A stretch of 64,000 bases of DNA from a virus. Shown here piece by piece: positions 1 to 64,000 of the stretch. Both the position numbers and the translations under genes were made by a program. The notes under the pieces were generated by a model that worked only from the letters and a program-made list of their open reading frames with translations, did not search any database and was not told where the DNA came from. Within the stretch, counting starts at the first letter, position 1. Each line of letters starts with the position of its first letter. The stretch lies in the IMG/VR virus record IMGVR_UViG_3300027857_000016, positions 15,999-79,998 of that record; one strand, written 5' to 3'.

Positions 1-8
1 GAACAGAG

Positions 9-431
9 ATGCAACAAGAACGCATAGACGCCATGTCTGCTCTCATGGTACAAGTCAGAAAAGCACAGCAGGATATTGGTGAAGTCCTGGTGGCCTCTCT
101 TGCAGATGCCGCGAAAGAATTAGGCAGCGTTGAGGCTCTCGTTCATGGACGCCCTGGCTCCTGGGAAGCCGATATTGTTCGACGGATGGCGCTCGCTGGT
201 CACTACGTGAGAGTGACCAACCTGGACGAGAGCGTGGTCCGTGGACTGTCTGTCCTCTTCATCGAAATGGGAGAGGCGCGAGAAGACGGTGGTGATATCC
301 TCTCTCAGGCAATGGGACAGGCAGTCAATGAGTTGGGTGGACTCAAGGAGTTTGCCGGAGACAGTCAGTGGTATTGGGATCTCGTCAATATCGGGTGCCA
401 GTATTCACGCTATCCGTTCCCAGTGAAGTAG
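9..431 (+). CDS. Hypothetical protein with weak internal duplication
   Basis: 140-aa ORF; two similar halves (AAKELGSVEAL / AVNELGGLKEF). Confidence 0.65.
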   Translation: MQQERIDAMSALMVQVRKAQQDIGEVLVASLADAAKELGSVEALVHGRPGSWEADIVRRMALAGHYVRVTNLDESVVRGLSVLFIEMGEAREDGGDILSQAMGQAVNELGGLKEFAGDSQWYWDLVNIGCQYSRYPFPVK

Positions 432-494
432 CTCTAGATCCAATATGGTATACTCTCCCATGTGAGAGAATGCATGTCCCTGAAGGAAAGGGAG

Positions 495-524
495 ACAACG
501 CCCACCAGTCTTGGTGGGCGTTGT
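495..524. terminator. 13-bp stem-loop between convergent genes
   Basis: ACAACGCCCACCA-gtct-TGGTGGGCGTTGT. Confidence 0.6.
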
Positions 525-542
525 TCGCTAGCTATGACTTGT

Positions 543-611
543 AGGGGTAGAGCTATGTAAGGTGACACCCGCTACTTTGCGGCGGGTGTCACCTTACATA
601 GCTCTACCCCT
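543..611. repeat. Perfect 30-bp inverted repeat, 9-nt loop
   Basis: 543-572 is the exact reverse complement of 582-611. Confidence 0.95.
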
Positions 612-618
612 TGTAATG

Positions 619-1215
619 CTAAATGGACGCGCTGCGAGGCATGATATGAAGTTCGTAGTCTGAATGGCATCGTATTCTGTTCACAGGTTTTTTTCTATCA
701 GCATACATGATCCATACTGAGTCTCCATTTTGTTTGACGTTTGTGACGAGTCCAACTGGGTCTAGACCCAGGTCTAAGTGATCGCCCTGGATGACCTGAT
801 TTGCATGTACTTTGAGTGGTTCTATGTAACTAACCGCTTCTAAAGAGAAGTTAATGGGAAGCAATATTTCCTGTTTTCGATGAGAAGTACCTCGTGCTTG
901 ATTCGCCCTGTCTTTGGTGGCTTGCGATAGTGGCATATATTGGATATTTGTTAAGAGAATATTTTGCTGAGTATATGCATGAATGTAGTACCTTTCCCTT
1001 GTTTTTGCTTTCTCTTTGCCTTCTACAATCTCAATGATGTTCATTTTGGGCAGCAAATTTTCGGATTGGATCTCACTTATTCTTGTGCTTTTTACTTCAT
1101 TTGTATCTTTTACTGTCAGGTGTTGCATCATTCTCCCATTGGGATGGTTTGTGATTCCAATGTAAAAGGTCTGGTCTGTTCGAGGGTCAATGAGTTCGTA
1201 GACGAAATAGAGCAT
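619..1215 (-). CDS. GIY-YIG nuclease family protein
   Basis: YFVYELIDPR..FYIGIT..RMMQH..ERYYI..LTN motifs; GGAGAGGA RBS before ATG at 1215. Confidence 0.85.
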   Translation of the reverse strand: MLYFVYELIDPRTDQTFYIGITNHPNGRMMQHLTVKDTNEVKSTRISEIQSENLLPKMNIIEIVEGKEKAKTRERYYIHAYTQQNILLTNIQYMPLSQATKDRANQARGTSHRKQEILLPINFSLEAVSYIEPLKVHANQVIQGDHLDLGLDPVGLVTNVKQNGDSVWIMYADRKKPVNRIRCHSDYELHIMPRSASI

Positions 1216-1231
1216 ATTCCTCTCCTTGTGG

Positions 1232-1266
1232 GTAATGATATATAACAACGTGTTACATATCATTAC
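1232..1266. promoter_or_regulatory. 16-bp imperfect inverted repeat (operator or leader hairpin)
   Basis: GTAATGATATATAACA-acg-TGTTACATATCATTAC, one mismatch, between the promoter and RBS of the GIY-YIG gene. Confidence 0.55.
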
Positions 1267-1293
1267 TATACGTTATTTGGTTGGTAAAATCAA
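1265..1293 (-). promoter_or_regulatory. Sigma70-like promoter of GIY-YIG gene
   Basis: TTGATT-17-TATAGT on minus strand. Confidence 0.6.
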
Positions 1294-1324
1294 GTATTAT
1301 TCAAAACTAATCGTTTGGCTTAAG

Positions 1325-1359
1325 CGATAAAAGACGCCTTCCCAACAGGGAAGGCGTCT
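1325..1359 (-). terminator. Rho-independent terminator of the regulator gene
   Basis: 12-bp stem AGACGCCTTCCC/GGGAAGGCGTCT followed by T-run on minus strand, 3 nt after the stop. Confidence 0.75.
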
Positions 1360-1362
1360 GAT

Positions 1363-2244
1363 CTAATCTCCAGGATGTCGGTGTTGCTGCCAATTATTGA
1401 GGGATACCGCATATTCTGAATGTTTGAGGAACAACTCTCCGAGAGCACGTTGATATGCTTTCAGAAGTGGGACCGATGAGTTGAGAATATCAAGCCAGTA
1501 CGTGTACCGCCTTCTGACAGGTTCTGCATATTGTCTCATGTGCATTCTCACGCTCAACAGAATACCACTTTTGGATTCGGTATAGGCGTAAAGGCGAGGT
1601 ATGATAATTCCCTGTTTGCCTAGTTGCTCTAACTCTTTGCTGACTCCACGTAACAGTATGCCTGTATGTCTACGTCGCAAAGATCGCTTGATACTAGGAT
1701 CACTACCAATGCTTACGATGATGCATCCAGTAGGTTTGCCTGGCTCCAGTTTCTGTACCATCTCTCCAGTGATATCTCTCCCACGAAATTCATTGCGCAT
1801 ATAGGCTTCGATACGCTCATCAGTAAGTGCGACGATATGAAGGTAGGCTACTACATCACCATTGGATTTCCTGACTACGTAATGTCCCTTTGGCTCCTTC
1901 TCAAACCATTCTGTGCGTGTTGGTGTCTGGATAGGGCGAAGTGTTGCTGTCTTAAAAAGCTTCTCAGAGACAAGAGTTATTTTTTCGAGGTCACCAATAG
2001 TTGCTGGAGAGAATTGTACATCTGTCTCTTCGGTCAGTTTTCCCTTTTCTTCTCTCACCAACTTCTCTAATTCTTGAATTTTATAATATTTTTGTTTGCG
2101 AGATTCCGGTCCATGTCGCAGCAAGCGTCCTTGCTTTACGTATTTATAGACCATACCCTCGCTTATATGAAGCCCATGATTGTCTAAAAATTGTATGGCA
2201 TCCTTTAGGTTGAGATGTCCTTCAGGTGGTAGTGGTCGTGGCAT
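1363..2244 (-). CDS. MerR-type HTH plus GNAT-like fold regulator (probable repressor)
   Basis: N-terminal LNLKDAIQFL..ISEGMVYKYVKQGRL HTH; C-terminal GNAT-like pattern (VVAYLHIV, IVSIGSDP..RRRHTGILL, LYAYTESKSG); divergent from the lytic operon. Confidence 0.7.
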   Translation of the reverse strand: MPRPLPPEGHLNLKDAIQFLDNHGLHISEGMVYKYVKQGRLLRHGPESRKQKYYKIQELEKLVREEKGKLTEETDVQFSPATIGDLEKITLVSEKLFKTATLRPIQTPTRTEWFEKEPKGHYVVRKSNGDVVAYLHIVALTDERIEAYMRNEFRGRDITGEMVQKLEPGKPTGCIIVSIGSDPSIKRSLRRRHTGILLRGVSKELEQLGKQGIIIPRLYAYTESKSGILLSVRMHMRQYAEPVRRRYTYWLDILNSSVPLLKAYQRALGELFLKHSEYAVSLNNWQQHRHPGD

Positions 2245-2396
2245 GCAGTGCTCTTATGCCTCCCCGTGCGTGTTTAGCTAAGTATACGGTATTCCCTACC
2301 ATTTTTACAATCCCTACAATAATTACTGGACAATATTCTCATGATAGCGATATTTCCCATTTTTGTCCGATAATCAAAATTTGGTTGTGAAAACAC

Positions 2397-2425
2397 TTGA
2401 CTTTAGCCAACCGATAGAGTAAACT
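2397..2425 (+). promoter_or_regulatory. Rightward early promoter
   Basis: TTGACT-17-TAAACT upstream of 2463; a leftward TTGTAA-18-TATACT lies at 2310-2281. Confidence 0.65.
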
Positions 2426-2462
2426 AACAAATAAGAACACTAATGAACATTCGAGTTGTAGG

Positions 2463-2669
2463 ATGGCAATGATAGAGATCAAAGGAGAGACGTATCTACT
2501 GGCGTGTGAGGCAGCGAAAACATTAGGAGTTGCACGGACTACGTTTTATGGGCGATATCGGGAATTGCTTCAGGCATTTAGAATTGGGGCGAGGCGGCGA
2601 ATACACTATAGGCTATCAGATATAGAGCAATTGAACAAAGCGGAACCGATAGTGGCGCAAGGGGGATGA
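2463..2669 (+). CDS. Small excisionase/Cro-like HTH protein
   Basis: YLLACEAAKTLGVARTTFY..YRLSDIEQL, HTH_17/MerR-like pattern. Confidence 0.8.
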   Translation: MAMIEIKGETYLLACEAAKTLGVARTTFYGRYRELLQAFRIGARRRIHYRLSDIEQLNKAEPIVAQGG

Positions 2670-2731
2670 GTCCATCTTGCCCATGATACCATTCATACTG
2701 TGAATGCTTTTGCGATAGAAGGAGAGAAACG

Positions 2732-2929
2732 ATGGAAGAAGAAGTGGCGGTGGTCGTGACGGACGATCCACGGCTGGGGCGCTATGCGACGGACTGTGAA
2801 GGGTTTCGTGGGAGGATCAGCACCATTTGGCGATGTTCCGATGGGTCTGAGTTGTTTGAGATCAGCGATGGTGGACATGCTCATGGCGGATTGGAACGAG
2901 ATCAAATCCAGATAGAGGAGGCAGAGTGA
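2732..2929 (+). CDS. Hypothetical protein
   Basis: GGAGAG RBS; overlaps next start. Confidence 0.6.
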   Translation: MEEEVAVVVTDDPRLGRYATDCEGFRGRISTIWRCSDGSELFEISDGGHAHGGLERDQIQIEEAE

Positions 2930-3195
2930 TGGAACGAGTAGAGGTTGAGCGACTACTGCAGGAGGCGAGGGAGATTCCTGTTGAGATGGGGCAGGCGAGC
3001 GCCATTAGTCAGGTTCAGGTCGCATTGCAACGTGGGATACCTGGGCAGGAAACGGCTAATGGCGGTGACGATGATCCTGTAGGTGGACCAGAAGGGACCA
3101 TTCCTCGGTTTAGCCACCTCTTTGTGGACTGGTGGCGGTCTGGAGGCCCTGTCACCTCAGAATTGGTGGATGAAGTCTGCGCATTGATGCAATGA
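2926..3195 (+). CDS. Hypothetical protein
   Basis: GAGGAGG RBS, coupled to upstream stop. Confidence 0.6.
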   Translation: MMERVEVERLLQEAREIPVEMGQASAISQVQVALQRGIPGQETANGGDDDPVGGPEGTIPRFSHLFVDWWRSGGPVTSELVDEVCALMQ

Positions 3196-3420
3196 CAGAA
3201 AGATGTGGGAGGGAATGGGTATGTGTTTTTTGTAGCGTGTTTGATAGGGCAACACCAGACATCTGGTGAGGATTGAAACTAGCGCGGTCACTAGAGCTTG
3301 TCAATCGGGCACTCAGCGGGTTGATAAGCATGTGGTGAGTGAGCCACGAGTCGTTGTAGTGCGGTTTGTCGTTTGAATCTGTCATGCGGATTTTGTAGGT
3401 GTCGTTCTCGTAGTTTTTGC

Positions 3421-3455
3421 GCTCTGTGCCAGTGTTGTTACCACTGGCACAGAGC
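3421..3455 (+). promoter_or_regulatory. Perfect 14-bp stem-loop in early operon leader
   Basis: GCTCTGTGCCAGTG-ttgttac-CACTGGCACAGAGC; no U-tract on + strand. Confidence 0.55.
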
Positions 3456-3482
3456 TGACCGCAAACGTGAAAGGCCACGTTC

Positions 3483-3809
3483 ATGGCTTCCGCCATAGTA
3501 GCATCTCCAGTGGATGCGCACAAGCAAATAAGTCAAAGTGTCACCCAATTTCCTACTGTCACTGTATCGTCGTCTCTTCCCGGTCTCACCGTGCTGCATT
3601 ACCCGATACCCGGTGATTCTACACGGGAATGCGTCATTCTTGAGCACAGGGAGCCATTTCATCCAACCCTGGCAACTGGCGTGCGTCGTCTGAGTGGGAA
3701 GACATCTGCGAAGGCTCGCCGTGTCCCTATGTTGCTCAGTCATGATGGGACTGTCTACTCGTCCAGCGTGTTCGCACCTCTGGGGAGCCAGGTGGAGGTG
3801 AGACGATGA
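3483..3809 (+). CDS. Hypothetical protein
   Basis: ORF coupled to downstream gene. Confidence 0.55.
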   Translation: MASAIVASPVDAHKQISQSVTQFPTVTVSSSLPGLTVLHYPIPGDSTRECVILEHREPFHPTLATGVRRLSGKTSAKARRVPMLLSHDGTVYSSSVFAPLGSQVEVRR

Positions 3810-4015
3810 TGAAAAACACCACGAATGATGAATTGTATATCGTCGTCACTGATGAGAGCACAGAACCGCCAACAACCAGCGAATGGAGTACTGACTGTGC
3901 CTGGTGTCTTGTTGAACAGGGTAGTGAATTAGGCGAGGGTTCACACGGAATATGCTCTCCTCATGCAGAAGCCGTTTATGCTTCCTATCAAGCACGGCAT
4001 GGGAGGGCAGCATGA
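3806..4015 (+). CDS. Small Cys/His zinc-binding hypothetical protein
   Basis: CAWC...SHGICSPH motif; GGAGGTG RBS. Confidence 0.7.
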   Translation: MMKNTTNDELYIVVTDESTEPPTTSEWSTDCAWCLVEQGSELGEGSHGICSPHAEAVYASYQARHGRAA

Positions 4016-4287
4016 GCGAGACAGAAGAGAGGCAAGAGGGGTTGCCTGACTTGACGCCAGTCCAGGTAAGTTGGGAAAGCATCCGTCTCCCTGGTGGAAG
4101 TCGGGTCGTGACCGTCAGGAGTAATCGACCCCTTTTCAGGATGATGGTCATCACGGGGAAGCAGCATACGGAACAGGCAGTCTATCAGGACTCGTTCGGG
4201 TATGTGGCGACCTTCCAGATCCCAAACGGTGGGAGCGTTGATGGAACGTTCTTCATCATGCCACAGGGGAAGTTGGTGGAGCGATGA
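4012..4287 (+). CDS. Hypothetical protein
   Basis: GGGAGGG RBS, ATGA coupling. Confidence 0.6.
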   Translation: MSETEERQEGLPDLTPVQVSWESIRLPGGSRVVTVRSNRPLFRMMVITGKQHTEQAVYQDSFGYVATFQIPNGGSVDGTFFIMPQGKLVER

Positions 4288-4559
4288 GCGAGATGGTACC
4301 AGGGACACTCACCATTCACCTCATCCAGGGCGATGTGGACCTGCACGCTATTGGGGTGCCACGGTTCGTAGAAGAAACGGCTTCCTGGGTCAGTTGGACC
4401 ATCACCGGATCTCATCCGTTTGTCATGGGGGATCAGGCAAGCGAGGAGTACAAGGAGGGATATCACGTGGTCCAGCGACTCCTGCCAGTTGATGCTGAGG
4501 TGAAGGTGTTGATCAAGGGGCTTCTTCTTACGGTGCAGAAGGGAGTGGGAAAGGAATGA
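4284..4559 (+). CDS. Hypothetical protein
   Basis: ATGA coupling at both ends. Confidence 0.6.
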   Translation: MSEMVPGTLTIHLIQGDVDLHAIGVPRFVEETASWVSWTITGSHPFVMGDQASEEYKEGYHVVQRLLPVDAEVKVLIKGLLLTVQKGVGKE

Positions 4560-4801
4560 GCATTTGGCACTGTCCCTCCTGTACGGGTGTCTGGACGCAG
4601 CGAGGGGTGATCTGGTCTTGTGTGCAAGATCATCCTGAGCAAGAAGACCTGCCAGACTTCTCTACCTGGAGCGGGGAAACACTGAGGTGGCTGTACGACA
4701 TCCTGCAGAAGTGGCCGCAGGAGTCTCGCCCTCCGAACGTGCAGGAAACGATCAGGCGGATTGAGCAGGTGATGGATGAGCGGAAGAGAGGGATGTCATG
4801 A
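4556..4801 (+). CDS. Hypothetical protein (N-terminal CxxC)
   Basis: ATGA coupling. Confidence 0.6.
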   Translation: MSIWHCPSCTGVWTQRGVIWSCVQDHPEQEDLPDFSTWSGETLRWLYDILQKWPQESRPPNVQETIRRIEQVMDERKRGMS

Positions 4802-5124
4802 ATCGGCTTTCTGAAAACTGGGGTGTCTATGGGTGGAAGCTCATTCCTCACCTCATCAGTGATTGTGTCACGGAGATGAACACACGACAGCGGATCAGCA
4901 TGGGGGTGCTGATGGTGTTTGTGTATGCTCTGGTTGCAAAAGTGGATTGGGGAGAGTGGCTCCCGCTTATCGGGGTCCTGCTCTGGGTGACGGTGGCATG
5001 GAGTATGTGCCTCATCGGGGAAGGCTGGTCTGTGCATTGTGCCTCTCGCTATGGTGAGTCCGAGTCTCTCACAGACGAGGAAGGTATGGGAACTCTCGAT
5101 GTGGAACAGGAGGAGCGGGTGTGA
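4798..5124 (+). CDS. Small membrane protein (2 TM)
   Basis: Two hydrophobic segments; coupled starts. Confidence 0.55.
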   Translation: MNRLSENWGVYGWKLIPHLISDCVTEMNTRQRISMGVLMVFVYALVAKVDWGEWLPLIGVLLWVTVAWSMCLIGEGWSVHCASRYGESESLTDEEGMGTLDVEQEERV

Positions 5125-5690
5125 GGAGGAAGCGATGTGTACGGCAGGTTCTGCAGATGTCTCTTTGTCTGGTTGTTCTCTTCTTTGTGATGGTCATGGG
5201 TACTGCGTGTACGAAGGCAGAGCAACAAACCTTTGGCACCAATGGGGATGGGTTCTATTCAGTGATCGGGGTGCCAACGATCACTGTGTCAAAGATAGAT
5301 AGTATTCTCTGTAACGCTGGCAGTCCCGCGTGTGGGACGGGTAAAAGCCTGTATGACCTGGGAGTGCAGTACACCATTAACCCAGTGTACGCACTGGCCT
5401 GGTTTCGTCAGGAGTCAACGTATGGCACCGCTGGCGTAGCACGTTCCACCCATGCGTTGGGCAATATTCAGTGTTCGCATGGATATGCCTGTTATCAAGG
5501 GTTTCGGTCTTACTCGGGTTGGGTGGTAGGCTACGAGGATTGGTACAAACTTATTGCTGGACCGGTTTATGTAGGGTCTGGTCTGACCACGGTGAATGCT
5601 ATTGCACAGAAATATGCTCCATCTGGCAGTAACAACACGATTCAGTATGTCAGGAGTATCGAGTCTTTTGTGGACTCGTGTAGTGCGTAG
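5121..5690 (+). CDS. Exported/anchored glucosaminidase-like peptidoglycan hydrolase
   Basis: Basic N-terminus plus hydrophobic signal ending GTAC; INPVYALAWFRQESTYGT..ALGNI..FRSYSGW..KYAP lysozyme-fold (GH73-like) pattern. Confidence 0.8.
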   Translation: MRRKRCVRQVLQMSLCLVVLFFVMVMGTACTKAEQQTFGTNGDGFYSVIGVPTITVSKIDSILCNAGSPACGTGKSLYDLGVQYTINPVYALAWFRQESTYGTAGVARSTHALGNIQCSHGYACYQGFRSYSGWVVGYEDWYKLIAGPVYVGSGLTTVNAIAQKYAPSGSNNTIQYVRSIESFVDSCSA

Positions 5691-5731
5691 AAACCGTCCT
5701 GCCGGGCTTGACAGGACGGAAAGGAAAAGAT

Positions 5732-6367
5732 ATGAGCGCAGAATTTCGCGGGGCGAAGAAAACCTCGAAACTGGAGGATACCCTGGATGATACGGCTTTC
5801 GAGGCGATCCCTGAACATCCTCCCTATCTCAAGTTTGGCATTGGCGTCTGTGAGTTCCTGTTTGGATTTGTCTGCAATTTCGTGCAGGTGGTGACTTCGA
5901 CGATTGGAATCTTGTCTCTCGTCCTGGGGTCATCCATCGCGCTGGTGGGCCTCACTCATCTCATGGGGGTTTATCCGTATGCTGCTACCATCGCGCTGGT
6001 GATTGCCTGTGCGATCCAATTGTTCTTGCACAAAAATGCGCAGTCGATGAGCAGCACCTATCAGCGTCTCAGACAGATCCAGCATTTCAATATCAAGAGT
6101 GTGAATGCTCTCTCGGATGTGAAGGAGGCGATCACCGTCAACTCGGTCTACTTTGCACTGGCGCTTGCCGCCGATATCATCAGCGATGCTACCTTTGTCA
6201 ATCTCTATTCACGTAATGCCTATGTCATCGTCGGTTGGATGCTTTTCCTAACCGGATCAAGCACATTGCTCATGTATGATGGCGCGACAAGGGTGTGGGG
6301 CGCGATTGAGGACTTCAAAGACTATGCCGCCTATCATGCGAGGCACGCTGCCAAAGACACGAAATAG
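5732..6367 (+). CDS. Multi-pass membrane protein
   Basis: About 4-5 hydrophobic segments; AAGGA RBS. Confidence 0.75.
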   Translation: MSAEFRGAKKTSKLEDTLDDTAFEAIPEHPPYLKFGIGVCEFLFGFVCNFVQVVTSTIGILSLVLGSSIALVGLTHLMGVYPYAATIALVIACAIQLFLHKNAQSMSSTYQRLRQIQHFNIKSVNALSDVKEAITVNSVYFALALAADIISDATFVNLYSRNAYVIVGWMLFLTGSSTLLMYDGATRVWGAIEDFKDYAAYHARHAAKDTK

Positions 6368-6370
6368 GAG

Positions 6371-7999
6371 ATGCTCATGGGCTTTTTATTCCCGTATATC
6401 AATAGGTTGAGGAACCCAATCTACCTGGTGATCCTGGTGATCCTGGTTGGGTTCCTCGCGTCCCAGTTTTCCGGTTTGGGGATGGACGGTATCACCTATG
6501 CAGTTCTAGGTGCTGCCGCCATTGTTGTGCTCATTCCACTCGTTGGATCTGCGATAAAAACAGGGTGGCACGCCATGATTCATGGGGAGTCTGGTGTGCT
6601 TGATTTCGCGGTCTCACCAGGCGGATATCGTCGAGCAAGGCAAGCAGAGACAGAAGAGGAGCAGGTCGCGCAATCTATTGTGCAGCCTACTCCCAACCGT
6701 CCATTTATTATTGATGCTTTGCCATCTGTTGCATCTTCTTCGTCTGTACAGGTTTCTCCGACTGCTGTGGTAAAAGGATCGTCGATGACAGTAGCACCCT
6801 ATCGCGGTGGTCTGCTTGAGACGAAGCTGAACCTTTCTGCTGACTGTAAGCCTCCTATCAACTTTGTGCTTGGTCGGGCGATTCTGGGCGTTGGTCAACG
6901 TGGATCTGGGAAGACGAATCTAGCAGCCCGTCTCATTGAGCAGATTGGGCAGTTCCCTATCCCGATGGCGATCTTCGACTATGAGGAGGACTACCTGACG
7001 CTGCCAGCCCTCTCGAAGGTGAAGCCGAACGTGCTCAACCGTTGCGTCATTGCAGGGAGACCTGATTGGGAGGAAGCGTTCCGCTACCGGGAATACTATT
7101 GGCAGGTGGATACGGAAAATGCTAGAGAAGTGGGCTATGAGATCTTAGAGCAGGGGGTGCAACTCGTTCTAGAGGTTGGGACGTATCTGACCCTGGAAGA
7201 GGGTGCTCGCATCATGACTGAGATCATTCGCGGCATGTTTGACTGGGCCAATGAGCAAGATCCGAAGAAGCGTGTTCCCAATCTGGTCTTGCTCGACGAG
7301 GCACAGCACTTCCTGCCTCAGAACTCTGGCGTCTCCAATATTCGTGAGGAGGAAGCTGGCGAACTGCTCAAGGCATTCATGGACATCAATGCCCGTGGCC
7401 GCAAGCGTGGATTTACCCCTGCTATCTTCACGCAGCGTATTGCTCAGATCCGCAAAGAGGTGATCGCTGGATCTGAGATCTACTTCCTCATGCGCCAGAC
7501 GATCAGCAATGACCTGCAGGTCTATGAGGGACTATTGGGCAAGGATGACAACAATAAGCAGCGTCTGGACCGGAGGACAGTGCAGGCATTTGAGAAAGGT
7601 GATGGGATTGTCTTTGAGGGTGGAGAGATGTTCATCACGCACTTCGATGAGCGTGAGTCGGAACATCGCGGGAACACACCGAAGCTGGAGCAGGCCCTCA
7701 ACCGTTACGGGGACAGACCATTGGCACAGCGGTCCAGAAACAAATCACCTCTTGTACCAGATGAAGAGATCGAGGATGAGGATGAACAGGAACTGGAGTG
7801 CATGCAGTTGGGGAAAGATGTTTTTATCACGATGGACCAGTTTGCTTTAGCGGTCAAGTTGCGCAAAGAAGGTCTCTCAAAGGGGTATCGAGATTTAATG
7901 CCTGTGTTTGAGTTATCAGAGCATCACGCCAAAGAGTTGAACAAGCGTATCCGAGAAGTGTTGGGTCAGGAACCTGAACAAGAGGGCAATGGAGTCTGA
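6371..7999 (+). CDS. Membrane-anchored HerA/FtsK-superfamily ATPase (TraB-like architecture)
   Basis: Two N-terminal TM helices, Walker A GQRGSGKT, Walker B LLDEAQ, ARGRKRG and TQR motifs, small C-terminal helical domain. Confidence 0.85.
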   Translation: MLMGFLFPYINRLRNPIYLVILVILVGFLASQFSGLGMDGITYAVLGAAAIVVLIPLVGSAIKTGWHAMIHGESGVLDFAVSPGGYRRARQAETEEEQVAQSIVQPTPNRPFIIDALPSVASSSSVQVSPTAVVKGSSMTVAPYRGGLLETKLNLSADCKPPINFVLGRAILGVGQRGSGKTNLAARLIEQIGQFPIPMAIFDYEEDYLTLPALSKVKPNVLNRCVIAGRPDWEEAFRYREYYWQVDTENAREVGYEILEQGVQLVLEVGTYLTLEEGARIMTEIIRGMFDWANEQDPKKRVPNLVLLDEAQHFLPQNSGVSNIREEEAGELLKAFMDINARGRKRGFTPAIFTQRIAQIRKEVIAGSEIYFLMRQTISNDLQVYEGLLGKDDNNKQRLDRRTVQAFEKGDGIVFEGGEMFITHFDERESEHRGNTPKLEQALNRYGDRPLAQRSRNKSPLVPDEEIEDEDEQELECMQLGKDVFITMDQFALAVKLRKEGLSKGYRDLMPVFELSEHHAKELNKRIREVLGQEPEQEGNGV

Positions 8000-8098
8000 G
8001 AGAGTGAGTGAGAGACTGCGAGGGGACCCCATTTTGTGCTCGGAGAGACTTCTCTCACTCACTCTCGCGCCATTTTCTCTCACTCTCTCAGCACTCTC
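7997..8098. repeat. CACTCTC repeat cluster with 16-bp inverted repeat (candidate clt-like site)
   Basis: 8000-8015 is the reverse complement of 8051-8066; CACTCTC at 8060, 8081, 8092 and inverted at 8000. Confidence 0.75.
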
Positions 8099-8133
8099 GC
8101 GGTACATTAGTCTTTCGAAAGGACTTGTAGGTT

Positions 8134-9465
8134 ATGTCATCAAAGCAGAAAATCATCACGCAGGGACTCTTCTGGGGTGCATTTGGCATCTTTCTCGCGG
8201 TGTCTATCCCGCATATTGCCTGGGTGGTGTTCCAATATACGCCACAGGATGCGTCCGTTTGGGTCTCGGTGGGGTATGGGGCGCTCTCACTGGGCTACGC
8301 GATAGCCATTGATGGCATCATGGCATGGCTGACCCATGCGCAGAGCAGCCAGAAGCGGGCTTTTTCGCGTGATGCCATCTTCACCTGGATCTTTATCTTC
8401 GCGCTTGTGGCAATGAGTTGGTATCTCAACTGGGTCTATAACGTGGCTCATGACCCATCACACCAGGGCGGAGAGGTCTGGAAGTTCGCTCTCACCAGCC
8501 AGTGGGGGGTTCTCCCTGAAATCACCGTTGGCACGTTTACGCCGTGGCTCCTAGCGGCGCTCCCGGTCTTCACGATTGCCTACGTGGGAGTCCTCAATAA
8601 TGTTAACAATATGAAGGAAGAGGCAGCAAAAAGTGTGGAGGATCTGGAGAATGAGGCAAAGGTTGCGGTGCGTCGTGCAACGGCGATGAAGCAGATCAAA
8701 GATGCGAGATCAAGTGATGATACTGTCGCAAAAGTTGTTGATAATGCTTTCGGTATTGCGGGAAAATTCAAGGAAAATTTGAGGGAGTTTCGTGGCACAA
8801 AACGAGATCCTGAGATGGAGAAGCAGACAAAGGTTTTACAGATGTTCCGTGATGTTCCCTCCCTTTTAGAACCACAAAACGAAGAGAATGGTGTGGCAAC
8901 CATCAAGGAAATGTTGCGGATAAAGCGAGACGCCGAAGCTCGTTTCTGGTGGCTAAAAGCAAAGACACTTCTTGAACAGAAACAGGCAGAAGAGCAGGAA
9001 GAAAACGTGGCACATTCTGTGGATGATTCGCTGGAAGAAACTTCCACAGGTGAGACCCACAAAAAGACGACGCAGCAGGATGAAGAGAGCACTTCTCACA
9101 CTGAAAACAATGCGTCTAAAACATCCACAGCAACACCTGCTTCTACCCGCGCTACAACGCCACTGAGCATCACTATTCAAGAGGCAGCAGCGCAACTCGA
9201 ACTCAGCGAGGCATACATTCGTGAATTGCGCAATAATGGGAAACTTCGCAGTCCAGCACGTAGTAAAAAAATGATCCTGATCAGTAGTCTGAAAACCTAT
9301 CAAGAAAGTCGTGCGAAAAAGGAACCAGTAACCGACAAAACAGCATCTATAAAATCGGAACAAAACCACCAACAGAATGGACAAAGTGGTGGGAAGAATG
9401 GCAACGGAAGTGGGTACGATAAGGAGACAGAATCTGTTATGAATTTGCCAATGTATACGGCTTAA
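8134..9465 (+). CDS. Multi-TM protein with coiled coil and C-terminal HTH (DUF2637/Spd-like)
   Basis: 4 N-terminal TM segments, coiled coil, ITIQEAAAQLELSEAYIRELRNNGKL HTH. Confidence 0.75.
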   Translation: MSSKQKIITQGLFWGAFGIFLAVSIPHIAWVVFQYTPQDASVWVSVGYGALSLGYAIAIDGIMAWLTHAQSSQKRAFSRDAIFTWIFIFALVAMSWYLNWVYNVAHDPSHQGGEVWKFALTSQWGVLPEITVGTFTPWLLAALPVFTIAYVGVLNNVNNMKEEAAKSVEDLENEAKVAVRRATAMKQIKDARSSDDTVAKVVDNAFGIAGKFKENLREFRGTKRDPEMEKQTKVLQMFRDVPSLLEPQNEENGVATIKEMLRIKRDAEARFWWLKAKTLLEQKQAEEQEENVAHSVDDSLEETSTGETHKKTTQQDEESTSHTENNASKTSTATPASTRATTPLSITIQEAAAQLELSEAYIRELRNNGKLRSPARSKKMILISSLKTYQESRAKKEPVTDKTASIKSEQNHQQNGQSGGKNGNGSGYDKETESVMNLPMYTA

Positions 9466-9482
9466 AGAAAGGGAGTTTTATC

Positions 9483-9683
9483 GTGAGTTCTACCCAATTT
9501 CGTAGTATGTGTGAACTTAGTCTGGTGGCGATTATCATGTCTGGTTTTATCGGGGCATTCCCGCTGTTCAATGGGACCATCATCCCATTTTTGATTGTGT
9601 GTGGACAGGGGATCATCTTCATGGTATGTATCCTAGTCACTGTTCGAGTATGGAAACAACAGAAAAGGAGGCAAGAAGCATGA
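9483..9683 (+). CDS. Small 2-TM membrane protein
   Basis: GGGAG RBS; two hydrophobic helices and basic tail. Confidence 0.6.
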   Translation: MSSTQFRSMCELSLVAIIMSGFIGAFPLFNGTIIPFLIVCGQGIIFMVCILVTVRVWKQQKRRQEA

Positions 9684-9719
9684 ACTGGAAAATGGAGCAG
9701 TAGAAACAACTCCTCAGCT

Positions 9720-9761
9720 AGAAAGGCACCTCTCAAAACTCCCTTTGAGAGGTGCCTTTCT
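9720..9761. terminator. 18-bp stem-loop ending early operon
   Basis: AGAAAGGCACCTCTCAAA-actccc-TTTGAGAGGTGCCTTTCT. Confidence 0.7.
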
Positions 9762-9958
9762 GGTCATCCACCACCTATCCCCCAACGTATCTTTCGACAA
9801 AAAAGCATTCACAAAATGAGTAGATTTTGAGTAGACATTGTTATTGCAAAGTGACCCATCATTGGTCACAATGTTTGTATATGTCTCGTCGTCCTATTGT
9901 TGAGTTGTCCATATGTTCTAGTGCAGGGAGGCAGTATTAGACAAGAAAGGTTCATGTT

Positions 9959-10222
9959 GTGAATGGTATCCCGCTTCCTGAGTTAACGCAGGCCCTGGAG
10001 GAGTACAAACGCTATGAAGAGGCATTTCGACGAGCCTCTTACTACGGATCTCTCTGTACCTCTTTCCTTCGTGAGCAGTTGCAGATAGCTGAGAAGGTAC
10101 TAGATGAATTGTTCATCTCCTTCTATGAGATGAATATCGCCCCTCTTTGGGATGCAAGTCAGAGGTGTTTCTATGGCGTCTCTTTTTGTGAGCGTCAATC
10201 TGTTCGCAGTGTGAAGGGATGA
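9959..10222 (+). CDS. Hypothetical protein
   Basis: AAAGG RBS, 87 aa. Confidence 0.55.
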   Translation: MNGIPLPELTQALEEYKRYEEAFRRASYYGSLCTSFLREQLQIAEKVLDELFISFYEMNIAPLWDASQRCFYGVSFCERQSVRSVKG

Positions 10223-10228
10223 TGGGGA

Positions 10229-10429
10229 ATGAAGATCATGCATGTGTGTGGGGAGTGTCACGAGGCATTTGAGGTGGAACTGCGTGAAGGTGGGCGTGGG
10301 TCCGCTCACTGTTGTCCGGGATGCAGGGTCATCTTACGGGAACGGCGCAAAGAGGTAAATAACCAGCGGTATCATCGCTGGTATAGCAAACATCGGGCAG
10401 GGCATCATGCAGAGGATATCCGTGCTTGA
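10229..10429 (+). CDS. Small zinc-ribbon basic protein
   Basis: CGEC...CCPGC followed by basic helix. Confidence 0.6.
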   Translation: MKIMHVCGECHEAFEVELREGGRGSAHCCPGCRVILRERRKEVNNQRYHRWYSKHRAGHHAEDIRA

Positions 10430-10673
10430 CAGTCCTCTTGTCTGAGCGTAGAGTAGGTTTTCATGGTGCGAGGGATATGCTGCCAAAGGAATCCTTTCGT
10501 GGTTGAAATACTCCATAAAGCCTGTTTCTCGCACCTCGTATTGATGACCTCCGTTTCTGAAGACGGGTACACTGAACATGTGTGCGTGTGTGCTTTTCTA
10601 CCTCTTCAACTACTTCGTGTTCCATGAGGGCGTTCATCCTATTCCACTTTTCCATCAGACATGCGCACACTTG

Positions 10674-10820
10674 TTGCATTCATGTTGCGAACTATGTACA
10701 ATAGATAGCAAGAAGCGAGGGTCGTAGGATCATCGGCTGGCTGGAAACCGAGAGAGAAATACTATGAAGTGAAAGTAGATGTCTCTGGCCTTTCCACGTC
10801 TTACGTCTCGCCTCTTCTCT
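10674..10820 (+). ncRNA. Candidate rod-shaped structured RNA/leader with promoter
   Basis: TTGCAT-17-TACAAT then nested stems 10711-10818 with G-U pairs on + strand. Confidence 0.4.
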
Positions 10821-10831
10821 TAGACTGATGA

Positions 10832-11275
10832 ATGGATACATGGAAGAGGTGCTACGTGGTGGTTGAGATGAGACGCATTACTCTCAAGGATCTCCCTGTC
10901 TACCCTCTCTACGATGAGCTATACCTCAGTCACGGGCATACGCGTTTGCAGGTGGATTGGTTGCTCCAGAACGGCACGCTCTATCGCTCTCTTCCTGTGT
11001 TTGTTCCAGACGACCCGTTTGGCGATACCTCCTGGTATCACGAGATGTTTTATCGGGATGGGGTCTACACGTTTGTGAAGTATGCGCCAGGCTATCATGC
11101 TGATGATGAACCCGACCCGTCCAAAGTGACGATGAGGCAATACAAGACGCTGAATGAGTTGTTCGAGGGCGAGCAGGTGAGGAATATAGCCGATTGTGCT
11201 CATGATGTGAGTGATCCTGGGTGGCACTGGACACATTACGCGCCTGCAGTCCTGGTGAGTGGAGGTCGTGAGTGA
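10832..11275 (+). CDS. Hypothetical protein
   Basis: 147-aa ORF; start may be 10867. Confidence 0.6.
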   Translation: MDTWKRCYVVVEMRRITLKDLPVYPLYDELYLSHGHTRLQVDWLLQNGTLYRSLPVFVPDDPFGDTSWYHEMFYRDGVYTFVKYAPGYHADDEPDPSKVTMRQYKTLNELFEGEQVRNIADCAHDVSDPGWHWTHYAPAVLVSGGRE

Positions 11276-11388
11276 TGGTTATCACAGGTGAGATGCTAGT
11301 GCAAGCGGCGTTGACGGCATTCTTTGTGGTGTTCTTCTTAGCGATTATCTCGTTGTTGTTTGGACGCTGGATGTGGCCCAAGCCGTAG
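11275..11388 (+). CDS. 37-aa single-TM protein (not in ORF track)
   Basis: GGAGG RBS, TGATG coupling; MVITGEMLVQAALTAFFVVFFLAIISLLFGRWMWPKP. Confidence 0.55.
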   Translation: MVITGEMLVQAALTAFFVVFFLAIISLLFGRWMWPKP

Positions 11389-11410
11389 GCAATTCACTAG
11401 GGTGGAATAG

Positions 11411-11983
11411 GTGGTAGGTGTGGCGGAGAAGTATGGGCAAGTGCAACTGGAAGAAACGCCTAAATCAGCAGCAGCATTCTATGAGTACTGTTTGCTCGGT
11501 GCTGATCGCAGTTTAGCAAAACTTGCTCAAAAACTCGGTAAGTCAACGGCATATATACGGTGTCTGGAAACGTGGTCATCGCACAATAGGTGGCAGGAAC
11601 GGGTCAGAGAATATGACGCTGAGCAGGCAAGATTTCAAGGAGAAGCCATCCTCCAGGAGCGTACAAAAATCCTCAAATTTCGTTATGCGCTTATGCACAA
11701 GCGCATTGAACAACTTGACCGCATAGCACAAAAACTCCTCGATTATGCCGAAGACGAAGAAAAAGTATGGCTCCCCGATGTGAAAGCTATTGGCAATGGA
11801 CCAGGCGCTGAACGTGTTGATCTAGTGCAGTTCAACGATGCCCTCTTCCGAGAAATCCGTGCGCACTTTGCCGATATCGCATCTGAACTGGGTGAGCGTG
11901 TCAAAAAGACCGATACCACCGTTACGGTAATCCCAAAGACCTACCTTGATCTTGATCCTGATGAGGACGGGAGCGAAGAGTGA
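11411..11983 (+). CDS. terS: Terminase small subunit
   Basis: ETPKSAAAFYEYCLLG.DRSLAKLAQKLGKS..WS...RWQERV pattern; immediately upstream of TerL. Confidence 0.8.
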   Translation: MVGVAEKYGQVQLEETPKSAAAFYEYCLLGADRSLAKLAQKLGKSTAYIRCLETWSSHNRWQERVREYDAEQARFQGEAILQERTKILKFRYALMHKRIEQLDRIAQKLLDYAEDEEKVWLPDVKAIGNGPGAERVDLVQFNDALFREIRAHFADIASELGERVKKTDTTVTVIPKTYLDLDPDEDGSEE

Positions 11984-13386
11984 TGGGAGCAGTGATGAGC
12001 GCTCCGAAAGAGCAACGACCCTACAAGCGATACGGTGCTGCATTGACTGCATGGAAATCTCGACGGCGTGAGCTGGTGCTTTCTGGTCCTGCTGGAACTG
12101 GCAAGAGTCGCGCCTGTTTAGAGAAACTTCACTTCTGCGCTGACAAATATGCTGGCATGCGTGGGTTGATCGTGCGTAAAACACGGACCAGTGTCACGCA
12201 AACAGCAATGGTGACATTCGAGCAGAAAGTGTTACCTGAAGGGTGGCTTGGAAACATTATCCACTTTCGCTCAAGCGAGCAAGAGTATCGATATCCCAAC
12301 GGCTCCATTATTGCCGTTGGCGGGCTAGATAAATCATCCAAGATCATGAGTTCCGAGTGGGACATGATCTATGTACAAGAGGCAACAGAACTAAGCGAGG
12401 ATGGATGGGAATCGCTGACCACACGCTTACGTAATAATGTGATGCCTTATCAACAACTTCTTGCTGACTGTAACCCTGGACCTCCTACCCACTGGCTCAA
12501 ACTTCGCGCTGATCGTGGTCTTGTGTTGATGTTGGAGTCCAGACACGAGGATAATCCCTCCGTTACTCCTGAGTATATTGCTACCCTGGATGCACTCACA
12601 GGTGTGCGCTATCTCCGTTTACGCAAAGGAATATGGGCAGCGGCTGAGGGATTGGTATATGAGGAGTGGAATCCCGCCATACATAAAGTCTCACGCTCGA
12701 AGCTGGTGGAATGGCAGATCCTTACATCGACAGGGGCGATGAATCGTAATGGAGCAAGGCGGGTTATTGCTGGTGTGGACTGGGGATGGAAGAATCCTGG
12801 AACCATCCTCGTTTTTGCTCTAGATGCTGATGATCGTTTGTTTCTCATCCACGAGGTGTATCGAACACAGCGTACAGATGACTGGTGGACAGAGCAAGCG
12901 GTGCAACTCAAGAAGATGTATGGCATTAGTGAGTTCATCTGTGATCCTGCTATGCCTGCCTATATCGCCAAGTTCAAGCTCGCAGGCTTAAATGCTATCG
13001 AGGCGAACAATGAGATCGCCGCTGGTGTCAACGATATGCGCGAATGTCTCCAGATAGCCAGCGATGGACGACCGCGTTTTTATGTCTACGAATATGCGCT
13101 GAGAGATCGTGATGAGACACGTGTTGAGAAGTATCTCCCGTTTTGTTTCGATGGGGAAATCTTGGAGTATGTGTGGCCGAAAGATCAGGAGGGGAAACCC
13201 GTTAAGGAATTACCAGTAGCGGTGAACAATCATGCGTTAGACGCCTCTCGCTACGTATGCCGGTGGTTGAGTAAAGACACGCCCTCATCAGCACACCATC
13301 TTTTGGCAATAAATCGTCGTGTTGAGTTGGACAGGAGAAGAAGGGTACAACCTATCCAGTCAGTGCAAAGAGGATGGCCGCAATGA
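11980..13386 (+). CDS. terL: Terminase large subunit (PBSX-like)
   Basis: GPAGTGKS Walker A, YVQEATE Walker B, DCNPG, GVDWG nuclease motif, NHALDASRY. Confidence 0.95.
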   Translation: MMGAVMSAPKEQRPYKRYGAALTAWKSRRRELVLSGPAGTGKSRACLEKLHFCADKYAGMRGLIVRKTRTSVTQTAMVTFEQKVLPEGWLGNIIHFRSSEQEYRYPNGSIIAVGGLDKSSKIMSSEWDMIYVQEATELSEDGWESLTTRLRNNVMPYQQLLADCNPGPPTHWLKLRADRGLVLMLESRHEDNPSVTPEYIATLDALTGVRYLRLRKGIWAAAEGLVYEEWNPAIHKVSRSKLVEWQILTSTGAMNRNGARRVIAGVDWGWKNPGTILVFALDADDRLFLIHEVYRTQRTDDWWTEQAVQLKKMYGISEFICDPAMPAYIAKFKLAGLNAIEANNEIAAGVNDMRECLQIASDGRPRFYVYEYALRDRDETRVEKYLPFCFDGEILEYVWPKDQEGKPVKELPVAVNNHALDASRYVCRWLSKDTPSSAHHLLAINRRVELDRRRRVQPIQSVQRGWPQ

Positions 13387-13658
13387 GCAAGGTTAACCTC
13401 TCGGAGTGGACACCGGAGCAAATTGACGAGTTTGAACAGCTCTTCCGTGACCTCAAAAAGATCTATGGGAACGAACCACTCGCATTGACGCCAGAACAAA
13501 GAGACATCGCTGTTCAATTGGGATTGATACCTCCCTTATCAGTAAAGGTAGAGGTGGATTTCAAAGGGGAAAAATGTCGGGGGTTTCTTCATTTGGATGA
13601 CAATGATGTCTACAGGGGGATGGTATATCTAGTTGAAGAGGAGAAAGAAATTCAATGA
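13383..13658 (+). CDS. Hypothetical protein, paralog of 17212-17496
   Basis: NLSEWTPEQIDEFEQ...LSVKVEV shared with paralog. Confidence 0.75.
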   Translation: MSKVNLSEWTPEQIDEFEQLFRDLKKIYGNEPLALTPEQRDIAVQLGLIPPLSVKVEVDFKGEKCRGFLHLDDNDVYRGMVYLVEEEKEIQ

Positions 13659-14314
13659 CAGAAGTACAAACCGAGCAAACATCTTTAGACCAAATCAATA
13701 CACCACTGAAAACCAATGTGATCTTTATCATCGACGAATCTGGTTCGATGGCATCTGCCGCCAGTGACGTACGAGGCGGGTTTAACACCTATGTCCAGAC
13801 GCTGAAAGATGATAGCAACGAGTACTCTCTCACCGCTCTCAAGTTTGGGACAAATGTAAGACCCTTGTTTACTAATTTACCACTCAGTCAGGTACCAGAA
13901 CTCACGGTAGCGAACTATAGACCGCTAGATGGGACTGCCCTCTATGACGCCATTGGGTATGGGTTCGCCTCCACGAAACAGCAGTCCACTGATCCGGTGA
14001 AGCCAGATGAAGCCGAGCGGTATCTGATGATCATTATGACTGATGGCTTCGAGAACTCTTCCCGTGAGTTTGACAAGGAGACCATTGTCAAGAAGATGAA
14101 AGAGCATGAGGCATCTGGATACTGGACGTTCGTGTATCTGGGAGCAGATCAAGATGCATGGCCTATTGCATCCCAGTTGGGATTTGCTCAGGGGAATGTG
14201 ATGAGTTACGCCAGTGCTGATACCGGTTCAACGTTCTCTGAATTAGCATCATCAACCACAACTACCAGCAGTTCTGGACACGCACAGACGCGCCGCTTCT
14301 TTGGCGGGAAATAA
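13655..14314 (+). CDS. von Willebrand factor A domain protein
   Basis: MIDAS DESGSM, GTALYDAIG, IMTDGFENSS. Confidence 0.9.
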   Translation: MTEVQTEQTSLDQINTPLKTNVIFIIDESGSMASAASDVRGGFNTYVQTLKDDSNEYSLTALKFGTNVRPLFTNLPLSQVPELTVANYRPLDGTALYDAIGYGFASTKQQSTDPVKPDEAERYLMIIMTDGFENSSREFDKETIVKKMKEHEASGYWTFVYLGADQDAWPIASQLGFAQGNVMSYASADTGSTFSELASSTTTTSSSGHAQTRRFFGGK

Positions 14315-14316
14315 TA

Positions 14317-14712
14317 ATGGATGAGTTCATACGAGATGTCATCACCAAACTGACACAAGCGCGAGTCAATGCTGGTCTGACACAGGCTGAAGTGGCCGAG
14401 CGCATGGGGACAAAACAAGCGTCTATTGCTCGGATGGAGAATGCTCTCAATGGGTCATTCTCTCTACGTCGGATAGCTGACTACGCCCTAGCGTGCGGGG
14501 TAGTTCCATGTCAGTTTGCCCATAATGAACCTTTAGAGTTTCATCTCATTTCTTTGGAACTTGCCTATGAGTTCACCCTTGTTGATCCACAAAAGCCAAT
14601 GACATGGAAGAATTTCACGGCGTGGGTGTCAAAGCGAGTCTGGGAAGGTGCCCCGCCTGTGTATACTGTGTCGAGTACGTGGCATTGGGATGGGAGGAGT
14701 ATAGCGGCATGA
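14317..14712 (+). CDS. XRE-family HTH protein
   Basis: ARVNAGLTQAEVAERMGTKQASIARMEN. Confidence 0.88.
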   Translation: MDEFIRDVITKLTQARVNAGLTQAEVAERMGTKQASIARMENALNGSFSLRRIADYALACGVVPCQFAHNEPLEFHLISLELAYEFTLVDPQKPMTWKNFTAWVSKRVWEGAPPVYTVSSTWHWDGRSIAA

Positions 14713-15089
14713 GTGATGAGAAGAACCTCGTCATGGCACCAATGAAGGTGAAGAACCTCTGCATCATTGAGTGGTGCTATCTCTGCAACAAGGCAAAGGC
14801 AGCATCCTACACGCTTGTCGATGCCTCTCATAGTGCGGATGAGGGTGTGCAAGATCTTCCATCAATGTGCTCTTGTGAATGGTGGGGGCAAAACTTCACG
14901 ACGAGTCATGTGGGATGGAACCCGTCGCCTAGTACTTACCATGTGGTACAACCTCCTCCTGTCACTCCTACCTACTCATTCAAAGCCTATCAACTCACGG
15001 AGTATGATCTGCAGCGTATACGGCAGATAGTTGCTGAAGAGGTCAAGAATGTGTTGCAAGCAGTGAAGGAGGGGCATGCTGGTGAGTAG
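14709..15089 (+). CDS. Hypothetical protein
   Basis: GGAGGAG RBS, ATGA coupling. Confidence 0.6.
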   Translation: MSDEKNLVMAPMKVKNLCIIEWCYLCNKAKAASYTLVDASHSADEGVQDLPSMCSCEWWGQNFTTSHVGWNPSPSTYHVVQPPPVTPTYSFKAYQLTEYDLQRIRQIVAEEVKNVLQAVKEGHAGE

Positions 15090-15357
15090 CAAGAACACAG
15101 TATGGATCAGCGACCCGACCACTGGTCGCTTGTTACAATCTGAACCCGTGTCGGGTACTGTTGTGGTTACAGCACGTCTGGTACAAGAGGATATTGAAGT
15201 GATACGCCATATTGTTGAGGAAGTGGTTGAGAAGGCGTTTCGGAAATGGCTTGATACCAATCTTGCAGTCGATGAGTTTGCCTATGAGCATCTCCGCGAC
15301 ATGGCGAAAGCATCTTTGCCTATGAGTGACGAGAGACTTGCTGGGATGGACTCATAG
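15076..15357 (+). CDS. Hypothetical protein
   Basis: AGGAGG RBS; IRHIVEEVV resembles IRQIVAEEV of the upstream gene. Confidence 0.6.
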   Translation: MLVSSKNTVWISDPTTGRLLQSEPVSGTVVVTARLVQEDIEVIRHIVEEVVEKAFRKWLDTNLAVDEFAYEHLRDMAKASLPMSDERLAGMDS

Positions 15358-15382
15358 CAGTGCTGAGAGTGGGAGGTGTGAT

Positions 15383-15916
15383 GTGGCAGAGAAACATGAA
15401 GGCGGAGACAACCGAGCATTTGAGCAGAAACGGATAGCAGGCGTCCAGAAGCCTCGTCTGTTTCAGCATGTCCCTCATCCTCATGTCCCTCACAATGTGA
15501 ACCTCCTCCATGAGGCAGAGAAGGCCAGCTCCTCGCTTAACGACAGGATTGCTATTGCATTGACCAAAGGTGTGGGGAGTATGACTTGTGCCTATATCTT
15601 CGCTGTCCTGGCTCTCCTGGGGTTGCCGGGTTTGCTTCCACCTGTTGTTGCGCAGTGGGTCCAGTGGATCTCTCAGACATTCATTCAACTTGTCATGTTG
15701 AGCATTATCATGGTTGGTACTGGACTCTTGGGACGACATCAGGAACTGCAATCGGACGAGCAATTTGAGACAACAACGAAAACGTACAACGATATCGGGC
15801 AAATCATCGAACATCTTGGGAAACAGGATGAAGAGTTACTCAAGCATACCGCTATTCTCACCGCAATAGCACAGATGATGAGTGGAGAGGGAACACATGG
15901 CGATTCCACCAAATAA
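15383..15916 (+). CDS. DUF1003-like membrane protein
   Basis: LNDRIAIALTKGVGSM..FIQLVMLSIIMVG pattern; GGAGGT RBS before GTG. Confidence 0.7.
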   Translation: MAEKHEGGDNRAFEQKRIAGVQKPRLFQHVPHPHVPHNVNLLHEAEKASSSLNDRIAIALTKGVGSMTCAYIFAVLALLGLPGLLPPVVAQWVQWISQTFIQLVMLSIIMVGTGLLGRHQELQSDEQFETTTKTYNDIGQIIEHLGKQDEELLKHTAILTAIAQMMSGEGTHGDSTK

Positions 15917-16352
15917 ACCGAAGAATGGAGGCGATCCACCTCGCCCAATTCTGTTGCATCGTATGAGGCGATTTGTTGTGACGTTCAACAATCGGAAGAA
16001 GAGGGGTGCCTACCCTGCTCAGTCTCATACTGCTGAAGGGTGCGTTGCGACCAATGGAGAGGTTGCCATTTTTACCGATGACTTCCATAGACGTGGATTT
16101 CGCAGTGTAAGTGAGATGTGCAGCGCATTAGAAGAGTATGGGGACTGCAACGTGTCCTGGGTGCCTGAGAATGGGTTGACCGCGCTCTCTCCTGTGACCC
16201 GTCGCCTCCTCTCCCAATTTATCGTAGAAGCCTTTCAGGAGGGTAGGGTACAGGATACCCTCACCCGTTTTGCCGTTCCTCCTGACACGATGAAAGGCGC
16301 GATTGAGGAGTTGAAGCAGTTGATGGTGGAACTACAGGAGAAGCCAGTATGA
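15897..16352 (+). CDS. Hypothetical protein
   Basis: GGAGAGGG RBS; AEGCVATNGEVAI motif also echoed in 24206 gene. Confidence 0.65.
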   Translation: MAIPPNKPKNGGDPPRPILLHRMRRFVVTFNNRKKRGAYPAQSHTAEGCVATNGEVAIFTDDFHRRGFRSVSEMCSALEEYGDCNVSWVPENGLTALSPVTRRLLSQFIVEAFQEGRVQDTLTRFAVPPDTMKGAIEELKQLMVELQEKPV

Positions 16353-16705
16353 GTGATCTCACCGTGAACCCTGACTTCAAGGTGGACACACGGGAACGCC
16401 TCATCACCATCTCTAACAAGGATGCGGTGATCTTGATCTGCCCCATCTGCGGCAATACCAAGAATGTCTTTCTCCACGCCATTCCGCTGCATAGCGAGAT
16501 GGAGCCACAAGCGCGACTCAAGACGGGCATGATTCAATACCCGTTCTTCCAGCAATGTCACTGCAACAAGCAGACACCTGTCGTAGACCTGCAAAAGATA
16601 TTGCGAGATATCTCAACGGCTCTTGCTACCTGTAAGACCATCGATGATGCTCAACGCCTGTTGCAGACACTGGCGAGCCGTGAGGAAATGAAGGAGTCAT
16701 CATGA
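16349..16705 (+). CDS. Hypothetical zinc-ribbon protein
   Basis: CPICG..CHC; coupled. Confidence 0.65.
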   Translation: MSDLTVNPDFKVDTRERLITISNKDAVILICPICGNTKNVFLHAIPLHSEMEPQARLKTGMIQYPFFQQCHCNKQTPVVDLQKILRDISTALATCKTIDDAQRLLQTLASREEMKESS

Positions 16706-16944
16706 GCAAAGCTAAACAAGCGGCGCAGCGTCTTGCTCGTATCAAGCTGCGCTCTATTAGGCGATGGCGCTGCCAAGTCTGTAAAGGTGTCCGTCGAGTG
16801 GAGCCAGAACGCACAGATGAGATCCCGGTGGAACTGGAGGGATGTCACTGGTGCGTCTGTGGCGAGCATAATGAATACCGAGCACATATTGAGGCATGGC
16901 GGAATTGGTTAGTAGCGCGAGGGAACAAGGTAGCAGCATTATGA
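16702..16944 (+). CDS. Small Cys-rich protein
   Basis: CQVC..CVCGEH; coupled. Confidence 0.6.
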   Translation: MSKAKQAAQRLARIKLRSIRRWRCQVCKGVRRVEPERTDEIPVELEGCHWCVCGEHNEYRAHIEAWRNWLVARGNKVAAL

Positions 16945-17222
16945 GGTGGTTCTGGCAGAGAGAAGCGCAACCGAAAGACGAGCATCCTATGCAGGAGATC
17001 TGGGATGAACTTGAAGAAGGTGGCAGTGGGCAATCGAATAGCGCATTGCTTACTCTGATGAAGTCATTGGAGAGACAACTGCCTATCTCACCGCTCACAT
17101 GTTTACCCTATGATCCTGCGCTCATCAGGTATGATCCACCGCAGGGTGGGAGTGTTATTGCTCCTCCTCCTATGTCACGCGTTGACCATAGGTTGATTGG
17201 GTACAAGAAATATGAGCGATGA
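16941..17222 (+). CDS. Hypothetical protein
   Basis: ATGA coupling. Confidence 0.5.
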   Translation: MRWFWQREAQPKDEHPMQEIWDELEEGGSGQSNSALLTLMKSLERQLPISPLTCLPYDPALIRYDPPQGGSVIAPPPMSRVDHRLIGYKKYER

Positions 17223-17496
17223 TGTAGGGATGGATGCTCTCAACCTTTCAGAGTGGAATGCCGATCAGATTGACCACTTTGAGCAAGTCATCCTGGCACT
17301 CAAGGAGATGAACGGCGATAAACCGTTTGCACTACGACCAGAGCAGAGAGCAATTGCCATCCAGTTGGGGATTCTAGAGCCATTATCCGTAAAGGTGGAA
17401 GTGATGCTTGAGGGAAAGCCGTACACAGGGACATTGCACCAAGATGGTGATGTGTATCGAGGTGAGGTCTGCTTGGTAGAAGGTAAGAGCGTATGA
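17212..17496 (+). CDS. Hypothetical protein, paralog of 13383-13658
   Basis: NLSEWNADQIDHFEQ...LSVKVEV. Confidence 0.75.
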   Translation: MSDDVGMDALNLSEWNADQIDHFEQVILALKEMNGDKPFALRPEQRAIAIQLGILEPLSVKVEVMLEGKPYTGTLHQDGDVYRGEVCLVEGKSV

Positions 17497-18074
17497 GTGA
17501 GTATAGATTTGAGATTGTGAAGGACCAAGACGTTGACTGTTTGCATGTCCTGGTTGGTGATGAGGAGATTGTTGACGCTTCTATCCCACTTTGCGATATC
17601 CAGACAGCAATGTACCATGCTGGAGTCAAATGGGATCTGCCTAGTGTAGGGCGTATCAAGATCAGCGCTGGTGGTATTGAACAGTATAAAAATGGTTTAC
17701 GAGTCTGTTTTCCTCAATTTGATTTCTGCCAGTCAATGATTACTGATGCTGATACCGGTCAATGCCTAAGTTTTGTGAACGGTATAGAGATCAGTAGCAC
17801 CATCCCTCATGGCACGATTGTCAAACTCTTAGTCGCAGATTTTGAGTTAGATTGCCATATCCAGCAGCAGTTGAAACGTACTGGTGATTGGCGAATAGAA
17901 GATGCGCGAGCGAGCATCAAAGATCTGCAGCATCAACTTGAGGATATTGATAAGTGGTCTGAGATGCTGCGATTCAAGATCCAACAGTTGGAAGCAAAGC
18001 AAACTGGATTACTTACTCTTGCAGATATTGACCAGTGGATGGACATGATGTCTGAGGAAAAGAGTGAAACATGA
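17493..18074 (+). CDS. Hypothetical protein with C-terminal coiled coil
   Basis: Coupled ORF, 193 aa. Confidence 0.6.
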   Translation: MSEYRFEIVKDQDVDCLHVLVGDEEIVDASIPLCDIQTAMYHAGVKWDLPSVGRIKISAGGIEQYKNGLRVCFPQFDFCQSMITDADTGQCLSFVNGIEISSTIPHGTIVKLLVADFELDCHIQQQLKRTGDWRIEDARASIKDLQHQLEDIDKWSEMLRFKIQQLEAKQTGLLTLADIDQWMDMMSEEKSET

Positions 18075-18319
18075 TACAAGAAGACCCATCTCAAATAAGA
18101 CAACGCATGGCTCTTGCCACTGCTGTCCGTAATGCCGCCACACATCAGTGCATTTTCACCGTAGATGGCTCAGAGTACGCCTATATAGATGGAGCACTTT
18201 ATAGGGTAACACCTGGCACGTCGCAGTTCCAGCGTGGATATGCTCCGGTTTCCCTACGCGTTGAAGAACTATTTGGGATGTCAGATGAGGATATTTGGGT
18301 AAGGGTGATGGGGGAGTAA
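18071..18319 (+). CDS. Hypothetical protein
   Basis: Coupled ORF. Confidence 0.55.
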   Translation: MIQEDPSQIRQRMALATAVRNAATHQCIFTVDGSEYAYIDGALYRVTPGTSQFQRGYAPVSLRVEELFGMSDEDIWVRVMGE

Positions 18320-18323
18320 GCAC

Positions 18324-18788
18324 ATGACGACAACGTGGCCAATAGAGATAGACACAACCAAAGATGAGCAAGAGCAAAACCGTATATGGATTCGGAACTA
18401 TTTGTCTTACTTAGGGTATGATATCGAAGAATCATGCCCTCTTTTGGATGAGATCTATTCGCTTTATATGGGCAATAAGCTGCGTATTGGGAGACATGAG
18501 AAAAACGGTCGCCTCCCACTCATCTGCAACAACGAAAATAAGACCTCATTACGTAAGGACAAAAATCTCTATAGATGGGATAGCGGGCACCTCCTCCTTT
18601 GGCCCATTCATATTGTTTTGTGGAGATATAAATGGTGGCGAGAAGAATATGGTCCAAAACTCTGCTCTGGGAAGCGGGTAGTTGATTACACACAAGAAGG
18701 TGTACAGATCTTTGCTTGGAGTGTGCGTTTGGGACCAGTCGGAATAAGCGCTCGCACCGAATCGAAAATACGATGGTCATTCTGTTGA
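18324..18788 (+). CDS. Hypothetical protein
   Basis: GGGGAG RBS. Confidence 0.55.
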   Translation: MTTTWPIEIDTTKDEQEQNRIWIRNYLSYLGYDIEESCPLLDEIYSLYMGNKLRIGRHEKNGRLPLICNNENKTSLRKDKNLYRWDSGHLLLWPIHIVLWRYKWWREEYGPKLCSGKRVVDYTQEGVQIFAWSVRLGPVGISARTESKIRWSFC

Positions 18789-18829
18789 TTGCGACGTAGG
18801 GATGATGTGAGTGTAGTGGAGGTGGAAGC

Positions 18830-21800
18830 GTGAGCAGGCGAAAATTCCGAAAAAAGCAGATGACCCTGGATAGAGCAAACCAGATGGCTCTGCCTGGTGG
18901 GGCAATGATGTATGTACCTCCAGGGGGCGCACAGTCAACCTATTCGCAGACGTTTTACGGGTCTCGCACAAAAAATACTCCCACAGGTCAAGTAGCACTT
19001 TTCACACCTGGAAGTCCATTGCAGCCGCAGCAAGGGATAAACCCTAATGGGCAACCCATTGCTTACCGTTATCCTTTCTCCTTCAATACGTTCCCGGTTG
19101 ACCGTACAAGTCAAAACCCTGATATACCCTCTTTTCAGCAGTTACGCAACTTAGCGAAACTCTACAATGGAGTGACTCTTTGCGAACGCTGTTGGCTTGA
19201 TCTCGTCCCTCGGATGAAACTCAAAATTGAACTCAAACCTGAATATGCGGCGCTTGGTGCCGATGAAAAAGACTATCAGGCAGACATTTCTTACTTCCTC
19301 ACCTGGTTTGAGTCTCCTGATAAGATGCATGACCTCCACTCATGGCTTCGCATGTGTCTCCGCGAGCAAACTCAAATTGATGAACTATACATCTACAAAC
19401 GGAAGAAGCGTGGTGGTGGTTTACATGCATTAGAGTTGGTTGCAGGCGATCAGGTCAAACCACTGCTTGATGATTGGGGCAAGATCCCGCAGCCACCTGA
19501 TTTTGCCTACCAGCAATATCCCTGGGGCATACCGGGCGCATGGTTCAGATCCGATGAGATGATCCACTATCAGGAGTCTCCTGCTGCCGATAATCCTTAC
19601 GGTCAGAGTCGTGTTGAGCGCATTATCATGCTGGTCAACCAGGGTCTCCGCAAGCAAAAGAAAGACCTCTCACACTTCACTGAAGGGAACATTCCGAGCG
19701 GCATGATGCTTGTCCCGGATGATGCCACCTGGACACCAGATCAAATTGACGCCTTTGAGCAAGCCTGGAACGCGTTACTCGCAGGAAATGCACAGCAACA
19801 AGTACGGATGAGATTTACCCAACCAGGGATGAAGTATCAACCATTCGAGCAGTATGGGCTTGATCCAACCTTTGACAAGTTCATTCTCAACATTGCCGTG
19901 AGCGCGTACGGCATGAGTATGCAGGATCTGGCGTTTACTGAGGATATCCATAAGAGCAGTGGTGACTCTCAACAAAATGTCACGTATAGGCGTACCATTG
20001 ATCCTCTCGCCGTAGTGTACGCCTCCTTCCTCACCCAGTCCATGAATACTGACTTCCCACCTGAGTATCATGGTGAGATGTTTCAAGCGAGCTTTGGGGG
20101 CTATGATGAGGAGGAAGATGTATCTGAGTTAGCAGGTGCATATAGTACATTAGTGACATCAGGTATTCTTGGCATTACCAATGCTGGCAAACTGCTGAAA
20201 CTCCCTGATGATCCGAATGCTCCCTACATTGGTCGGATCTTGGTTACCAAAGACGGACCCGTGTTCCTCGACGATATGGCGAGCGACAAGATGCGCAATG
20301 CTCAAATGCAGGCACAAATGGCAGGGTACAAACAAGCTAGTAGTCCACAACAACCCGCACAGAATCAACAGAAGACTGGAGAAGAAGAGCAGCAATCGAA
20401 GGAGAACGAGCAGAAGACGCCTGAGAACGAGCCTGCTGACCAGACAGCATCCACTACGCCACAAAATAGCGATGAACATGAGAGTGAGCAAGAGACCGAA
20501 ACGCCCGAAGAGACGGCTGAACATGAGAATGAGATCTCGACCTTGCTCAAGCAGGATACAAGCGAGCCATTTACGCAACTTGAGCGTATGATCGATGTTT
20601 TTGAGCGGCATGAGCCTGGTGGACACGATCATGATCAGAAAACGCATGGAGACTTCGCCCATCCAGGATATGGCGCAAAGCACGACAAGACACCAGCCAA
20701 TCAGGAGGCGATGCAGGCTGAAGCAAAAGCACAACCGGCGATCCAGGCGGCAGACAAGGCAGTACAGGCTGCCCAGGCCAAAGTCAATCAAGCAGAAGTG
20801 GCACTGGCAGGTGCGGCAACCCCTGCCGCAAAGGCACAGGCAAGAGCAGCGCTGGACCAGGCACGTACCGACCTCAGAAAAGCAAAAGATGCACTTCTCA
20901 TGGAAAAAGCAAAGGCGAAGGATGCGGCAACAGCAGAGCGGGCAAAAGCCAAACAGGAAGCGCAGAAACTGGCGGCAGAGAAAAAAGCTGCTGCCGCCAA
21001 GCTGCATGCACAAAAGATGAAAGCACACCTACAGAAACAGGCACAAGCAGCATCCGCCAAAGCCGCGAGAATGCAGGCAACCGCACAACACAAGGCTCAG
21101 ATTGCCGCAGGGAGAGCGGCCAAGTCTGCTGCGAAGTCTGGGAAAGCGCAGGCTCACGCACAACTTCAGGCTGCCAAACAGCAGCAGAAGGCGGCGAAGG
21201 TGTTGGCATCATTGGTCAATACGTTGGGAGCGAAGGCAACACTCTATAATGCGCTAGCAGGACGCAAACTCTCGAAGACCTGGAATGCGCAGGACTCCCA
21301 GGATGCTTCAGCTATTGCCAGTGACTTCCATGCCCTGATCGAGATGGTCAATTCTCATGCCAACGAAGGGAACGCAAAGGCACTTGTTCAACAATTAACG
21401 CAATCGGTAAGTAAGTTACAGGGACAAAAGGGAATCACCTCTGCGAGGTCTGCGGCATTGGATAAGTTGATAGCGCGTATCCAGTCCCAACTAGCGCTCA
21501 ATCGCTCAGTTGGAGACGATAACAGTGACGAGTGGCTCTATGACGATCCAGAAGAGGATGAACGGTTTGATGATGAGGAAATTGACGAAGAAGCAGGAAT
21601 TGAAGAAAGACGCTACACGATTGGCGAACTCCTTCACCTCCTCCAGGAACAGATGCAAGCGAAGGCGACAGATCAAAGAGATGGAACGGATCTTGAGCAA
21701 CCCATCAAAGCGCGATCAGTTGATACAGGAAATGGCAATACGAAGCACGCCACTTCGTCCAATGACGAGACCTCGGATTACAAGCGATGGAGGGGACGAG

Positions 21801-22063
21801 CCATCGAAGATGTGAAGGCAGGAAAGTCACAACGCGGTTTTACTACAACACTGATACCCGACCACATCCATAGGTGGATTAGCGATGAGTTGCCTCTGTG
21901 TACGACTCCCGATGAAGTTCGCTCTGTGTTTAGCAGGGCAAAGAATATGGGTGATGAACCGCTTATCACCAGTCGTGAAGAACTAGCAAGGGGTGTTCAT
22001 TCTGTGTTTAGCAAAGTGGCTCAGCGAGGGCACAATGAACTGATTACCCTGGAGTCTGAATAA
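18830..22063 (+). CDS. Portal protein with long C-terminal extension
   Basis: WFESPD, PYGQSRVERI, FTEGNIPSG clip region; then acidic linker, Ala/Lys-rich coil and terminal DYKRWR domain. Confidence 0.9.
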   Translation: MSRRKFRKKQMTLDRANQMALPGGAMMYVPPGGAQSTYSQTFYGSRTKNTPTGQVALFTPGSPLQPQQGINPNGQPIAYRYPFSFNTFPVDRTSQNPDIPSFQQLRNLAKLYNGVTLCERCWLDLVPRMKLKIELKPEYAALGADEKDYQADISYFLTWFESPDKMHDLHSWLRMCLREQTQIDELYIYKRKKRGGGLHALELVAGDQVKPLLDDWGKIPQPPDFAYQQYPWGIPGAWFRSDEMIHYQESPAADNPYGQSRVERIIMLVNQGLRKQKKDLSHFTEGNIPSGMMLVPDDATWTPDQIDAFEQAWNALLAGNAQQQVRMRFTQPGMKYQPFEQYGLDPTFDKFILNIAVSAYGMSMQDLAFTEDIHKSSGDSQQNVTYRRTIDPLAVVYASFLTQSMNTDFPPEYHGEMFQASFGGYDEEEDVSELAGAYSTLVTSGILGITNAGKLLKLPDDPNAPYIGRILVTKDGPVFLDDMASDKMRNAQMQAQMAGYKQASSPQQPAQNQQKTGEEEQQSKENEQKTPENEPADQTASTTPQNSDEHESEQETETPEETAEHENEISTLLKQDTSEPFTQLERMIDVFERHEPGGHDHDQKTHGDFAHPGYGAKHDKTPANQEAMQAEAKAQPAIQAADKAVQAAQAKVNQAEVALAGAATPAAKAQARAALDQARTDLRKAKDALLMEKAKAKDAATAERAKAKQEAQKLAAEKKAAAAKLHAQKMKAHLQKQAQAASAKAARMQATAQHKAQIAAGRAAKSAAKSGKAQAHAQLQAAKQQQKAAKVLASLVNTLGAKATLYNALAGRKLSKTWNAQDSQDASAIASDFHALIEMVNSHANEGNAKALVQQLTQSVSKLQGQKGITSARSAALDKLIARIQSQLALNRSVGDDNSDEWLYDDPEEDERFDDEEIDEEAGIEERRYTIGELLHLLQEQMQAKATDQRDGTDLEQPIKARSVDTGNGNTKHATSSNDETSDYKRWRGRAIEDVKAGKSQRGFTTTLIPDHIHRWISDELPLCTTPDEVRSVFSRAKNMGDEPLITSREELARGVHSVFSKVAQRGHNELITLESE

Positions 22064-22749
22064 TGCATGCCAGTCTCATTGACCACATTGTCAAAACTTA
22101 TGCCTTCACTGTTGAAGAGAAGCGGCAACTAGCCAACACACTTGCTCAAGGCTACTTGCAGGCGAAAACACAGGCATATCAGAGAGCACAATCACATGCT
22201 GGTCATATTGTGCAGATTCGTCATCCCTGGCAGGTGAGTGAGTCTGATGTAAAGAAGTCGCAACAATGGGCATTGAGTCAGGTACAGAGTATTGCAGAAA
22301 CGTATGAGACACTGCTGCGCCACATGCTAGAACAACTCCCAGAGGAACGTGCTGCAGAAAATATCATTGGCAAAGTACGGGGTGTCATCTCATCCATTAT
22401 TGACTGGATCAATGGCTTTTTGCCGTGGAAGGTGAAGCAAGTCGCTGATAACACATGGAACACTGGCGACAATGATGGAACAGAGCAGTGGATAGACGAT
22501 GTGCAGTCAGATGACATTGAAGGCGATACGAGCACTATTTTCTTGAAAGTAGTGCCAGAAGGAAGCAGTTCTGACTATTGTGCTGACTTCGCTGGGCGCA
22601 CTTTCGCATTGGGGGATGAGATTCCTCATTTCCCTGCTCATGTTGGCTGTATTCATTCTATTGAGGTTATTACGGCTTCCGAGCGCATGGTAAATGTATC
22701 GAGAAATGTACAACCGGAACGGTTTTTAGTAGGCGTGTGGGGCGTATGA
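22063..22749 (+). CDS. Minor head protein, Mu gpF-like
   Basis: Follows portal; C..FAG...PAHVGCIH resembles the gpF P.H..C motif. Confidence 0.65.
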   Translation: MHASLIDHIVKTYAFTVEEKRQLANTLAQGYLQAKTQAYQRAQSHAGHIVQIRHPWQVSESDVKKSQQWALSQVQSIAETYETLLRHMLEQLPEERAAENIIGKVRGVISSIIDWINGFLPWKVKQVADNTWNTGDNDGTEQWIDDVQSDDIEGDTSTIFLKVVPEGSSSDYCADFAGRTFALGDEIPHFPAHVGCIHSIEVITASERMVNVSRNVQPERFLVGVWGV

Positions 22750-22762
22750 AAGGGAATAAACG

Positions 22763-23236
22763 ATGCCAAGTGAGTATCTTGCAGACATTATAGATCACAA
22801 ACAGCGAGTAGCCAACTACTTGCGAATTATAGCGAATGACCTCTTTAAAAGGGCAGCGGAGCATGATAATTCAAAGTTTTCCCCCGAAGAGTTCGAGGCA
22901 TATGAGAAAGCTTTTCCTGGACTCCAAAAATATGCTTATGGTACTCCTGAGTTCAAAGCAGAGTTGCGTAAGATCAAGCCAGCTATAGAACACCACTATG
23001 CGCATAATCGGCACCATCCAGAGCATTACAAAAACGGCATAAATGATATGAACCTATCAGACATGATGGAAATGGGGTGTGATTGGCTTGCAGCATCTAG
23101 TAGAAGTAAAACTGGACTTGAAAAGGGTCTTTTGATGAATAAGGAGAGATTTGGAATAGGTGACCAAATGTTTGGCATTATCCAGAGGACTATTATAGAT
23201 CTCACCAAAGATGGAGAAGGTAGTAGCAGTGAGTAA
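22763..23236 (+). CDS. DUF5662-like HD-fold protein
   Basis: HKQRV, HDNSKFSPEE, HHYAHNRHHPEH, EM.CDWLAAS. Confidence 0.8.
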   Translation: MPSEYLADIIDHKQRVANYLRIIANDLFKRAAEHDNSKFSPEEFEAYEKAFPGLQKYAYGTPEFKAELRKIKPAIEHHYAHNRHHPEHYKNGINDMNLSDMMEMGCDWLAASSRSKTGLEKGLLMNKERFGIGDQMFGIIQRTIIDLTKDGEGSSSE

Positions 23237-23238
23237 AC

Positions 23239-23378
23239 TTGTTCTAGTGACTGATTTAGGGTATAATAAGCACATAAATATTGTTGTGTCAGGCGCTACT
23301 TGCGATAGCCCTGACCGGATACGTCTGATAAGGAGACATATCGTGGATAGTTTACATCATCCTGCCCATTTTCAGCAA
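23239..23378 (-). ncRNA. Endonuclease leader cassette A: convergent promoters plus candidate antisense RNA
   Basis: Sense TTGTTC-17-TATAAT (23239-23267); bulged hairpin 23288-23315; RBS hairpin 23318-23342; antisense TTGCTG-18-TAAACT (23378-23349). Confidence 0.6.
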
Positions 23379-23990
23379 GCCTCTTCCTTTATCGATCCTC
23401 TTCAAGGCGCACAAGCAATCTCACAAGAAGAACGGTGGCTGCCCGTTGTAGGTTACGAAGGTTACTGTGAGATAAGTAATCTTGGCAATGTTCGTAGCCT
23501 TGGGCGTGTAGTGGAAAGACCTGTACGCGGAAATTACATCAAGCGTAACCGTACTCTCAAGCCACATCTAACGCCAAAGGGTTATGCCCGTATCCAGTTA
23601 AGCCGTGATGGAGTGTTGAAAAGTCATATGGTTCATAGACTTGTAGCCCAAGCCTTCATTCCCAATCCCTACGAATTGCCTGAAGTCAATCATAAAAATG
23701 GCATAAAGGTAGACAATCGGGTAGAAAATCTGGAATGGATAACATCTGCAGCAAACCAGGAACATGCCTACGAGATAGGACTAAGAGATCCTGTAACTAA
23801 ATATATTATCCATTGTAAAGAACTAGATATAACCACTAAAGGGACTACTAAGATGGCTGAAGCCCTTAGAGAGCGGGGTTATGTCACTGCTAACCCTGGT
23901 GCCATTTGGAATTGCATTTTTGGAACGAGTGCAACCCATTTAGGCTTGACTTTTACAGGTTCAAGGCTAGTAACCAACAGAGTTTCATGA
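23343..23990 (+). CDS. NUMOD4-HNH homing endonuclease
   Basis: ERWLPVVGYEG..ISNLGNVRS NUMOD4; VHRLVAQAFIPNP..VNHKNGIKVDNRVENLEW HNH; AGGAG RBS before GTG 23343. Confidence 0.92.
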   Translation: MDSLHHPAHFQQASSFIDPLQGAQAISQEERWLPVVGYEGYCEISNLGNVRSLGRVVERPVRGNYIKRNRTLKPHLTPKGYARIQLSRDGVLKSHMVHRLVAQAFIPNPYELPEVNHKNGIKVDNRVENLEWITSAANQEHAYEIGLRDPVTKYIIHCKELDITTKGTTKMAEALRERGYVTANPGAIWNCIFGTSATHLGLTFTGSRLVTNRVS

Positions 23991-24189
23991 AAATGGGGTT
24001 GAGGATATGACGCTCCCGCAGATTATTGAGATGTCTTGTGCTGACTGGCTCGCAGCTTCTGAGCGAAGCCAGATCGATCTCTCAAAAGGTCTTGAGATGA
24101 ACAAAGAGCGGTATCACATTGATGATCAACTGTTTCGGATTATCAAGAATACCATTAAGCAGTACGCACCAGAGAAAGATCTCGACTAA
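23980..24189 (+). pseudogene. Displaced 3' half of DUF5662-like gene
   Basis: EFHENGVEDMTLPQIIEMSCADWLAASERS aligns with EHYKNGINDMNLSDMMEMGCDWLAASSRS of 22763-23236. Confidence 0.8.
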
Positions 24190-24205
24190 ACAGGAGACAG
24201 ATATC

Positions 24206-24532
24206 ATGCGAACGTTTTTGCTCATGCGCTATGATAACCCATCGGCTCCCAGTTTCTTGGATGTAGAAGTGGCTGCTGAAGGAGTTATTTTTACCGAGAA
24301 GGTTGTGCTTTATCACCTCCATGATGAATCTATCACCATTTATGACTCAGTGGATGTCCTCAAAGGGACGTGGGTGGACGATGGCACACATTTCATCCAG
24401 TTCAAGGAGGGTATACCACTTCATGCCGTAGAGCGACATTTTACTCTGGCAGAGCAACAAGAGATTGTTCAGATCGTGGAGAAACACCTGAGACAACAAT
24501 TACGGTTACGTGGAAATACCTTGATGAAATGA
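24206..24532 (+). CDS. Hypothetical protein
   Basis: AGGAG RBS before ATG 24206. Confidence 0.65.
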   Translation: MRTFLLMRYDNPSAPSFLDVEVAAEGVIFTEKVVLYHLHDESITIYDSVDVLKGTWVDDGTHFIQFKEGIPLHAVERHFTLAEQQEIVQIVEKHLRQQLRLRGNTLMK

Positions 24533-24541
24533 GGGAAGTGG

Positions 24542-24790
24542 ATGGTGGAGCCGCCAATGGATCTACGTGTGTCAGTTGAGGGACCAGAATATCAGAAGGT
24601 GGTACATGGTGTGGGTCAACATGGCAACGGTGCCTGGTTTACGTTGACTGTTGCTGTTCCTGGCTGGACTGGTGACATCCCCTATTCCATGCTCACGGAT
24701 GTTCTTTTTAGCAGGCAGAGAGGGTCCCGGCATAGATTGCGCAAACGACCTGAGCGCATGAAGAAGAGGTGGAGGAGGGATATGCGATGA
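24542..24790 (+). CDS. Hypothetical protein
   Basis: GAGGG RBS. Confidence 0.55.
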   Translation: MVEPPMDLRVSVEGPEYQKVVHGVGQHGNGAWFTLTVAVPGWTGDIPYSMLTDVLFSRQRGSRHRLRKRPERMKKRWRRDMR

Positions 24791-24996
24791 AAGAGTTACC
24801 AGTTACGCAAACTGATACCCAACAGATCCCAATTCGATGTGAGACCACAGGCCGATTAGTAGCACGGGCAGATGAGCATGGCGTCTATTTCTTTTGTCGG
24901 CAACACAATACTCAACATCTGATGTCATGGACTGCATTGGAAAGATTAAGAGAAGATATTCGGTTGGGAGAAGTGAAGCCGAAGCAGATGGTGTGA
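24787..24996 (+). CDS. Small protein, possibly Mu Com-like zinc ribbon
   Basis: IRCETTGRLVA...FFCRQH; GGAGG RBS. Confidence 0.5.
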   Translation: MKELPVTQTDTQQIPIRCETTGRLVARADEHGVYFFCRQHNTQHLMSWTALERLREDIRLGEVKPKQMV

Positions 24997-25016
24997 GAGA
25001 ATATCAGCGTCATAAA

Positions 25017-25161
25017 TTGCCTTTTCAGGCGAATTCATGGTATAATGAGATTGGTTGATTGAGTTGTTGCCCTTGCGGTGATGGAAACACCCAAGGGCGT
25101 GATAGCAAGGAGTGACCCTTACTATGGATAGCACTATACCAGAAGGTTTTAAACGATGCAA
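25017..25161 (-). ncRNA. Endonuclease leader cassette B
   Basis: Sense TTGCCT-18-TATAAT; bulged hairpin 25069-25098; RBS hairpin 25102-25125; antisense TTGCAT-17-TATAGT with TG (25161-25133). Confidence 0.65.
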
Positions 25162-26239
25162 CAAATGTGATCTAGTGAAGCCGCTAGATGAGTTTTATAC
25201 GATGAAGAGGCCGAATGGGATAAGGAGTCCAAAGTACATATGTAAAGAGTGTGAGAATGTAGGATCTCAAAGCCGCTTCAAGCAAAAGAAAGTACAAGCA
25301 AACAAAAAGTGCGCCTATCCACCCTGTGATACTATCATTGTGCCTTCCGCAACTTATTGCTCTGCTCACTTCCGGTTAAACCCTGAAGAGGTTGAGCGAC
25401 GTGCTTCTAAATTCCCTCCTAAATCCACCTGCATTTTTCCTGGTTGTGGCAAACTAATCTCTCGCGGAGCATCATATTGTCATTATCACTATAATCGACG
25501 TGAACGATCCCACGTCACTAAATCTAAGATGTCTATGTCTGCTAAGAGACGAGCTAATACTCCAGAAGGCAGGGCAAGAATGTCTCAAGCTGCCAGCCTT
25601 GGAGGGAAAACATGGAAGGGACGGCACCACACACAGGAAACAAGAGATAAGATACGTGGAAAGCGTGCAATGCAAATTCTTTCTCGTGAAAGTCTGGAGA
25701 AGACGTGGAGTAAAACGCGAGGTCGACCTGGCAATCGTGGCGGTATCCCCCATACAGAGGAAGTAAAGGCGAGGATCTCAACAACCCTACAGTCTAAGCG
25801 AGAGCACTTATCGCGGAAGGGTAGAGAGCGTTATGAACGTGAGACAGAGGAGCAACGGGAAAAACGACTTAATCACTGGATACAGGCTGGACAAGAGAGT
25901 ATAGCTAAGATTTTTAGTGGTACTACCATCGAAATGTTTATTGCTCAGCAACTCGACACTCTAGGTATTGAGTATGAAATGCAAAAGAAGATTGGTTACT
26001 ATATTGCTGACTTTTGTATTCCTTCTCATATGATAGTGATAGAAGCAATGGGATGTTTCTGGCATGGGTGTGAGCAGTGTGGATATAATGAACCTTGGCA
26101 TATACTCAAGCGAGAGAAGGAGAAAGTGCGAACCGAAAGGATAGTGAAGAAGGGATATTCTGTTGTAGCCCTTTGGGAACACGAGATTCGTCGAGCAATG
26201 CAAGATAGCGGCTATATCTTGCAATTAGGAATTGAATAG
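25124..26239 (+). CDS. Zn-finger/NUMOD3 plus DUF559/Vsr-like endonuclease
   Basis: CxxC repeats, GRHHTQETRDKI NUMOD3, ADFCIP..VIEAMGCFWHG..LWEHEI nuclease. Confidence 0.85.
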   Translation: MDSTIPEGFKRCNKCDLVKPLDEFYTMKRPNGIRSPKYICKECENVGSQSRFKQKKVQANKKCAYPPCDTIIVPSATYCSAHFRLNPEEVERRASKFPPKSTCIFPGCGKLISRGASYCHYHYNRRERSHVTKSKMSMSAKRRANTPEGRARMSQAASLGGKTWKGRHHTQETRDKIRGKRAMQILSRESLEKTWSKTRGRPGNRGGIPHTEEVKARISTTLQSKREHLSRKGRERYERETEEQREKRLNHWIQAGQESIAKIFSGTTIEMFIAQQLDTLGIEYEMQKKIGYYIADFCIPSHMIVIEAMGCFWHGCEQCGYNEPWHILKREKEKVRTERIVKKGYSVVALWEHEIRRAMQDSGYILQLGIE

Positions 26240-26333
26240 GCTATACTCTAAAGTAACAAAATATAATTGATGAAGAGCCATAGCGTAAGACGCATAGGCC
26301 GTCCATTTCAAATTGAAGGGACGGCCCCTTTTT

Positions 26334-28187
26334 ATGGCAATAGACCTCTCCTCACAGACAATAGACGTTTGGCCTGAAGGTGCTGAAGAGCAGGGAATTG
26401 CTCGTTCCATGACCATGGACGAGCGCAATAAAGTTGATGACTCAGACTTTGCGTGGCCCGACGCCCCCGACCATCCAAAGTACCCCGTTCACGACCAGGC
26501 TCATCTGGATGCTGCTGCAAAATTGATAGGACGTGCCCCTGCTGACAAACAGGACGAAATCAAAGCGCGTGCCAAAAGAATCGCTAAGCGTAAGGGTCTC
26601 AAACTTCCTGATAGCTGGGAAGAGGGCAGCGCAAAAGACGATAGCACCAAAGATCGTGCCGTTGGAACGGAAGCGTCCTCTCCCAACATCCAGGTCACGA
26701 TTGACGGAGCCATGCTTGCTGCCACCACTACGAGTACCAACGTTATTGCCGATATCACCCTCCACCGAGCAGCTGGAATGAATCACGATCCCTTCACGGG
26801 TACACACAGTCATGCGCACCCAGCATTTGGCAGTCAAGGGGACGACGAGATGCATGAACATGAGCATAGCCACGATGGAGATGCTGACCACAAGCATAGT
26901 CATGCCCACACGTCGGATGAAAAGAAGGATCGCTCTGTGGGTTCCATCGTTCAGGTGAGTGACCGTCATGTGATGTCTCTGCCTCTTGTGCGTATCGATG
27001 CAGCAAAACGGGAGGTCTGGGGGCAGGCAACGGCTGAAGTCCCTGACAGTTATGGGACGATCTTTGGATACTATCCCGAAGCCTGGACGCAGTGGCGAGG
27101 CAATATCAGGGAGCAGCATGATCCCAAGAAGGCGGTAGGCAAGCGTGTTGATCTTGATTGTAATGATCAGGAACGCGCTGTTTATGTGGGATCTCGTGTG
27201 AGCCGTGGAGCGCAAGACACCTGGCTCAAGGTAGAGGACAACGTGCTGACAGGGTATAGCGCCTCCATTATCCCCGATGCTGAGTATGGCAATGACCCAC
27301 GACGCTGGCCAAAGAAAGAATACAACGGAAAAGAATATCCCTACCTCCCCCGCTATACCGTTGCTGAGTTATCCCTCGTTGATAATCCAGCCTGTCCTGG
27401 CTGCAATATCCAGATTGTGCGAGCTGATGGTTTTGCTACCGATGTTCTTGACCTGACTGAAGAAGAACCAGAGCAACCCAAACCAGTAGAGCGAGCAGGG
27501 GCCAGAGTCTCTGGCGCAACACGCGTCTCGAATCACAAATCCATTGGACATACCCTTCGAGCAGCTATCTCACAAATGCAGAACTGTGGGGGTGACTGCC
27601 CTCAGTGTACTGCTGCTATGAAAATCATTGATCCTGATGGGGATGGCGATATCGATCTTGGAGGCTATGACGACTCTGATGGTGACTGGCAATCGCTCTA
27701 CAATGGCAAACAAGAGGACATGGAGCGCGTGGTCACTGAACTCATCGAACGCTCACTCCAACCCGTCTATGCGCGATTTCAGGGCATTGCAGGCACCCTT
27801 GCTCGCAATAATGCTCTTCCAACGAATATTGATTCTCTGATTTCATCCTCCATCTCACGCGCATTTGAAGCGATTGACGCCAAGCTTACGGCGCTTCCGA
27901 CAGAGGCAAGCCTCGCTGAAGTACGCGCTGAATTGTCAGCGGTAAAAGAGCGGGTTGTCCAGATTGCAGAGCAGCCGATGCCAGGGGGGCCGATTCTCAA
28001 TGCAGGCGTGATGCCACGGGCGATTGAAAAGCAACTCCCAACTGATCCTCCCTACGCACCACCACGACCATCGATGGGGTCGGTGTATGACGCGATTGCA
28101 ACGATGTCACGGCAGGGTCAGCTCGATACCGAAGATAAACAAGTTGATGCAATGTACGCTGGCCTGCTGGCACAGCGCAGGAGATAG
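26334..28187 (+). CDS. Prohead protease/scaffold fusion with His-rich insert
   Basis: REVWGQATAE, NIREQHD..AVGK, GYSASI, ELSLVDNPA (HK97-type protease); C-terminal coil. Confidence 0.85.
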   Translation: MAIDLSSQTIDVWPEGAEEQGIARSMTMDERNKVDDSDFAWPDAPDHPKYPVHDQAHLDAAAKLIGRAPADKQDEIKARAKRIAKRKGLKLPDSWEEGSAKDDSTKDRAVGTEASSPNIQVTIDGAMLAATTTSTNVIADITLHRAAGMNHDPFTGTHSHAHPAFGSQGDDEMHEHEHSHDGDADHKHSHAHTSDEKKDRSVGSIVQVSDRHVMSLPLVRIDAAKREVWGQATAEVPDSYGTIFGYYPEAWTQWRGNIREQHDPKKAVGKRVDLDCNDQERAVYVGSRVSRGAQDTWLKVEDNVLTGYSASIIPDAEYGNDPRRWPKKEYNGKEYPYLPRYTVAELSLVDNPACPGCNIQIVRADGFATDVLDLTEEEPEQPKPVERAGARVSGATRVSNHKSIGHTLRAAISQMQNCGGDCPQCTAAMKIIDPDGDGDIDLGGYDDSDGDWQSLYNGKQEDMERVVTELIERSLQPVYARFQGIAGTLARNNALPTNIDSLISSSISRAFEAIDAKLTALPTEASLAEVRAELSAVKERVVQIAEQPMPGGPILNAGVMPRAIEKQLPTDPPYAPPRPSMGSVYDAIATMSRQGQLDTEDKQVDAMYAGLLAQRRR

Positions 28188-28189
28188 AC

Positions 28190-29965
28190 ATGACTGTAAC
28201 GGATAACGTCATACAGGGTCAATTGCCACCAGGCGCACAAAAGAGCGTTGGCGATAGTAAACATGCCGCTGGTGTGATTGATGAGTCCTTGTATACCGAA
28301 ACCGATGTGCTTGCTAATCAGGCTCGCATGATGGCACGTGCTCGCAATGGCATCGCGTATGAAAACGGAGACGAATTTTCAGACCGCTTCGTGAGGGATG
28401 TGCGCGGGATGAACATGCCAAAACAATACGTTCATCAACGATTGAGCCAGGATACCATCAACGCTCTTCAGACTGGCAGCCAACAGCGCGATCAGCAGTA
28501 TATCGGGAATAACGCCGATTGGACCGGGTACTATCTGGAGCCATTGGCGAAATTTATTGTGCCGTATGACACTCCAGTGCGCAATATGCTGCCACGCTCA
28601 CCAAGTGTAGGCATCGATGTCGAGAACTGGCGTGCCATCACGGATGTGTTTGGCGGTACTGGCCCAACGGTCGGACAGTTCATCCTCGCACAGCAGACCG
28701 CACCACAGAAGGCATCATATACCTGGGCGAATAAAAGCAATGTCCTGCGTCAACTTGCCTTCTCCGACGTGGTGACCTTTGAGTCTGAGTTGTTTGGTCG
28801 GATGTTCGAGCCGGATGTTCGAGCCAAGGTTGCTAGTAAACTTGCCCCGTCGCTTATGCTTGGGCAAGAGGTCTGGTACTTAAACGCCGCGCAGAACCTG
28901 TGGAATCCACCGCCTCCAAATACGCCAACCACAGCAACAACAGGTGGAACCGTTGCCGCTGCTACCTATTGGATCATCACAACCGCCGTGAATGCACAGG
29001 GCGAGACGTTGGCATACTCATTGCCACCAGCTTCTTCTTCTGTCCCATTCGCTATCTCTCAGACTACCTCTGGGAGTACCAGCACACTCTCATTCAATAT
29101 CATGAGGGTCCCGAACGCGGTCAGTTACAACGTCTATGTCGGATCTGGTTCAACACAACCTGCAAACTCTGCAATGTGGCGACAGTCAGCAACCACCCAG
29201 TTTGGCGGTTCGACTGCCCTCAATGATCCCGGCGGACTAGCCAGTGGGTACTTCAACGTCACGATGAGTGCAGCGCCTGCCACTTCTGGTACAGCATACT
29301 CAACGGTGGTGACCGCAGGCAATACGGCGGTTGCCTATACTTCTGGTGGTGGTGGCACTCCAGCCAACCAGACACTGACCTTTGATGGCATCCAGTCACT
29401 CACCTACCTCAATGCGGGCACACTTTCAACCGTTGGTGTTGGTGGCGAGACAGCAACAGTCAGACGCGTATCAGATACAGGTGGCGCTCTCGCTAAGACG
29501 GATATTGACGGGTGGCTAGAGGCCATGTACCTCAATGCCCGTGCCAACCCTGAATGCCTCCTTGTCTCCGTGAAAGATCACAAGGCCCTCAGCAATATCA
29601 TCACCACATCCACCAATTATCGCGTCAACGTCCAGCCCACCGGGCCGTCTCAGACCGATTTGGTCGGAGGAGGCCGTGCGACGAAATGGATCAATCAGAC
29701 GACAGGACGAGTAATGGACATCATTATGACTCCGTATCTGATGCAAGGGACGATTTTGGCTCTTTCGCTTACCCTTCCTTTCCAGGTAGCAGAAATTGAT
29801 AAACCGCCATTACGGGTATCTGTGAACAGAGATATGTGGGCAATGGAATATCCACCTGACCAGTCTCACACTACACAATGGCTCTATAGCTGTTTTTCAA
29901 GCGAGACAGTTGTAAACCAATTTTTGGGCGGTGCTGGAGCGCTCGTAGGCTTAGTGACTGCTTAA
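28190..29965 (+). CDS. Major capsid protein with inserted beta-rich domain
   Basis: Position after protease; LEPLAKFIVPYDTPVRNMLPR; central YWIITTAVNAQGET..SYNVYVG insertion. Confidence 0.85.
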   Translation: MTVTDNVIQGQLPPGAQKSVGDSKHAAGVIDESLYTETDVLANQARMMARARNGIAYENGDEFSDRFVRDVRGMNMPKQYVHQRLSQDTINALQTGSQQRDQQYIGNNADWTGYYLEPLAKFIVPYDTPVRNMLPRSPSVGIDVENWRAITDVFGGTGPTVGQFILAQQTAPQKASYTWANKSNVLRQLAFSDVVTFESELFGRMFEPDVRAKVASKLAPSLMLGQEVWYLNAAQNLWNPPPPNTPTTATTGGTVAAATYWIITTAVNAQGETLAYSLPPASSSVPFAISQTTSGSTSTLSFNIMRVPNAVSYNVYVGSGSTQPANSAMWRQSATTQFGGSTALNDPGGLASGYFNVTMSAAPATSGTAYSTVVTAGNTAVAYTSGGGGTPANQTLTFDGIQSLTYLNAGTLSTVGVGGETATVRRVSDTGGALAKTDIDGWLEAMYLNARANPECLLVSVKDHKALSNIITTSTNYRVNVQPTGPSQTDLVGGGRATKWINQTTGRVMDIIMTPYLMQGTILALSLTLPFQVAEIDKPPLRVSVNRDMWAMEYPPDQSHTTQWLYSCFSSETVVNQFLGGAGALVGLVTA

Positions 29966-30016
29966 ATAAATAGTGTATCTATTAGTCCGATCTGGCTCAA
30001 GAAGCCGGTTTATCGG

Positions 30017-30145
30017 TTGACCTTAACAACAAAATAGAGTACAATGCATGTGGTTGTCTAGGGACGGATTGATCATCCGTTCCGAAGAAGCGTTACCTTG
30101 ACGCTCTGGCAACCACCACGATCAAGGTTAAACTTAAGGAGTTTA
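30017..30145 (+). ncRNA. Promoter plus three-way-junction/pseudoknot leader RNA
   Basis: TTGACC-17-TACAAT; P1 30050-30061/30106-30116; loop ACCTTGA complementary to TCAAGGT (30122-30128); SD hairpin 30129-30145. Confidence 0.6.
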
Positions 30146-30150
30146 GAACT

Positions 30151-31023
30151 ATGCCTCAGTGTGGCATCTATCAGATCGTAAACACGATCACTGGTGACTG
30201 TTATGTTGGCAGTGCTGTTAATTTTCATGTACGCAAATTGCGTCACCTCAACGAATTACGGCAAGGTATCCATCATTCTCTCCATCTCCAACGTGCATAC
30301 GATAAGTACGGCAAAGATGTCTTCGTTTTCACTTTTCTCGAAGATGTTATAAGAGATCGAGATACCCTCTTCCAGCGTGAAAGCCATTGGGTACAGCAAC
30401 TACATCCTCAGTACAACACAGGCAAAGTAAATGCAACTGCCCTTGGCGCGAAACGGACAGAAGAAACCCGTAAGCGCATAACTGAAAAAGCTACGGGACG
30501 GAAGCATTCTGAGGAAACTAGGCGAAAGCAATCAGAACGTAAGTTCGGTATCAAACAATCTCCCGAATTCATACAGAAGCGCTCAGAAGGCATGCTTGGT
30601 CACGCAGTTTCTGAGGAAAATCGCCAGAAATTTGCTGAAAGAAGTCGTGAGATGTGGGCAAATCGCACACCTGAAGAAAAGCGTGCGATTGTAGAAAAGC
30701 GTTCACCTGAAGTTCAAGAGAAGAATCGAGAACGAATGCGTGAACTTGGCAAAGATCCTGACAGGATTGCACATATCAAGCAAGTGCATTTGGGTGCCAA
30801 GCGGTCTGAAGAGACACGTCAGAAGCAACGTGAGGCGTGGGTAAGACGGAAACAAAGACAACTGGAGAATCCGAAACCTCCAGTAGAAAATACGCAGCCT
30901 CCCAAAGAGTATAAGTACTCTGAGGAGACTCGAAGAAGGATGTCTGAAGGGAAAAAGGCATCCTGGGACAAAAAGAAAGCCGCGCAAGCGGAAACGATAC
31001 AACAACAAAATCTGTTTGATTAA
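30151..31023 (+). CDS. GIY-YIG homing endonuclease with NUMOD3 repeats
   Basis: GIYQIVN..YVGSA..R..RH..LQRAYDKYG..PQYN; repeated KRSEETR.K. Confidence 0.93.
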   Translation: MPQCGIYQIVNTITGDCYVGSAVNFHVRKLRHLNELRQGIHHSLHLQRAYDKYGKDVFVFTFLEDVIRDRDTLFQRESHWVQQLHPQYNTGKVNATALGAKRTEETRKRITEKATGRKHSEETRRKQSERKFGIKQSPEFIQKRSEGMLGHAVSEENRQKFAERSREMWANRTPEEKRAIVEKRSPEVQEKNRERMRELGKDPDRIAHIKQVHLGAKRSEETRQKQREAWVRRKQRQLENPKPPVENTQPPKEYKYSEETRRRMSEGKKASWDKKKAAQAETIQQQNLFD

Positions 31024-31077
31024 CTCCTCTTCCTCCATTGGAACGAGTTAACAAACGTTCTAATGGAGGTTTCCTCT

Positions 31078-31425
31078 ATGGACAATCCGAATGTGGCATC
31101 CACGACTGGCGAGGCGATTCCTTTTTCGACGTCTGTCCCACCTGTGGTGAGCAAGTCTGGTCACCCATTCCAGCAAGTGGAACCATTTGCTGTTGCTGCA
31201 AATACCTCGCAAACACCGATGAGTTTTGAGACAACCGTCAAAACCTCCTATGAACTTGCGAACAGTGAAGCCGTACAAGGGGCAAAATACACCTTTGGGC
31301 AGCAGGGGTCCATTCCTGGACAGCCACCGATGGTACCAAAGGGGTCGCTTCCATCATTTGAAAAGCTCGATATGAAACCATTGCCTATGCAGGGGTTACC
31401 TACGCCCCCAGACTATAAACCGTAA
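31078..31425 (+). CDS. Pro-rich hypothetical protein
   Basis: GGAGG RBS. Confidence 0.65.
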   Translation: MDNPNVASTTGEAIPFSTSVPPVVSKSGHPFQQVEPFAVAANTSQTPMSFETTVKTSYELANSEAVQGAKYTFGQQGSIPGQPPMVPKGSLPSFEKLDMKPLPMQGLPTPPDYKP

Positions 31426-31465
31426 TCAGGGCATCCATGTGGGATGGAAGGGATGAGAGAGAACG

Positions 31466-32908
31466 ATGCCAACACCACCAACTGATGGGAGTTTGCCAAG
31501 AGATGTTGCAGGGTTTCCTGCAGATGGTGTCTATGTTTCAAACACTGGCACGGTTGCTGCAATGGGGGGCACGCTCACTACTGATAATCTGAATATTCCG
31601 AGTGCGCCGCCCGTTATTCAAATGGGTGATGGATCAACGCCCTCGCTTCGGGCGACGATCACCGCTTTTCACTCTGCTGATCATCAGTATTTAGGGGCCA
31701 ACGCGAACGGACTCAATACGGGCGGCTATACCCAACTTCTGACGGTCGATGGATATGGAGATAGGCAGCGTGAAACAGGGGTTGACGGTATTTCAGCGAT
31801 AGGCATTGCGACTGGTGCTGCTCAATTCGCACAGTTCTTTGCCACAACGGTCCCAACAACAGGAACGCTTACTTCAGGACAGGCGACAGGAACGATTACC
31901 CCGGCCTCTATGTTTGGCATTCAGGTCGGGGCTGTGCTCACGGTGGACACTGGGGCAAGTGTCGAAGTGGTGATGGTTACGGGTCTTCCGAGCGCCTCTA
32001 CGGCGACGGTTGTTCCTGTCAACGGTGCCCCTACAGCACCCACCTTTAAATTTACCCATACTCCTTCCTATACCGTCACCGGCTTTGTCTACAACCAGGA
32101 GCGTGATGCATCTGGGGAGAACTCAGGCGCATCTGGCAAGGGAACGGCGGTTGCCGCCGAGTATGAGTACGCTTCAGGTGGACCTGCCCTCGCCAATGGG
32201 ACGCCCTCTCAACTCCAATACGACCGTGAAGTGGCAGCCCTTGGCAAAGTAGCGAGCAATGCAGGCGCAGGTTTTGCCATATCAAGCACGACTGCTGGTG
32301 ACACCATTCTGACGCCAACGACACCAGGGAACTTCAAGACCCTCACCCCTGGACAGTGGATCAGGCTGTCAGGATCTGGCACGAATGAGTACGTGCGTGT
32401 CCATGACTCCTATACCATTGCTACAGCACCTGCCACCATCCCACTCACTTCTCCTGTGGTCAATACCGGGCAAACCACCGCAACCTGGGATGCCTTTGGC
32501 GCAAACGGACCAGGGCAGACCCCTGTATTGTGGACAGGCGAAGGCTTTGAAGGTGTCTTGCTCAATGATCGAGCGAACGCAGGGTTTGCGCGTGCCTGGC
32601 AAGGGAATACGGTTGGTGAGGCCGCAGTCACCAACGGGGGATTGCAGACAACACAGACAACACCTACATCACTGACCGTCATCAAGGCGAGTCCTGGTCG
32701 TTTAGCACGCATCCTGGTCTCTGTGGCGAACGGGGCAAACCCGATCCTTATCTATGACAATGCGTCGGCTGCCAGTGGAACGGTTATCGGCGCGGTGGCA
32801 GCTTCTGCCGCGATTGGAACGGCTGTGGATTGTCAGATGCCAGCCGCTAATGGAATCACGATTGCGGCAACCGCCAGCGCGGGCACCATTACGGTGAGTT
32901 GGAGCTAA
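31466..32908 (+). CDS. Virion decoration/fibre-like protein
   Basis: Thr/Gly/Ala-rich; C-terminal GRL..IYDNA domain shared with 36063 and 36534. Confidence 0.7.
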   Translation: MPTPPTDGSLPRDVAGFPADGVYVSNTGTVAAMGGTLTTDNLNIPSAPPVIQMGDGSTPSLRATITAFHSADHQYLGANANGLNTGGYTQLLTVDGYGDRQRETGVDGISAIGIATGAAQFAQFFATTVPTTGTLTSGQATGTITPASMFGIQVGAVLTVDTGASVEVVMVTGLPSASTATVVPVNGAPTAPTFKFTHTPSYTVTGFVYNQERDASGENSGASGKGTAVAAEYEYASGGPALANGTPSQLQYDREVAALGKVASNAGAGFAISSTTAGDTILTPTTPGNFKTLTPGQWIRLSGSGTNEYVRVHDSYTIATAPATIPLTSPVVNTGQTTATWDAFGANGPGQTPVLWTGEGFEGVLLNDRANAGFARAWQGNTVGEAAVTNGGLQTTQTTPTSLTVIKASPGRLARILVSVANGANPILIYDNASAASGTVIGAVAASAAIGTAVDCQMPAANGITIAATASAGTITVSWS

Positions 32909-32934
32909 ATCGAGGAAGAAGGAGGGGCATCATC

Positions 32935-33156
32935 ATGACACACGCGAGTCCAGGAGATCCGCTCAACCCTGCGCAGGAAACGAGTGCAGAAGGGTTGCCA
33001 GGAGGCGGGTTTCTCATTCCATCTCATGTGATGAACGTGGGAAGTGGGCAGTATAGCATGTGTACGCCCGTGCTCCTGCCAGTTCCTCTTCAACACGCTC
33101 AATACAAGAGTACCGACGTGCCTTTTCGTCCATTGCGGGCAGACTACAAGCCGTGA
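32935..33156 (+). CDS. Hypothetical protein
   Basis: AGGAGG RBS; ends DYKP like the 31078 gene. Confidence 0.55.
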   Translation: MTHASPGDPLNPAQETSAEGLPGGGFLIPSHVMNVGSGQYSMCTPVLLPVPLQHAQYKSTDVPFRPLRADYKP

Positions 33157-33162
33157 GGGTGA

Positions 33163-34065
33163 ATGAACACGTACATCAGTTGGTTCGACTGGCAAAGGAC
33201 GACGACGGGGTTAGAGTGGTTGTCTCTGGTAGGAAATACGGGGAGAGTAGGAAGCACCATCAGCATAGGGGCAACCTCTCTTCCTATCACACCCGCCTTA
33301 ACAACTGTTCAGGTGAATCAATGGGATGTCATTACGGTTTTCGATGGATCTAGTTCAGAGGTGGTCACAGCGACGGCGGGAGCAAGCATTGGAGCAACCA
33401 GCATACCAATCACCGCGACAACCTTTGCCCATAGTGCAGGGACGCCCTATTGCACTGATGGAGTGCTCGGGAGTCTGGCAGATCAGATCGTAAAGGCCTC
33501 CCAGTGGCTGGAAACTATTTGTCGGCAATCTCTGTTCTTGACGACCTATACCAATGAGGAGTTAGCGATGCCATCGATGAGAGCGTCTATCGACAATGCC
33601 TATGCATTGCACTTTCGCCCTCGCCATTGGCCTATTCAATCCTTAACCAGTCTTTCTATCGCAGGAACACCAGGAACGGCGATCTCATTTGACCCAACCC
33701 AGGTCTTTATCAACTCAGACAAACAAATTTGTACGATGCCCAACATGCAGCCCTTACCACTGCCAGGAAGTGGACAGGCACCGTACCCGATTTGGAATGT
33801 CCCATCGAGACAACGTATGGCACAGTTGACCTTGACCTATCAGGCAGGGTACGCAGCATCGGCCATGCCACCTGACGTGACAGAAGCCGCCGTCTTATTG
33901 ACTTCTGATCTCCTGGCGAAACGACAAAATCCCATTGGTGCGCCTGACCTTGGAAGTGGGAACCGGCATATTTCAGCCGTGCTCAGAGGCGATAATTCAG
34001 GTGAAAGCCTCCTTGCAAAAAGAGCGATGCGTATTTTAGAAAACTATATGATGCAATCTTTTTAA
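33163..34065 (+). CDS. Head-tail connector (gp6-like) with inserted domains
   Basis: IVKASQWLETICRQ..TYQAGY...PPDVTEAAVLL..ILENY. Confidence 0.8.
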   Translation: MNTYISWFDWQRTTTGLEWLSLVGNTGRVGSTISIGATSLPITPALTTVQVNQWDVITVFDGSSSEVVTATAGASIGATSIPITATTFAHSAGTPYCTDGVLGSLADQIVKASQWLETICRQSLFLTTYTNEELAMPSMRASIDNAYALHFRPRHWPIQSLTSLSIAGTPGTAISFDPTQVFINSDKQICTMPNMQPLPLPGSGQAPYPIWNVPSRQRMAQLTLTYQAGYAASAMPPDVTEAAVLLTSDLLAKRQNPIGAPDLGSGNRHISAVLRGDNSGESLLAKRAMRILENYMMQSF

Positions 34066-34094
34066 TTCATGAGAGGTGAAGCATTTCAGAGGAC

Positions 34095-34409
34095 GTGAGG
34101 GCAAACATCACAAGAGCAGGAGTCAACACTCCCATAGCCACAAACATTGTTTTGCAGTTAGATGAGATGAATGCACTGGAAGCAGCGAGCTATCAGGGGG
34201 CAGACCCGCACTTTACCTATAAGGTCTACACCACGATGCTGCCAGTAGGAAACCCTCAATTGGTCCAATTTCGTGATTACCTGATTGATCAGGTGGTGAT
34301 TGACGCAGTCACCAATGCACCGCGCAAATTTCTGATTATTGGCGAACCGAAAATGCATATCGCTGATGGACATTGGCAAATGGTTGTAACCCGCATGAGA
34401 GGATCATGA
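34095..34409 (+). CDS. Probable head-closure protein
   Basis: Size and position after connector. Confidence 0.55.
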   Translation: MRANITRAGVNTPIATNIVLQLDEMNALEAASYQGADPHFTYKVYTTMLPVGNPQLVQFRDYLIDQVVIDAVTNAPRKFLIIGEPKMHIADGHWQMVVTRMRGS

Positions 34410-34457
34410 TATTTCACCTTGTTTTACCGTATATAAGTGATAGTGAGGAGATACAAT

Positions 34458-34685
34458 ATGCAACAACATGTCACACAAGCAGAGCATCAGGTGTTGGCAG
34501 AGGCTCATACAAAACTGCATGCGGCTCATGTCCAACTCCGTGATGACCATGAACTGTTGACAAAGGCACATCAGGAGTTGAGTGAGCGTGTAACAGCACT
34601 GGAGAAGCATGCAACTCCTGCTCCCGGCACGACGACAGCAAGCAGCGTTCGTAAACCAGTGATCCAGAAGACGGGCGAGCACTAG
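34458..34685 (+). CDS. Small His-periodic coiled-coil protein
   Basis: GAGGAG RBS; His roughly every 7 residues. Confidence 0.6.
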   Translation: MQQHVTQAEHQVLAEAHTKLHAAHVQLRDDHELLTKAHQELSERVTALEKHATPAPGTTTASSVRKPVIQKTGEH

Positions 34686-34795
34686 AGGCGACGGGAAGAG
34701 GACGGTGAGGGGGAGGCGCGGTGTGGATGCTGTGTTCGTAGTGGGTGATCGCCTCGCCCGATCCGTCGCCTCTCATAAAAGAGAAAGAATGCAGG

Positions 34796-35032
34796 ATGAA
34801 ACAAACAAAAGCCATGCCAGTCCTCTCGACTACTGCGACCGTGGTCGAGGAAGTGAAGACGCCAGAACAGCGCCTTGTCGCCATTGAACAGCGTCTTGAG
34901 TCCTTGGAAAGGCAGGCTCACACTGAGCATACCATTGGTGAAACGACATTAGAGACGATTGCTACTCATGTTCTGCGTCGTTTAACAGAGCATTTGCAGC
35001 ACACGTTTGGGCAGACGGATACACAGATCTAA
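34796..35032 (+). CDS. Small coiled-coil protein
   Basis: RLVAIEQRLESLERQ. Confidence 0.55.
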   Translation: MKQTKAMPVLSTTATVVEEVKTPEQRLVAIEQRLESLERQAHTEHTIGETTLETIATHVLRRLTEHLQHTFGQTDTQI

Positions 35033-35074
35033 CCCGCTTTCAGGGGAAGTAGAGAGAAGAAGAGGAGAAATGTT

Positions 35075-35965
35075 ATGCCACTCAATCCAGGTGCCGCCGA
35101 TTTTCTCACGACGCCTCCTGCCCCAACGGTTGTCCAAAATGCTGTTGGAGCCAGTGCGGCGATTACCTATTCCATCGTCTTTGTCAACGCATCCGGCCAG
35201 GATTCTATACCTAGCCCAACAACGGTGACCGGAGCAAACAATGCCTCAACAGCCAATAATACGCTTTCCTGGGCAGCTCAGGCGGGGGTTATAGGAACCC
35301 GTATTCTGAAGAACGGCAACCTCCTTGCGACGGTTGGTCCGGGTGTGACCTCCTACACTGATAGCGCAGGAAGTGCTGGTATTGCCTACACGGCCTATAC
35401 CGCTAATCCAACGGCGATGGTCCCTTCAACGAATAGCCCGATTGATGGAGGCTACGCCACCTATTCGGCATCGATGCAGGCACTGGTGGCTGTCACTGGA
35501 TGTACTGATCTCTTCACCATCTATGGAAGCGCAACCAAGACAGTTAAAGTGACGAAAGTGACCATTGTGGGTACGACCATCACGACCCCGATTGTGTCTG
35601 AAGTCCAGCTTATCAAACGATCATCTGTGAATACAACAGGAACAAGTTCTGCACCAACCAATCTGGTTGCGTATGACAGTAACAGTCCAGCAGCGACAGC
35701 AACGGTCTTAGGATATACAGCAAACCCAGGAGGCCTGGGGACGGTTGCAGGTATCATCAGTGCCTCGAAGATCATCCTCAATATCGTCCCAACATCAACC
35801 TTAGATGTCGCCCCTGATCGCTATATTCAGGAGTTTGGTGGAGGTCGTCCCTCGCAATGCCCGACACTTCGCGGTGTAGCTCAGGGACTCTGCGTCAACC
35901 TGGTGGCAACAGCCTTTTCCACTGCCGCAACATTTGATGTTGCCTTTGAATGGTGCGAATTCTAG
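35075..35965 (+). CDS. Virion structural protein
   Basis: N-terminus resembles the MCP insertion domain (TYSIVFVNASGQDS). Confidence 0.7.
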   Translation: MPLNPGAADFLTTPPAPTVVQNAVGASAAITYSIVFVNASGQDSIPSPTTVTGANNASTANNTLSWAAQAGVIGTRILKNGNLLATVGPGVTSYTDSAGSAGIAYTAYTANPTAMVPSTNSPIDGGYATYSASMQALVAVTGCTDLFTIYGSATKTVKVTKVTIVGTTITTPIVSEVQLIKRSSVNTTGTSSAPTNLVAYDSNSPAATATVLGYTANPGGLGTVAGIISASKIILNIVPTSTLDVAPDRYIQEFGGGRPSQCPTLRGVAQGLCVNLVATAFSTAATFDVAFEWCEF

Positions 35966-36062
35966 CCTAATAAACCTATAACCCGTTATGTTGGGCAATG
36001 CATAACACTGTATTTTATAGCGTGTTTGAGAAACGGTATGCAAAGGTGGAAGGGGGCGTGGC

Positions 36063-36506
36063 ATGAGCTTTGGCACAACACCAACCTCGACCACCCCTTT
36101 AACAACCAACCAATTTCCTGTGTCTGCCGTGTATATCCCTGGCACCAGTGGAAGCAACTTGACGGCCTTGCAGGGTGGTCCTGCATCAACAGACGGGTTA
36201 GGGAATGTTTCAGCACCTGTCGTGGTGGTCTTTGGTGGAACGGCTACCTTTCCTGTGCCGTCCAATAGCGGTGTTACCGTGGTAAGAAACAGTGCAGGGC
36301 GTCTTGCGACGGTGATCGTGACCACCAGCGGACCAGCACAACTCAACATCTACGACAATGCGAGTCAGGCAAGCGGAACGATCATCGGGGCGATACCGGC
36401 CAATGCGGCGGTTGGATCGGTCTACGCATTTAACAGTCCTGCCGCCCTTGGGATTGTGGCGAACTCGGTGGCATCCTGCTGTAGCGTCACTATTTGCTAT
36501 TACTAA
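36063..36506 (+). CDS. Virion decoration paralog
   Basis: GRLATVIV..IYDNASQASG domain. Confidence 0.7.
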   Translation: MSFGTTPTSTTPLTTNQFPVSAVYIPGTSGSNLTALQGGPASTDGLGNVSAPVVVVFGGTATFPVPSNSGVTVVRNSAGRLATVIVTTSGPAQLNIYDNASQASGTIIGAIPANAAVGSVYAFNSPAALGIVANSVASCCSVTICYY

Positions 36507-36533
36507 GGTATGTGAGGGGGAGAGGGAAGAGCG

Positions 36534-37784
36534 ATGTCAACTGTCAATGTAGGCAACTCAACAAGTAATCCGGTTCCAGTGAACGTCAATGCCGCGTTGC
36601 CCGCTGGCGGCAATACCATCGGCAACGTCAATATCCAGGCCAGCGGATCTGCTGTCTCGCTTGGTCAGGCAGTCATGGCCTCCTCGCTTCCTGTGGTCAT
36701 TGCGAGCAACCAAAGCAATCTCCCCACGAATTTTGTACAAGTTGCCGGTTCCGCCATTGCCACTGCTGCGACCGGGATCATCAAAGTTGGTCTCACGGAT
36801 GGCACAGGCAATGCTATCACGAGCACCTCTAGCGCCATCGATGTCAACATCAAGAGTGGCGGCGGGTCAGGTTTTTCCGTCGTCGATGAAGTGGCATGGA
36901 CAGCAGGCACTTCTGCGCTGGTGCCAACTGGTGGCGTCTTCAATGATTCCGCTGCTGCGTTGACTTCTGGTCAGGAAGGTACCATCAGGGTCACGAATAA
37001 CCGCGCCATTCATGTCAATCTCCGTGACGCAAGTGCCAACCAACTGCTCGGATCGAAGACCTCTGCCAACTCTCTCCCGGTGGTAATTGCATCAGACCAG
37101 GCAGGACCCTTGCCTGTTGCGGGTATGGTGGCATCCGGTGCCTCCAATGCCAATAACCCGGTCAAGATCGGTGGAGCATTTAACACCACGCAGCCGACCG
37201 TCACAACCGGGCAGGCGGTCGATGCGCAATATTCAGCGCGTGGCGCAGCCATCGTGACGACCGGCGTAGATACCTTCAACGTCACCATCAACGCAGCACT
37301 TCCAGCAGGTGGAAATACGATTGGTGCAGTCACACAGGCCAGCGGTCCCTGGACCTCCAATATTACCCAAGTAGGCGGTTCCTCTTTAGCTCTCGGGCAG
37401 ACGACCATGTCTGCAAGTGTTCCGGTGACGTTTGCTAGCAACCAGAGTTCGCTTGGCGTCACGCTTCCATCCAATAACACGACCATGATTGGCGTCATCA
37501 GTCCTGGAGGTATCTCCACATCAGCCATTGCAGCGGCAGCAACGAACACGGTGGTCAAGAGTGGTGCAGGACGATTATGTCGTGTCATGATCACGACCTC
37601 GGGCACTGCGGCACTCACGTTTTACGACAATGCCACAGGTGGAAGTACCACTGGAAACATCCTGGGTGTTGTTCCTGCTAATGCAGCAGCTGGGTCCGTC
37701 TATGATTTCCAATTTATCGCATCTACAGGCATTCAGGCACCGGGCGGTGCAAGTACGCCTGCCGTTACCGTTGGATATATCTAA
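36534..37784 (+). CDS. Fibre-like virion protein
   Basis: LPAGGNTIG and SLPVVIAS.Q repeats; shared C-terminal domain. Confidence 0.75.
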   Translation: MSTVNVGNSTSNPVPVNVNAALPAGGNTIGNVNIQASGSAVSLGQAVMASSLPVVIASNQSNLPTNFVQVAGSAIATAATGIIKVGLTDGTGNAITSTSSAIDVNIKSGGGSGFSVVDEVAWTAGTSALVPTGGVFNDSAAALTSGQEGTIRVTNNRAIHVNLRDASANQLLGSKTSANSLPVVIASDQAGPLPVAGMVASGASNANNPVKIGGAFNTTQPTVTTGQAVDAQYSARGAAIVTTGVDTFNVTINAALPAGGNTIGAVTQASGPWTSNITQVGGSSLALGQTTMSASVPVTFASNQSSLGVTLPSNNTTMIGVISPGGISTSAIAAAATNTVVKSGAGRLCRVMITTSGTAALTFYDNATGGSTTGNILGVVPANAAAGSVYDFQFIASTGIQAPGGASTPAVTVGYI

Positions 37785-37799
37785 TCATGAAAGCGTTGT

Positions 37800-39629
37800 A
37801 TGTCTACTGTTAATATTGGGTCTTCTCTTCCAGCAGGAAGTAATACCATTGGAAATGTGAAGATTGTTGACGTAGCCGGAACAAACCAGGCTGCGGTAGA
37901 TGCCAACAACAATCTACATATTGCCGTGTACAACGCTGCGAACTCAATGGCGGTGGACTCCTCGAATAATGCCCATGTCGCTCTTTTCAATATAGGTAAC
38001 CAGCTTGCTATCAATGCATCCGGTGCTCTCTCTGACAACATTACACAAGTAGGAGGAGTATCGCTTGCACTTGGGCAGATTACCATGTCTGCTTCCCTCC
38101 CTGTTGCCATCGCGTCTGATCAGACGCCGCTCAACGTGGTGAGTGTCGGGAGTTCCATAACAACACTGAATGGACCTGCATCAACGGACAATTATCAAGC
38201 GACCGTCTTTGCGCCTGGAGAGTTGCGGGTGAGCATGGAGCCAACACAACTCTTTCTGGATTCCTTTGATACAGGACTAGATACCGTGAATCGATGGAAA
38301 ACGCCAACATGGGGACGAGGAGGTATTGCCGCCCTCAATGAGGCGACGGATACGAGGCTCGGAACGGGAACGCTCGCAAATGGATGGAGTTGTCTGGAAA
38401 GTCAGCCGACATTTGGACCAGCGAATCCGGGATGGCTTCAAATCACGTATGGGAATAACGTTCCCTATCCCTACATCCCGAATACCTATTTTTTCTGGGG
38501 AACAGGAACCTCTCCCGCTATCCCCACTGCCTTTGCTCCACTGGTCGATGCCGCAGGGTTTGAGATAGCCATTGGTGGTAGGCTCTTTGCTGTCATGTAT
38601 CAGGGAGGTGTCAGGCAGCAAATCGCGGACCTCTCACAAGCTACAGGAACAAGAAAACAACCACAGGATGCTGGTGTCCACTACTATCACATGTTTTATC
38701 GAGGTGATCATACCTATTGGTGCATCGACAGTCTGGATAACGTAGTCGCACAAACCTTTACAGGCGCACCAGGCCCAAATCTCAATACGCTTCCATTAAA
38801 AATGATGGCCGCAGCAGGGGCGGGTGCTCCTCCCACCAACGGACAACTGATTTGCAATACCGTCCACGTGAGCGATACCGCACGCAACAATGTGCAACTT
38901 TCTGATGGAGTCTGCCCGTGGAGGCAAGCAACCATCGATGTCAATGGGAACCTTTCTGTCAAAGCATCAGCAACTGCCTTTATTTCCACGACTCTACAAA
39001 GCAGTGCAAGCGCGAACAGTAACGGAGCGACACTCTCTGTCCTTGGCATGGGTACGGTGACTTTTACTGTCACGGGTACCTATCAAGGAACCGTGAATTT
39101 CGAGGGCAGTGAAGATGGGGTCAATTTTTATGGGCTTCAGGCCACACAACTGGGCACCAATGTCTTTGGGATGAGTACGGCAACCACAGGCATCTTCCAG
39201 GCGTCGTGTGCGGGACTCCAAACCATTCGATCGCGTATCAGCGGGTATGCCACTGGGCAAATCACCGTTACTGCTCATGCCATTCCCTCCCCATTTTCAA
39301 CACCAGTGGTCACGCTGAGTGGTGCGGGCGGAAAACTGGCCCTCTCGGCCAGTAGTCTAACGGTCAATGCCGATAATCCTATTACATTTGCTGGAGCAAG
39401 TACAGTCGCACGGCGTGTCCGAATACAAAACGAGTCAGGCGGCACAGTCTACTGGGATGCCGATGTGACTGCCACTATTGGCAGTCCGAGCCTCCCGTCG
39501 CCTAGCGCAAACTCAGTGATGGTGGAGTGGGTCAACATTCCCATGACCACTCTCCACGTATTTGTCCCGTCAGGAGGCACAGCAGTGCTCAATGGCACAG
39601 GCGGCGTCAAAGTGAGTGCATGGGCCTAG
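37800..39629 (+). CDS. Fibre-like virion protein
   Basis: Shares N-terminal repeats with 36534. Confidence 0.75.
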   Translation: MSTVNIGSSLPAGSNTIGNVKIVDVAGTNQAAVDANNNLHIAVYNAANSMAVDSSNNAHVALFNIGNQLAINASGALSDNITQVGGVSLALGQITMSASLPVAIASDQTPLNVVSVGSSITTLNGPASTDNYQATVFAPGELRVSMEPTQLFLDSFDTGLDTVNRWKTPTWGRGGIAALNEATDTRLGTGTLANGWSCLESQPTFGPANPGWLQITYGNNVPYPYIPNTYFFWGTGTSPAIPTAFAPLVDAAGFEIAIGGRLFAVMYQGGVRQQIADLSQATGTRKQPQDAGVHYYHMFYRGDHTYWCIDSLDNVVAQTFTGAPGPNLNTLPLKMMAAAGAGAPPTNGQLICNTVHVSDTARNNVQLSDGVCPWRQATIDVNGNLSVKASATAFISTTLQSSASANSNGATLSVLGMGTVTFTVTGTYQGTVNFEGSEDGVNFYGLQATQLGTNVFGMSTATTGIFQASCAGLQTIRSRISGYATGQITVTAHAIPSPFSTPVVTLSGAGGKLALSASSLTVNADNPITFAGASTVARRVRIQNESGGTVYWDADVTATIGSPSLPSPSANSVMVEWVNIPMTTLHVFVPSGGTAVLNGTGGVKVSAWA

Positions 39630-39648
39630 CCCTGGAGAGAAAAGAGAA

Positions 39649-42642
39649 ATGCCTTTTACGATTGCAACAACAAACAATGCCCAAGGGACTTCGTACCCGC
39701 AGAACTCAACAGTATCAATTGATGGGAGTGCGACTGCATCTATTTTCTGGTACGACGGAGCACAGATGAACTTTTCTACTGCTTCTCCGCCCTATAGTGC
39801 TTGGTCACATCAGGCGACACTTGAAGCAGGATCATCCCCTGCACTTTCAAGCTTCCCTACAACGCCTGGGCACATTTTGGATGTTGGCGTAATCACTGGG
39901 GTGGGTGTGCAGTGGCACTTCTATCTCAACAACGCAATCAGCCAGAGCGCTAGCGTGGTGAGTGATTCTGCATACACAACGGCAACTCAATCAGCCCAGC
40001 ACTATCGTGATATCCATACCCGCTATTGGGCCGTCGTATCTGATCACACTGGGGGCAGTGTCGAGGTGTATGAAGCGACGACGCCTGGGACGTCGAACTG
40101 GACTGTCAGTTTCAGTGCCAGCGGTGTTACTGCCACGACTTCTCCCGTTGCGGCCATCTGTGGAAACTTCCTGGTCGTGGCGTATCAGACGGCACCGACT
40201 ACTTTTACCTATGTCCGTATTGATGTCTCTGTGTCAACGCTTGGAAGTTGGAGCACGCCAAAAACGTTCTCCCTTGCCGCATCGACTGCTTCCTCGACCT
40301 TCTGCTTGCGTGGCAACCCATCGGGCAAGGGTATGTTTGTCTACAACGGAACCGCTGGTATTGCGGCGCTCTCCTATGATCCTGTGTCGGATACCTGGGG
40401 GACGGAAACGGCGCTTACCTCCAACGGCAGTGATACGCAACCGACACTCGCGACGGTTGGCTCCAACTTTTATGCGGTCTGGTGCAGTTATGTTAGTGTG
40501 AACAACTACTCCATCGACTTCAACGTCTGGCGAGGAGGAACGCAGACGTGGGATATCGATAAGATCAATCTAGTGCCAGCAGGAGCAAACAATCATTTTC
40601 CACAGGTTGCCTATGGCTCAAATATCATCGGAGTGGCCTACACGGTGGGAACTGCTGCCCCATACAGCATCAATTTTGAGATAGCACTTGCAGACGGAGG
40701 ACTTATCCCACTCTCGCTATATGGCATTAACACTTCTTCTGTCACTCTTTCGACAGCATCTACACTTGCCACACAAACAGGTGGAACGGCGACGGCAACT
40801 CCCATTACTAGCGCTCCGAGTAGTGGGACAAGTCTCTATATGGAAGCGCTCTCGCAAGGTGGCACGGGCAGCACAAGCGCATCCCTTCCAGCGCAAAGCG
40901 GCAAAGGGTGGCTCTACGAATCAACAGTCTTGGAAAACAGGAAAATCCCCGCAGGAAACTGGTCAGCCTTCGTAACCGTCGAGAATGGGTCTCGTATCAA
41001 CGGTCAGACGCTTTCTAGTATGACTATTCGGTTCTCTGTGCGCTCGTCATCTGGCGTCTACACGACCATCGGAACTATTGCGCTCACCAATCCTTTCGTC
41101 CCGCACAGTCTTCAGGTGTTCTCATTTCCGGCTACGGCAATGCCAGGTGTGTCCTTTGGTGCTGGGGATAAGCTCTACATAGACTATTTCTATCAAAGCG
41201 GGACTGGTGCCAATGCATGGGCGAGCGATGCGATGGCAATCACAATGACCTTTGATTATGCACTCGGAATGAGTAATAATCTCCAGGTCGCCACACCTGG
41301 GTATGAAGCAGACCCTCCGCTTACTGTATACGGGAGTGCCGCTGCGTCTACCACACTTATAACAGCGGATAAGCTAGCCACAACTCTGGGTGGAACAGAA
41401 ACTTCTTCACGGACAACGGCTCCGGCCAGTGGTACAAGTCTTTGGATGGAGGCGCTCAGTCAGGGAGGAACAGGCACAACCAACGCCAGTATTCCTGCGC
41501 AAAGCGGGAACGGATGGCTCCTCGACTCAGCCCTGCTTGAAAATCAGTCCATGAACTCAGGGAACTGGTCAGCCTCCGTCGCGGTGCGGGACTTTACACG
41601 ATCTCTTACGCTCGGAAATATGACTATTCGCTTCTCTAAGCGCTCTTCTGGAGGAGTCTACACCACCATCGGGTCTTTAACACTTGCCAGTCCCGCTGTC
41701 ACAACATCCAGATCTGTGTTTGCATTTAGCGCCACGGCTCTCTCAGGGGTCTCATTCGTGACTGGGGATAAGTTATACCTGGACTTCTTCTACCAATCAT
41801 CTGGAACGGCCGGATGGGCCAGTGATGCGATGGACATTTTTATCACGACGGCAAGTACAGCAGGTCTGGCCTCTGACTTGCAGGCAGCCACCCCTGGATA
41901 TACTGCAACACCGAATTATTATGCAACCGTGCTGCGAGATAATCCTATCCGTCTGTACAAACTCAACGAGACAAGCGGAACATCTGTCACGGATTACGGG
42001 TCGCAGGCGCAAAATGGCACCCTTCACGGCACGGTCACCCTCAATCAAGCGAGCATGATCCCCTCAAACGCAGCAGACGGTTCCATGCTCTTTGATGGTA
42101 CGACCGGATACATGCAAGCTGCAACGACAGGGCTTCCAACAGGTGCTCAGGTCTGGAGCATGGAGGGGTGGATTACGATGCCAACGGTGCCTGCAACGGG
42201 CATCCACATTATGGCTGAGTGGGGAACCAATACCTCCAATGAGGCGGCGGCTATTGGCATCTTTACGGGGGTCATCCGCTTAAATACCTACTCCGCCAAT
42301 AACATTCTCGGCCCAACTGCCGTGAATGGAACAACCTATTATATTGTTGGCACGTACGATGGCACGAACCTGCGCCTTTATGTGAACGGTGCCCTGCAAG
42401 GATCGCCGCTTGCAGCAACGCCTGCAATTGCGCTGACCTATTGCTACATTGGAACGGAGGATAATGCGGCGGATGACTTCTTCAGCGGGAAAATTCAGGG
42501 GGTTGCTTTCTACAATACTGTCCTAAGCGCTACTCAAGTCTCTACCCACTACAATGCGGGTATCACGATATTTTCTCCGCAAGGGGCCATTGCCTCCCCT
42601 GAATTGAAAGCAGGAGTCATCACAGGAGGGATTAATAGTTAA
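39649..42642 (+). CDS. Large adhesin: propeller-like N-terminus, two repeated domains, LamG/ConA C-terminus
   Basis: YYATVLRDNPIRLYKLNETSG..WSMEGW..TYDGTNLRLYVNG..FSGKIQGVAFYN. Confidence 0.85.
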   Translation: MPFTIATTNNAQGTSYPQNSTVSIDGSATASIFWYDGAQMNFSTASPPYSAWSHQATLEAGSSPALSSFPTTPGHILDVGVITGVGVQWHFYLNNAISQSASVVSDSAYTTATQSAQHYRDIHTRYWAVVSDHTGGSVEVYEATTPGTSNWTVSFSASGVTATTSPVAAICGNFLVVAYQTAPTTFTYVRIDVSVSTLGSWSTPKTFSLAASTASSTFCLRGNPSGKGMFVYNGTAGIAALSYDPVSDTWGTETALTSNGSDTQPTLATVGSNFYAVWCSYVSVNNYSIDFNVWRGGTQTWDIDKINLVPAGANNHFPQVAYGSNIIGVAYTVGTAAPYSINFEIALADGGLIPLSLYGINTSSVTLSTASTLATQTGGTATATPITSAPSSGTSLYMEALSQGGTGSTSASLPAQSGKGWLYESTVLENRKIPAGNWSAFVTVENGSRINGQTLSSMTIRFSVRSSSGVYTTIGTIALTNPFVPHSLQVFSFPATAMPGVSFGAGDKLYIDYFYQSGTGANAWASDAMAITMTFDYALGMSNNLQVATPGYEADPPLTVYGSAAASTTLITADKLATTLGGTETSSRTTAPASGTSLWMEALSQGGTGTTNASIPAQSGNGWLLDSALLENQSMNSGNWSASVAVRDFTRSLTLGNMTIRFSKRSSGGVYTTIGSLTLASPAVTTSRSVFAFSATALSGVSFVTGDKLYLDFFYQSSGTAGWASDAMDIFITTASTAGLASDLQAATPGYTATPNYYATVLRDNPIRLYKLNETSGTSVTDYGSQAQNGTLHGTVTLNQASMIPSNAADGSMLFDGTTGYMQAATTGLPTGAQVWSMEGWITMPTVPATGIHIMAEWGTNTSNEAAAIGIFTGVIRLNTYSANNILGPTAVNGTTYYIVGTYDGTNLRLYVNGALQGSPLAATPAIALTYCYIGTEDNAADDFFSGKIQGVAFYNTVLSATQVSTHYNAGITIFSPQGAIASPELKAGVITGGINS

Positions 42643-42884
42643 TGCCTGTACTCACCATTCCCCGCACATTTGGGGGAACCCTTTTGATCACCCTGGCAGG
42701 GCCAACGAGCCAGATGGCATCTCTGGCAATTACGGCACTGTTCCGTGATGGTCAAATGGGAGGTGTATGGCGTGATGGTGAAGTTTCATCGCTTGGGCGT
42801 GATGGACAGGTTCAGGCGAGATCTCGTGACGGTGAAGTGTCTTCAGCCGGGCGTGATGGGGTGATTGTGATGGGAGGGAGGTAG
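42642..42884 (+). CDS. Small protein with five 9-aa RDG repeats
   Basis: RDGQMGGVW RDGEVSSLG RDGQVQARS RDGEVSSAG RDG. Confidence 0.65.
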   Translation: MPVLTIPRTFGGTLLITLAGPTSQMASLAITALFRDGQMGGVWRDGEVSSLGRDGQVQARSRDGEVSSAGRDGVIVMGGR

Positions 42885-42887
42885 CAC

Positions 42888-43208
42888 GTGCCAATTAGCC
42901 CGTGGGCGCTTGGGCAACTCAGTCCTGTTTGGACCATCGTCATGGCAAGAGACAGCAAACCAATGGATCTCACGGGTGTGACCACGAATCAATTGAGTTT
43001 GCTCATCTATAACGCCAATCATGTGCAGATAGGTACGGGAGCAGGCACCTTTGTGATTGTTGATGTCAATCCAGGGGTCGTGACATATCAATTGGTTTCT
43101 GCTGACCTTCCGCTCACGACTGGCACCTATTACTTACGTGTGAAGATCAACTTTAATAATGTCTCGCCTGACATGAGCGATTACATCAACTGGGTCATCC
43201 AGGCGTGA
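42888..43208 (+). CDS. BppU N-terminal-like adaptor
   Basis: PMDLTG..GVVTYQLVSADL..GTYYLRVKINF. Confidence 0.65.
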   Translation: MPISPWALGQLSPVWTIVMARDSKPMDLTGVTTNQLSLLIYNANHVQIGTGAGTFVIVDVNPGVVTYQLVSADLPLTTGTYYLRVKINFNNVSPDMSDYINWVIQA

Positions 43209-43235
43209 GGAATAGAGGAGAAAGGTGGTGAGTGT

Positions 43236-43658
43236 ATGGCGGATGGACTAATCAATGTTGCTTTTGATGCAGCGTCACTTGGGATCATTGACCATCTCGG
43301 TCAGTTCGGAACATTTCTTGAACCTGAGATAGCGTCAGCTATGACCAAGATTGGCGATCTATTAGTGGCTGCGGCCGAGGCAAACACATGGACCGCCTTC
43401 CAAAATCCCACGGGGCATCTCGCCTCTCAAATTGCCGCACAACTCCAAGGTCCGCTAGAAGTGATTATCACGGTAGATGTTCCCTATGCCTGGAGGCTGG
43501 AGGAGGGCTTCCACGGGGCTGATTCTCTAGGGCGTGTCTACGACGAAGTTGCTGAACCGTACGCCATGCCCGCATTGATGGCAAACGAAGATGAGATTAT
43601 GGTAATCGTGGGGCTTGCTACTGCTGAAGCGTTTGCTTCGATGGGTGGGGGGGTGTAG
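43236..43658 (+). CDS. HK97 gp10-like tail completion protein
   Basis: TGHLASQI..VPYAWRLEEG..PYAMPAL. Confidence 0.8.
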   Translation: MADGLINVAFDAASLGIIDHLGQFGTFLEPEIASAMTKIGDLLVAAAEANTWTAFQNPTGHLASQIAAQLQGPLEVIITVDVPYAWRLEEGFHGADSLGRVYDEVAEPYAMPALMANEDEIMVIVGLATAEAFASMGGGV

Positions 43659-43659
43659 A

Positions 43660-44154
43660 GTGCCAGCACCGAATCAGCCTTCAACGATTGCGGTTGCTCA
43701 GGCAATAGCAGGTTTTGCACAGTCCCTTGTCTATCCTTCAGGGATCTTGGTGTATAGCATCGTTTCACTGGGTGAGCAAAAGGACATTACCACAAATGTA
43801 GCAGGAGGAAATGCGTGCTTGGAGGTCTATGCAAACAAGGATGATTCACAACGGCATGCCTTCGGAGGCAAAATTTGGGATGAGCAGACATGGTTTCTGC
43901 TCTCCCTTGTCGGGCTGGACAATGCACAAGCAGCAGAGACCTTGATCTATGCCGTACGTGATGCGCTTGTTCAACCATTTCAGACCCATGCAACCCTCGG
44001 AAATGCAGGCAGCGTCTTTCACGCGCAACTCAAGCCGGGAACAGGAAGGTTCCTCAAAGTACTGCGAAATGGGCAATGGCTGCGAGCACATTTAGTCGAG
44101 GTGATGTCACGTTCAGAATGGTTTGTTATAACACCACCGGGAATAACAGCATGA
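43660..44154 (+). CDS. Probable tail terminator
   Basis: Position between gp10-like gene and tail tube. Confidence 0.6.
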   Translation: MPAPNQPSTIAVAQAIAGFAQSLVYPSGILVYSIVSLGEQKDITTNVAGGNACLEVYANKDDSQRHAFGGKIWDEQTWFLLSLVGLDNAQAAETLIYAVRDALVQPFQTHATLGNAGSVFHAQLKPGTGRFLKVLRNGQWLRAHLVEVMSRSEWFVITPPGITA

Positions 44155-44450
44155 GTATACAAACATATAGTTTTTATGGGTCAAGTGGTGTGATCCCTGG
44201 CGTCCCTGGACAATTCAGTGCAGGAACATGGGTCACGATTGATACGACAACCATGCAGATTACTGCCCAGGGGTTTCTGGCACCCATCTTCTCACCATCG
44301 GTGAGTGATGTGGATGAGACCTTTATGGACTATGGCGAGGCTGGTGTTATTCCAGAGGTCGCCAATCAACCCATAGATGCAGGGCAGATTGAGGTGGTTG
44401 ACGCAACCACAGATACGGTGGTCAGTGATCACTTTTTGCCATCATCATAG
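44151..44450 (+). CDS. Hypothetical protein
   Basis: ATGA coupling. Confidence 0.55.
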   Translation: MSIQTYSFYGSSGVIPGVPGQFSAGTWVTIDTTTMQITAQGFLAPIFSPSVSDVDETFMDYGEAGVIPEVANQPIDAGQIEVVDATTDTVVSDHFLPSS

Positions 44451-44533
44451 AGACATGTTGTCTTTTATTCTGTTCATAGTGTGAAGGCTACCTCTTGTGA
44501 GGTGGTGGGAGATGGAAGGGAGAACATAAGAGT

Positions 44534-46135
44534 ATGCCTATTTCGGCCACCGCTGCACGCGGAATCGTTGATATTATGCTAGAGGCGAATAACGGTGAAC
44601 AGTTATTACTTGCCTCTACTCCGGTTATTGCAACAATAACCGGCATCACTGCTCCTAGTGGTAGTACGGGTATGAGATTTCACATACGCATTACCAATTG
44701 GACGGCTTCTGGGACCGTGACGATTACTGGCACTGGCACACCAGGCAACACGGAGACCTACAACATTGCCGCTCCAACTGCTCAACAGACCCAGAGTGCG
44801 CAGTTAGCAAGCAATGAGTATGTCAGTGTGAATGCCTACACGGCAATCACGAATATTACCACCACTGGACTCACCAACGGCACTATCACTGTGTATGGTA
44901 TTTACGCTGGCAAGTTTACCGTGCCTTCCATCATGACCTCCAACCGTGTGGTGAAAGTCTATAGCCCGAACGAGCACAATAGTTTCCTGGAGCGTGACAA
45001 GAAGATCCTTCACCTTGTGAACAACACGACTGTTGATCTCAAGCAAGACGTCTACGCGGATTTGAGCTTGTGGTGGCCCTACATGATGATGGGGGCACCT
45101 ACCATCACGACGTTGCCATCCACACCCACGTCGCTCTTTGCTGCTGCTGCCATCTCGGCAACCCAGTCTCTGACGACACAGCCAACGGCACCGGGCATGA
45201 AGCTCATCTTTACCATTACTGCCTTTACCGTTGCAGGAACATTGACCATTGCCGGGACATCCTATGGTCAAGCAGTGACCGAAACAATTTCCATCACTGC
45301 TGCCGGTACCTACTACTCTAGCAATGTCTATTCTGCGGTGAATGCTTCTGGTATTACCAACGCCACGACGGCTGCGACGATGGCGATAACTGGCGTCTAT
45401 GGCTGGCAGTTGGTCTTCTTATCAGGCGGCAACCTCTATAGTGCAGCGATTGAGTGGTACGACGGTGCAGGCTCATGGACGCATCCATTCTCCTTCGCCA
45501 CTGAGGGCGATTTCGATATCAAGGTCCAGACGGAGGCGACCCTGACCCTCAAAGGCAAGGCACAAGACAAATTGCCAATTGGCGATAGAACGACGACCCC
45601 ACTTACGGGCGTGAATCGTATCGCCTCCATCGGTGCCAACCTCAACGATGAGCCAATTGTGGGATGGCAAAGTGCTGTGTATCTTGACCCTATTACGGGC
45701 ACGTCGCAAACGACCGCCTTTATACACTGCGAGGAGTTAAAGGTCGCCCTCAAGGTGCCGCAAGAAGATCATTTTACCTTTACGAATAGCCAGAACTACA
45801 ACAGGGCCTATGCCGTCAAGCGGGAATGCACCTGTGAGGCCGTCCTCGATTTCATCGATATGCTGCAGTGGGAACAATTCAGGCAAAACCTCAAGCAGTA
45901 CCTCGCCTTCCAGTTTTTGGGTCAGTACATCGGGACCACGGGTGGGTCAGCGCAATTCAAAAGTTGGACTTGGACGCTTCCTGTCCGAAGTGATGGGCAA
46001 TTCGATGTGACCTCTGATCCAGCAAAGGGCAACGTGCAAGCCAAGGCGATGTTTAGGACGGAATATGATTCGTCACTGGGGGGGAGCTACAAACTCGTGG
46101 TGGTTACACAACTTCCGCCTACCTACCCCGCGTGA
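44534..46135 (+). CDS. Major tail tube protein with two inserted domains
   Basis: Precedes chaperone and TMP; duplicated APxG.GM...IT..T..GT.TI.GT inserts. Confidence 0.8.
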   Translation: MPISATAARGIVDIMLEANNGEQLLLASTPVIATITGITAPSGSTGMRFHIRITNWTASGTVTITGTGTPGNTETYNIAAPTAQQTQSAQLASNEYVSVNAYTAITNITTTGLTNGTITVYGIYAGKFTVPSIMTSNRVVKVYSPNEHNSFLERDKKILHLVNNTTVDLKQDVYADLSLWWPYMMMGAPTITTLPSTPTSLFAAAAISATQSLTTQPTAPGMKLIFTITAFTVAGTLTIAGTSYGQAVTETISITAAGTYYSSNVYSAVNASGITNATTAATMAITGVYGWQLVFLSGGNLYSAAIEWYDGAGSWTHPFSFATEGDFDIKVQTEATLTLKGKAQDKLPIGDRTTTPLTGVNRIASIGANLNDEPIVGWQSAVYLDPITGTSQTTAFIHCEELKVALKVPQEDHFTFTNSQNYNRAYAVKRECTCEAVLDFIDMLQWEQFRQNLKQYLAFQFLGQYIGTTGGSAQFKSWTWTLPVRSDGQFDVTSDPAKGNVQAKAMFRTEYDSSLGGSYKLVVVTQLPPTYPA

Positions 46136-47052
46136 TCTGACCATAAAGTAGGAGCATCAGAAGGAGGTAATTTTTTTATGGCATTTCGCTTTTTGTGTGC
46201 TAAGGACATCTTAGCACGGGTTTCAGGCGAGGGTTTTCGCCCTCGACTAGCATTGCCTATGGCACGACAATGCTCTTCAGAAAGTTTCCTCCCTTTGAGC
46301 GAGGTGGACGTTTTTGCCCGTGTCTCATCTGACTTTTTCCGCCCTCTGCTTGCCTTAGCCATATTAGCACGGGCTTCAGCAGAAAAAGGTTTACGCTTTA
46401 CGCCTTTCTTTGCTTCAGATATGTTTTTGCATTCTTCCTGTGATTTCACACGTCCTTTATGGGCTTTTGAGATTTTAGCACGAGCTTCTAGTGAGGGCGT
46501 CACACCTTTCATGCCTGCTCGTATGTTTTCTTTCCATTCGGAAGAAAAAGGTGGGCGTTTTCGACCTTTTGTCGTAGCAGACATCTTAGCTTTGGTTTCA
46601 TCCGATAAATGCTTTCCCTTATTCGCTTCGGAAAGTCTTTGCGCTAAATCAGTTGTCGCGTACGCATTTCTCACGCTCGCAGAAATCTTTGCCCTGATCT
46701 CTGGTGTCAATGATTTCATTCCAATTCCACCCGGAGCTTCATTTGTGAGAGGTGCTCCTTGAGAACGGTAGTATTGAATCCAGTATTGCTCACGCTCTTG
46801 CCATTCATCGACAGAGACTTCATCGATGATATCCAGGAGTGGTTCCAATCCGAGCGATTTGAGATGTTTGACCCAGCGGCCTCTATGTGTCGCTTCTTCG
46901 CTATTCCTAATATGTACTCTCAATCGGTGCTGGGGATCATTCGACTTGCCCACGTATCGAACTTCGCGTGTGACAGGATCGCTAAGGATGTATATCCAGG
47001 TAGTTTGAGGGAGAGGGTTGTCCAATTGATCATGAGGTGGTACAGTGTCCAC
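46123..47052 (-). CDS. GIY-YIG homing endonuclease with NUMOD3 repeats
   Basis: WIYILSDP..RYVGKS..RLRVH..EQYWI..LTN; many GRK.S.ETRAKMS repeats; AGGAG RBS before GTG 47052; overlaps the tail tube stop. Confidence 0.9.
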   Translation of the reverse strand: MDTVPPHDQLDNPLPQTTWIYILSDPVTREVRYVGKSNDPQHRLRVHIRNSEEATHRGRWVKHLKSLGLEPLLDIIDEVSVDEWQEREQYWIQYYRSQGAPLTNEAPGGIGMKSLTPEIRAKISASVRNAYATTDLAQRLSEANKGKHLSDETKAKMSATTKGRKRPPFSSEWKENIRAGMKGVTPSLEARAKISKAHKGRVKSQEECKNISEAKKGVKRKPFSAEARANMAKASRGRKKSDETRAKTSTSLKGRKLSEEHCRAIGNASRGRKPSPETRAKMSLAHKKRNAIKKLPPSDAPTLWSDHAG

Positions 47053-47159
47053 GATATGTCTCCTTATACAGACGTATCCACGCCAGGGGATGGGTCCAAC
47101 CATCGCTCTGGCACAACATTTTACCTCCTCAGTATACCACATACCAAACATTCGTTCAA
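47018..47159 (+). ncRNA. Endonuclease leader cassette C
   Basis: Antisense TTGTCC-17-TACAGT with TG (47018-47046); RBS hairpin 47053-47078; bulged hairpin 47082-47112; sense TTGAAC-17-TATACT (47159-47131). Confidence 0.65.
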
Positions 47160-47265
47160 GCAATTTCACCGTATAATTTCTTGTTTTTCGTTACTCAAAA
47201 ACAGAAAACAAGAAGGGCGATACTAATTAAGATGATGTTGATAGAAGTGATGAGGAGAGAACAAC

Positions 47266-47718
47266 ATGGGTGCATTTGATGATGCAGCGAATATTCTGCT
47301 GCCAGATCCGAGCGATACAGAAGGGTCAGCAGCATTCCGTCGAAAGTGGGGATGGGATGCACACGAGCAGGTCATCCTGAAAGGGGCGTACACGGCAGGA
47401 GATCTCGAAGCCGTTTCCAATGCTGTGCTCGTGAGTGGAAAGAGGGGCGAGAGCATTATGCAGGCAGGAGCGACTCGCATTAAGTTGCTTGATCGTCTCA
47501 TTCTCGATTGGACCTTTGCTCGCAATGGGGTCAAGGTGCCAAAGACACTCGATGCCATCAGACGTCTTCCTGCAAACTACACCACGCCCATTCTTGAGGC
47601 CTGTGACAAGTTGGCATCAGCCATGAATGAGGAGGAGCAGGAGGATTTTTTGGACTTTGTGAACGGGCATTCCTCGGACGACTCCGTACCGATGAAACTG
47701 CTCCAGAAGCGATCATAG
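47266..47718 (+). CDS. Tail assembly chaperone (gpG-like)
   Basis: Between tail tube and TMP; ILDWTF..IRRLP. Confidence 0.8.
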   Translation: MGAFDDAANILLPDPSDTEGSAAFRRKWGWDAHEQVILKGAYTAGDLEAVSNAVLVSGKRGESIMQAGATRIKLLDRLILDWTFARNGVKVPKTLDAIRRLPANYTTPILEACDKLASAMNEEEQEDFLDFVNGHSSDDSVPMKLLQKRS

Positions 47719-47876
47719 AGGCAGAGTTGTGGCCGCTCTTTGGTGGCTATTGGGGGTACCAGGCGGCACCAGTACGCAAAACCATCGAGCAGCGTCTGGT
47801 CTTCTTTGCTCGCACGTCAGCGGAGAAGCAAATCCAAGAAAGACAAGAAGCGGAATATCGGCTACAGACGCGATAA
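47646..47876 (+). other. Programmed -1 frameshift extension (gpGT-like)
   Basis: T TTT TTG at 47646-47652; -1 frame open 74 codons to TAA 47874-47876. Confidence 0.8.
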
Positions 47877-47895
47877 GTGGCGTAGAAGGTGATAA

Positions 47896-50800
47896 GTGGC
47901 AGCAGGTGACATCGCAATACAAATGACGATCACGGCGGTGGATGCCGCGTCATCGATTGTGGGGAATATCGCTGACAGCCTCTCAAAACTTCCTGGTGGA
48001 CTGGGAGTAGTGGCTGGTGCTGCGGTCGCGGCTGGTGCTGCCATTGTGGGTATCGGGGCGAGCGCTGCCACTGCTGCTGGAAATTTTGAACAATCTATGG
48101 AGCGTCTTGTGACGAGCGCGGGAGAGTCACAAAACAACATCAAGATGCTCAGTGACGGTATTCTGCAAATGTCGGTTGATACGGGCACATCTACGGATCA
48201 GCTCGCTGCCGGAATGTATTATATCGAGAGCAGCGGCATCCGCGCCGCCAGCGGCCTTGCTGCCCTGAAGGTGGCTGCGGAGGGTGCAAAGTCAGAAAAT
48301 GCCGACCTGACCACTGTTTCCAAGGCACTCACGGCGGTCCTCACTGACTATCACATGAAAGTTGATGATGCGGCATCTGCAACGGCGTCATCAACTGCTG
48401 TGATGAACGGTTTAATTAAGATAGTCCAGAATGGGAAGACTAACCTTCAGGAATTAAGTGCATCTATGGGGGCGGTTCTCCCAACTGCTTCCTCTCTGGG
48501 TATCTCATTCTCACAAGTAGCCGGTGTGATGGATGTTATGACGAATGCCAGCATTCCTGCCCAACAGGCTGCGCAAAACCTTAGCCACGTACTCCTTGCG
48601 CTCTCTGCACCCGCTGCCAAGGCGGTAACTGCGATGAAGGATGTTGGACTCTCTGCTCAAGAAGTGAAAGATGCTCTGGTGACCAAAGGACTTCCTGCGG
48701 CTCTTCAATTGATCGAAGACCACATCGGCAAACACCTCCCGGCAGGTTCCTATCAGGCTGAACAGGCCCTCAAAGCAATTACGGGCGGTATTATGGGCTT
48801 CAAGGAGGCAGCAATTCTTACCGGGCCGAATCTCAAAGTTGCGGAGGACGATATCAAAGCCGTTGCTGCCGCAATGGGGGATGCCAGTAATGGCGTCATG
48901 GGATGGGATATTGTTCAGGGCGAGTTCAACTTCAAGCTGGACCAGGCAAAGGCCGCTCTCAATGCTTTCATGATTGCCATTGGAGAGAAATTGTTGCCGC
49001 TTCTTACCCCGCTCGTTGAGGGGTTTACCAACTTTGTCTCTACCATTACGCAGTGGGTACAGGGGATCGGAGATGCCACAGCATCTGGGTCGAAGTTCAA
49101 TGACATCGGGCAACTCATCACCAGTACGTTTACTATTATAAGTAATATCTTCTTCCATATCGGGGAGATTCTTCACACCATTTTCGCGCCTGCCTTTGAG
49201 ATGGCGCAGACCGCCATCAGCAACTTCATGAACAATGGCCTTGCACAGGTTCTTGAAGGGCTGAACATGTTTCTTCTGAGAATTGATCAGGCGGTGGGAG
49301 CCTTCTCCAAGTGGCTTGCTGCGTCCGGGTTGGTGCAGAATGCACTCCAAGCCATAGGGGAGGTCATCACCCTTGTCTCCTCCTCTTTTGACAGTCTCAC
49401 GTCCTCCGCTTTTAGCTGGGGGGCGAACATGATGACAGGCTTCGAAAACGGGATCATCTCTGTCATCAATAACATTATCTCCGTGGTAGAGCAGGTTGCC
49501 CAAGAAATCGCCAATTATCTCGGATTTGGATCACCTACCAAAAAAGGGCCAGGGTCCACGCTCAATTCCTGGGGCCAGGGTATGATGCAGGGTCTAGCTC
49601 AAGGAATCACTGCAAGCATACCACTTGTCACCACTGCTGTGAATCAGGTGGCGGGAACACTCAGCGGAGCATTATCAGGAAGCGGTGGAACGGGGATACC
49701 ATCCGCCAGTTCCATGATGATCGACCCGCTGACAGGAGATAAGCGCAAAGTTACGGAAACATCCAATGCCAGAACTTCTACCAACGCGATCAAAGGGTCT
49801 GGTAATGCCATCACGAGCAGTCTTTCATCGGGGATATCGTCAGGGACGAGTCATGTGAGTACTGCGGTCAATGCTGTTGGATCACAGTTGAGCACCCTTT
49901 GTAGTAAGCATGCCCAGTCTACCAGCAACTGCGCTGCGCATGCACTTACCACAGGACTTGCCGCCAAACTGCATGCAGGAAAGGGTGTTGTGGGGGCAGC
50001 AGCTCATGCCGTTGGGTCACAACTCTCAGCCGTCGATAAAGCCGCTGAAGCAGCCGCGAAGAGGGCAGCGGCTGCAAAGCTTGCGGCAGAGAAAAAGGCA
50101 GCAGCAGAAGCCGCCAAAGCCGCGAAGGCAGCAGCGAAACTGGGACCAGCACCGGTAGCAGGAGCCTCGCCCGTACAAGATATCTTAGGCAGTGATGCGA
50201 TCCAGAAGGCGGTAGCACCTATCACAAAGGCGGCACAAGATGCTGCCAAGGCGGTCACAGGGGCACTTGGACCCGCTGCGACCTTCGTCAAAAACGCGTG
50301 GAAGGACGTGTCAGCATTCTTTACACAAGTTGCGGCAAACCTGAAACAGGCATGGCAGTCGATGCTGCCAGGATTGCAGGATATCTGGCGAGTTGTCCAG
50401 CAACAACTGGTTCCAGCACTGAAGGAACTCTGGACCTCGATTCAGCCAGGTGTCGCGCTTATTGGACAAATAGCTGGTGGACTCGTCGTGGGTGCCGTTG
50501 CATTTGCGAAATGGGCCACCTCTGCCAGTACGCTCAAGCCCATCTGGGATTTTTTGGTCGTTACGACAAAGATTATTATCTCGATTCTCTCAACGCTCAT
50601 CCATACCATTGCTGATGCCCTTGCACCTGTCTTCAAGCAACTCTCAGATACGTTCAATTCACAGCTCAAGCCAGCATGGGATGACATGATAAAGTCCATT
50701 CAACCATCGATCCCATTTTGGACGATGCTTGCCCATGCGATTGGTGGACTCCTCGTCATTGCTATTGGCGTACTCATGGCGGTTTTAGGCGGAGTGATTA

Positions 50801-52854
50801 AAGGTCTTGGAGGGCTTTTGGCAGGTCTCATTCAAGCCGTTGGGGGCATCGTCCAGATCGTGAGTGGGTTCGTTCAAATCATTAGTGGCATTCTTGCCAT
50901 GATCTACGACCTGTTCACCGGCAATTGGAGCAAACTGCAAAAGGATAATGATACTGTCTGGAATGGCATCGTCGATGTGATCAAGGGTGTCTGGAACCTC
51001 ATTGTCGGCATCTTCAAGGGGGCCATTGATTTCGTCGTAGGAACGACCACGGGGTTCGTTCAAACGATCATCAAGTTTTTCCAAAACCTCTCTGATACCC
51101 TGGTTGGACACTCCATTATCCCTGATATGGTCAATGGCATCATTTGGTATTTCAAAGACCTCTGGAAAAATATCGTGACGCTGGTTTCTGATCTTGTGAA
51201 ATGGGTGATCAAGCAGTTCCTCGTCCTCCGAGACCAGGCATTTGTCTACTGGAATGCTCTCTATACAGGAATCGTCGATGTACTGAAGCTTATTCAGAAC
51301 GGCGTCCAATATGCCATCTCCTTTATCGTGAACTGGCTCCAGAAGCAGTGGCAGACCCTACAGACAAACGTCAAGACGGCATGGGACGCCGTCAACTCAG
51401 GGATTACCGCCGTACTAAAACTCATCCAGAACGGTATCCAATCAGCGATCACCTCCATTCTCATCTGGCTCCAGAAGCAGTGGCAAGCGTTCCAGACGAA
51501 TGTGCAGCTCGCATGGACCGGAGTGCAGAACATCATCAAGAATGCGACGGCAGGGATCTCGACGTGGCTCGGGACGTGGATCGGCGGACTTATCGCCAGT
51601 GCCGTACAGTGGGGGACGAACCTTATGAAGTCGTTCGCCGACTCGATCACCAAGGGGGTCGCATCGGTAACGACAGCGGTGACGGGCGTTGCCAACAAGA
51701 TCAAAGCCTTCCTGGGCATTCATTCCCCAGCGGAAGAGGGTCCGCTTTCAACCTCCGACCAATGGATGCCTCATTTTATGGCGATGCTTGCGAACGGAAT
51801 CAAGGCAAACACTCCGAAGGTGACGGTTGCCGTTACCGGGGTCGCCACTCAATTTACTACCCTGAATAAGCAGGCCGATACCTCCGTCAACGCCATAAAC
51901 ACGAAAATAGGAACGCTGAGCACAACCTTTTCGACAACGAGCAGCAAAATAACCTCCAATTTGAATATCCTTACGTCGCAGATCAAGACTTCATCTGATA
52001 ACATCAACCGATCGGTGCAGAGCGTCTCCTCGAATACGGAAACGGTCAGTAGCCAGGTAGGGTCAAGTTGGCACTACATCGGGTGGGTCTGCACCACATC
52101 GAGCACGCTCGTCCAGCAAGCAAACACTGACACAGCAAGGAGTTGCCAACAAGCCTCTTCACAAGTCTCTATCACGATCGGTGACACAAAAGCTGATTAC
52201 GTGTCATTCGAGGAAACCGTCAATACCACCATGCGGGGAATCACGAAAAACATGGACGATGGGTTGGCAAACTTTAATGGCACCATGTCCAAGTGGAGCG
52301 ACGGCATGAAGCAGTGGACCGACGACCTCCAGAAGAACCTCAACGGCTTTTTCGATAGCAACGGACCAACCAGTAAGGCGATCACGAAGTGGATGGACGA
52401 TATGCAGCAGAAGTTGAATACATGGAAGGATAACCTCTTCAAAACCATAGGCGACTCTGTGAGCAATTTCTTTTCGAATATGAATAAATCCTTTGCTCAA
52501 GGTATCCAAGCCGCGCAATCCGCTGCACAGCAGATCGCCAACCTGCTCGGACACAGTAAGCCGAAGGAGGGACCCCTCAAGGATGACGATGAGTGGGGAG
52601 AACACTTCATCCACAACATCGTCAAGGGGATACGTTCTGGTATCCCTGAAGTGCAAGCAGTCTCCAATCAGTTGGCGGGGATACTGGTTGGCGGTCTTGC
52701 GCCTTCTTCTAGCGCCTTCGCCCTTCCAGGAGGCAGGTCACCAGGGAACCCCATGATGATCTATGTCTCCCTTGATGGCAAAACCATTGGAAAGTGTGTT
52801 ACCAAATATCAAGAGAGGGAGCTAAGAGTCCAAGGAGTGGTTCGCAACACATAA
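47896..52854 (+). CDS. Tape measure protein (TP901-like N-terminus)
   Basis: 1652 aa, Ala/Gly-rich amphipathic repeats, C-terminal IYVSLDGKTI. Confidence 0.95.
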   Translation: MAAGDIAIQMTITAVDAASSIVGNIADSLSKLPGGLGVVAGAAVAAGAAIVGIGASAATAAGNFEQSMERLVTSAGESQNNIKMLSDGILQMSVDTGTSTDQLAAGMYYIESSGIRAASGLAALKVAAEGAKSENADLTTVSKALTAVLTDYHMKVDDAASATASSTAVMNGLIKIVQNGKTNLQELSASMGAVLPTASSLGISFSQVAGVMDVMTNASIPAQQAAQNLSHVLLALSAPAAKAVTAMKDVGLSAQEVKDALVTKGLPAALQLIEDHIGKHLPAGSYQAEQALKAITGGIMGFKEAAILTGPNLKVAEDDIKAVAAAMGDASNGVMGWDIVQGEFNFKLDQAKAALNAFMIAIGEKLLPLLTPLVEGFTNFVSTITQWVQGIGDATASGSKFNDIGQLITSTFTIISNIFFHIGEILHTIFAPAFEMAQTAISNFMNNGLAQVLEGLNMFLLRIDQAVGAFSKWLAASGLVQNALQAIGEVITLVSSSFDSLTSSAFSWGANMMTGFENGIISVINNIISVVEQVAQEIANYLGFGSPTKKGPGSTLNSWGQGMMQGLAQGITASIPLVTTAVNQVAGTLSGALSGSGGTGIPSASSMMIDPLTGDKRKVTETSNARTSTNAIKGSGNAITSSLSSGISSGTSHVSTAVNAVGSQLSTLCSKHAQSTSNCAAHALTTGLAAKLHAGKGVVGAAAHAVGSQLSAVDKAAEAAAKRAAAAKLAAEKKAAAEAAKAAKAAAKLGPAPVAGASPVQDILGSDAIQKAVAPITKAAQDAAKAVTGALGPAATFVKNAWKDVSAFFTQVAANLKQAWQSMLPGLQDIWRVVQQQLVPALKELWTSIQPGVALIGQIAGGLVVGAVAFAKWATSASTLKPIWDFLVVTTKIIISILSTLIHTIADALAPVFKQLSDTFNSQLKPAWDDMIKSIQPSIPFWTMLAHAIGGLLVIAIGVLMAVLGGVIKGLGGLLAGLIQAVGGIVQIVSGFVQIISGILAMIYDLFTGNWSKLQKDNDTVWNGIVDVIKGVWNLIVGIFKGAIDFVVGTTTGFVQTIIKFFQNLSDTLVGHSIIPDMVNGIIWYFKDLWKNIVTLVSDLVKWVIKQFLVLRDQAFVYWNALYTGIVDVLKLIQNGVQYAISFIVNWLQKQWQTLQTNVKTAWDAVNSGITAVLKLIQNGIQSAITSILIWLQKQWQAFQTNVQLAWTGVQNIIKNATAGISTWLGTWIGGLIASAVQWGTNLMKSFADSITKGVASVTTAVTGVANKIKAFLGIHSPAEEGPLSTSDQWMPHFMAMLANGIKANTPKVTVAVTGVATQFTTLNKQADTSVNAINTKIGTLSTTFSTTSSKITSNLNILTSQIKTSSDNINRSVQSVSSNTETVSSQVGSSWHYIGWVCTTSSTLVQQANTDTARSCQQASSQVSITIGDTKADYVSFEETVNTTMRGITKNMDDGLANFNGTMSKWSDGMKQWTDDLQKNLNGFFDSNGPTSKAITKWMDDMQQKLNTWKDNLFKTIGDSVSNFFSNMNKSFAQGIQAAQSAAQQIANLLGHSKPKEGPLKDDDEWGEHFIHNIVKGIRSGIPEVQAVSNQLAGILVGGLAPSSSAFALPGGRSPGNPMMIYVSLDGKTIGKCVTKYQERELRVQGVVRNT

Positions 52855-52897
52855 TAATACAAGTATTGTATATGTGGAAGGGAGTAAGATGTAATAC

Positions 52898-55816
52898 ATG
52901 GCGGCAACCTGTACCATTGGTGGTGTGGCTTATATTATGATCGAGGATCAGCATGATCTAACCAATGCGCTCGATGAGCGGCAACGGTTTAAGTGTGACA
53001 TCATCGATTATGCTGGTACTGCGCATTTTGTGAAGGGTGAGCAGGTTGTTGTCTCCGATCCCGTCCTCGGTATTATCTTCAACGGTTACGTCAGCTCTGA
53101 TAAGGAAATCCCACAATATCCGTCAGGCGCGATCCTGCACTCCATCGACTGTATTGACCAGCACTATCTTGCCGACAAGCGCACATACACGCGCACATAC
53201 ACCACACCGTCTCTGGCAGGTAAGATCGCGGTGGATCACCTCCATGATGTGTTGCTGGCAGAAGGGGTCACACAGAATTTTGCAGAGCACTTTGATACGA
53301 CTCCGACCGATTTTAGTCAGGGCATCATTACCAGCACTATCGGAGCATCAAATGTTGGGGACGGGGATCTGGAGCTGGCACCTGCTGGAAGCAACGTCAC
53401 GATCTTAGAGCAAACAACGGCAGACTTCTCCACAGGTACCCTATCGAACGTTACTGCTGTCAGCAATACGTTGACCCCAACGACCGTCAGTGGGCTAGCC
53501 GTCACCGCAACGCTCCCCTTTGGGATCGCGGGCGCATTTCTCAATGTCAACTTCTGGGGTGGAAGCAAAGCACTTGGGACCAGCGATACTTTCAATTACG
53601 ACATCTGGATTGCCAGCACCTCCCCACAAATTATGTGTACGGTAGGATTGATTTTTAACGACGGAACGACGGCAACGGGCATTGTGGACCAGAATAACCT
53701 CGCCATCGATGCGACTACCGACCTCACCAATTACGCGAAAGACAAGTGGTACACGCGTAACATCTCGACGACGACCTATAATGGCAAGACCATCGCCAAT
53801 GTCTTCGTCGGGTTCGGCGGGACCTCGCAGGGAACCTATACGGTCTACGTCAAAAACGTGTACTTGACCAGTGCTTCCGGGAGTCCATTTTTCAGCACGA
53901 CGGCCGTGGCAACCCAACTCAACCCCATGCAGGTCATTTCCTATTCATACTATACAGCAGCACTCACGACAGGAACGGTCATTCCCGTCTTCGATCCGGC
54001 TACCTCAATGCGCACCAGTCCATCACACAGCATTAGCGCGGTACAGTTGCTTGGTTCATCTGTAGTTACATGGGTAGCAGGAACACCAGGAACATCTGGA
54101 TTCAATCTCAATGTCTCCTATGACGGAGGAGTGACCTACCAGCATTGCACCAATAACTCCGCTCTCCCAGGACTCCCTTCAGGATCAAATGTGGCTGGAC
54201 TCAACATCATCTTACAAGAAACCTTTGGAGCTGGTACCAACCCCAGCTTGCTCCCCAACCTACAACTTGTCAATATTGTTCTGAACTCCGCGCCAAATGC
54301 GACGAAATCAGATATCGTGACCACTTTTGCAACCCAAACAGCCTGGAATACTGGAACGTATGTCAACACACAGGCACTGGTCAATGGGGATCTCGAACCT
54401 ATTATTGTCACCCGTGACTGGAACAATCACTCAACATCTGGGCAAACCTTCTTCTTAATTCACGGAGGTATTACAGAGTCAGCGTCAACGGGCGCCTACG
54501 TCATGACGATGACACATTATTCTGGCTCTGTGAACTATGCCCAATCACGTCTTGACTTTATTGGTTCAGTTGCGGACTTCATTCTTGATATCGATACGGC
54601 CTGCACCGCGTCTGGAAGTTTTGTTGGTATTACCTATCGGCAAACGTATTGGAGCAGTCCCAGTCTGGGATCATACGGCTACCTTGTTCAGTACACAGGT
54701 GCTCAATTGTGGCTCTGGCGCGGTTCCAACTCATCTAGTTCATCGGCAACCATGCTGGCGAGTGTCTCTTTTACGAATCTCTCGACACACTTGCGTATCG
54801 TCGTGAGCGGAGGATCACACCAAATCTACGCGGGGAATGCAACAACACCAACGATTTCTGTTTTCGACAGCACGTATACGTCTGCGGGAAACATTGCACT
54901 GTATGGTGAGAACTCAAGTCCCACTATTGACGGGTCCGCCACGTGGGACAATCTTGTTCTCACGTATCCAGGCAACGCTACGTGGCAAGGACCTTCAACA
55001 TCGATTAGTAGTCTAGGAACATGCGGGTTATCAGCCTTGACATGGGTAGAAGTCAATACGGGAAATTCACTCCAAGCTGCTGTTTCCATCGAGTCAAGTG
55101 TTGATGGGGGATCAACATATCAAGTCTGTACCAACGGAGGTCCCATCCCGAACCTGCCTTCGGGTACGAACGTATCAGGGAAAAGCGTCAAGCTTCTCAT
55201 CTCATTCACATATTCGAGCACAGCACTTCCTCCAATTGTTCGCCAACTCGTCTGGCGCGTACTTGGTCAATACCCTGGCTCATCTGGCAATCGCACAACT
55301 GCGCCACTCGGCAATGATACGATGGTGCGTGCCAACGTCGTATCAGGCTTCGGGACCGGATTTGACTCGCAGACCTACACACAGGTTGGCACTGGCACCA
55401 CTAGCCTCACCTCCAATGAGGCGGCAATAGCCAATACCACAGGCGATGTCCACATGATCTACGGGTCACGAACCTGGACAGACGAGGACGGCACAGTACG
55501 ATTCCTGTTATCGGCAGCAACGATCTCAGCAGGGATTGAATTGCGCTACACCGACACCAACAACTTCTACCGATTGCAGGCATCAACCACCACTGTGAGT
55601 ATCGTCAAAAAACAAGCGGGTATCTCACAGACATTGGCATCGGTAAGTATGACGATAACAACTGGAACATGGTATCGCATGAGATTCCGCGTCACAGGAG
55701 CGACACAACCATTGCTTCAAGGCAATGTCTGGCTCGATGGAACGCTCGAAAATACGATCAGTCCAGTCACTGGACTATGGAATAACAGCAACTGGACCAT
55801 ACAAGCAGCAGGGTAA
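52898..55816 (+). CDS. Baseplate hub N-terminal part with nested carbohydrate-binding inserts
   Basis: IIFNGYV..IDCID.HYLADKR..LAEGVT hub-like start; repeated S.DGG.TY..CTN domains. Confidence 0.75.
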   Translation: MAATCTIGGVAYIMIEDQHDLTNALDERQRFKCDIIDYAGTAHFVKGEQVVVSDPVLGIIFNGYVSSDKEIPQYPSGAILHSIDCIDQHYLADKRTYTRTYTTPSLAGKIAVDHLHDVLLAEGVTQNFAEHFDTTPTDFSQGIITSTIGASNVGDGDLELAPAGSNVTILEQTTADFSTGTLSNVTAVSNTLTPTTVSGLAVTATLPFGIAGAFLNVNFWGGSKALGTSDTFNYDIWIASTSPQIMCTVGLIFNDGTTATGIVDQNNLAIDATTDLTNYAKDKWYTRNISTTTYNGKTIANVFVGFGGTSQGTYTVYVKNVYLTSASGSPFFSTTAVATQLNPMQVISYSYYTAALTTGTVIPVFDPATSMRTSPSHSISAVQLLGSSVVTWVAGTPGTSGFNLNVSYDGGVTYQHCTNNSALPGLPSGSNVAGLNIILQETFGAGTNPSLLPNLQLVNIVLNSAPNATKSDIVTTFATQTAWNTGTYVNTQALVNGDLEPIIVTRDWNNHSTSGQTFFLIHGGITESASTGAYVMTMTHYSGSVNYAQSRLDFIGSVADFILDIDTACTASGSFVGITYRQTYWSSPSLGSYGYLVQYTGAQLWLWRGSNSSSSSATMLASVSFTNLSTHLRIVVSGGSHQIYAGNATTPTISVFDSTYTSAGNIALYGENSSPTIDGSATWDNLVLTYPGNATWQGPSTSISSLGTCGLSALTWVEVNTGNSLQAAVSIESSVDGGSTYQVCTNGGPIPNLPSGTNVSGKSVKLLISFTYSSTALPPIVRQLVWRVLGQYPGSSGNRTTAPLGNDTMVRANVVSGFGTGFDSQTYTQVGTGTTSLTSNEAAIANTTGDVHMIYGSRTWTDEDGTVRFLLSAATISAGIELRYTDTNNFYRLQASTTTVSIVKKQAGISQTLASVSMTITTGTWYRMRFRVTGATQPLLQGNVWLDGTLENTISPVTGLWNNSNWTIQAAG

Positions 55817-55832
55817 ATGGGAGGTAAAAGAG

Positions 55833-56591
55833 GTGGCGGATTATACAACCATCAACATGCAGTACCAGACAGGTACTGATGCAAGTCCAGTTTGGACAGG
55901 AACTGCGATTAGTCTCAGCGGATCGGCGGGTGCAAACGAGTTCCGTATGGCAATTACTGGAGGGGGTACAAGCATCGCATCAGCGTCATGGCCGTTTATG
56001 GCAAAGCCAGGAAGCGGCACGACAGCAGTCACCTCACTCTACGCTTATACGGCAGACACAACAGGACTTCAGGTCACAACCTATACAGGCGATAATACCA
56101 AGGCACGCGTTCTGCGTTGGAACTTCGATAATACAGGGAACCCCGTGACCGCTATGCAGGTAGGGGCATTTGCTAATAGCACACATACAGCCCCTTCACC
56201 GGGTACACAACCACCTGGGGCAAATAATGATGCATTCACCAATGGACATGCCACGGACACAAGTAGTAGAAGTTATATCAAGTTTAACCTCTACGGATCT
56301 GGATTAACCGCTGGAGGATCACAAGAAACGCCATCGGCAGGAACAGTAGGAACACTGCCTACGGCTACAACTGGCACTACTGGATCAGTCACAACCACTG
56401 CCGGAAACTGGTTAAATACCAATGGGGCATGGCAAGATGCGCAAGGTTTTACGGATTACATTACAGGTGTAGCAATACCGCAAACGGCAACGGCGTTCTT
56501 TTGGTACATGACGGTTATATTCTGGATCGGCGCGAACATTACTGCGGGCAGTTGGACGCCCTTGATAACATTGCAGTATAGCTACAGTTGA
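55833..56591 (+). CDS. Virion structural protein
   Basis: GGAGG RBS before GTG; Thr/Gly-rich. Confidence 0.7.
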   Translation: MADYTTINMQYQTGTDASPVWTGTAISLSGSAGANEFRMAITGGGTSIASASWPFMAKPGSGTTAVTSLYAYTADTTGLQVTTYTGDNTKARVLRWNFDNTGNPVTAMQVGAFANSTHTAPSPGTQPPGANNDAFTNGHATDTSSRSYIKFNLYGSGLTAGGSQETPSAGTVGTLPTATTGTTGSVTTTAGNWLNTNGAWQDAQGFTDYITGVAIPQTATAFFWYMTVIFWIGANITAGSWTPLITLQYSYS

Positions 56592-56656
56592 ACATCATAG
56601 TTATACTGCAACTTTGACGAGGAGGATCGGTAGAGAAGGTATGTACGTGGGGGTAG

Positions 56657-57247
56657 ATGATGGGATTGGTTGAAGAGTTACTAGGGTGCCCTCTCTTAGA
56701 GATTACACGCTCCTACTGGGCAGTCAAACTCACAACAGGTGAATGGATCTGCGAGGCACGTGTCAAGACCGACCTCTATAACGGTACTGAGCGCCAGTTC
56801 GATTGGTCGAACGATTTAGTTGCGAATGAAGACGTGCTCAAAATCACCCAACTCTGGCTTCTCTGCCCGCCCTCAAAGACTTCACCTCTTGGCAATACAG
56901 CGTATCTCACCATCGGCGAGCCAGGGACTGCCTTTCAGTTCAAGGTGGCAACAGCAGATAGCAACGTCGCCATGACTGCACGTAGTCTCCAGATACACGT
57001 CATAGGCAAAGTTACCAACAAAGAGACGGGCGATTGTGATGTCTTCGCATGGGATGATGCGGAGCAGGGCCTGATCACTCCTCAAACAATGATTTACGAC
57101 CCGCTTACCGGAGGTGCAAAGCGAGACGCATCAGGCAACCTGATCTACGCAGGGAAGACCAACATCTACAACTTTCACTCGTGGAGACCAGATTCTCTAG
57201 CTCCTTTAGGGAGATTAGAACTCAGAACTGTGGGGGTCAGAGTATAA
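56657..57247 (+). CDS. Hypothetical tail-region protein
   Basis: 196-aa ORF. Confidence 0.65.
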   Translation: MMGLVEELLGCPLLEITRSYWAVKLTTGEWICEARVKTDLYNGTERQFDWSNDLVANEDVLKITQLWLLCPPSKTSPLGNTAYLTIGEPGTAFQFKVATADSNVAMTARSLQIHVIGKVTNKETGDCDVFAWDDAEQGLITPQTMIYDPLTGGAKRDASGNLIYAGKTNIYNFHSWRPDSLAPLGRLELRTVGVRV

Positions 57248-57248
57248 C

Positions 57249-60053
57249 ATGACGGCTCTCACTGAATATCTTACAGTTACCGTTGCCACGACCGTTGCGA
57301 CAGCCAACACGCTGATCGAGAACGCCACCACGGGCGCAACACTGCTCAACAAGAATACCAATCTCACGTCTGGCACGACTGGATGGATTGAAATTCTCTC
57401 GCAAGGCGGAACCTTTGGTGCGGGCGTTGGGTCGGAACCTGCACCTTCTGCGAAAGGATGGATTGACGACGGGACAGGTCTCGTTGGAAATCACTTCTCA
57501 GCGGGTACGTGGAGCTTCTCGCTGGGATTCGAAACCACTACCACTGGAACATTCACCGCTGATGTTCACTTTAGAGCATACCAAAGATCGTCAGGTGGCA
57601 CCTATACCCTGATAGCAGAAGCCACCGCTTCTGGACAAACCATTATCTCCACCAGCTATACGGTCGTCAATGCCTCAGTCAGTGCCGCTGCATCTGCCAC
57701 GTTTGTGACCGGGGACAAACTCTACATTGACTGCCTCATGAATATTTCCACGAATGGGACGACTGGAAATATGCGCATGCAGGATGCCAATAGCGCTACC
57801 GTTGGCTCTACCAGTGCGCAGGCAGTCACACCAGGATATATCTCCAGTACTCAGGTCAACAAGGATATCGTCATTCGTGGACGTATCCAACAACTCATCA
57901 ATAAAGATGTTGTGCTTCGTGGACGTATCCAGCAACTGGTCAATAAAGACATCAAGTTGCGTGGCAATGTTGGATTGTCAGCCACCAAAGACATCAAGTT
58001 GCGTGGTGTGATTGCCGCGTCAGGGATCAAGGACATCAGGGTCCGTGGACGCATCCAACAACTGGTTAGCAAGGATATCACGCTCAGAGGACGTACGGCG
58101 AATACGGTGAGCAAGGATATCGCGCTCAGAGGGAAGATTACCGGTCCACCCCTGACTTCCGGTGGATTCACTCTTTTTGCTAACGGCACCGGAACCGCAC
58201 AATACGACCACTTCAGAGTAACTGAGTATCCAGATCCTGCCCTTAGCTTAGCACCGATTACGCCGCGAGTAGGGACAACGCTGGTCTCGTGGAACGCACT
58301 CACACCGACCAATACCACTCTTGGAATGGATATCAGTCTGGATGGGGTCAACTGGACGGATGTCACATCAGGGAACAATGGGAGTCTGCCGGGGATTTAC
58401 TCACAGGTTGATCCCGTAACCGATGGCTTTGATATGGACACCACGATCAACTACACCTCTACGTTCCGCACAGGCGGATCAGTTGCGATCATTACCTATG
58501 ATACCCTTCATAGTCGGCTCATCCTCACTGGCGGGACGAATGCCATCTATGCCTATTCTGCCATCAGTCGCGCCGATGTGGACTTCTTTGCAGACCTAGA
58601 CCAAAGCGATGCAGGCGGTTTGGTCTGGCGCTTCGTGGATCAGAATAATTACTATTGGCTAGACATTAACGATAGCCTCACCAGCATTGGAGCAAATACC
58701 ATCACGCTCTATAAGGTAGCATCCAACGTTCAAACACAACTCGGAACCGCTGCTATTTCCTATACCGTGGGAACATCCTCCAATAACTATACCGTCACTT
58801 TCACCAGAGGAACCTACCACCGTTTCCGGGTCTCCATGCTCATGGGTGTAATCACCGTCTATGTGGACGGGAATGCACTCATTACGTATACCGATGGCTC
58901 ACCACTAGGCGCTGGTCTGATGGGTCTCTACAACAACGGTGGGACGATAGGGAGCAGGTACTACCAGTTGTGGATGACGCCCCAAGGAGATTACGTCACA
59001 GGTACTCCCGTTTACGACATCGTTACAGGTGATTTCGTGTACACCAGGGCACGCCTGGCAACCACTGACCCAAGCGTCACTCCTCAAGTCCTGGATATGA
59101 CCACGATGGCAATGACACCAGCTATTGGAGCAGGGTCTAGTATTCCATCGGTGACCTATAACGCCACGCTTGTCAGTAAAAACTTCGATGACCTGGCAAA
59201 ACAGAGCAATTATAGTTGGTACATTGACCAAAATAAGACGTTCAACTTCCGCTCACGTGCTTCTATTGCGGCTCCCTGGATCTTGCAGTCATCTCCATAC
59301 GGGTTGGTCGCAAACGTAGACCTGGAAGTGTCTTCAAACCTTGAGTTGGATGTTGGCAATGACCTCTATCGCAATCGTCAGATCGTGCTCGGAGCAACGG
59401 ATACCGCTACCTTCGTCGAAACCAAGATCGGCGATGGGAACACGCGTTCCTGGACAATGGGGTATCCATTGGCAGCACAACCGACCATCACCCTCAACGG
59501 CGTTGTCATTGCTTCTACGCAAATAGCGCTCAAGGGTGGGACAGGTGCAACCTTTTACTATGCGCTGAACGACCCTGTGATTACGGAGGATGCGGGAAAG
59601 ACGGTTCTGCAAGCGACTGATCAGCTCGTCGTCACCTACACAGGTCTCTTCGATGTGACCATCACGGTGGATGATCTCACGGAACAGGCAGAGCAGCAGG
59701 CTATTGAGGGCGGAACAGGCATCGTGGAAAGCGTGGTGGATGTGACGGGGCAAGGGTACAACAAGAGTGCCGCCACGGCACTTGCCAACCAACTCTTGAG
59801 CCGATATGGCATCGCAGGACGCACGCTCATCTTCGACACGACACGGAATGGGTTAGCTGTGGGGCAACTGTTGAGTATATTCCTACCCGAGCAGGGCATC
59901 TTTGATGGGCAATTTTTCATCACACAAGTAGAAATTACCCTGATGAAGGGGGGAGCAGACAGTCAGATATGGTGGTACAAGGTCACGGCATCTGAACTAC
60001 CCAAACAGGCTTCATGGGCCAAACTTCTGGCATCAGGTTTAGGGCTACAGTAG
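57249..60053 (+). CDS. Tail protein: adhesin domain, 14-aa repeats, hub C-terminal part
   Basis: FDDLAKQSNYSWYIDQNKTFNF..YRNRQIV..GLAVGQLLSI..FFITQVEI. Confidence 0.8.
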   Translation: MTALTEYLTVTVATTVATANTLIENATTGATLLNKNTNLTSGTTGWIEILSQGGTFGAGVGSEPAPSAKGWIDDGTGLVGNHFSAGTWSFSLGFETTTTGTFTADVHFRAYQRSSGGTYTLIAEATASGQTIISTSYTVVNASVSAAASATFVTGDKLYIDCLMNISTNGTTGNMRMQDANSATVGSTSAQAVTPGYISSTQVNKDIVIRGRIQQLINKDVVLRGRIQQLVNKDIKLRGNVGLSATKDIKLRGVIAASGIKDIRVRGRIQQLVSKDITLRGRTANTVSKDIALRGKITGPPLTSGGFTLFANGTGTAQYDHFRVTEYPDPALSLAPITPRVGTTLVSWNALTPTNTTLGMDISLDGVNWTDVTSGNNGSLPGIYSQVDPVTDGFDMDTTINYTSTFRTGGSVAIITYDTLHSRLILTGGTNAIYAYSAISRADVDFFADLDQSDAGGLVWRFVDQNNYYWLDINDSLTSIGANTITLYKVASNVQTQLGTAAISYTVGTSSNNYTVTFTRGTYHRFRVSMLMGVITVYVDGNALITYTDGSPLGAGLMGLYNNGGTIGSRYYQLWMTPQGDYVTGTPVYDIVTGDFVYTRARLATTDPSVTPQVLDMTTMAMTPAIGAGSSIPSVTYNATLVSKNFDDLAKQSNYSWYIDQNKTFNFRSRASIAAPWILQSSPYGLVANVDLEVSSNLELDVGNDLYRNRQIVLGATDTATFVETKIGDGNTRSWTMGYPLAAQPTITLNGVVIASTQIALKGGTGATFYYALNDPVITEDAGKTVLQATDQLVVTYTGLFDVTITVDDLTEQAEQQAIEGGTGIVESVVDVTGQGYNKSAATALANQLLSRYGIAGRTLIFDTTRNGLAVGQLLSIFLPEQGIFDGQFFITQVEITLMKGGADSQIWWYKVTASELPKQASWAKLLASGLGLQ
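57846..58139 (+). repeat. Seven tandem 42-bp (14-aa) repeats
   Basis: xxxxxKD[IV]x[LIV]RGxx x7. Confidence 0.9.
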
Positions 60054-60110
60054 TTTTGTAGGTGTGTCAAAGATAGGGGATGTGTGGTTAGCGGAACGGG
60101 AAACAAAGAC

Positions 60111-60473
60111 ATGCAGGCACCACAAGATCAGGTAGCACTGTTGCAATTTCGCGTCGATGCACTTGAACGAACCGTGTCGGGGTTTAATCAGCAACTCAAT
60201 TCCTACGTGCGAGAGCGGGAAAATGACCTGAAGCTCAAAATACTGCAAGATACCGCCAATCATATTGAAGATGAGGTAAACGGTCTCAAAAAAGATATCC
60301 GTTCGCAAGGCGATGAGGTGAAGATGCTCAAAGATGAGTTGCAAAAGCGCGATGCATCTCAACGCGAAAGCCAGGATAAACTCCAAATCCGCGTACTCGT
60401 CTGGGCGGTAGGTATCTTCATGAGTATCGTTTTGCTGCTCCTAGCAGCGTATTTCTCACATATTCTGCACTAA
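60111..60473 (+). CDS. Coiled-coil plus C-terminal TM protein (holin/XhlA-like)
   Basis: Coil followed by VLVWAVGIFMSIVLLLLAAYF; start may be 60084. Confidence 0.65.
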   Translation: MQAPQDQVALLQFRVDALERTVSGFNQQLNSYVRERENDLKLKILQDTANHIEDEVNGLKKDIRSQGDEVKMLKDELQKRDASQRESQDKLQIRVLVWAVGIFMSIVLLLLAAYFSHILH

Positions 60474-60484
60474 AGAGGTGTCTT

Positions 60485-61135
60485 ATGAGAGCACGCGTAC
60501 AGAAAACGACCGTGATGGTGGTTGTCCCGACCATCCTCTTCCTGTTACTCATGCTTATAGGTTTCGATCTCTATCCCGTGGTATCGGGAAATGATGAATT
60601 GGTTATTGAACAGCAAGCCTGGCTTCAGGTGGTACGGAATGAATATCTTGCCAAGGATATCCTTATTCTTGCGTATAGACCTGCCACCTATCACTCTCAG
60701 GCGGTGAGCGATCTCCAGGTCATTCTCCCTGGCCTCCAGCAAACACAGACTGGACTCCTGAAAGGTGACGCTTCTCTCGGACTTCCAAACAATCCATCGG
60801 ATGAGGTCAGACAGATACTCCAACGAGCACAATCTGACTACGTTCCTCTTGTGGCAGCACTCAAGGTCATTCTCGCCCATTCTGATGGACCGGTTGACCC
60901 AATACAACTTAACATTGTCATGATGCATGAGTATCCCTATTCCGTCACGATGGCTCAACTTGCTATCCTCATTCAGCAACAGGCGGAGGCAACCAATCTT
61001 CACCTCCTCATCATTAAGATAAGCATCAAGACGCTGCTTCTTGTAGTGATTAGTGCGCACTATCTGTTCTCAGGGAGAAAGGCGTTCAATAGACTGGTGG
61101 AGATAGAAGAGGAGGCGCAGAAGAAGCAAGCGTAG
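60485..61135 (+). CDS. 2-TM protein with extracytoplasmic helical bundle
   Basis: TM-helical domain-TM, sensor-domain-like. Confidence 0.7.
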   Translation: MRARVQKTTVMVVVPTILFLLLMLIGFDLYPVVSGNDELVIEQQAWLQVVRNEYLAKDILILAYRPATYHSQAVSDLQVILPGLQQTQTGLLKGDASLGLPNNPSDEVRQILQRAQSDYVPLVAALKVILAHSDGPVDPIQLNIVMMHEYPYSVTMAQLAILIQQQAEATNLHLLIIKISIKTLLLVVISAHYLFSGRKAFNRLVEIEEEAQKKQA

Positions 61136-61241
61136 GGTGAGGGTGTGAGTTAGTTGGCACATCCTCTGAAATTCGTTCGCAGTGTGAACAGATGCTACAA
61201 TAGAGAGTGAGGATGTTGTTGGAAGATGAGAGGATGACCAT

Positions 61242-61538
61242 ATGGCGGCTGACGCTCAAAAATTAACTCAGATCACCCTTATCTGTGATGACAAAGGCTA
61301 TGGGGGCTACCAACCTGGAGAAGTGGGGAGAGTCAAAGATGGGGTCTGGATGGTATGTTGCCCTCTTTGCAATAATTTGGGGGAACTGAGAACTCACCAC
61401 GTCACAGAACATGACGACCAGACCATCACTATCTCTCCATCGCTAGTATGTCACGGGTCAATCTACGAATCCCCTGGTGTCTACCGCTCTTGTACTGCCC
61501 ACTACTTTGTTGAGCGCAATCAGATCAGGTGGTGTTAG
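61242..61538 (+). CDS. DUF6527-like small Cys/His protein
   Basis: CCPLC..TITISPSLVC..CTAHYFVERNQIRW. Confidence 0.65.
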   Translation: MAADAQKLTQITLICDDKGYGGYQPGEVGRVKDGVWMVCCPLCNNLGELRTHHVTEHDDQTITISPSLVCHGSIYESPGVYRSCTAHYFVERNQIRWC

Positions 61539-61575
61539 TATGTCTGACTCTGCTTATGTAACTGCCTACATCCAA

Positions 61576-62454
61576 TCAGAACAACCTACCCCCTTCCGGC
61601 CATTCATGTGGCAACTTATCATGCTTACTCAGATTACATGTAGGACAAGACAGGACAACATAATCAACATCGTTGCGCGGACCCTCCTCAATGCGACTCA
61701 AAGGGATGGTATGCTCCAAGTGGAAAATGTATTGTCCATTCTTCTTCTCAAACTTAGCATGATCACAAGCACTATAGTAGCATCTGTACTTCTGTGCTTT
61801 CAACTTTTGTTGGATTTGTTGTTCAGTAAGAATACCAGGAATAGCTTTCTTTCGTGCTCCACGATTGTGATTATAGGTTTTGTATTTATCTGGATTGTTT
61901 TTACAATATGCACGCAGCCGTTGCTTATTCTCTTCAGCATGAGAGTTTCGATAGGCTTTCTGCCTAATCGCATCGTCCTCACGAAACATCTCATGATAAG
62001 TCTTACGTTCGATACTAGCACACAGCTTACATCTCGTTTGCACTCCATAACGATGAGTTTTGCTCACATGAAAGTATTCACGCGTAGCAGGCAAAATCCT
62101 TTTACATTTAATACATCTTTTATGTCCCATTTCAATAATTTCAACTTCTCTTCTGCGTGGCGTGGCAACACATTTTTTACACCAAGGAAACAAACCATCG
62201 GAACGGTTTCTGTCAGAATGAAAGAATTCAGATGTGGAAGGGTGCCAATTCTTACACTTGGTACACCGTTTTTCCCCCAATCGATATTCTCGAACTATGC
62301 TGTAACTCTTATTGCCTTTGCATATCTTACAACTGGAATGAAAGCCATCCTTCTTTCTGCTGTCTTTGTGAAAGTAGATGTTTGTTGCGGGGAAAAGTTC
62401 TTTACATTTGGAACATTGCTTGAAAGAGGATGTATCGGGTATAGTGTCGCTCAT
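61576..62454 (-). CDS. HNH endonuclease with three N-terminal Zn-finger repeats
   Basis: 3x KxCxKCK..P.T...FH.....G....CK.C; HLEHTIPLSR..SCPTCNLSKH. Confidence 0.9.
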   Translation of the reverse strand: MSDTIPDTSSFKQCSKCKELFPATNIYFHKDSRKKDGFHSSCKICKGNKSYSIVREYRLGEKRCTKCKNWHPSTSEFFHSDRNRSDGLFPWCKKCVATPRRREVEIIEMGHKRCIKCKRILPATREYFHVSKTHRYGVQTRCKLCASIERKTYHEMFREDDAIRQKAYRNSHAEENKQRLRAYCKNNPDKYKTYNHNRGARKKAIPGILTEQQIQQKLKAQKYRCYYSACDHAKFEKKNGQYIFHLEHTIPLSRIEEGPRNDVDYVVLSCPTCNLSKHDKLPHEWPEGGRLF

Positions 62455-62545
62455 GGAAGATCTCCCAGGTCTTTCATCACGCCAGAGGGTATGTCCAGTA
62501 CCGCTCTGGCAACAATATTTCTCAATACATCAATTATATCACAAA
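62416..62545 (+). ncRNA. Endonuclease leader cassette D
   Basis: Antisense TTGCTT-18-TATAGT (62416-62445); RBS hairpin 62453-62477; bulged hairpin 62481-62510; sense extended -10 TGATATAAT (minus, 62541-62533). Confidence 0.65.
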
Positions 62546-62612
62546 ACAACCTGTAAAGCTAGTTTGTGAATGTTTTGCGGCGTTAAAGATGTTATGTAAG
62601 GAGGAATGACGG

Positions 62613-63569
62613 TTGAAATTTGATAATGATGGGTGGCTGGATGCTGCTCAAGGCTATAACATCAGCGGCAACTCATGGGACAGGGGAGATGTGCCAATTA
62701 CGCACCTGGTGATTCATGGTACAGCGGGTGGCTCAGATGGGCGAAGTACGCTCATCTATATGAGCAATAATGGCGTTTCAACTCACTTTGTCATCAGCGT
62801 AGACGGCACGATCTGGCAAGGTGTGCCATGTCATAGCCGTGCAGCATGGGGAAATGCGCCACTCAAGGCACCAAGCCTCGATTTCGCACGTGCTGATCTC
62901 AACCCAAATCTTTGGACAGTCAGTGTAGAATTTTGTAAGCCTGATAACACCAATCAGATCGATATCACTGAGGCACAGAAGGCGTCAGGGTTCCCTCTCA
63001 TCAAAGCAATCTGCGAACAATATAACATTGCCATGAGACCAGGGGATGGCAATTCTGGCATTATAAGCCACGCAGATATCAATTCTATAGATCGAGCACG
63101 CTGTCCCGGCACGTACCCCTGGCCTGACTTATTCAGTTTTCTAGGAAGTGGAGGGGATGAGATGTTACCTATCACCATTGATCAAGTCAGTAACTACTTT
63201 GAACAGGCTGGAGATCAGATCTGGAAGTGCAAACAGACCGGTTTCATCATCGGTCATGGTATCCTCGCCTTCTACTGCGCGTTTCGTGTCACTCCACAGG
63301 ATCTGGGAGGACTAACACATCTGGGACTGCCGAAGAGCGGCGAACAGGGCGTACCAGGCAAGCCAGGAGTCGTGGAGCAGGTGTTTGAGCGTGGCATCCT
63401 CGCCTATGACACCGCCCATATCGCAGATAACCCACCGGGTTCTGGTTCAGTGTACCTCGCACATATCAACACCCCTCTTCCAACGCCTGTGCCTGCTCCC
63501 ACTATTGACGTGAACAAGATCAAAGCGGCCACCCAAGAGATACTGGCAGCCATCGGAGGTCAATCATGA
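62613..63569 (+). CDS. Endolysin, N-acetylmuramoyl-L-alanine amidase
   Basis: LVIHGTAG, VSTHFVISVDGTIWQ, SVEF, IISHADI..RARCPG; C-terminal LGLPKSGE..QVFERG domain. Confidence 0.9.
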   Translation: MKFDNDGWLDAAQGYNISGNSWDRGDVPITHLVIHGTAGGSDGRSTLIYMSNNGVSTHFVISVDGTIWQGVPCHSRAAWGNAPLKAPSLDFARADLNPNLWTVSVEFCKPDNTNQIDITEAQKASGFPLIKAICEQYNIAMRPGDGNSGIISHADINSIDRARCPGTYPWPDLFSFLGSGGDEMLPITIDQVSNYFEQAGDQIWKCKQTGFIIGHGILAFYCAFRVTPQDLGGLTHLGLPKSGEQGVPGKPGVVEQVFERGILAYDTAHIADNPPGSGSVYLAHINTPLPTPVPAPTIDVNKIKAATQEILAAIGGQS

Positions 63570-63958
63570 ACCCCGCAACCACCTTTGAGTCGTCTCTTCC
63601 CTTCATTGCCTTTTTCGTCAGCTACGCCATACAGCAAGAGCACTGGGGAGAATGGGCCAACCTTGGTGTGGCAGGATCAACCATTCTGCTCTCGGCACTC
63701 ATCACATCCCTGCTTCATGGGCAGATTACGAGCAATGTCCTCGGTGACATAATGGTGGTGGCAACAGCGACAACGGTTCTGCAAGCTGGCTCACTCAAAC
63801 CATTGCAAGATTACCTCAGAGTGAACTTTCCAACTCTGCCCTCATTCCCAACGCAACCAGCATCGTCAGTGCCTCCACAACCGCCTACAACAAACGTAGC
63901 AACGCCATCATCGCCAAAGTCAGATAATACAGCAGGAGGAAGCACACCCACGCCATAG
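63566..63958 (+). CDS. Holin-like membrane protein
   Basis: 2-3 TM segments, coupled to endolysin stop, Pro-rich tail. Confidence 0.65.
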   Translation: MNPATTFESSLPFIAFFVSYAIQQEHWGEWANLGVAGSTILLSALITSLLHGQITSNVLGDIMVVATATTVLQAGSLKPLQDYLRVNFPTLPSFPTQPASSVPPQPPTTNVATPSSPKSDNTAGGSTPTP

Positions 63959-64000
63959 GCTTCACATTGCGAATGATGTTATACTGTAATCAGCATATTC

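Follow-up and report, generated by a model that had tools for sequence, protein, structure and literature searches.

The analysed window is a 64,000-nt stretch of a viral genome (positions 15,999 to 79,998 of IMG/VR record IMGVR_UViG_3300027857_000016). On its plus strand lie, in this order, a complete DUF5662 gene, a leader of 106 nt, a NUMOD4-HNH gene, and an open orphan copy of the DUF5662 3' half (Table 1). The two parts of the complete gene are called here N and A, and the orphan is called B. A preliminary description of the sequence had given this layout, and every coordinate in it proved correct. An independent Logan reassembly of the source run, from soil, reproduces positions 21800-25200 as a single contig without any mismatch at depth 42, although from the same sample. 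The contigs of that run, the only one with this DNA, contain no nuclease-free variant, contigs being blind to rare variants.

Table 1. Features of the DUF5662-HNH locus and the second copy of its leader module (positions in the window).
Feature	Coordinates	Strand	Basis
Complete DUF5662 gene, 157 aa (N half plus in-gene 3' half A)	22763..23236	+	ORF, Pfam PF18907
N half of DUF5662, ending ...NRHHPE	22763..23023	+	Part of DUF5662 ORF
Left CAGAG, P-E codons of HHPE; start of A/B homology	23019..23023	+	Sequence comparison
In-gene 3' half A, likely imported replacement (type KGLL.NKERFGI.DQ.FGII.RT...LT)	23024..23236	+	Tree placement, identities
Modular nuclease leader	23237..23342	+	Copies ahead of other nuclease genes of the phage
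HNH homing endonuclease gene, 215 aa, NUMOD4 + HNH_3, GTG 23343 to TGA 23988-23990	23343..23990	+	Pfam, PHROG 59, invariant columns, clade
Relic of DUF5662 left junction within the HNH ORF (S-L-H-H-P-A-H-F-Q-Q)	23349..23378	+	Fused-relative comparison
Right junction HNH/orphan, including second CAGAG 23978-23982	23973..23990	+	Sequence, fused-relative spacing
Orphan 3' half B, 68 codons, open, likely displaced native half (type ERSQ.D...GLE.NKER.HIDDQLF.IIKNT...YAPEK)	23983..24189	+	Pfam profile, tree
Second leader-module copy, ahead of an unrelated nuclease gene	47031..47174	-	Sequence match

The present gene, N+A, matches the Pfam DUF5662 profile (PF18907) with 121.7 bits over profile positions 2-130, the cut-off being 27. 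B alone scores 25.4 bits over positions 93-155, just below the cut-off, as expected for a fragment. Its frame, read from 23983, is FHENGVEDMTL...DWLAASERS..., and it keeps all family-invariant residues, the sole difference being one extra codon (C-A-DW). A and B are 58% identical in protein (E 1e-23) and 62% identical in DNA, and their homology begins exactly at CAGAG. Both CAGAG copies noted in the preliminary description are present. Because CAGAG represents the P-E codons kept by both copies, it marks where the duplication begins rather than a target-site duplication. An additional four-nucleotide match upstream of the right CAGAG, ACCA, is probably due to chance.

When the block 23024-23982 is removed, N (22763-23023) and B (23983-24186) align as one domain covering family-HMM positions 1-151. 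The rebuilt N+B gene scores 274.6 bits against the family HMM, compared with 276.1 for the present gene, and 190.3 compared with 192.3 against an independent viral HMM. The reconstruction of a full-length DUF5662 gene made in the preliminary description is thus borne out, and the fit of the rebuilt gene is far beyond chance. Taken separately, A and B score about equally against the family HMMs, and hence A is not detectably specialised; its initial characterisation as a diverged or degenerate copy was rejected on the same grounds. A long branch of A seen in a quick tree was shorter in a careful one.

The HNH gene encodes two Pfam domains, PF07463 (42 bits) and PF13392 (36.6 bits), both over the cut-off, and matches PHROG 59 (E 5e-42). 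The residues invariant in its clade, N-H...G.K..N...LE...N..H.Y, are preserved, including the catalytic ones. Thus, the catalytic domain and the DNA-binding module are both present and intact. The leader contains a perfect -10 element TATAAT (23262-23267), a weak -35 element TTGTTC (23239-23244), a hairpin (23288-23315), and the Shine-Dalgarno sequence AAGGAG (23330-23335) ahead of the GTG start. The consensus promoter scan of the plus strand did not call this promoter, and the fold of the leader RNA was no better than that of shuffled sequences (z-score -1.1). The copy of the module before another nuclease gene has an identical 20-nt RBS block, and a weaker copy is found at 62563-62439 on the minus strand. 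The occurrence of the module before an unrelated nuclease gene shows the leader to be a shuffled part and not DUF5662 sequence.

The relatives of the HNH protein reveal the usual state of its lineage. After the self-match, 24 of the 29 best matches are single ORFs of 272-371 aa comprising DUF5662, NUMOD4, and HNH_3, and the 21 closest matches (41-63% identity) are all DUF5662-nuclease fusions of this kind. The fused relatives share the same junctions, HHPE[FH]... on the left and ...I.E[YF] on the right. In the 22 fused genes with both DUF5662 parts mappable, the insert spans 178-194 aa around family-HMM positions 80-94. The DNA of L051 and L119-L124 confirms the fusion, with all three parts in one frame. 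In this lineage, therefore, the nuclease usually lies in frame within DUF5662, with no spare 3' half. Searching the GenBank phage collection yielded nothing beyond short HNH matches.

The HNH of the window and the nucleases sharing its site form one clade (SH-aLRT 98). On the tree of the host genes, the invaded genes require 13 gains or losses, and pairwise identities of hosts and nucleases are uncorrelated (Spearman -0.04, 190 pairs). A single site is thus occupied in diverged hosts, and the distribution of the lineage is patchy. As the closest HNHs sit at the same HHPE site in genes scattered over the host tree, this lineage very probably homes there. No intron-like RNA or intein domain was found: no Rfam family matches at the gathering score in the window or at E up to 1 in 22600-24400, and the fused relatives contain only DUF5662, NUMOD4, and HNH_3 in Pfam, with no Hint/intein domain. 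Splicing-free homing into the HHPE site, proposed in the preliminary description, is therefore strongly supported for this lineage by comparison of the sequences.

Translation does not continue through the insert in the window, since A terminates in a stop codon and the HNH has a separate GTG start. However, the HNH ORF retains a trace of a different arrangement, since a relic of the HHP motif directly follows the GTG GAT of the leader. All fused relatives have ...HHPE[FH]xxx-EEW... at the left junction, and the window has HHPAHFQQ, then 16 aa, then EERW. The presence of this relic suggests descent from an in-frame fused state. At the right junction, the HNH frame extends 8 nt beyond CAGAG to its TGA. 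The orphan frame is offset from it by one base, so that one extra base separates the present state from an in-frame HNH-orphan fusion. The distance from TFTG to M-T-L is 15 residues in the window and 13-15 in the fused relatives. Three features of the locus were absent from the preliminary description, namely the in-frame norm of the lineage without a spare half, the HHP relic, and the leader shared among the nuclease genes of the phage.

Which of the two 3' halves is native can be judged from the relatives. Those most similar to N (75-77% identity) have 3' halves that are 59-67% identical to B and 42-50% identical to A, and among viral loci found by motif all seven with N identity of at least 68% are nearer to B. 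The best full-length match of N+B (71.8% identity) surpasses that of N+A (68.8%), although the match list was drawn with N+A as the query. Similarly, despite a search favouring N+A, the relatives near N share B-type halves, including the YAPEK tail, and none combines high identity to N with high identity to A. In the tree, B belongs to a supported clade of 33 rows (98/84) with P0040, P0091, P0014, P0044, and P0012, and its end branch (0.18) is ordinary. A pairs, with weak support (UFboot 100, SH-aLRT 60), with the 3' half of the fused gene P0127, which carries the closest HNH, as its sister; P0078, P0003, and P0108 fall in the same group. N falls outside the N clade of P0127. A rank test of N against the 3' halves found N-A incongruent and placed N-B at only the 10th percentile of true gene pairs, a result biased by the selection of relatives by N+A score.

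These observations make it likely, although only indirectly, that the element brought a replacement half, as the preliminary description had claimed: the N relatives carry B-type halves, and the sister position of A to the P0127 half, at SH-aLRT 60, is consistent with the claim. Because host and nuclease phylogenies are decoupled in general, the case for A having travelled with this HNH is weaker. None of the databases searched contains a nuclease-free phage closely related to this one; identity to the best DUF5662 relatives is 68-72%, and with the orphan alone as the query no match exceeded 71%. For this reason, the direction of replacement is read from short segments of about 60 aa, and for this phage the replacement-half model is likely but stops short of proof. 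No immunity signature was seen over the 54 nt that follow HHPE, where A is no further from the consensus than B.

A parallel case is provided by locus L184 on an unrelated viral contig, where an intact DUF5662 gene is followed by a different HNH (PHROG 3322/374) and then by an orphan 3' fragment. Here, nuclease-free relatives with 89-98% identity in N are available (L142, L178, L135, and L163). Their 3' ends match the orphan at 93-98% identity, against 56-60% for the in-gene end. The foreign block (2019-2732) has AATG at both borders, after which identity to L142 resumes at 99.4%. The L184 orphan is thus demonstrably the native part, and the comparison proves that a gene/nuclease/orphan architecture arises in this way. 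Nuclease-free relatives thus clearly resemble the orphan at L184. For the window, the available relatives are 68-72% identical, and those nearest to N have orphan-type halves, with modest support. Relatives of the L184 nuclease are not adjacent to DUF5662 genes. Among 76 HNH loci scanned for upstream/downstream duplications, only the window and L184 were positive; another candidate, L087, was rejected because it contains a different kind of repeat.

The scenario that best accounts for these data, to which we assign a probability of roughly 0.6, is invasion of the DUF5662 gene at its HHPE site by a site-specialised HNH, whose block 23024-23982 carried the substitute 3' half A. Most members of the HNH lineage persist as in-frame inserts read through within the host protein; in the window, the nuclease would have become a free-standing gene with the modular nuclease leader of the phage. 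First, the presumably active nuclease would cleave nuclease-free DUF5662 alleles near HHPE. Second, repair of the break would draw on the cassette-bearing genome: the N half would act as the left homology arm, and on the right the orphan half would pair with the 3' half of the recipient. Third, copying of the block between the arms would keep DUF5662 complete as N+A and leave the former 3' half of the recipient orphaned as B. Finally, the target would be destroyed, because the sequence changes directly after GAG, and the N-A junction would be immune. The window and L184 both have a full-length gene, a nuclease gene, and a displaced 3' fragment, collinear from one breakpoint. No one simple event accounts for how an in-frame ancestor could first have given rise to a block whose spare half precedes the nuclease.

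Another scenario, which we consider unlikely, places the in-frame state at this very locus. An earlier N-HNH-B fusion would later have recombined with an uninterrupted A-type gene of another phage and the leader module, so that A, a stop codon, and the leader were inserted after HHPE. An uninterrupted DUF5662 would thereby have been restored and the nuclease made a separate gene, and A would not have been brought by the HNH. Both the left relic HHPAHF and the right junction, shifted by a single base from the fused frame, agree with an earlier in-frame state in this very genome. The leader module, common to other nuclease genes of the phage, could have been added locally, and N and B look like natural partners. 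However, two events are required, together with the coincidence that the rescuing half falls in a small group (about 5 of 143 sequences), one of whose members is the gene hosting the closest HNH. In addition, the counterpart at L184 is a single foreign block with sharp borders, and there is no sign that in-frame forms are harmful, as 22 of them persist.

It is improbable that N-A is native and was never invaded, and that a leader-HNH-B fragment from an invaded gene of another phage landed downstream by illegitimate recombination, with B as a passenger remnant of the previous host. Free-standing homing endonucleases are indeed often found beside their target genes, as the T4 seg and mob genes are (PMC2988022). 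An uninterrupted gene joining an N-like 3' portion to an A-type half also exists, namely P0003, which has no nuclease; it also weighs against the favoured scenario, as does the mosaic nature of the family. The GC3 values are 0.37 for A, 0.34 for the HNH gene, 0.41 for N, and 0.50 for B, differences within the sampling error for pieces of about 70 codons; N is nearer to A than to B, and B is like the flanking genes, which speaks against its foreign origin. Also against this scenario are the B-type halves of the closest relatives of N and the demonstrably native orphan of L184. Moreover, B begins exactly where N ends, as would not result from a random landing.

A local tandem duplication of the 3' half, with divergence in place and later insertion of an unrelated nuclease between the copies, is very improbable. 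The copies are collinear from the same codon position. Yet with identities of 62% (DNA) and 58% (protein) both are good family members placed in different supported clades, an unselected copy would have decayed whereas B is open with all invariant residues, and the nuclease clade is dedicated to this very site. A self-splicing intron, an intein, or an assembly artefact can practically be dismissed: the nuclease does lie at a conserved motif of a conserved gene, as introns and inteins do, but the Rfam and Hint results are negative, the junction residues are not intein-like, copy A ends in its own stop codon so that no splicing is needed, and a second assembler gave the same sequence.

Several known systems resemble parts of this architecture. 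Elements of tRNA-gene islands, as well as phage 21 and e14 in icd, restore the target with their own diverged 3' end, and the displaced end remains. These elements use integrases and att sites, in place of which the window would rely on a homing nuclease and homologous repair. The closest analogs come from fungal mitochondria, where free-standing homing endonuclease genes are inserted together with duplicated C-terminal gene segments, as in atp6 and cob of Endoconidiophora resinifera (PMC6279837); they match the fungal precedent cited in the preliminary description. In both cases, a complete gene with an alternative 3' end is followed by one or more endonuclease ORFs and a partial C-terminal copy, and function requires no splicing. 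The window differs in its host, a tailed-phage genome, and in its nuclease, which is HNH/NUMOD4 and not LAGLIDADG or GIY-YIG. It also has a relic of the in-frame state, a modular leader, and an intact orphan that could be used as a homology arm. In the literature we found no description of spare-gene-end nuclease insertion in phages.

Among phage elements, the T4-type free-standing endonucleases SegF, SegG, and MobE perform intronless homing with co-conversion of flanking markers (PMC2988022, PMC2790892). As in the window, the nuclease gene adjoins its target gene, and spread by double-strand-break repair with adjacent donor sequence is what we propose for the window. However, in the T4-type systems the donor sequence replaces that of the recipient, and no orphaned duplicate results. 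The ShiLan domain (PMC11855218) is inserted in frame into an actinophage methylase gene and hides an HNH. Like the 22 closest fused relatives of the window, it is a splicing-free HNH element read through in a phage gene, although its HNH is in a different frame from the host gene, whereas the DUF5662 fusions keep the nuclease in the host's own frame; the window is not read through. Gene splitting by endonucleases, known from Aeh1 nrdA/mobE and T4 gene 60/mobA, is listed as a structural outcome in a review that does not mention duplication (PMC2988022). There too, an HNH gene lies in a conserved part of a phage gene that is critical for function; the split genes yield two polypeptides that reassemble, whereas the window keeps a full-length copy and its downstream piece is redundant.

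Homing endonucleases are thought to survive in essential or conserved genes by means of introns, inteins, intergenic position, or gene splitting. The DUF5662 family may add two further phage solutions, the read-through protein domain and replacement with a spare 3' half, with the relic linking them. In at least 22 genes the HNH is an internal in-frame domain. In the window it would be a free-standing gene that has its own promoter and is packaged with a substitute 3' half; far from being debris, the native half left as an orphan would then be the downstream arm through which the complete block could home anew. The independent appearance of the same architecture with another HNH at L184 suggests a general "bring your own gene end" homing strategy. 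That one HNH lineage switches between two splicing-free lifestyles, that the orphan is a working homology arm, and that this represents an overlooked general strategy of phages is a tentative proposal, to which we give somewhat less than even odds.

The locus offers a compact testable system, with a nuclease of 215 aa and a candidate site of roughly 40 bp at HHPE. It could be of use for questions of cassette capture of host sequence, the origin of orphan fragments, and mosaic joints inside phage genes. For annotation, it warns that a short "hypothetical" ORF lying 3' of a nuclease gene can be the end of a gene that was displaced. Short in-frame inserts in the same loop of other DUF5662 genes were considered as nuclease remnants and rejected, as they are Cys4 zinc ribbons. 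A Foldseek search of PDB with DUF5662 returned nothing; the AF2 model of the 157-aa protein (pLDDT 83) is all-helical, with weak matches to the HD/HD-GYP fold (Z 5-6).

The window comes from an 80-kb IMG/VR virus record and contains a complete DUF5662 gene, an HNH endonuclease gene, and an orphan second 3' half of DUF5662. We denote the 5' half of the gene (22763-23023, ending ...HHPE) N, its in-gene 3' half (23024-23236) A, and the orphan half B. The TGA of the HNH gene sits 8 nt into B. A and B share 58% identity in protein and 62% in DNA, with homology setting in precisely at CAGAG (23019-23023 and 23978-23982), upstream of which the sequences are unlike. A target-site duplication was rejected as the origin of CAGAG, as it corresponds to the P-E codons kept by both copies. 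B retains all family-invariant residues and is one codon longer. Joined, N and B give a single full-length family match of 274.6 bits vs. 276.1 for the present gene, and an independent HMM yields 190.3 and 192.3 bits, respectively. A different assembler applied to the same sample produced the identical stretch with zero differences at depth 42. Thus, the rebuilt-gene scores, the intact B, and the second assembly confirm the two-copy layout with a rebuildable gene noted in the preliminary description.

Features of the window locus and of the loci compared with it
Feature	Source	Position	Strand	Remarks
Complete DUF5662 gene, 157 aa	window	22763-23236	+	PF18907, 121.7 bits
Spacer, 106 nt	window		+	after the TAA stop of the DUF5662 gene, between DUF5662 and HNH genes
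NUMOD4 + HNH_3 endonuclease gene, 215 aa	window	23343-23990	+	GTG start; Pfam, PHROG
Orphan half B, 68 open codons	window	23983-24189	+	Pfam DUF5662 profile positions 93-155
Second leader copy	window	47174-47031	-	precedes another nuclease gene; identical 20-nt ribosome-binding block; compared with 23227-23365 (+)
Weaker leader copy	window	62563-62439	-	compared with 23227-23365 (+)
DUF5662, HNH, orphan 3' end	L184 (IMGVR_UViG_3300010356_002720)	1707-2873
Intact DUF5662	L184	1707-2186
Zinc-ribbon insertion	L128, L130, L141, L149, L152, L191, L198	about 3240-3420 in each
Fused clade members	proteins P0127-P0147, P0150, P0151, P0155; loci L051/L123, L119-L122, L124

The HNH protein was searched against 5.8 billion proteins. 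Among the best 29 matches after the self-match, 24 combine DUF5662, NUMOD4, and HNH_3 in one ORF of 272-371 aa (full-length ones about 340 aa), including all 21 closest ones (41-63% identity). In every fused gene the nuclease lies in frame directly after HHPE, following the pattern ...HHPE[FH]xxx-EEW[RK]PVVGYEGYYEVSN...HL.LTF..xxIxE[YF]xxxxxxxM[NT]L..EM..DW..., and in 22 mapped genes the insert spans 178-194 aa around family-HMM positions 80-94. At the DNA level, the three parts share one frame in the viral contig loci L051/L123, L119-121, L122, and L124, L051 being one ORF of 345 codons. The AF2 model of one fused protein is confidently predicted (pLDDT 88). Pfam detected no intein domain in the fused relatives, and Rfam no intron at the gathering score in the window or at E up to 1 around the locus. 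The nuclease parts of the fused genes, the window HNH, and P0149 form one clade (SH-aLRT 98). P0149 (173 aa, from a 969-nt contig) is the sole other DUF5662-associated member of this clade called as stand-alone. On the host tree of 112 genes the invaded state requires 13 gains or losses, at least three of them forced by strong branches, and host and nuclease pairwise identities are uncorrelated (Spearman -0.04, 190 pairs). A single nuclease lineage occupying one position across numerous diverged host alleles is the signature of homing. The proposed splicing-free homing into the HHPE motif is strongly supported, with the presumed cleavage site near HHPE.

One DUF5662 subfamily carries a Cys4 zinc ribbon (25-48 aa, CxxC...CxxC) after HHPEHY; thus, the loop after HHPE tolerates other insertions and is an insertion hot spot. 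A literature search found no mention of DUF5662. The structural model of the window protein (22763-23236, m5802c775f0c3) is an all-helical bundle whose best, weak matches are HD-GYP/HD phosphohydrolases (Z 5-6), and the conserved H...HD...HH...D motifs fit this likeness, weakly suggesting an HD-type phosphohydrolase. If so, HHPE would be a catalytic-site motif. Homing nucleases favor sequences encoding such motifs.

The architecture of the window was observed in two of the 76 scanned HNH loci, the other being L184. Its nuclease is a different HNH (PHROG 3322/374, no Pfam match), and its orphan DUF5662 fragment of 47 codons starts at the nuclease stop codon. Its nuclease-free close relatives L142, L178, L135, and L163 match L184 at 89-98% in the N part, and their 3' ends match its orphan at 93-98% vs. 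just 56-60% for its in-gene 3' end. The DNA of L184 tracks L142 up to ...GAAATG (2018), continues with a foreign block (2019-2732, AATG at both borders) comprising an alternative 3' end and the HNH gene, and past 2732 is again 99.4% identical to L142. L184 is a second, independent locus of this architecture within DUF5662, differing in nuclease and breakpoint, and the match of its nuclease-free relatives to the orphan shows, at the sequence level, that nucleases in phages do import substitute gene ends. Another locus, L087, was rejected as a 3'-end replacement and has another type of nuclease-flanking repeat: the first 11 codons (MIRRLLCWLGW, 3196-3230) of a small ORF are repeated downstream of an HNH gene (about 4665-4700).

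For the window, the favored scenario, with a probability of about 0.6, is that the block 23024-23982 entered an N-B gene through break repair at HHPE, the homology arms being N and the 3' half already present in the recipient. A would then be the replacement that keeps DUF5662 whole, and B the displaced native end.

The window HNH ORF starts, right after the leader GTG GAT, with S-L-H-H-P-A-H-F-Q-Q, which is the canonical left junction; 16 additional residues separate it from EERWLPVVGYEGY. Its 3' end, ...TFTGSRLVTN, adjoins B (EFHENGVEDMTL) with the spacing of the fused genes, one base out of frame. The left-junction relic and the fused-type right spacing suggest an in-frame insertion as the ancestor of the free-standing gene. 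In a rather unlikely scenario, in-frame invasion of this very gene came first, and A plus the leader were inserted later as a rescue. The spacer contains a perfect -10 hexamer, a weak -35 box, a hairpin (23288-23315), an AAGGAG Shine-Dalgarno sequence, and the GTG start; by its sequence, this leader is not DUF5662-derived. A repeated module of about 140 nt (-10 box, hairpin, ribosome-binding block ending GTG GA) fronts unrelated nuclease genes of this phage.

The comparison of native and imported halves is coarse, since the nearest available relatives of N, A, or B have only about 70% identity. Recognizable 3'-half types exist across the family: the B type (...ERSQ.D...GLE.NKER.HIDDQLF.IIKNT...YAPEK) and the A type (KGLL.NKERFGI.DQ.FGII.RT...LT). 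B sits on an ordinary end branch within a supported clade (98/84) that comprises 33 sequences. Among the fused genes, P0127 has the closest nuclease, and its 3' half forms a sister pair with A (SH-aLRT only 60); N falls outside the supported clade holding the N half of P0127. The closest relatives of N (75-77%) have B-type halves, 59-67% identical to B vs. 42-50% to A, and all seven motif-found viral loci with N identity of at least 68% are nearer B. The best full-length match of N+B (71.8%) exceeds that of N+A (68.8%), even in a hit list drawn with the N+A query. These data lend moderate support to a native N-B gene and an imported A. On the other side, N-B ranked at only the 10th percentile of real genes, in a test biased by relatives selected with the N+A query, and P0003 (172 aa, 93-kb contig), an uninterrupted nuclease-free DUF5662, has an A-type half. 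P0003 looks mosaic, its 5' part being P0078-like and its middle nearly identical to N, a hint of frequent intragenic recombination that earlier visits of nucleases may have left behind. Also on this side, A and B have equal scores against family HMMs, and composition differences among N, A, and B are within noise. For the window, the preliminary claim of an imported 3' half is likely. Arrival of a leader-HNH-B fragment downstream of a native N-A gene seems improbable. Duplication of the 3' half in place with later divergence is highly improbable. An intron, intein, or assembly artefact is hardly credible, given the negative Rfam and Pfam results and the agreement of the second assembler on the same sample.

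C-terminal gene duplications beside free-standing endonuclease ORFs have been described in fungal mitochondria (PMC6279837), and the window shares with them a partial C-terminal gene copy in this position. For phages, a review of T4 gives co-conversion and gene splitting, with duplication absent (PMC2988022). Among splicing-free insertions within phage genes, that of ShiLan comes nearest, with the HNH out of frame (PMC11855218).

A gene 900 nt downstream of the locus (25112-26239, + strand) encodes a protein of 375 aa in which Cys-rich motifs recur. The protein has a C-terminal endonuclease match (PHROG 13076) and weak matches to homing endonucleases and endonuclease VII, and the gene is probably another mobile nuclease gene.

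Follow-up and report, generated by a model that had tools for sequence, protein, structure and literature searches.

A portable two-hairpin leader cassette before phage homing endonuclease genes, with a conserved fold on the antisense strand and a predicted antisense RNA

Homing endonuclease genes of several families in a soil phage, and in many other uncultured phages, are headed by a shared promoter-and-hairpin arrangement. Sequence comparison of its copies establishes the architecture, the covariation, the strand that folds and the position of a promoter box pointing backwards from within the gene, and indicates that a bulged hairpin upstream of each gene (hairpin 1) is one module of a portable cassette some 110 bp long. 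We consider it probable that the cassette yields a cis-antisense RNA of about 70–80 nt that represses translation of the nuclease in the manner of RNA-OUT of IS10.

The window analysed here, 64,000 nucleotides of an 80 kb soil phage genome, contains four copies of the bulged hairpin, each located where a first-pass annotation had placed it. Hairpin A (23288–23315, gene on the + strand) has a 6-bp stem, a bulged C, a 4-bp stem and a 7-nt loop; hairpins B (25069–25098, +) and D (62510–62481, −) both have 7 and 4 bp on either side of the bulged C and a 7-nt loop; and hairpin C (47112–47082, −) has 7 and 5 bp, a 6-nt loop and one A·C mismatch in the outer stem. The start codons lie 25–29 nt downstream (GTG at 23343 for A, ATG at 25124 for B, GTG at 47052 for C and ATG at 62454 for D), in line with the earlier estimate of about 25 nt. 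The TGTT(G/GT) reported to precede the hairpin is present in all four cases in the window, but is not universal in copies from other genomes. Pfam assignments bear out the presence of four different nuclease types: NUMOD4 with HNH_3 (gene A, 23343–23990, +), a Vsr/DUF559-like domain with NUMOD3 (gene B, 25124–26239, +), GIY-YIG with NUMOD3 (gene C, 46123–47052, −) and HNH, here with zinc-ribbon repeats (gene D, 61576–62454, −). Gene B has its own intrinsic terminator at 26298–26325. The GIY-YIG genes at 1215–619 (− strand) and 30151–31023 of the window are without the element, which corrects the annotation and counts against the antisense reading given below.

Along the gene, the cassette consists of a sense promoter, a leader of 18–22 nt, hairpin 1, a spacer of 2–4 nt, hairpin 2 and an inner, backward-facing −10 box, such that the two promoter boxes face each other about 86 bp apart. 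The sense promoter is of the sigma-70 type (TGGTATAAT; TTGCnn, a 17–18-nt spacer and TGG-TATAAT) and one of the same type precedes 31 of 31 copies, as judged by a sigma-70 pattern from which the promoter rules of the host may differ. In the window, it is found at 23239–23267 on the + strand for cassette A (TTGTTC, spacer, GGG-TATAAT, with the −10 box at 23262–23267), at 25017–25046 (+) for B (TTGCCT-18-TATAAT with a TG extension), at 47131–47159 (−) for C (TTGAAC-17-TATACT with a TG extension) and at 62533–62561 (−) for D (TAGCTT, spacer, TGA-TATAAT). Hairpin 1 has variable stems, a conserved YUGGAMR loop and an invariant G-C-G/C-C flanking the bulge. Loop positions 1–4 of the hairpin on the mRNA form a YUNR motif in 27 of 31 copies; A-type copies (loops CTTGCGA and CGCTAA) have lost the GGA and kept YUNR. 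Hairpin 2, which also covaries, encloses the Shine–Dalgarno sequence and ends at the start codon. Inspection by eye suggested a third inverted repeat within the sense-promoter spacer, but it is inconsistent between copies and strands and was dropped. The cassette travels within the inserted nuclease segment.

The many compensatory changes that had been claimed from four copies hold in a larger set: across 31 copies, 8 of the 11 pairs of hairpin 1 show double compensatory changes, and the observed covariation was reached in none of 500 shuffles. When trained on 14 copies, a model of both hairpins picks up a further 22. In a 36-row two-hairpin alignment, 97% of cells are paired, compared with at most 45% in slid controls, and double changes occur in 17 of 20 pairs (9 of 9 in hairpin 2); compensated cells number 175, whereas shuffles give 47 ± 6 and none of the 500 reaches the observed value. 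When a covariance model was built from hairpins B, C and D and one foreign copy, A was the best non-training match in the 80 kb genome and nothing else scored there, and strong copies were recovered from other phage contigs (E values of 1e-11 to 1e-20). A pattern scan of viral contigs gave two real copies with a 6-nt loop. Overall, about 39 copies were found in uncultured phage and metagenome contigs.

Tabulation of downstream genes supports the proposed enrichment before nucleases. Nucleases account for 32 of the 34 genes checked (HNH, HNH_3/AP2, endonuclease VII, GIY-YIG, LAGLIDADG and Vsr-like) and the other two have no recognized family; across 8 virus records searched in full, each of the 15 strong matches lies before a nuclease gene. 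The initial suggestion of a selected structure common to several nuclease superfamilies therefore extends to six families, LAGLIDADG and endonuclease VII among them. As a negative control, the promoter-plus-hairpin pattern was run against 596 Gb of prokaryote genomes and returned 10 chance matches that lacked pairing, pointed to no host and in no case stood ahead of a nuclease gene. A blastn search of positions 23000–26300 against 50,697 phage records matched only the HNH coding cores and no cassette. The element had been left unassigned to any named family, and comparison with Rfam 15 agrees: the window contains nothing at the gathering score, and neither strand of the window cassettes or of six foreign loci gave anything relevant at E ≤ 5.

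The first-pass annotation is partly supported as a whole; the part that fails is its reading of the hairpin as a stand-alone 5′-UTR structure of the coding strand. We gathered 27 unique copies of hairpin 1 using search patterns without a pairing requirement. On the gene strand, these contain 281 Watson–Crick pairs, no G·U and 15 A·C. Every non-Watson–Crick pair is thus A·C on the gene strand and G·U on the opposite strand, indicating that the selected fold is antisense. The fraction of paired cells is 96.6% on the antisense strand versus 92.0% on the sense strand, and single changes of the G·U type occur on the antisense strand only, except for two cells attributed to alignment artefacts. Hairpin 2 shows the same asymmetry. 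Its antisense fold comprises 245 Watson–Crick and 42 G·U pairs with no A·C mismatch; its sense fold has A·C in 23 of 25 1×1 mismatches and is weak (mean −6.5 kcal/mol). The mean z-score is −4.1 antisense versus −1.4 sense, and the antisense fold is the more stable one in 28 of 31 copies. Individual cases can be seen in the window, where the A·C mismatch of hairpin C becomes a G·U pair on the + strand and a G·U pair of hairpin 2 in cassette A is C·A on the sense strand. We conclude from this comparison of sequences that the antisense strand is the one that carries the conserved, stable fold. Accordingly, hairpin 1 is best given on the − strand for cassettes A (23288–23315) and B (25069–25098) and on the + strand for C (47082–47112) and D (62481–62510). 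Hairpin 2 lies on the same strands: at 23318–23342 in A (9 bp, covering the Shine–Dalgarno sequence AAGGAG and abutting the start codon), at 25102–25125 in B (over the Shine–Dalgarno sequence and the AU of the start codon), at 47053–47078 in C (over the Shine–Dalgarno sequence) and at 62453–62477 in D (spanning the Shine–Dalgarno sequence and start codon, with 11 bp when folded as antisense).

The inner box is an extended −10 element on the antisense strand, (T/G)GG-TAnnnT, which falls within codons 3–6, 6–10 nt from the start codon, and mirrors the TGG-TATAAT of the sense promoter. The TAnnnT is preceded by GG in 31 of 31 copies, and hardly any further instances of the motif occur within the initial 55 nt of the genes. 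It occurs as TAAACT at 23349–23354 (−, within codons 3–4) in cassette A, with a predicted antisense start near 23342; as TGG-TATAGT at 25133–25138 (−) in B, where the sense sequence ACTATACCA provides codons for T-I-P; as TGG-TACAGT at 47041–47046 (+, within codons 3–4) in C; and as GGG-TATAGT at 62440–62445 (+, again codons T-I-P) in D. Rare codons write the box: ATA makes up 14 of the 25 isoleucine codons in codons 2–8, compared with 13.7% genome-wide. In 30 of 31 copies, hairpin 2 begins to pair 7–8 nt after the box; its first paired base moves with the box and not with the start codon, and 27 of the 31 copies have a purine there. We found no conserved −35 element for the inner box, and for this reason it goes undetected in a simple two-hexamer promoter scan; support was taken from positional conservation instead.

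Under the antisense reading, host RNA polymerase would initiate from the inner box, where hairpin 2 has its base, and produce an RNA of about 70–80 nt with two stem-loops, fully complementary to the start codon, ribosome site and 5′ leader of the nuclease mRNA. Hairpin 2, which contains the anti-Shine–Dalgarno sequence, would form its 5′ end, and hairpin 1 its putative 3′ stem-loop. In the antisense direction, hairpin 1 is followed by an A/C-rich spacer of 4–6 nt and then a U-rich stretch beginning 5–7 nt on, and not by a canonical intrinsic terminator. On neither strand does a consensus scan report any of the four hairpins as a terminator, and a role as intrinsic terminators was rejected, with no U-tract directly following on either strand. 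Pairing with the mRNA would probably initiate at the hairpin-1 loops, because the mRNA loop carries the YUNR U-turn motif, and would block ribosome binding and perhaps trigger decay, such that nuclease output stays low or is shut off as genome copy number rises. The asymmetry between G·U and A·C would leave the antisense RNA stably folded and the ribosome-site hairpin of the mRNA weak. The loop YUGGAMR and the G-C-G/C-C junction are, however, more conserved than pure antisense pairing requires, and the conserved loop and bulge may also have a protein partner.

Cis-antisense RNAs over a 5′ UTR and ribosome-binding site are familiar from type I toxin–antitoxin systems and plasmid copy control (hok/Sok, SymE/SymR and CopA/CopT), in which rapid loop–loop recognition is made possible by bulged stems together with a U-turn loop of YUNR type. 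The RNA predicted here would likewise cover the 5′ UTR and ribosome site of a harmful gene, with a bulged stem and a YUNR loop; it differs in gene class and genomic setting, in the lack of a post-segregational killing logic and in being portable across six nuclease families. In IS10/Tn10, a promoter in the first codons of the transposase gene faces the promoter of the gene itself and produces RNA-OUT, a short and stably folded RNA with complementarity to the translation initiation region that keeps ribosomes from binding, with control that grows with copy number (PMC5006887). The cassette appears to share this opposite-strand promoter in the 5′ coding region, and in both settings the gene encodes an enzyme with which a selfish element cuts DNA. 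RNA-OUT is one hairpin of 69 nt and overlaps 35 nt of the mRNA (PMC5006887), whereas the two hairpins of the cassette cover the whole 5′ UTR (about 70–75 nt). There is no sequence similarity to IS10; the genes are phage homing endonucleases rather than a transposase, and the cassette is known from sequence alone: the sequencing runs listed for this phage comprise one soil DNA run and no RNA run.

Facing promoters could also act mainly by transcriptional interference, through collision or occlusion, or the outward promoter could feed neighbouring genes, with the hairpins only stabilizing, pausing or ending the outward transcript. We regard this as unlikely. The short distance between the converging boxes and the lack of a clear terminator would suit it, as would the outward transcripts of cassettes C and D, which are co-directional with the flanking phage genes. 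In A and B, however, the outward promoter opposes its neighbours, so serving them cannot be the general role. Moreover, the combination of a 5′-terminal anti-Shine–Dalgarno hairpin with a second hairpin that is bulged and a target loop of YUNR type is the classic kit of pairing antisense RNAs such as CopA/CopT, hok/Sok and RNA-OUT, which argues against interference. It is quite improbable that hairpin 1 is instead a 5′-UTR operator on the nuclease mRNA, at which a shared phage or host protein binds the bulge and loop and times or limits translation. One candidate would be CsrA, which binds GGA in hairpin loops. A conserved loop and junction on varying stems are typical of protein-binding hairpins, the GGA loop lies about 25–35 nt upstream of the AAGGAG ribosome site, which fits the two-site geometry of CsrA, and the 92% of cells paired on the mRNA show that hairpin 1 still forms there. 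We set the CsrA site aside because the A-type copies are without GGA, while retaining YUNR, and because the fold of the element is antisense. The complete bias of mismatches towards A·C on the mRNA strand points to selection on the other strand, and an operator leaves unexplained the asymmetry of hairpin 2, the inner box and its tracking of the hairpin 2 base. Formation of the hairpins in single-stranded template-strand DNA, serving homing, recombination or replication priming, would fit carriage within the inserted segment and the status of G·T as the best tolerated DNA mismatch, such that strand asymmetry alone cannot separate RNA from DNA, but is very improbable given an inner box at exactly the canonical start-site distance from hairpin 2, which argues for a transcript, a hairpin 2 built around a translation signal, and no HUH, Y1 or integrase gene beside the units. 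A 5′ stabilizer was rejected, as the mRNA leader before hairpin 1 (about 12–15 nt) is too long; resemblances to promoter hairpins of the N4 type, to attC sites of integrons and to lambda nut/boxB were also dropped, their loop size, R-box and boxA features being absent.

To our knowledge, only a few T4 genes offer a detailed picture of how phages restrain their own many selfish nucleases. If antisense control is correct, HNH, GIY-YIG, LAGLIDADG, endonuclease VII and Vsr-like genes would have a portable antisense brake in common, the control logic of transposons and toxin genes would extend to homing endonucleases, and the odd TIP N-termini shared by unrelated nucleases would be explained. We suggest tentatively, and with somewhat more doubt than belief, that antisense governor cassettes are a general and so far undescribed rule of phage homing endonuclease biology, in which the two-hairpin design with facing promoters would recur in unrelated lineages, each with a promoter type of its own (here the sigma-70 extended −10), and genes for nucleases of every family would be exchanged behind the cassette. 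The cassette offers a compact, modular piece of regulation, and its sequence can flag nuclease genes, new ones included, when uncultured phages are annotated; were the rule general, it would be a beacon for new nuclease families, for example the unassigned downstream proteins at L042 and L043, for which PDB sequence searches gave nothing useful.

Related designs are known from other phages. Homing endonuclease genes of T-even phages and Aeh1 (I-TevI/II/III, segB and mobE) carry hairpins that sequester the ribosome-binding site and have embedded late promoters; there, the hairpin is a cis-acting structure of the mRNA, and the inner promoter is co-directional with the gene (PMC2988022). As there, unrelated homing endonucleases of one phage share one design that combines a ribosome-site hairpin with promoter placement. 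In the cassette, by contrast, the mRNA hairpin is weakened by A·C mismatches, the stable fold is antisense and the sole internal box points backwards, so that it is not a sequestering hairpin of the T-even type. In cyanophage S-PM2, the antisense RNA CfrI overlaps a homing endonuclease gene as a single long RNA linking psbA to F-CphI (Millard et al. 2010, cited in PMC12197685); compared with CfrI as outlined in that citing account, the cassette is a repeated leader unit with a covarying fold.

The window covers bases 15999–79998 of one soil-metagenome virus record, 80 kb in length, and encodes a large terminase (11980–13386), a portal protein (18830–22063), a tape measure protein (47896–52854) and an amidase (62613–63569); a blastn search of 23000–26300 against 50,697 phage records found no close cultured phage. 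The sequence bears out the four hairpins of the first-pass annotation, A to D (23288–23315, 25069–25098, 47112–47082 and 62510–62481), each with a 6–7 bp stem, a single bulged C, a 4–5 bp stem and a loop of 6–7 nt; copy C has one A.C mismatch. A different nuclease gene does follow each of them, with Pfam assignments of NUMOD4 plus HNH_3, Vsr/DUF559 plus NUMOD3, GIY-YIG plus NUMOD3, and HNH, respectively. Across the whole 80 kb genome, a hairpin covariance model built from copies B, C and D and one foreign copy matched A, B, C and D only. Each hairpin lies 18–22 nt downstream of a near-consensus promoter (TTGnnn, a 17–18 nt spacer and TGG-TATAAT). The spacer often contains a short palindrome (for example, GCCTTTTCAGGC at 25019–25030 and the equivalent place in other copies), which may be an operator or chance and is too inconsistent among copies to call.

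We sought further copies in IMG/VR and metagenome contigs with the hairpin model plus two DNA patterns, queries that do not demand pairing at the stem positions, and obtained about 39 distinct cassettes in total, each a unit of approximately 110 bp. The pattern matches fall cleanly into two groups: those in which the stems pair perfectly and a nuclease gene follows, and unpaired chance matches. The same pattern gave 10 matches in 596 Gb of prokaryote genomes, all of the unpaired chance kind. Strong model matches in eight whole virus records precede nuclease genes in 15 of 15 cases, and tabulation of the downstream genes identified nucleases as 32 of the 34 proteins checked (HNH, HNH_3 with or without AP2 or HTH, endonuclease VII, GIY-YIG with or without NUMOD3, LAGLIDADG_3 and Vsr-like). 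On these counts, the element is specific to homing-endonuclease-type genes. The other two proteins, encoded behind bona fide cassettes at L042 5137–5511 (125 aa) and L043 168–803 (212 aa), two loci outside the window, belong to no recognised family; they match nothing in Pfam, PHROG functions or the PDB and are candidate new nuclease families, flagged by the cassette alone.

Two GIY-YIG genes of the same phage carry other leaders, so the element is not universal. The gene at 619–1264 (minus strand), for which the real start is probably ATG 1215, has a promoter (TTGATT-17-TATAGT) followed directly by a 14-bp A/U-rich hairpin (1264–1234); because one of its pairs is G.U on the coding strand, this is a sense-strand 5'-terminal hairpin. 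The second, a GIY-YIG plus NUMOD3 gene at 30017–31023 (plus strand), has the promoter TTGACC-17-TACAAT and a comparatively long leader of about 100 nt, unlike the cassette, with several inverted repeats ahead of the Shine–Dalgarno sequence.

The pattern of mismatches indicates which strand folds. A single transition in a base pair yields G.U or A.C equally easily, and RNA tolerates G.U. On the gene strand, hairpin 1 of 27 unique copies has 281 Watson–Crick pairs, 15 A.C mismatches, no G.U pair and no other type of mismatch; since each A.C is a G.U on the opposite strand, the selected fold is on the antisense strand. In 31 copies aligned simply with MAFFT, without fitting to the two-hairpin model, 96.6% of hairpin 1 cells pair as antisense versus 92.0% as sense, and one-sided G.U-type changes occur on the antisense strand only, save in two cells that we attribute to alignment artefacts. 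Double changes affect 8 of the 11 pairs of hairpin 1 in either orientation in this alignment, the observed covariation is equalled in 0 of 500 shuffles, and RNAalifold alone recovers the hairpin. The first-pass reading of a selected, nuclease-associated structure thus stands, but it placed the fold on the wrong strand and described an incomplete unit.

Hairpin 1 is followed in every copy by another inverted repeat of 8–11 bp (hairpin 2), which surrounds the Shine–Dalgarno sequence and ends at the start codon. As antisense RNA, hairpin 2 comprises 245 Watson–Crick and 42 G.U pairs with no A.C mismatch; as mRNA, A.C accounts for 23 of 25 single mismatches. Its mean z-score is −4.1 for antisense versus −1.4 for sense, and in 28 of 31 copies it folds more stably as antisense than as sense. 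After training on 14 copies, a two-hairpin model picked up 22 others. In the resulting 36-row alignment, which is fitted to that model, 97% of cells pair, double compensatory changes occur in hairpin 2 at 9 of 9 pairs and in hairpin 1 at 8 of 11, and 175 cells are compensated versus 47 ± 6 in shuffles.

The cassette is completed by a backward-facing promoter box inside the gene. Unrelated nucleases share an odd N terminus (MD-TIP, MS-DTIP, MDIL-P and similar), the DNA of which (ACTATACC, ATTCTACC, AGTTTACC) reads on the opposite strand as (T/G)GG-TATAGT, -TAGAAT or -TAAACT, the same type of extended −10 box as in the forward promoter. This inner box is present in 31 of 31 copies, its 3' end lying 6–10 nt from the start-codon A, and the initial 55 nt of the genes are otherwise nearly devoid of such boxes. 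The box is spelled with rare codons: of the 25 Ile codons at positions 2–8, 14 are ATA, versus a share of 13.7% in the long genes of the phage. This putative promoter of sigma-70 type has no conserved −35 element. Pairing in antisense hairpin 2 begins 7 or 8 nt past the box in 30 of 31 copies, with a purine as the first paired base in 27 of 31, and where the box is 3 nt deeper in the gene the base of the helix shifts along with it. This is the canonical start-site distance, and the predicted RNA would therefore start with a 5'-terminal hairpin bearing an anti-Shine–Dalgarno sequence.

The best reading of this strong but purely comparative evidence is that the cassette provides cis-antisense control of nuclease genes. 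The two promoters face each other about 86 bp apart, and the inner one would produce an antisense RNA, about 70–80 nt long, covering the start codon, ribosome site and leader of the nuclease mRNA. A YUNR U-turn motif opens the hairpin 1 loop of the mRNA in 27 of 31 copies, and the antisense stem has a conserved bulge; U-turn loops and bulged stems both speed loop–loop pairing, as in CopA/CopT, hok/Sok and RNA-OUT. The loop and bulge junction of hairpin 1 are conserved more than pairing alone demands, so a protein partner binding there is possible. A consensus scan of both strands detected no recognisable terminator for the predicted RNA.

The cassette would be a variant of an already known kind of regulation, for which IS10 is the closest precedent: a 69-nt RNA whose promoter lies within the transposase gene base-pairs with the translation initiation region and prevents ribosome binding, an effect that grows with copy number (PMC5006887). 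In T-even phages, several unrelated homing endonucleases are controlled by ribosome-binding-site hairpins; unlike the cassette here, these act on the mRNA and their late promoters are co-directional (PMC2988022). One antisense RNA lying across a homing endonuclease gene is known from a phage, CfrI of cyanophage S-PM2 (Millard et al. 2010, as cited in PMC12197685). Literature searches yielded no description of the cassette, and the Rfam search proposed as a check of novelty gave no match on either strand.

Individual loci show further features. The last ~64 codons of a DUF5662 gene are present twice (22763–23236 and 23974–24186, plus strand), flanking the cassette and nuclease A, and a related contig has a single DUF5662 gene, which matches both copies; from this duplication, the unit seems to have inserted along with a replacement 3' end for the invaded gene. 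In L102 (about 1600–1700, minus strand), a locus outside the window, hairpin 1 is separated from the forward promoter by an additional hairpin (GGAGCAACCG...CGGTTGTTCC), which extends the leader to 40 nt, versus the usual 18–22 nt. At a further such locus (L020 1399–2215), the cassette start codon opens a reading frame of just 22 codons (MDILSP...), an endonuclease VII gene with its own Shine–Dalgarno sequence comes next, and a tRNA gene (2142–2215) separates this unit from the next cassette.

What the first reader, a model, noticed from the sequence alone, without database searches (positions are those of the whole stretch)
23318..62477. Leader cassettes look like built-in antisense RNA genes that silence each nuclease
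Seen: each copy has a second hairpin over the RBS/start. Its mismatches are A-C on the mRNA strand but G-U on the opposite strand (A and C GATATGTCT/AGACGTATC; B ATAGTAAGG/CCTTGCTAT; D ATGGAAGATCT/AGGTCTTTCAT with two; plus one in hairpin C: 6 of 6). This holds for genes on both strands. Each ORF start hides a backwards promoter (TTGCTG-18-TAAACT, TTGCAT-17-TATAGT, TTGTCC-17-TACAGT, TTGCTT-18-TATAGT), which explains the similar N-termini VDSLH, MDSTIP, VDTVP and MSDTIP. Anti-SD bases lie in or beside the antisense loop. Known: IS10 RNA-OUT, IS200 art200 and type I antitoxins work this way. Inference: a portable convergent-promoter antisense system keeping toxic nucleases off in the lysogen, possibly addictive.
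Basis: partly seen in the sequence, partly recalled or inferred. Interest (0 to 1): 0.9.

Follow-up and report, generated by a model that had tools for sequence, protein, structure and literature searches.

The report
Antisense-RNA leader cassette on phage nucleases
Four unrelated homing-nuclease genes of an uncultured soil phage, and at least 23 more in other metagenomic contigs, carry the same portable ~140-bp leader, whose sequence evolution indicates that it encodes a structured backward (antisense) RNA, most likely a built-in brake on nuclease translation; no RNA data exist yet to prove it.

Summary
All four window copies have a sigma-70-type promoter, a bulged hairpin (hp1), a second hairpin (hp2) carrying the Shine-Dalgarno sequence, the start codon, and a backward promoter-like element in codons 3-15. 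I found 23 more distinct copies in viral and metagenome contigs. None turned up in 185,579 bacterial and archaeal species genomes or in cultured phages. Across the 27 copies:
- Non-Watson-Crick stem pairs are G-U on the antisense strand about 44 times, against at most 3 doubtful A-C pairs.
- The antisense strand folds better in 27 of 27 copies.
- hp1 covaries at 9 of 11 pairs.
- The backward -10 (TAnnnT) is present in 27 of 27. It is kept through rare NTA codons in 24 of 24 in-frame copies (2.6 expected), while the residue varies I/L/V.
- TTG lies 17-18 nt upstream in 16 of 25 distinct copies (<1 expected).
- In two copies the cassette ends as a short leader ORF coupled to the nuclease ORF, so it is a separable module.

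A cis-antisense RNA gene is therefore well supported comparatively. Silencing of translation is inferred, because no RNA data exist. The "lysogen/addiction" part has no support. I rate it a new variant of a known kind, resembling IS10 RNA-OUT and P22 sar, and not described for homing endonucleases.

The parts
23239..23267 (+). Cassette A: forward promoter (TTGTTC-17-TATAAT)
   Evidence: aligned with the other copies
23288..23315 (-). Cassette A: hairpin 1, a bulged stem that folds best on the antisense strand
23318..23342 (-). Cassette A: hairpin 2 over the Shine-Dalgarno sequence; its one A-C on the mRNA strand is G-U on the antisense strand
23343..23990 (+). Nuclease A, NUMOD4 + HNH_3, 215 aa, GTG start
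23349..23378 (-). Cassette A: backward promoter TTGCTG-18-TAAACT inside codons 3-12
23275..23342 (-). Predicted antisense RNA A: start at 23342, 3' end not defined (about 23275, or read-through)
   Evidence: inferred; no RNA data
25017..25046 (+). Cassette B: forward promoter TTGCCT-18-TATAAT with TG extension
25069..25098 (-). Cassette B: hairpin 1 with bulged G
25102..25125 (-). Cassette B: hairpin 2 over the Shine-Dalgarno sequence and AUG, with antisense G-U
25124..26239 (+). Nuclease B, NUMOD3 + Vsr/DUF559-type, 371 aa
25133..25161 (-). Cassette B: backward promoter TTGCAT-17-(TGG)TATAGT
25055..25126 (-). Predicted antisense RNA B: start near 25126, 3' end not defined
   Evidence: inferred
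47131..47159 (-). Cassette C: forward promoter TTGAAC-17-TATACT with TG extension
47082..47112 (+). Cassette C: hairpin 1 with bulged G and one antisense G-U
47053..47078 (+). Cassette C: hairpin 2, with stem identical to A's
46123..47052 (-). Nuclease C, GIY-YIG + NUMOD3, 309 aa, GTG start. Together with its cassette it is an insertion of about 1.1 kb relative to two related phages
47018..47046 (+). Cassette C: backward promoter TTGTCC-17-(TGG)TACAGT
47053..47125 (+). Predicted antisense RNA C: start at 47053. It may read on into the next + strand gene (47266-47718)
   Evidence: inferred
62533..62561 (-). Cassette D: forward promoter (TAGCTT-17-TATAAT)
62481..62510 (+). Cassette D: hairpin 1 with bulged G
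62453..62477 (+). Cassette D: hairpin 2 over the Shine-Dalgarno sequence and AUG, with two antisense G-U pairs
61576..62454 (-). Nuclease D, HNH, 292 aa
62416..62445 (+). Cassette D: backward promoter TTGCTT-18-TATAGT
62452..62525 (+). Predicted antisense RNA D: start near 62452, 3' end not defined
   Evidence: inferred

Best explanation
Each nuclease gene carries a self-contained, portable expression module of about 140 bp. In order it contains:
- a strong forward sigma-70-type promoter, usually TGGTATAAT;
- a short AU-rich leader;
- a GC-rich bulged hairpin (hp1);
- a second hairpin (hp2) that presents the Shine-Dalgarno sequence in or next to its loop;
- the start codon;
- a backward promoter written into the first 12-15 codons, with its -10 in codons 3-4 or 4-5 and its -35 about 17-18 nt further in.

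The backward promoter makes a small RNA. This RNA begins at or within 1-2 nt of the base of hp2, folds into the two hairpins, and is fully complementary to the mRNA leader. Its anti-Shine-Dalgarno bases (CUCC) lie in or beside the hp2 loop.

By pairing with the leader, and perhaps also by collision of the two convergent polymerases, it keeps nuclease translation low.

The same DNA palindromes are tuned by wobble. G-U pairs keep the antisense hairpins stable, while the matching A-C mismatches weaken the mRNA hairpins, so the mRNA remains translatable when the antisense RNA is absent.

Shown here: the anatomy, its conservation, the strand asymmetry, the covariation and the modularity. Inferred: that the RNA is transcribed, where it ends, and that its effect is repression.
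For: 1. Family size. There are 27 distinct copies: 4 in the window, 2 in a related phage, 6 from a viral-contig pattern scan, and 15 from a metagenome scan plus nhmmer. They sit in front of HNH_3, HNH, GIY-YIG, Vsr/DUF559-type and endonuclease VII genes.

2. Strand asymmetry.
- hp1 has 15 genuine antisense G-U cells at 4 positions and no genuine A-C.
- hp2, scored with a strand-symmetric helix finder, has 206 Watson-Crick pairs, 29 antisense G-U and at most 3 doubtful A-C.
- The antisense minimum free energy is lower in 27 of 27 copies, mean -29.2 against -23.2 kcal/mol.
- Per hairpin, the means are -8.9 against -5.4 for hp2 and -18.3 against -14.9 for hp1.

3. Controls for the asymmetry.
- Two other nuclease leaders of the same phage fold better on the sense strand.
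- So do most chance hits of the search pattern.
- The asymmetry follows gene orientation on both genome strands.

4. Covariation in hp1. 97.8% of cells are paired, 9 of 11 pairs show compensatory changes, 0 of 500 shuffles reach the observed score, and structures slid by one or more columns pair in only 36-44% of cells.

5. Backward promoter.
- TAnnnT is present in 27 of 27 copies.
- The codon supplying the TA is always NTA (ATA, CTA, TTA or GTA) in 24 of 24 in-frame copies. Only 2.6 are expected from this phage's codon usage, and the residue changes among I, L and V.
- TTG lies 17-18 nt upstream in 16 of 25 distinct copies, against less than 1 expected. It falls in two codon frames and under different residues.
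- Four of the ten copies without that TTG carry a TGn extension (TGG or TGA); the other six carry a 5-of-6 -10 preceded by GGG or GGT.
- The predicted +1 is a purine at the first base of hp2 in most copies.

6. Modularity.
- In L007:8701 and L037:1458 the cassette ORF is only 26 and 22 codons long. Its stop overlaps the nuclease ATG, which has its own Shine-Dalgarno sequence.
- Hairpins are shuffled between copies: A and C share hp2, C and D share the base of hp1, and B's hp2 recurs with other hp1s.
- Element C plus its cassette is absent from the same site in two related phages.
Against: - There is no expression evidence. The only sequencing run that holds this DNA is a DNA soil metagenome.
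- Each backward promoter alone is only a 7-8 of 12 consensus match, below the generic scan's threshold.
- About 9 of 25 copies lack a recognisable -35.
- No canonical intrinsic terminator follows hp1 on the antisense strand. A U3-5 tract begins only 6-8 nt after the stem, so the length of the RNA is unknown and read-through is possible.
- The copies are related, so cell counts overstate the number of independent events. I estimate about 20-25 independent wobble events.
- The host and its promoter rules are unknown.
- The direction of the effect, repression or protection, is not determined by sequence.
Confidence: 0.55

Rival explanations
1. The antisense RNA exists but acts positively or neutrally on the nuclease mRNA. 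For example, duplex formation could protect the leader from RNase E, or create a processing site, rather than silencing translation.
For: All the structural and promoter evidence fits this reading equally well. Antisense protection of mRNA during phage infection has been documented in Prochlorococcus (PMC3113571, listed). CfrI in cyanophage S-PM2 is co-expressed with the homing endonuclease gene it overlaps (PMC2984593).
Against: The overlap covers the Shine-Dalgarno sequence and usually the start codon, which in known cases blocks ribosome entry. The anti-Shine-Dalgarno bases are displayed in the hp2 loop. Homing endonucleases are generally held at low expression (PMC2988022).
Confidence: 0.1
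2. The backward promoter is an outward-facing promoter that the mobile element carries to keep neighbouring phage genes expressed after insertion. On this reading the hairpins are 5' stabilisers or processing sites of that transcript, not a regulator of the nuclease.
For: In copies C and D the backward promoter points at the next + strand phage gene (47266-47718 and 62613-63569). No terminator follows hp1. T4 homing endonuclease genes are known to embed promoters for neighbouring genes (PMC2988022).
Against: About half of the copies, including A, B, E, F, H and J, lie in the same direction as their neighbours. In those the backward transcript would run antisense into the upstream gene. This reading does not explain why the transcript starts at hp2 or why it is complementary to the RBS.
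Confidence: 0.12
3. This is a purely sense-strand leader, like those of T4 homing endonucleases. hp2 limits ribosome access and hp1 stabilises the 5' end. The backward promoter look-alike and the N-terminal peptide are conserved for translation or by common descent.
For: RBS hairpins are the known control for T4 I-TevI, I-TevII, I-TevIII, segB and Aeh1 mobE (PMC2988022). hp2 does hold the Shine-Dalgarno sequence and start codon.
Against: - All wobble pairs are on the wrong strand for this reading.
- The sense hp2 is weak, mean -5.4 kcal/mol, with the Shine-Dalgarno sequence mostly in the loop.
- Sense-strand z-scores are unremarkable.
- Retention of NTA codons in 24 of 24 copies, and TTG at a fixed distance in two frames, are not explained by a peptide.
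- In two copies the peptide is not part of the nuclease at all.
Confidence: 0.1
4. This is a DNA-level module. On this reading the conserved hairpins and promoters mainly serve as homology patches or structures for recombination that shuffles nuclease genes, as PeSL cassettes do in T4-type phages.
For: Hairpins are shared in a mosaic pattern between copies. The cassette moves with the nuclease gene. PeSLs are a precedent (PMC2839356 and PMC4122927).
Against: DNA-level pairing would be blind to G-T versus A-C, yet the asymmetry is about 44 to 3 or fewer and follows gene orientation on both genome strands. Recombination does not require a TAnnnT/TTG pair at promoter spacing. Shuffling can be a consequence of the repeats rather than their function.
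Confidence: 0.08

Closest known systems
IS10/Tn10 RNA-OUT and RNA-IN (from my own knowledge of the textbook system; not re-read here)
   Same: The gene of a mobile element's DNA-cutting enzyme is controlled by a small, stable stem-loop RNA. That RNA is made from a promoter inside the 5' end of the ORF, convergent with the gene's own promoter, and is complementary to the RBS and start region.
   Different: - Two hairpins and an overlap of about 70-95 nt, rather than one stem-loop and about 36 nt.
- The elements are free-standing homing endonuclease genes in phages, not insertion sequences.
- One cassette serves at least five nuclease families.
- The target's Shine-Dalgarno sequence sits in a hairpin loop.
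- No sequence or Rfam similarity.
Phage P22 sar RNA controlling ant (from my own knowledge)
   Same: A phage-encoded small antisense RNA, made from a promoter convergent with the target's promoter, pairs with the target's RBS.
   Different: The target is a single regulatory gene in a temperate phage, not a repeated portable cassette on selfish nuclease genes.
RBS-sequestering hairpins of T4-type homing endonuclease genes: I-TevI, I-TevII, I-TevIII, segB, Aeh1 mobE (PMC2988022)
   Same: Homing endonuclease translation is limited by an RNA hairpin at the RBS, and the elements bring their own regulatory signals.
   Different: In T4 the hairpin is a very stable sense-strand structure that is bypassed by a late promoter placed inside it. 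Here the sense hairpin is deliberately weak (A-C mismatches), the stable version is on the opposite strand, and a backward promoter is conserved.
PeSL mobile regulatory cassettes of T4-type phages (PMC2839356, PMC4122927)
   Same: These are short, repeated promoter-plus-stem-loop cassettes that accompany accessory genes and show recombination between copies.
   Different: A PeSL is a terminator stem-loop followed by an early promoter, lies upstream of ORFans and has no antisense component. Here the hairpins lie downstream of the promoter in the 5' UTR, with a second, convergent promoter, and the cassettes are tied to nuclease genes.
CfrI antisense RNA of cyanophage S-PM2 (PMC2984593)
   Same: An experimentally seen antisense RNA overlapping a phage homing endonuclease gene.
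   Different: CfrI is about 225 nt, links the endonuclease gene to psbA, and has no known function. It is not a repeated leader cassette and does not cover the RBS of several nuclease families.

Membership tests
Cis-antisense RNA control of a mobile-element enzyme (IS10 RNA-OUT type) | A promoter inside the 5' end of the ORF firing against the gene's own promoter | tested here: met
   TAnnnT is present in 27 of 27 copies, kept by NTA codons in 24 of 24 in-frame copies (2.6 expected). TTG lies 17-18 nt upstream in 16 of 25 distinct copies. This is comparative evidence only; activity has not been shown.
Cis-antisense RNA control of a mobile-element enzyme (IS10 RNA-OUT type) | The antisense RNA itself forms a stable, conserved stem-loop | tested here: met
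   hp1 covaries at 9 of 11 pairs. Wobble pairs occur on the antisense strand only. The antisense minimum free energy is lower in 27 of 27 copies.
Cis-antisense RNA control of a mobile-element enzyme (IS10 RNA-OUT type) | The antisense transcript is made and overlaps the RBS and start codon | not testable with these tools
   The geometry predicts it: +1 falls at or within 1-2 nt of the base of hp2. No RNA run holds this DNA.
Cis-antisense RNA control of a mobile-element enzyme (IS10 RNA-OUT type) | Repression of translation by pairing | not testable with these tools
   Needs reporter or in vitro assays.
Type I toxin-antitoxin system | A small (usually under 60 aa) hydrophobic toxin peptide as the target | tested here: not met
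   The targets are 215-371-aa HNH, GIY-YIG or Vsr-type nucleases with NUMOD DNA-binding motifs.
Type I toxin-antitoxin system | Addiction, meaning a stable toxin mRNA paired with an unstable antitoxin RNA | not testable with these tools
   There is no support from context: no PF00589 integrase and no copies in bacterial or archaeal species genomes.
PeSL cassettes | A terminator stem-loop placed upstream of an early promoter in intergenic DNA | tested here: not met
   Both hairpins lie downstream of the -10, inside the 5' UTR. The PeSL definition is taken from PMC2839356.
T4-type RBS-sequestering hairpin | A very stable sense-strand hairpin burying the Shine-Dalgarno sequence, relieved by a promoter inside the hairpin | tested here: not met
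   The sense hp2 averages -5.4 kcal/mol, has A-C mismatches and shows the Shine-Dalgarno sequence in its loop. The forward promoter lies upstream of both hairpins.
Any Rfam 15 family | A covariance-model match | tested here: not met
   No hit at gathering score over the window, and none at E<=1 over 23200-25200.

The most novel reading that the evidence does not exclude
This would be a previously undescribed RNA gene family: a portable, two-promoter 'on/brake' module that homing endonuclease genes of at least five nuclease families exchange by recombination. One DNA palindrome would be wobble-coded to give a stable antisense repressor RNA (G-U) and a deliberately weak, translatable mRNA hairpin (A-C). 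It would be the first dedicated antisense control system for homing endonucleases. Because some copies in one genome share hairpins (A and C), it could also form a small trans-acting network.
Probability: 0.5. Interest if true: 0.75.

Novelty: new variant of a known kind. Interest (0 to 1): 0.66.

Why it matters
How selfish nuclease genes avoid harming the genome that carries them is known mainly from T4, where control works through promoter choice, RBS hairpins and autorepression. A self-contained antisense brake that travels with the gene would be a different and general solution. It works in either orientation and is shared by unrelated nucleases.

It would also explain the odd conserved N-termini, and it would add a new structured RNA family absent from Rfam.

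The wobble asymmetry gives a clean sequence-only way to tell which strand of a palindrome is the functional RNA. The module is compact (about 140 bp) and could be tested directly as a reporter fusion.

Tried and rejected
- **RNA evidence.** No RNA holder was listed for window 21000-29000; the only run is a DNA soil metagenome that may be the source sample.
- **Rfam.** No match.
- **Cultured phage genomes (INPHARED).**
  - The locus gave no match in near mode.
  - A putative terminase gave no match in protein mode.
  - Two cassettes gave no match in distant mode.
- **First two pattern scans of viral contigs.** One returned only chance hits and the other nothing.
- **Scan of 185,579 species genomes.** It returned 70 pattern hits, none a true cassette by nhmmer.
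- **nhmmer over related phage contigs.** No copies in G001-G004, nor in the first 16 kb of this record.
- **Generic promoter and terminator scan.** It does not flag the backward promoters, and finds no terminator after hp1.
- **Alignment of hp2.** The MAFFT alignments put hp2 in inconsistent registers. I therefore counted hp2 pairs per sequence with a strand-symmetric helix finder and did not build a covariance model.
- **First version of that helix finder.** It added spurious 3-bp outer extensions carrying A-C. These were examined and discounted.
- **One script call** returned nothing.
- **Readings considered and rejected.**
  - An RNA-guided nuclease guide (of the omega-RNA type): these are ordinary DNA-binding homing endonucleases from several families.
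  - Mutational strand bias: the asymmetry follows gene orientation on both genome strands, and other leaders of the same phage show the opposite bias.

Full report
**Context**

The window is bases 15999-79998 of an 80-kb IMG/VR virus record, estimated to be about 53% complete. It carries a phage structural module: terminase-like, portal and head-protease genes. It has no close relative among cultured phages. The one sequencing run holding it is a soil metagenome.

**Checking the observation**

The four ORFs start at 23343 (+), 25124 (+), 47052 (-) and 62454 (-). They encode nucleases of four different architectures:
- NUMOD4 + HNH_3
- NUMOD3 + Vsr/DUF559-type
- GIY-YIG + NUMOD3
- HNH

Their upstream regions nevertheless align. 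Each has:
- a -10 box TATAAT or TATACT, mostly with a TG extension;
- a TTGTTG-type leader;
- a GC-rich hairpin with a single bulged base (hp1);
- a linker GGCGTG(G)A (CCGGA in A);
- a second hairpin (hp2) holding the Shine-Dalgarno sequence;
- the start codon;
- a similar N-terminus.

Folding both strands shows that the antisense strand is the well-folded one. Its z-scores are -3.7, -4.9, -4.8 and -5.6, against -1.0, -2.5, -1.3 and -2.1 for the mRNA strand.

**Enlarging the family**

| Source | Result |
|---|---|
| nhmmer on related phage contigs fetched through the portal protein | 2 more copies in one contig (L007) |
| Pattern built from three conserved blocks, viral contigs | 6 further copies |
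| Same pattern, 185,579 bacterial and archaeal species genomes | Only chance hits |
| Cultured phage genomes | Nothing |

The genes behind the new copies are again nucleases: Vsr/DUF559 + NUMOD3, HNH and endonuclease VII. Two gave no Pfam hit. The cassette is therefore a real, recurrent element of uncultured phages and is tied to homing-endonuclease-type genes.

It is not on every nuclease gene. Two other GIY-YIG genes of this phage have unrelated leaders, at 619-1263 on the minus strand and 30151-31023 on the plus strand.

**Which strand carries the structure**

In hp1, aligned over 25 sequences:
- 97.8% of cells pair on the antisense strand.
- 9 of 11 pairs show compensatory changes.
- No shuffle out of 500 reaches the observed covariation.
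- Structures slid by one or more columns pair in only 36-44% of cells.

All 15 genuine non-Watson-Crick cells in hp1 are G-U on the antisense strand, at four different positions. None is A-C. The bulged base is G in 24 of the 25.

For hp2 I used a helix finder that treats G-U and A-C alike. It gives 206 Watson-Crick pairs, 29 antisense G-U and 3 A-C. On inspection all three A-C are alternative placements or end extensions.

The antisense fold is the more stable in 27 of 27 copies, mean -29.2 against -23.2 kcal/mol. Per hairpin the means are -8.9 against -5.4 for hp2 and -18.3 against -14.9 for hp1.

Three controls argue against a trivial bias:
- The asymmetry follows gene orientation on both genome strands.
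- Two other nuclease leaders of the same phage fold better on the sense strand.
- Most chance hits of the search pattern also fold better on the sense strand.

Allowing for shared descent, I estimate 20-25 independent wobble events, all on one strand.

**The backward promoter**

Taken singly, the four window promoters match only 7-8 of 12 consensus positions, and the generic scan misses them. Across the family the picture is different.
- A TAnnnT hexamer lies on the antisense strand over codons 3-4 or 4-5 in 27 of 27 copies.
- The codon that supplies its TA is ATA, CTA, TTA or GTA in all 24 in-frame copies. These are rare codons in this phage: 9% of Ile codons, 13% of Leu and 11% of Val. Only 2.6 would be expected.
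- The encoded residue drifts among I, L and V. The constraint is therefore on the DNA, not on the peptide.
- TTG lies 17 or 18 nt upstream in 16 of 25 distinct copies, against less than 1 expected. It falls in two different codon frames and under varied residues.
- Of the copies without that TTG, four have a TGn extension; the other six have a 5-of-6 -10 preceded by GGG or GGT.
- Six bases after the -10, the predicted start is a purine that is the first base of hp2 in most copies.

**Modularity**

In L007:8701 and L037:1458 the cassette's ORF is only 26 and 22 codons long. It ends in a stop that overlaps the ATG of the nuclease ORF, and that ORF has its own strong Shine-Dalgarno sequence. The cassette's 'N-terminus' is therefore not part of the enzyme.

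Hairpins are exchanged between copies:
- A and C share hp2 but not hp1.
- C and D share the base of hp1.
- One metagenome copy has D's hp1 with another copy's hp2.
- B's hp2 recurs with two other hp1s.

Element C with its cassette is an insertion of about 1.1 kb between two genes. In two related phages the same two genes are separated by only 23-30 nt. About half of all copies face the same way as their neighbours and half face the other way.

**Mechanism**

The best reading is a convergent-promoter cis-antisense system. The backward RNA starts at hp2, folds into hp2 and hp1, and displays CUCC in or beside the hp2 loop. That loop faces the GGAG in the loop of the mRNA's own hp2. The RNA is fully complementary to the leader.

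Pairing would block ribosome entry, and polymerase collision may add to the effect.

The wobble pattern suggests dual tuning. The repressor RNA is kept stable, while the mRNA hairpin is kept weak enough to be translated.

Two points are open. First, the 3' end is unknown: no canonical terminator follows hp1, and a U3-5 tract begins 6-8 nt after it. Second, the direction of the effect is inferred by analogy.

The rivals are a protective antisense RNA, an outward promoter serving neighbouring genes, a sense-only leader, and a DNA-level recombination module. They are weighed in their own sections. None of them explains the strand-specific wobble, the promoter-spaced DNA constraints and the orientation independence all together.

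**Comparison with known systems and novelty**

In logic the system resembles IS10 RNA-OUT/RNA-IN and P22 sar. It differs from both in anatomy and in the kind of element it serves.

It also differs from the known controls of phage homing endonucleases, which are sense-strand RBS hairpins relieved by late promoters, promoter choice and autorepression (PMC2988022). PeSL cassettes are a terminator followed by a promoter (PMC2839356 and PMC4122927). CfrI of S-PM2 is a single antisense RNA of about 225 nt with unknown function (PMC2984593).

I found no description of a shared antisense leader for homing endonucleases in the searched literature.

There is no PF00589 integrase in the 80 kb, there are no prophage copies, and the targets are not type I toxins.

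Other first-stage notes on this genome describe the same cassette and a different leader at 30017-30150. I tested both here.

**Verdict**

- A structured antisense-strand RNA gene is likely, about 0.8.
- Repression of the nuclease is the best-supported function, about 0.55.
- It is a new variant of a known kind of control, and a new RNA family.

Noticed in passing
window 1210-1275 (-), upstream of the GIY-YIG gene 619-1263 (-): A fifth nuclease gene has a different leader: a long AU-rich hairpin after a TTGATT/TATAGT promoter. It folds better on the sense strand (-19.2 against -16.1 kcal/mol), the opposite of the cassette family.
   Followed up: partly
window 30046-30155 (+), upstream of the GIY-YIG gene 30151-31023 (+): A sixth nuclease gene has a larger multi-helix leader that also folds better on the sense strand (-38.5 against -32.1 kcal/mol, z -3.4). 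Another first-stage note calls it a three-way junction with a pseudoknot. I did not test the pseudoknot.
   Followed up: partly
L007:8701-8783 and L037:1458-1526: In these two copies the cassette ORF is a 26- or 22-codon leader ORF. Its stop overlaps the nuclease ATG (TAATG, ATGATG), just after a strong AAGGAGG or AGGAGG. This looks like translational coupling.
   Followed up: yes
window 46123-47265, compared with L014:22621-22645 and L019:9867-9898: Nuclease C plus its cassette is an insertion of about 1.1 kb between two conserved genes. In two related phages those genes are 23-30 nt apart. The 3' end of the nuclease ORF overlaps the upstream gene's end by 13 nt.
   Followed up: partly
L009:14856-15760 (-): A related phage has a GIY-YIG gene (37% identical to nuclease C) at the portal-protease site where this phage has A and B. 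It has a TTGACC-17-TATAAT promoter but neither of the two hairpins.
   Followed up: partly
window 23318-23342 compared with 47053-47078; 47082-47112 compared with 62481-62510: Hairpins are shared in a mosaic pattern within one genome: A and C have the same hp2 stem, and C and D have the same hp1 base. This suggests recombination in the conserved linker, and possible cross-regulation in trans.
   Followed up: partly
window 22763-24189: Another first-stage note proposes that element A brought a replacement 3' half for the gene it invaded, flanked by CAGAG repeats. I did not test this.
   Followed up: no
12 nt after hp1 on the antisense strand, all 27 copies: There is a conserved A/C-rich spacer followed by a U3-5 tract (for example ACAACAAUAUUU). 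It could be a non-canonical terminator, or simply the complement of the A-rich 5' end of the mRNA.
   Followed up: partly
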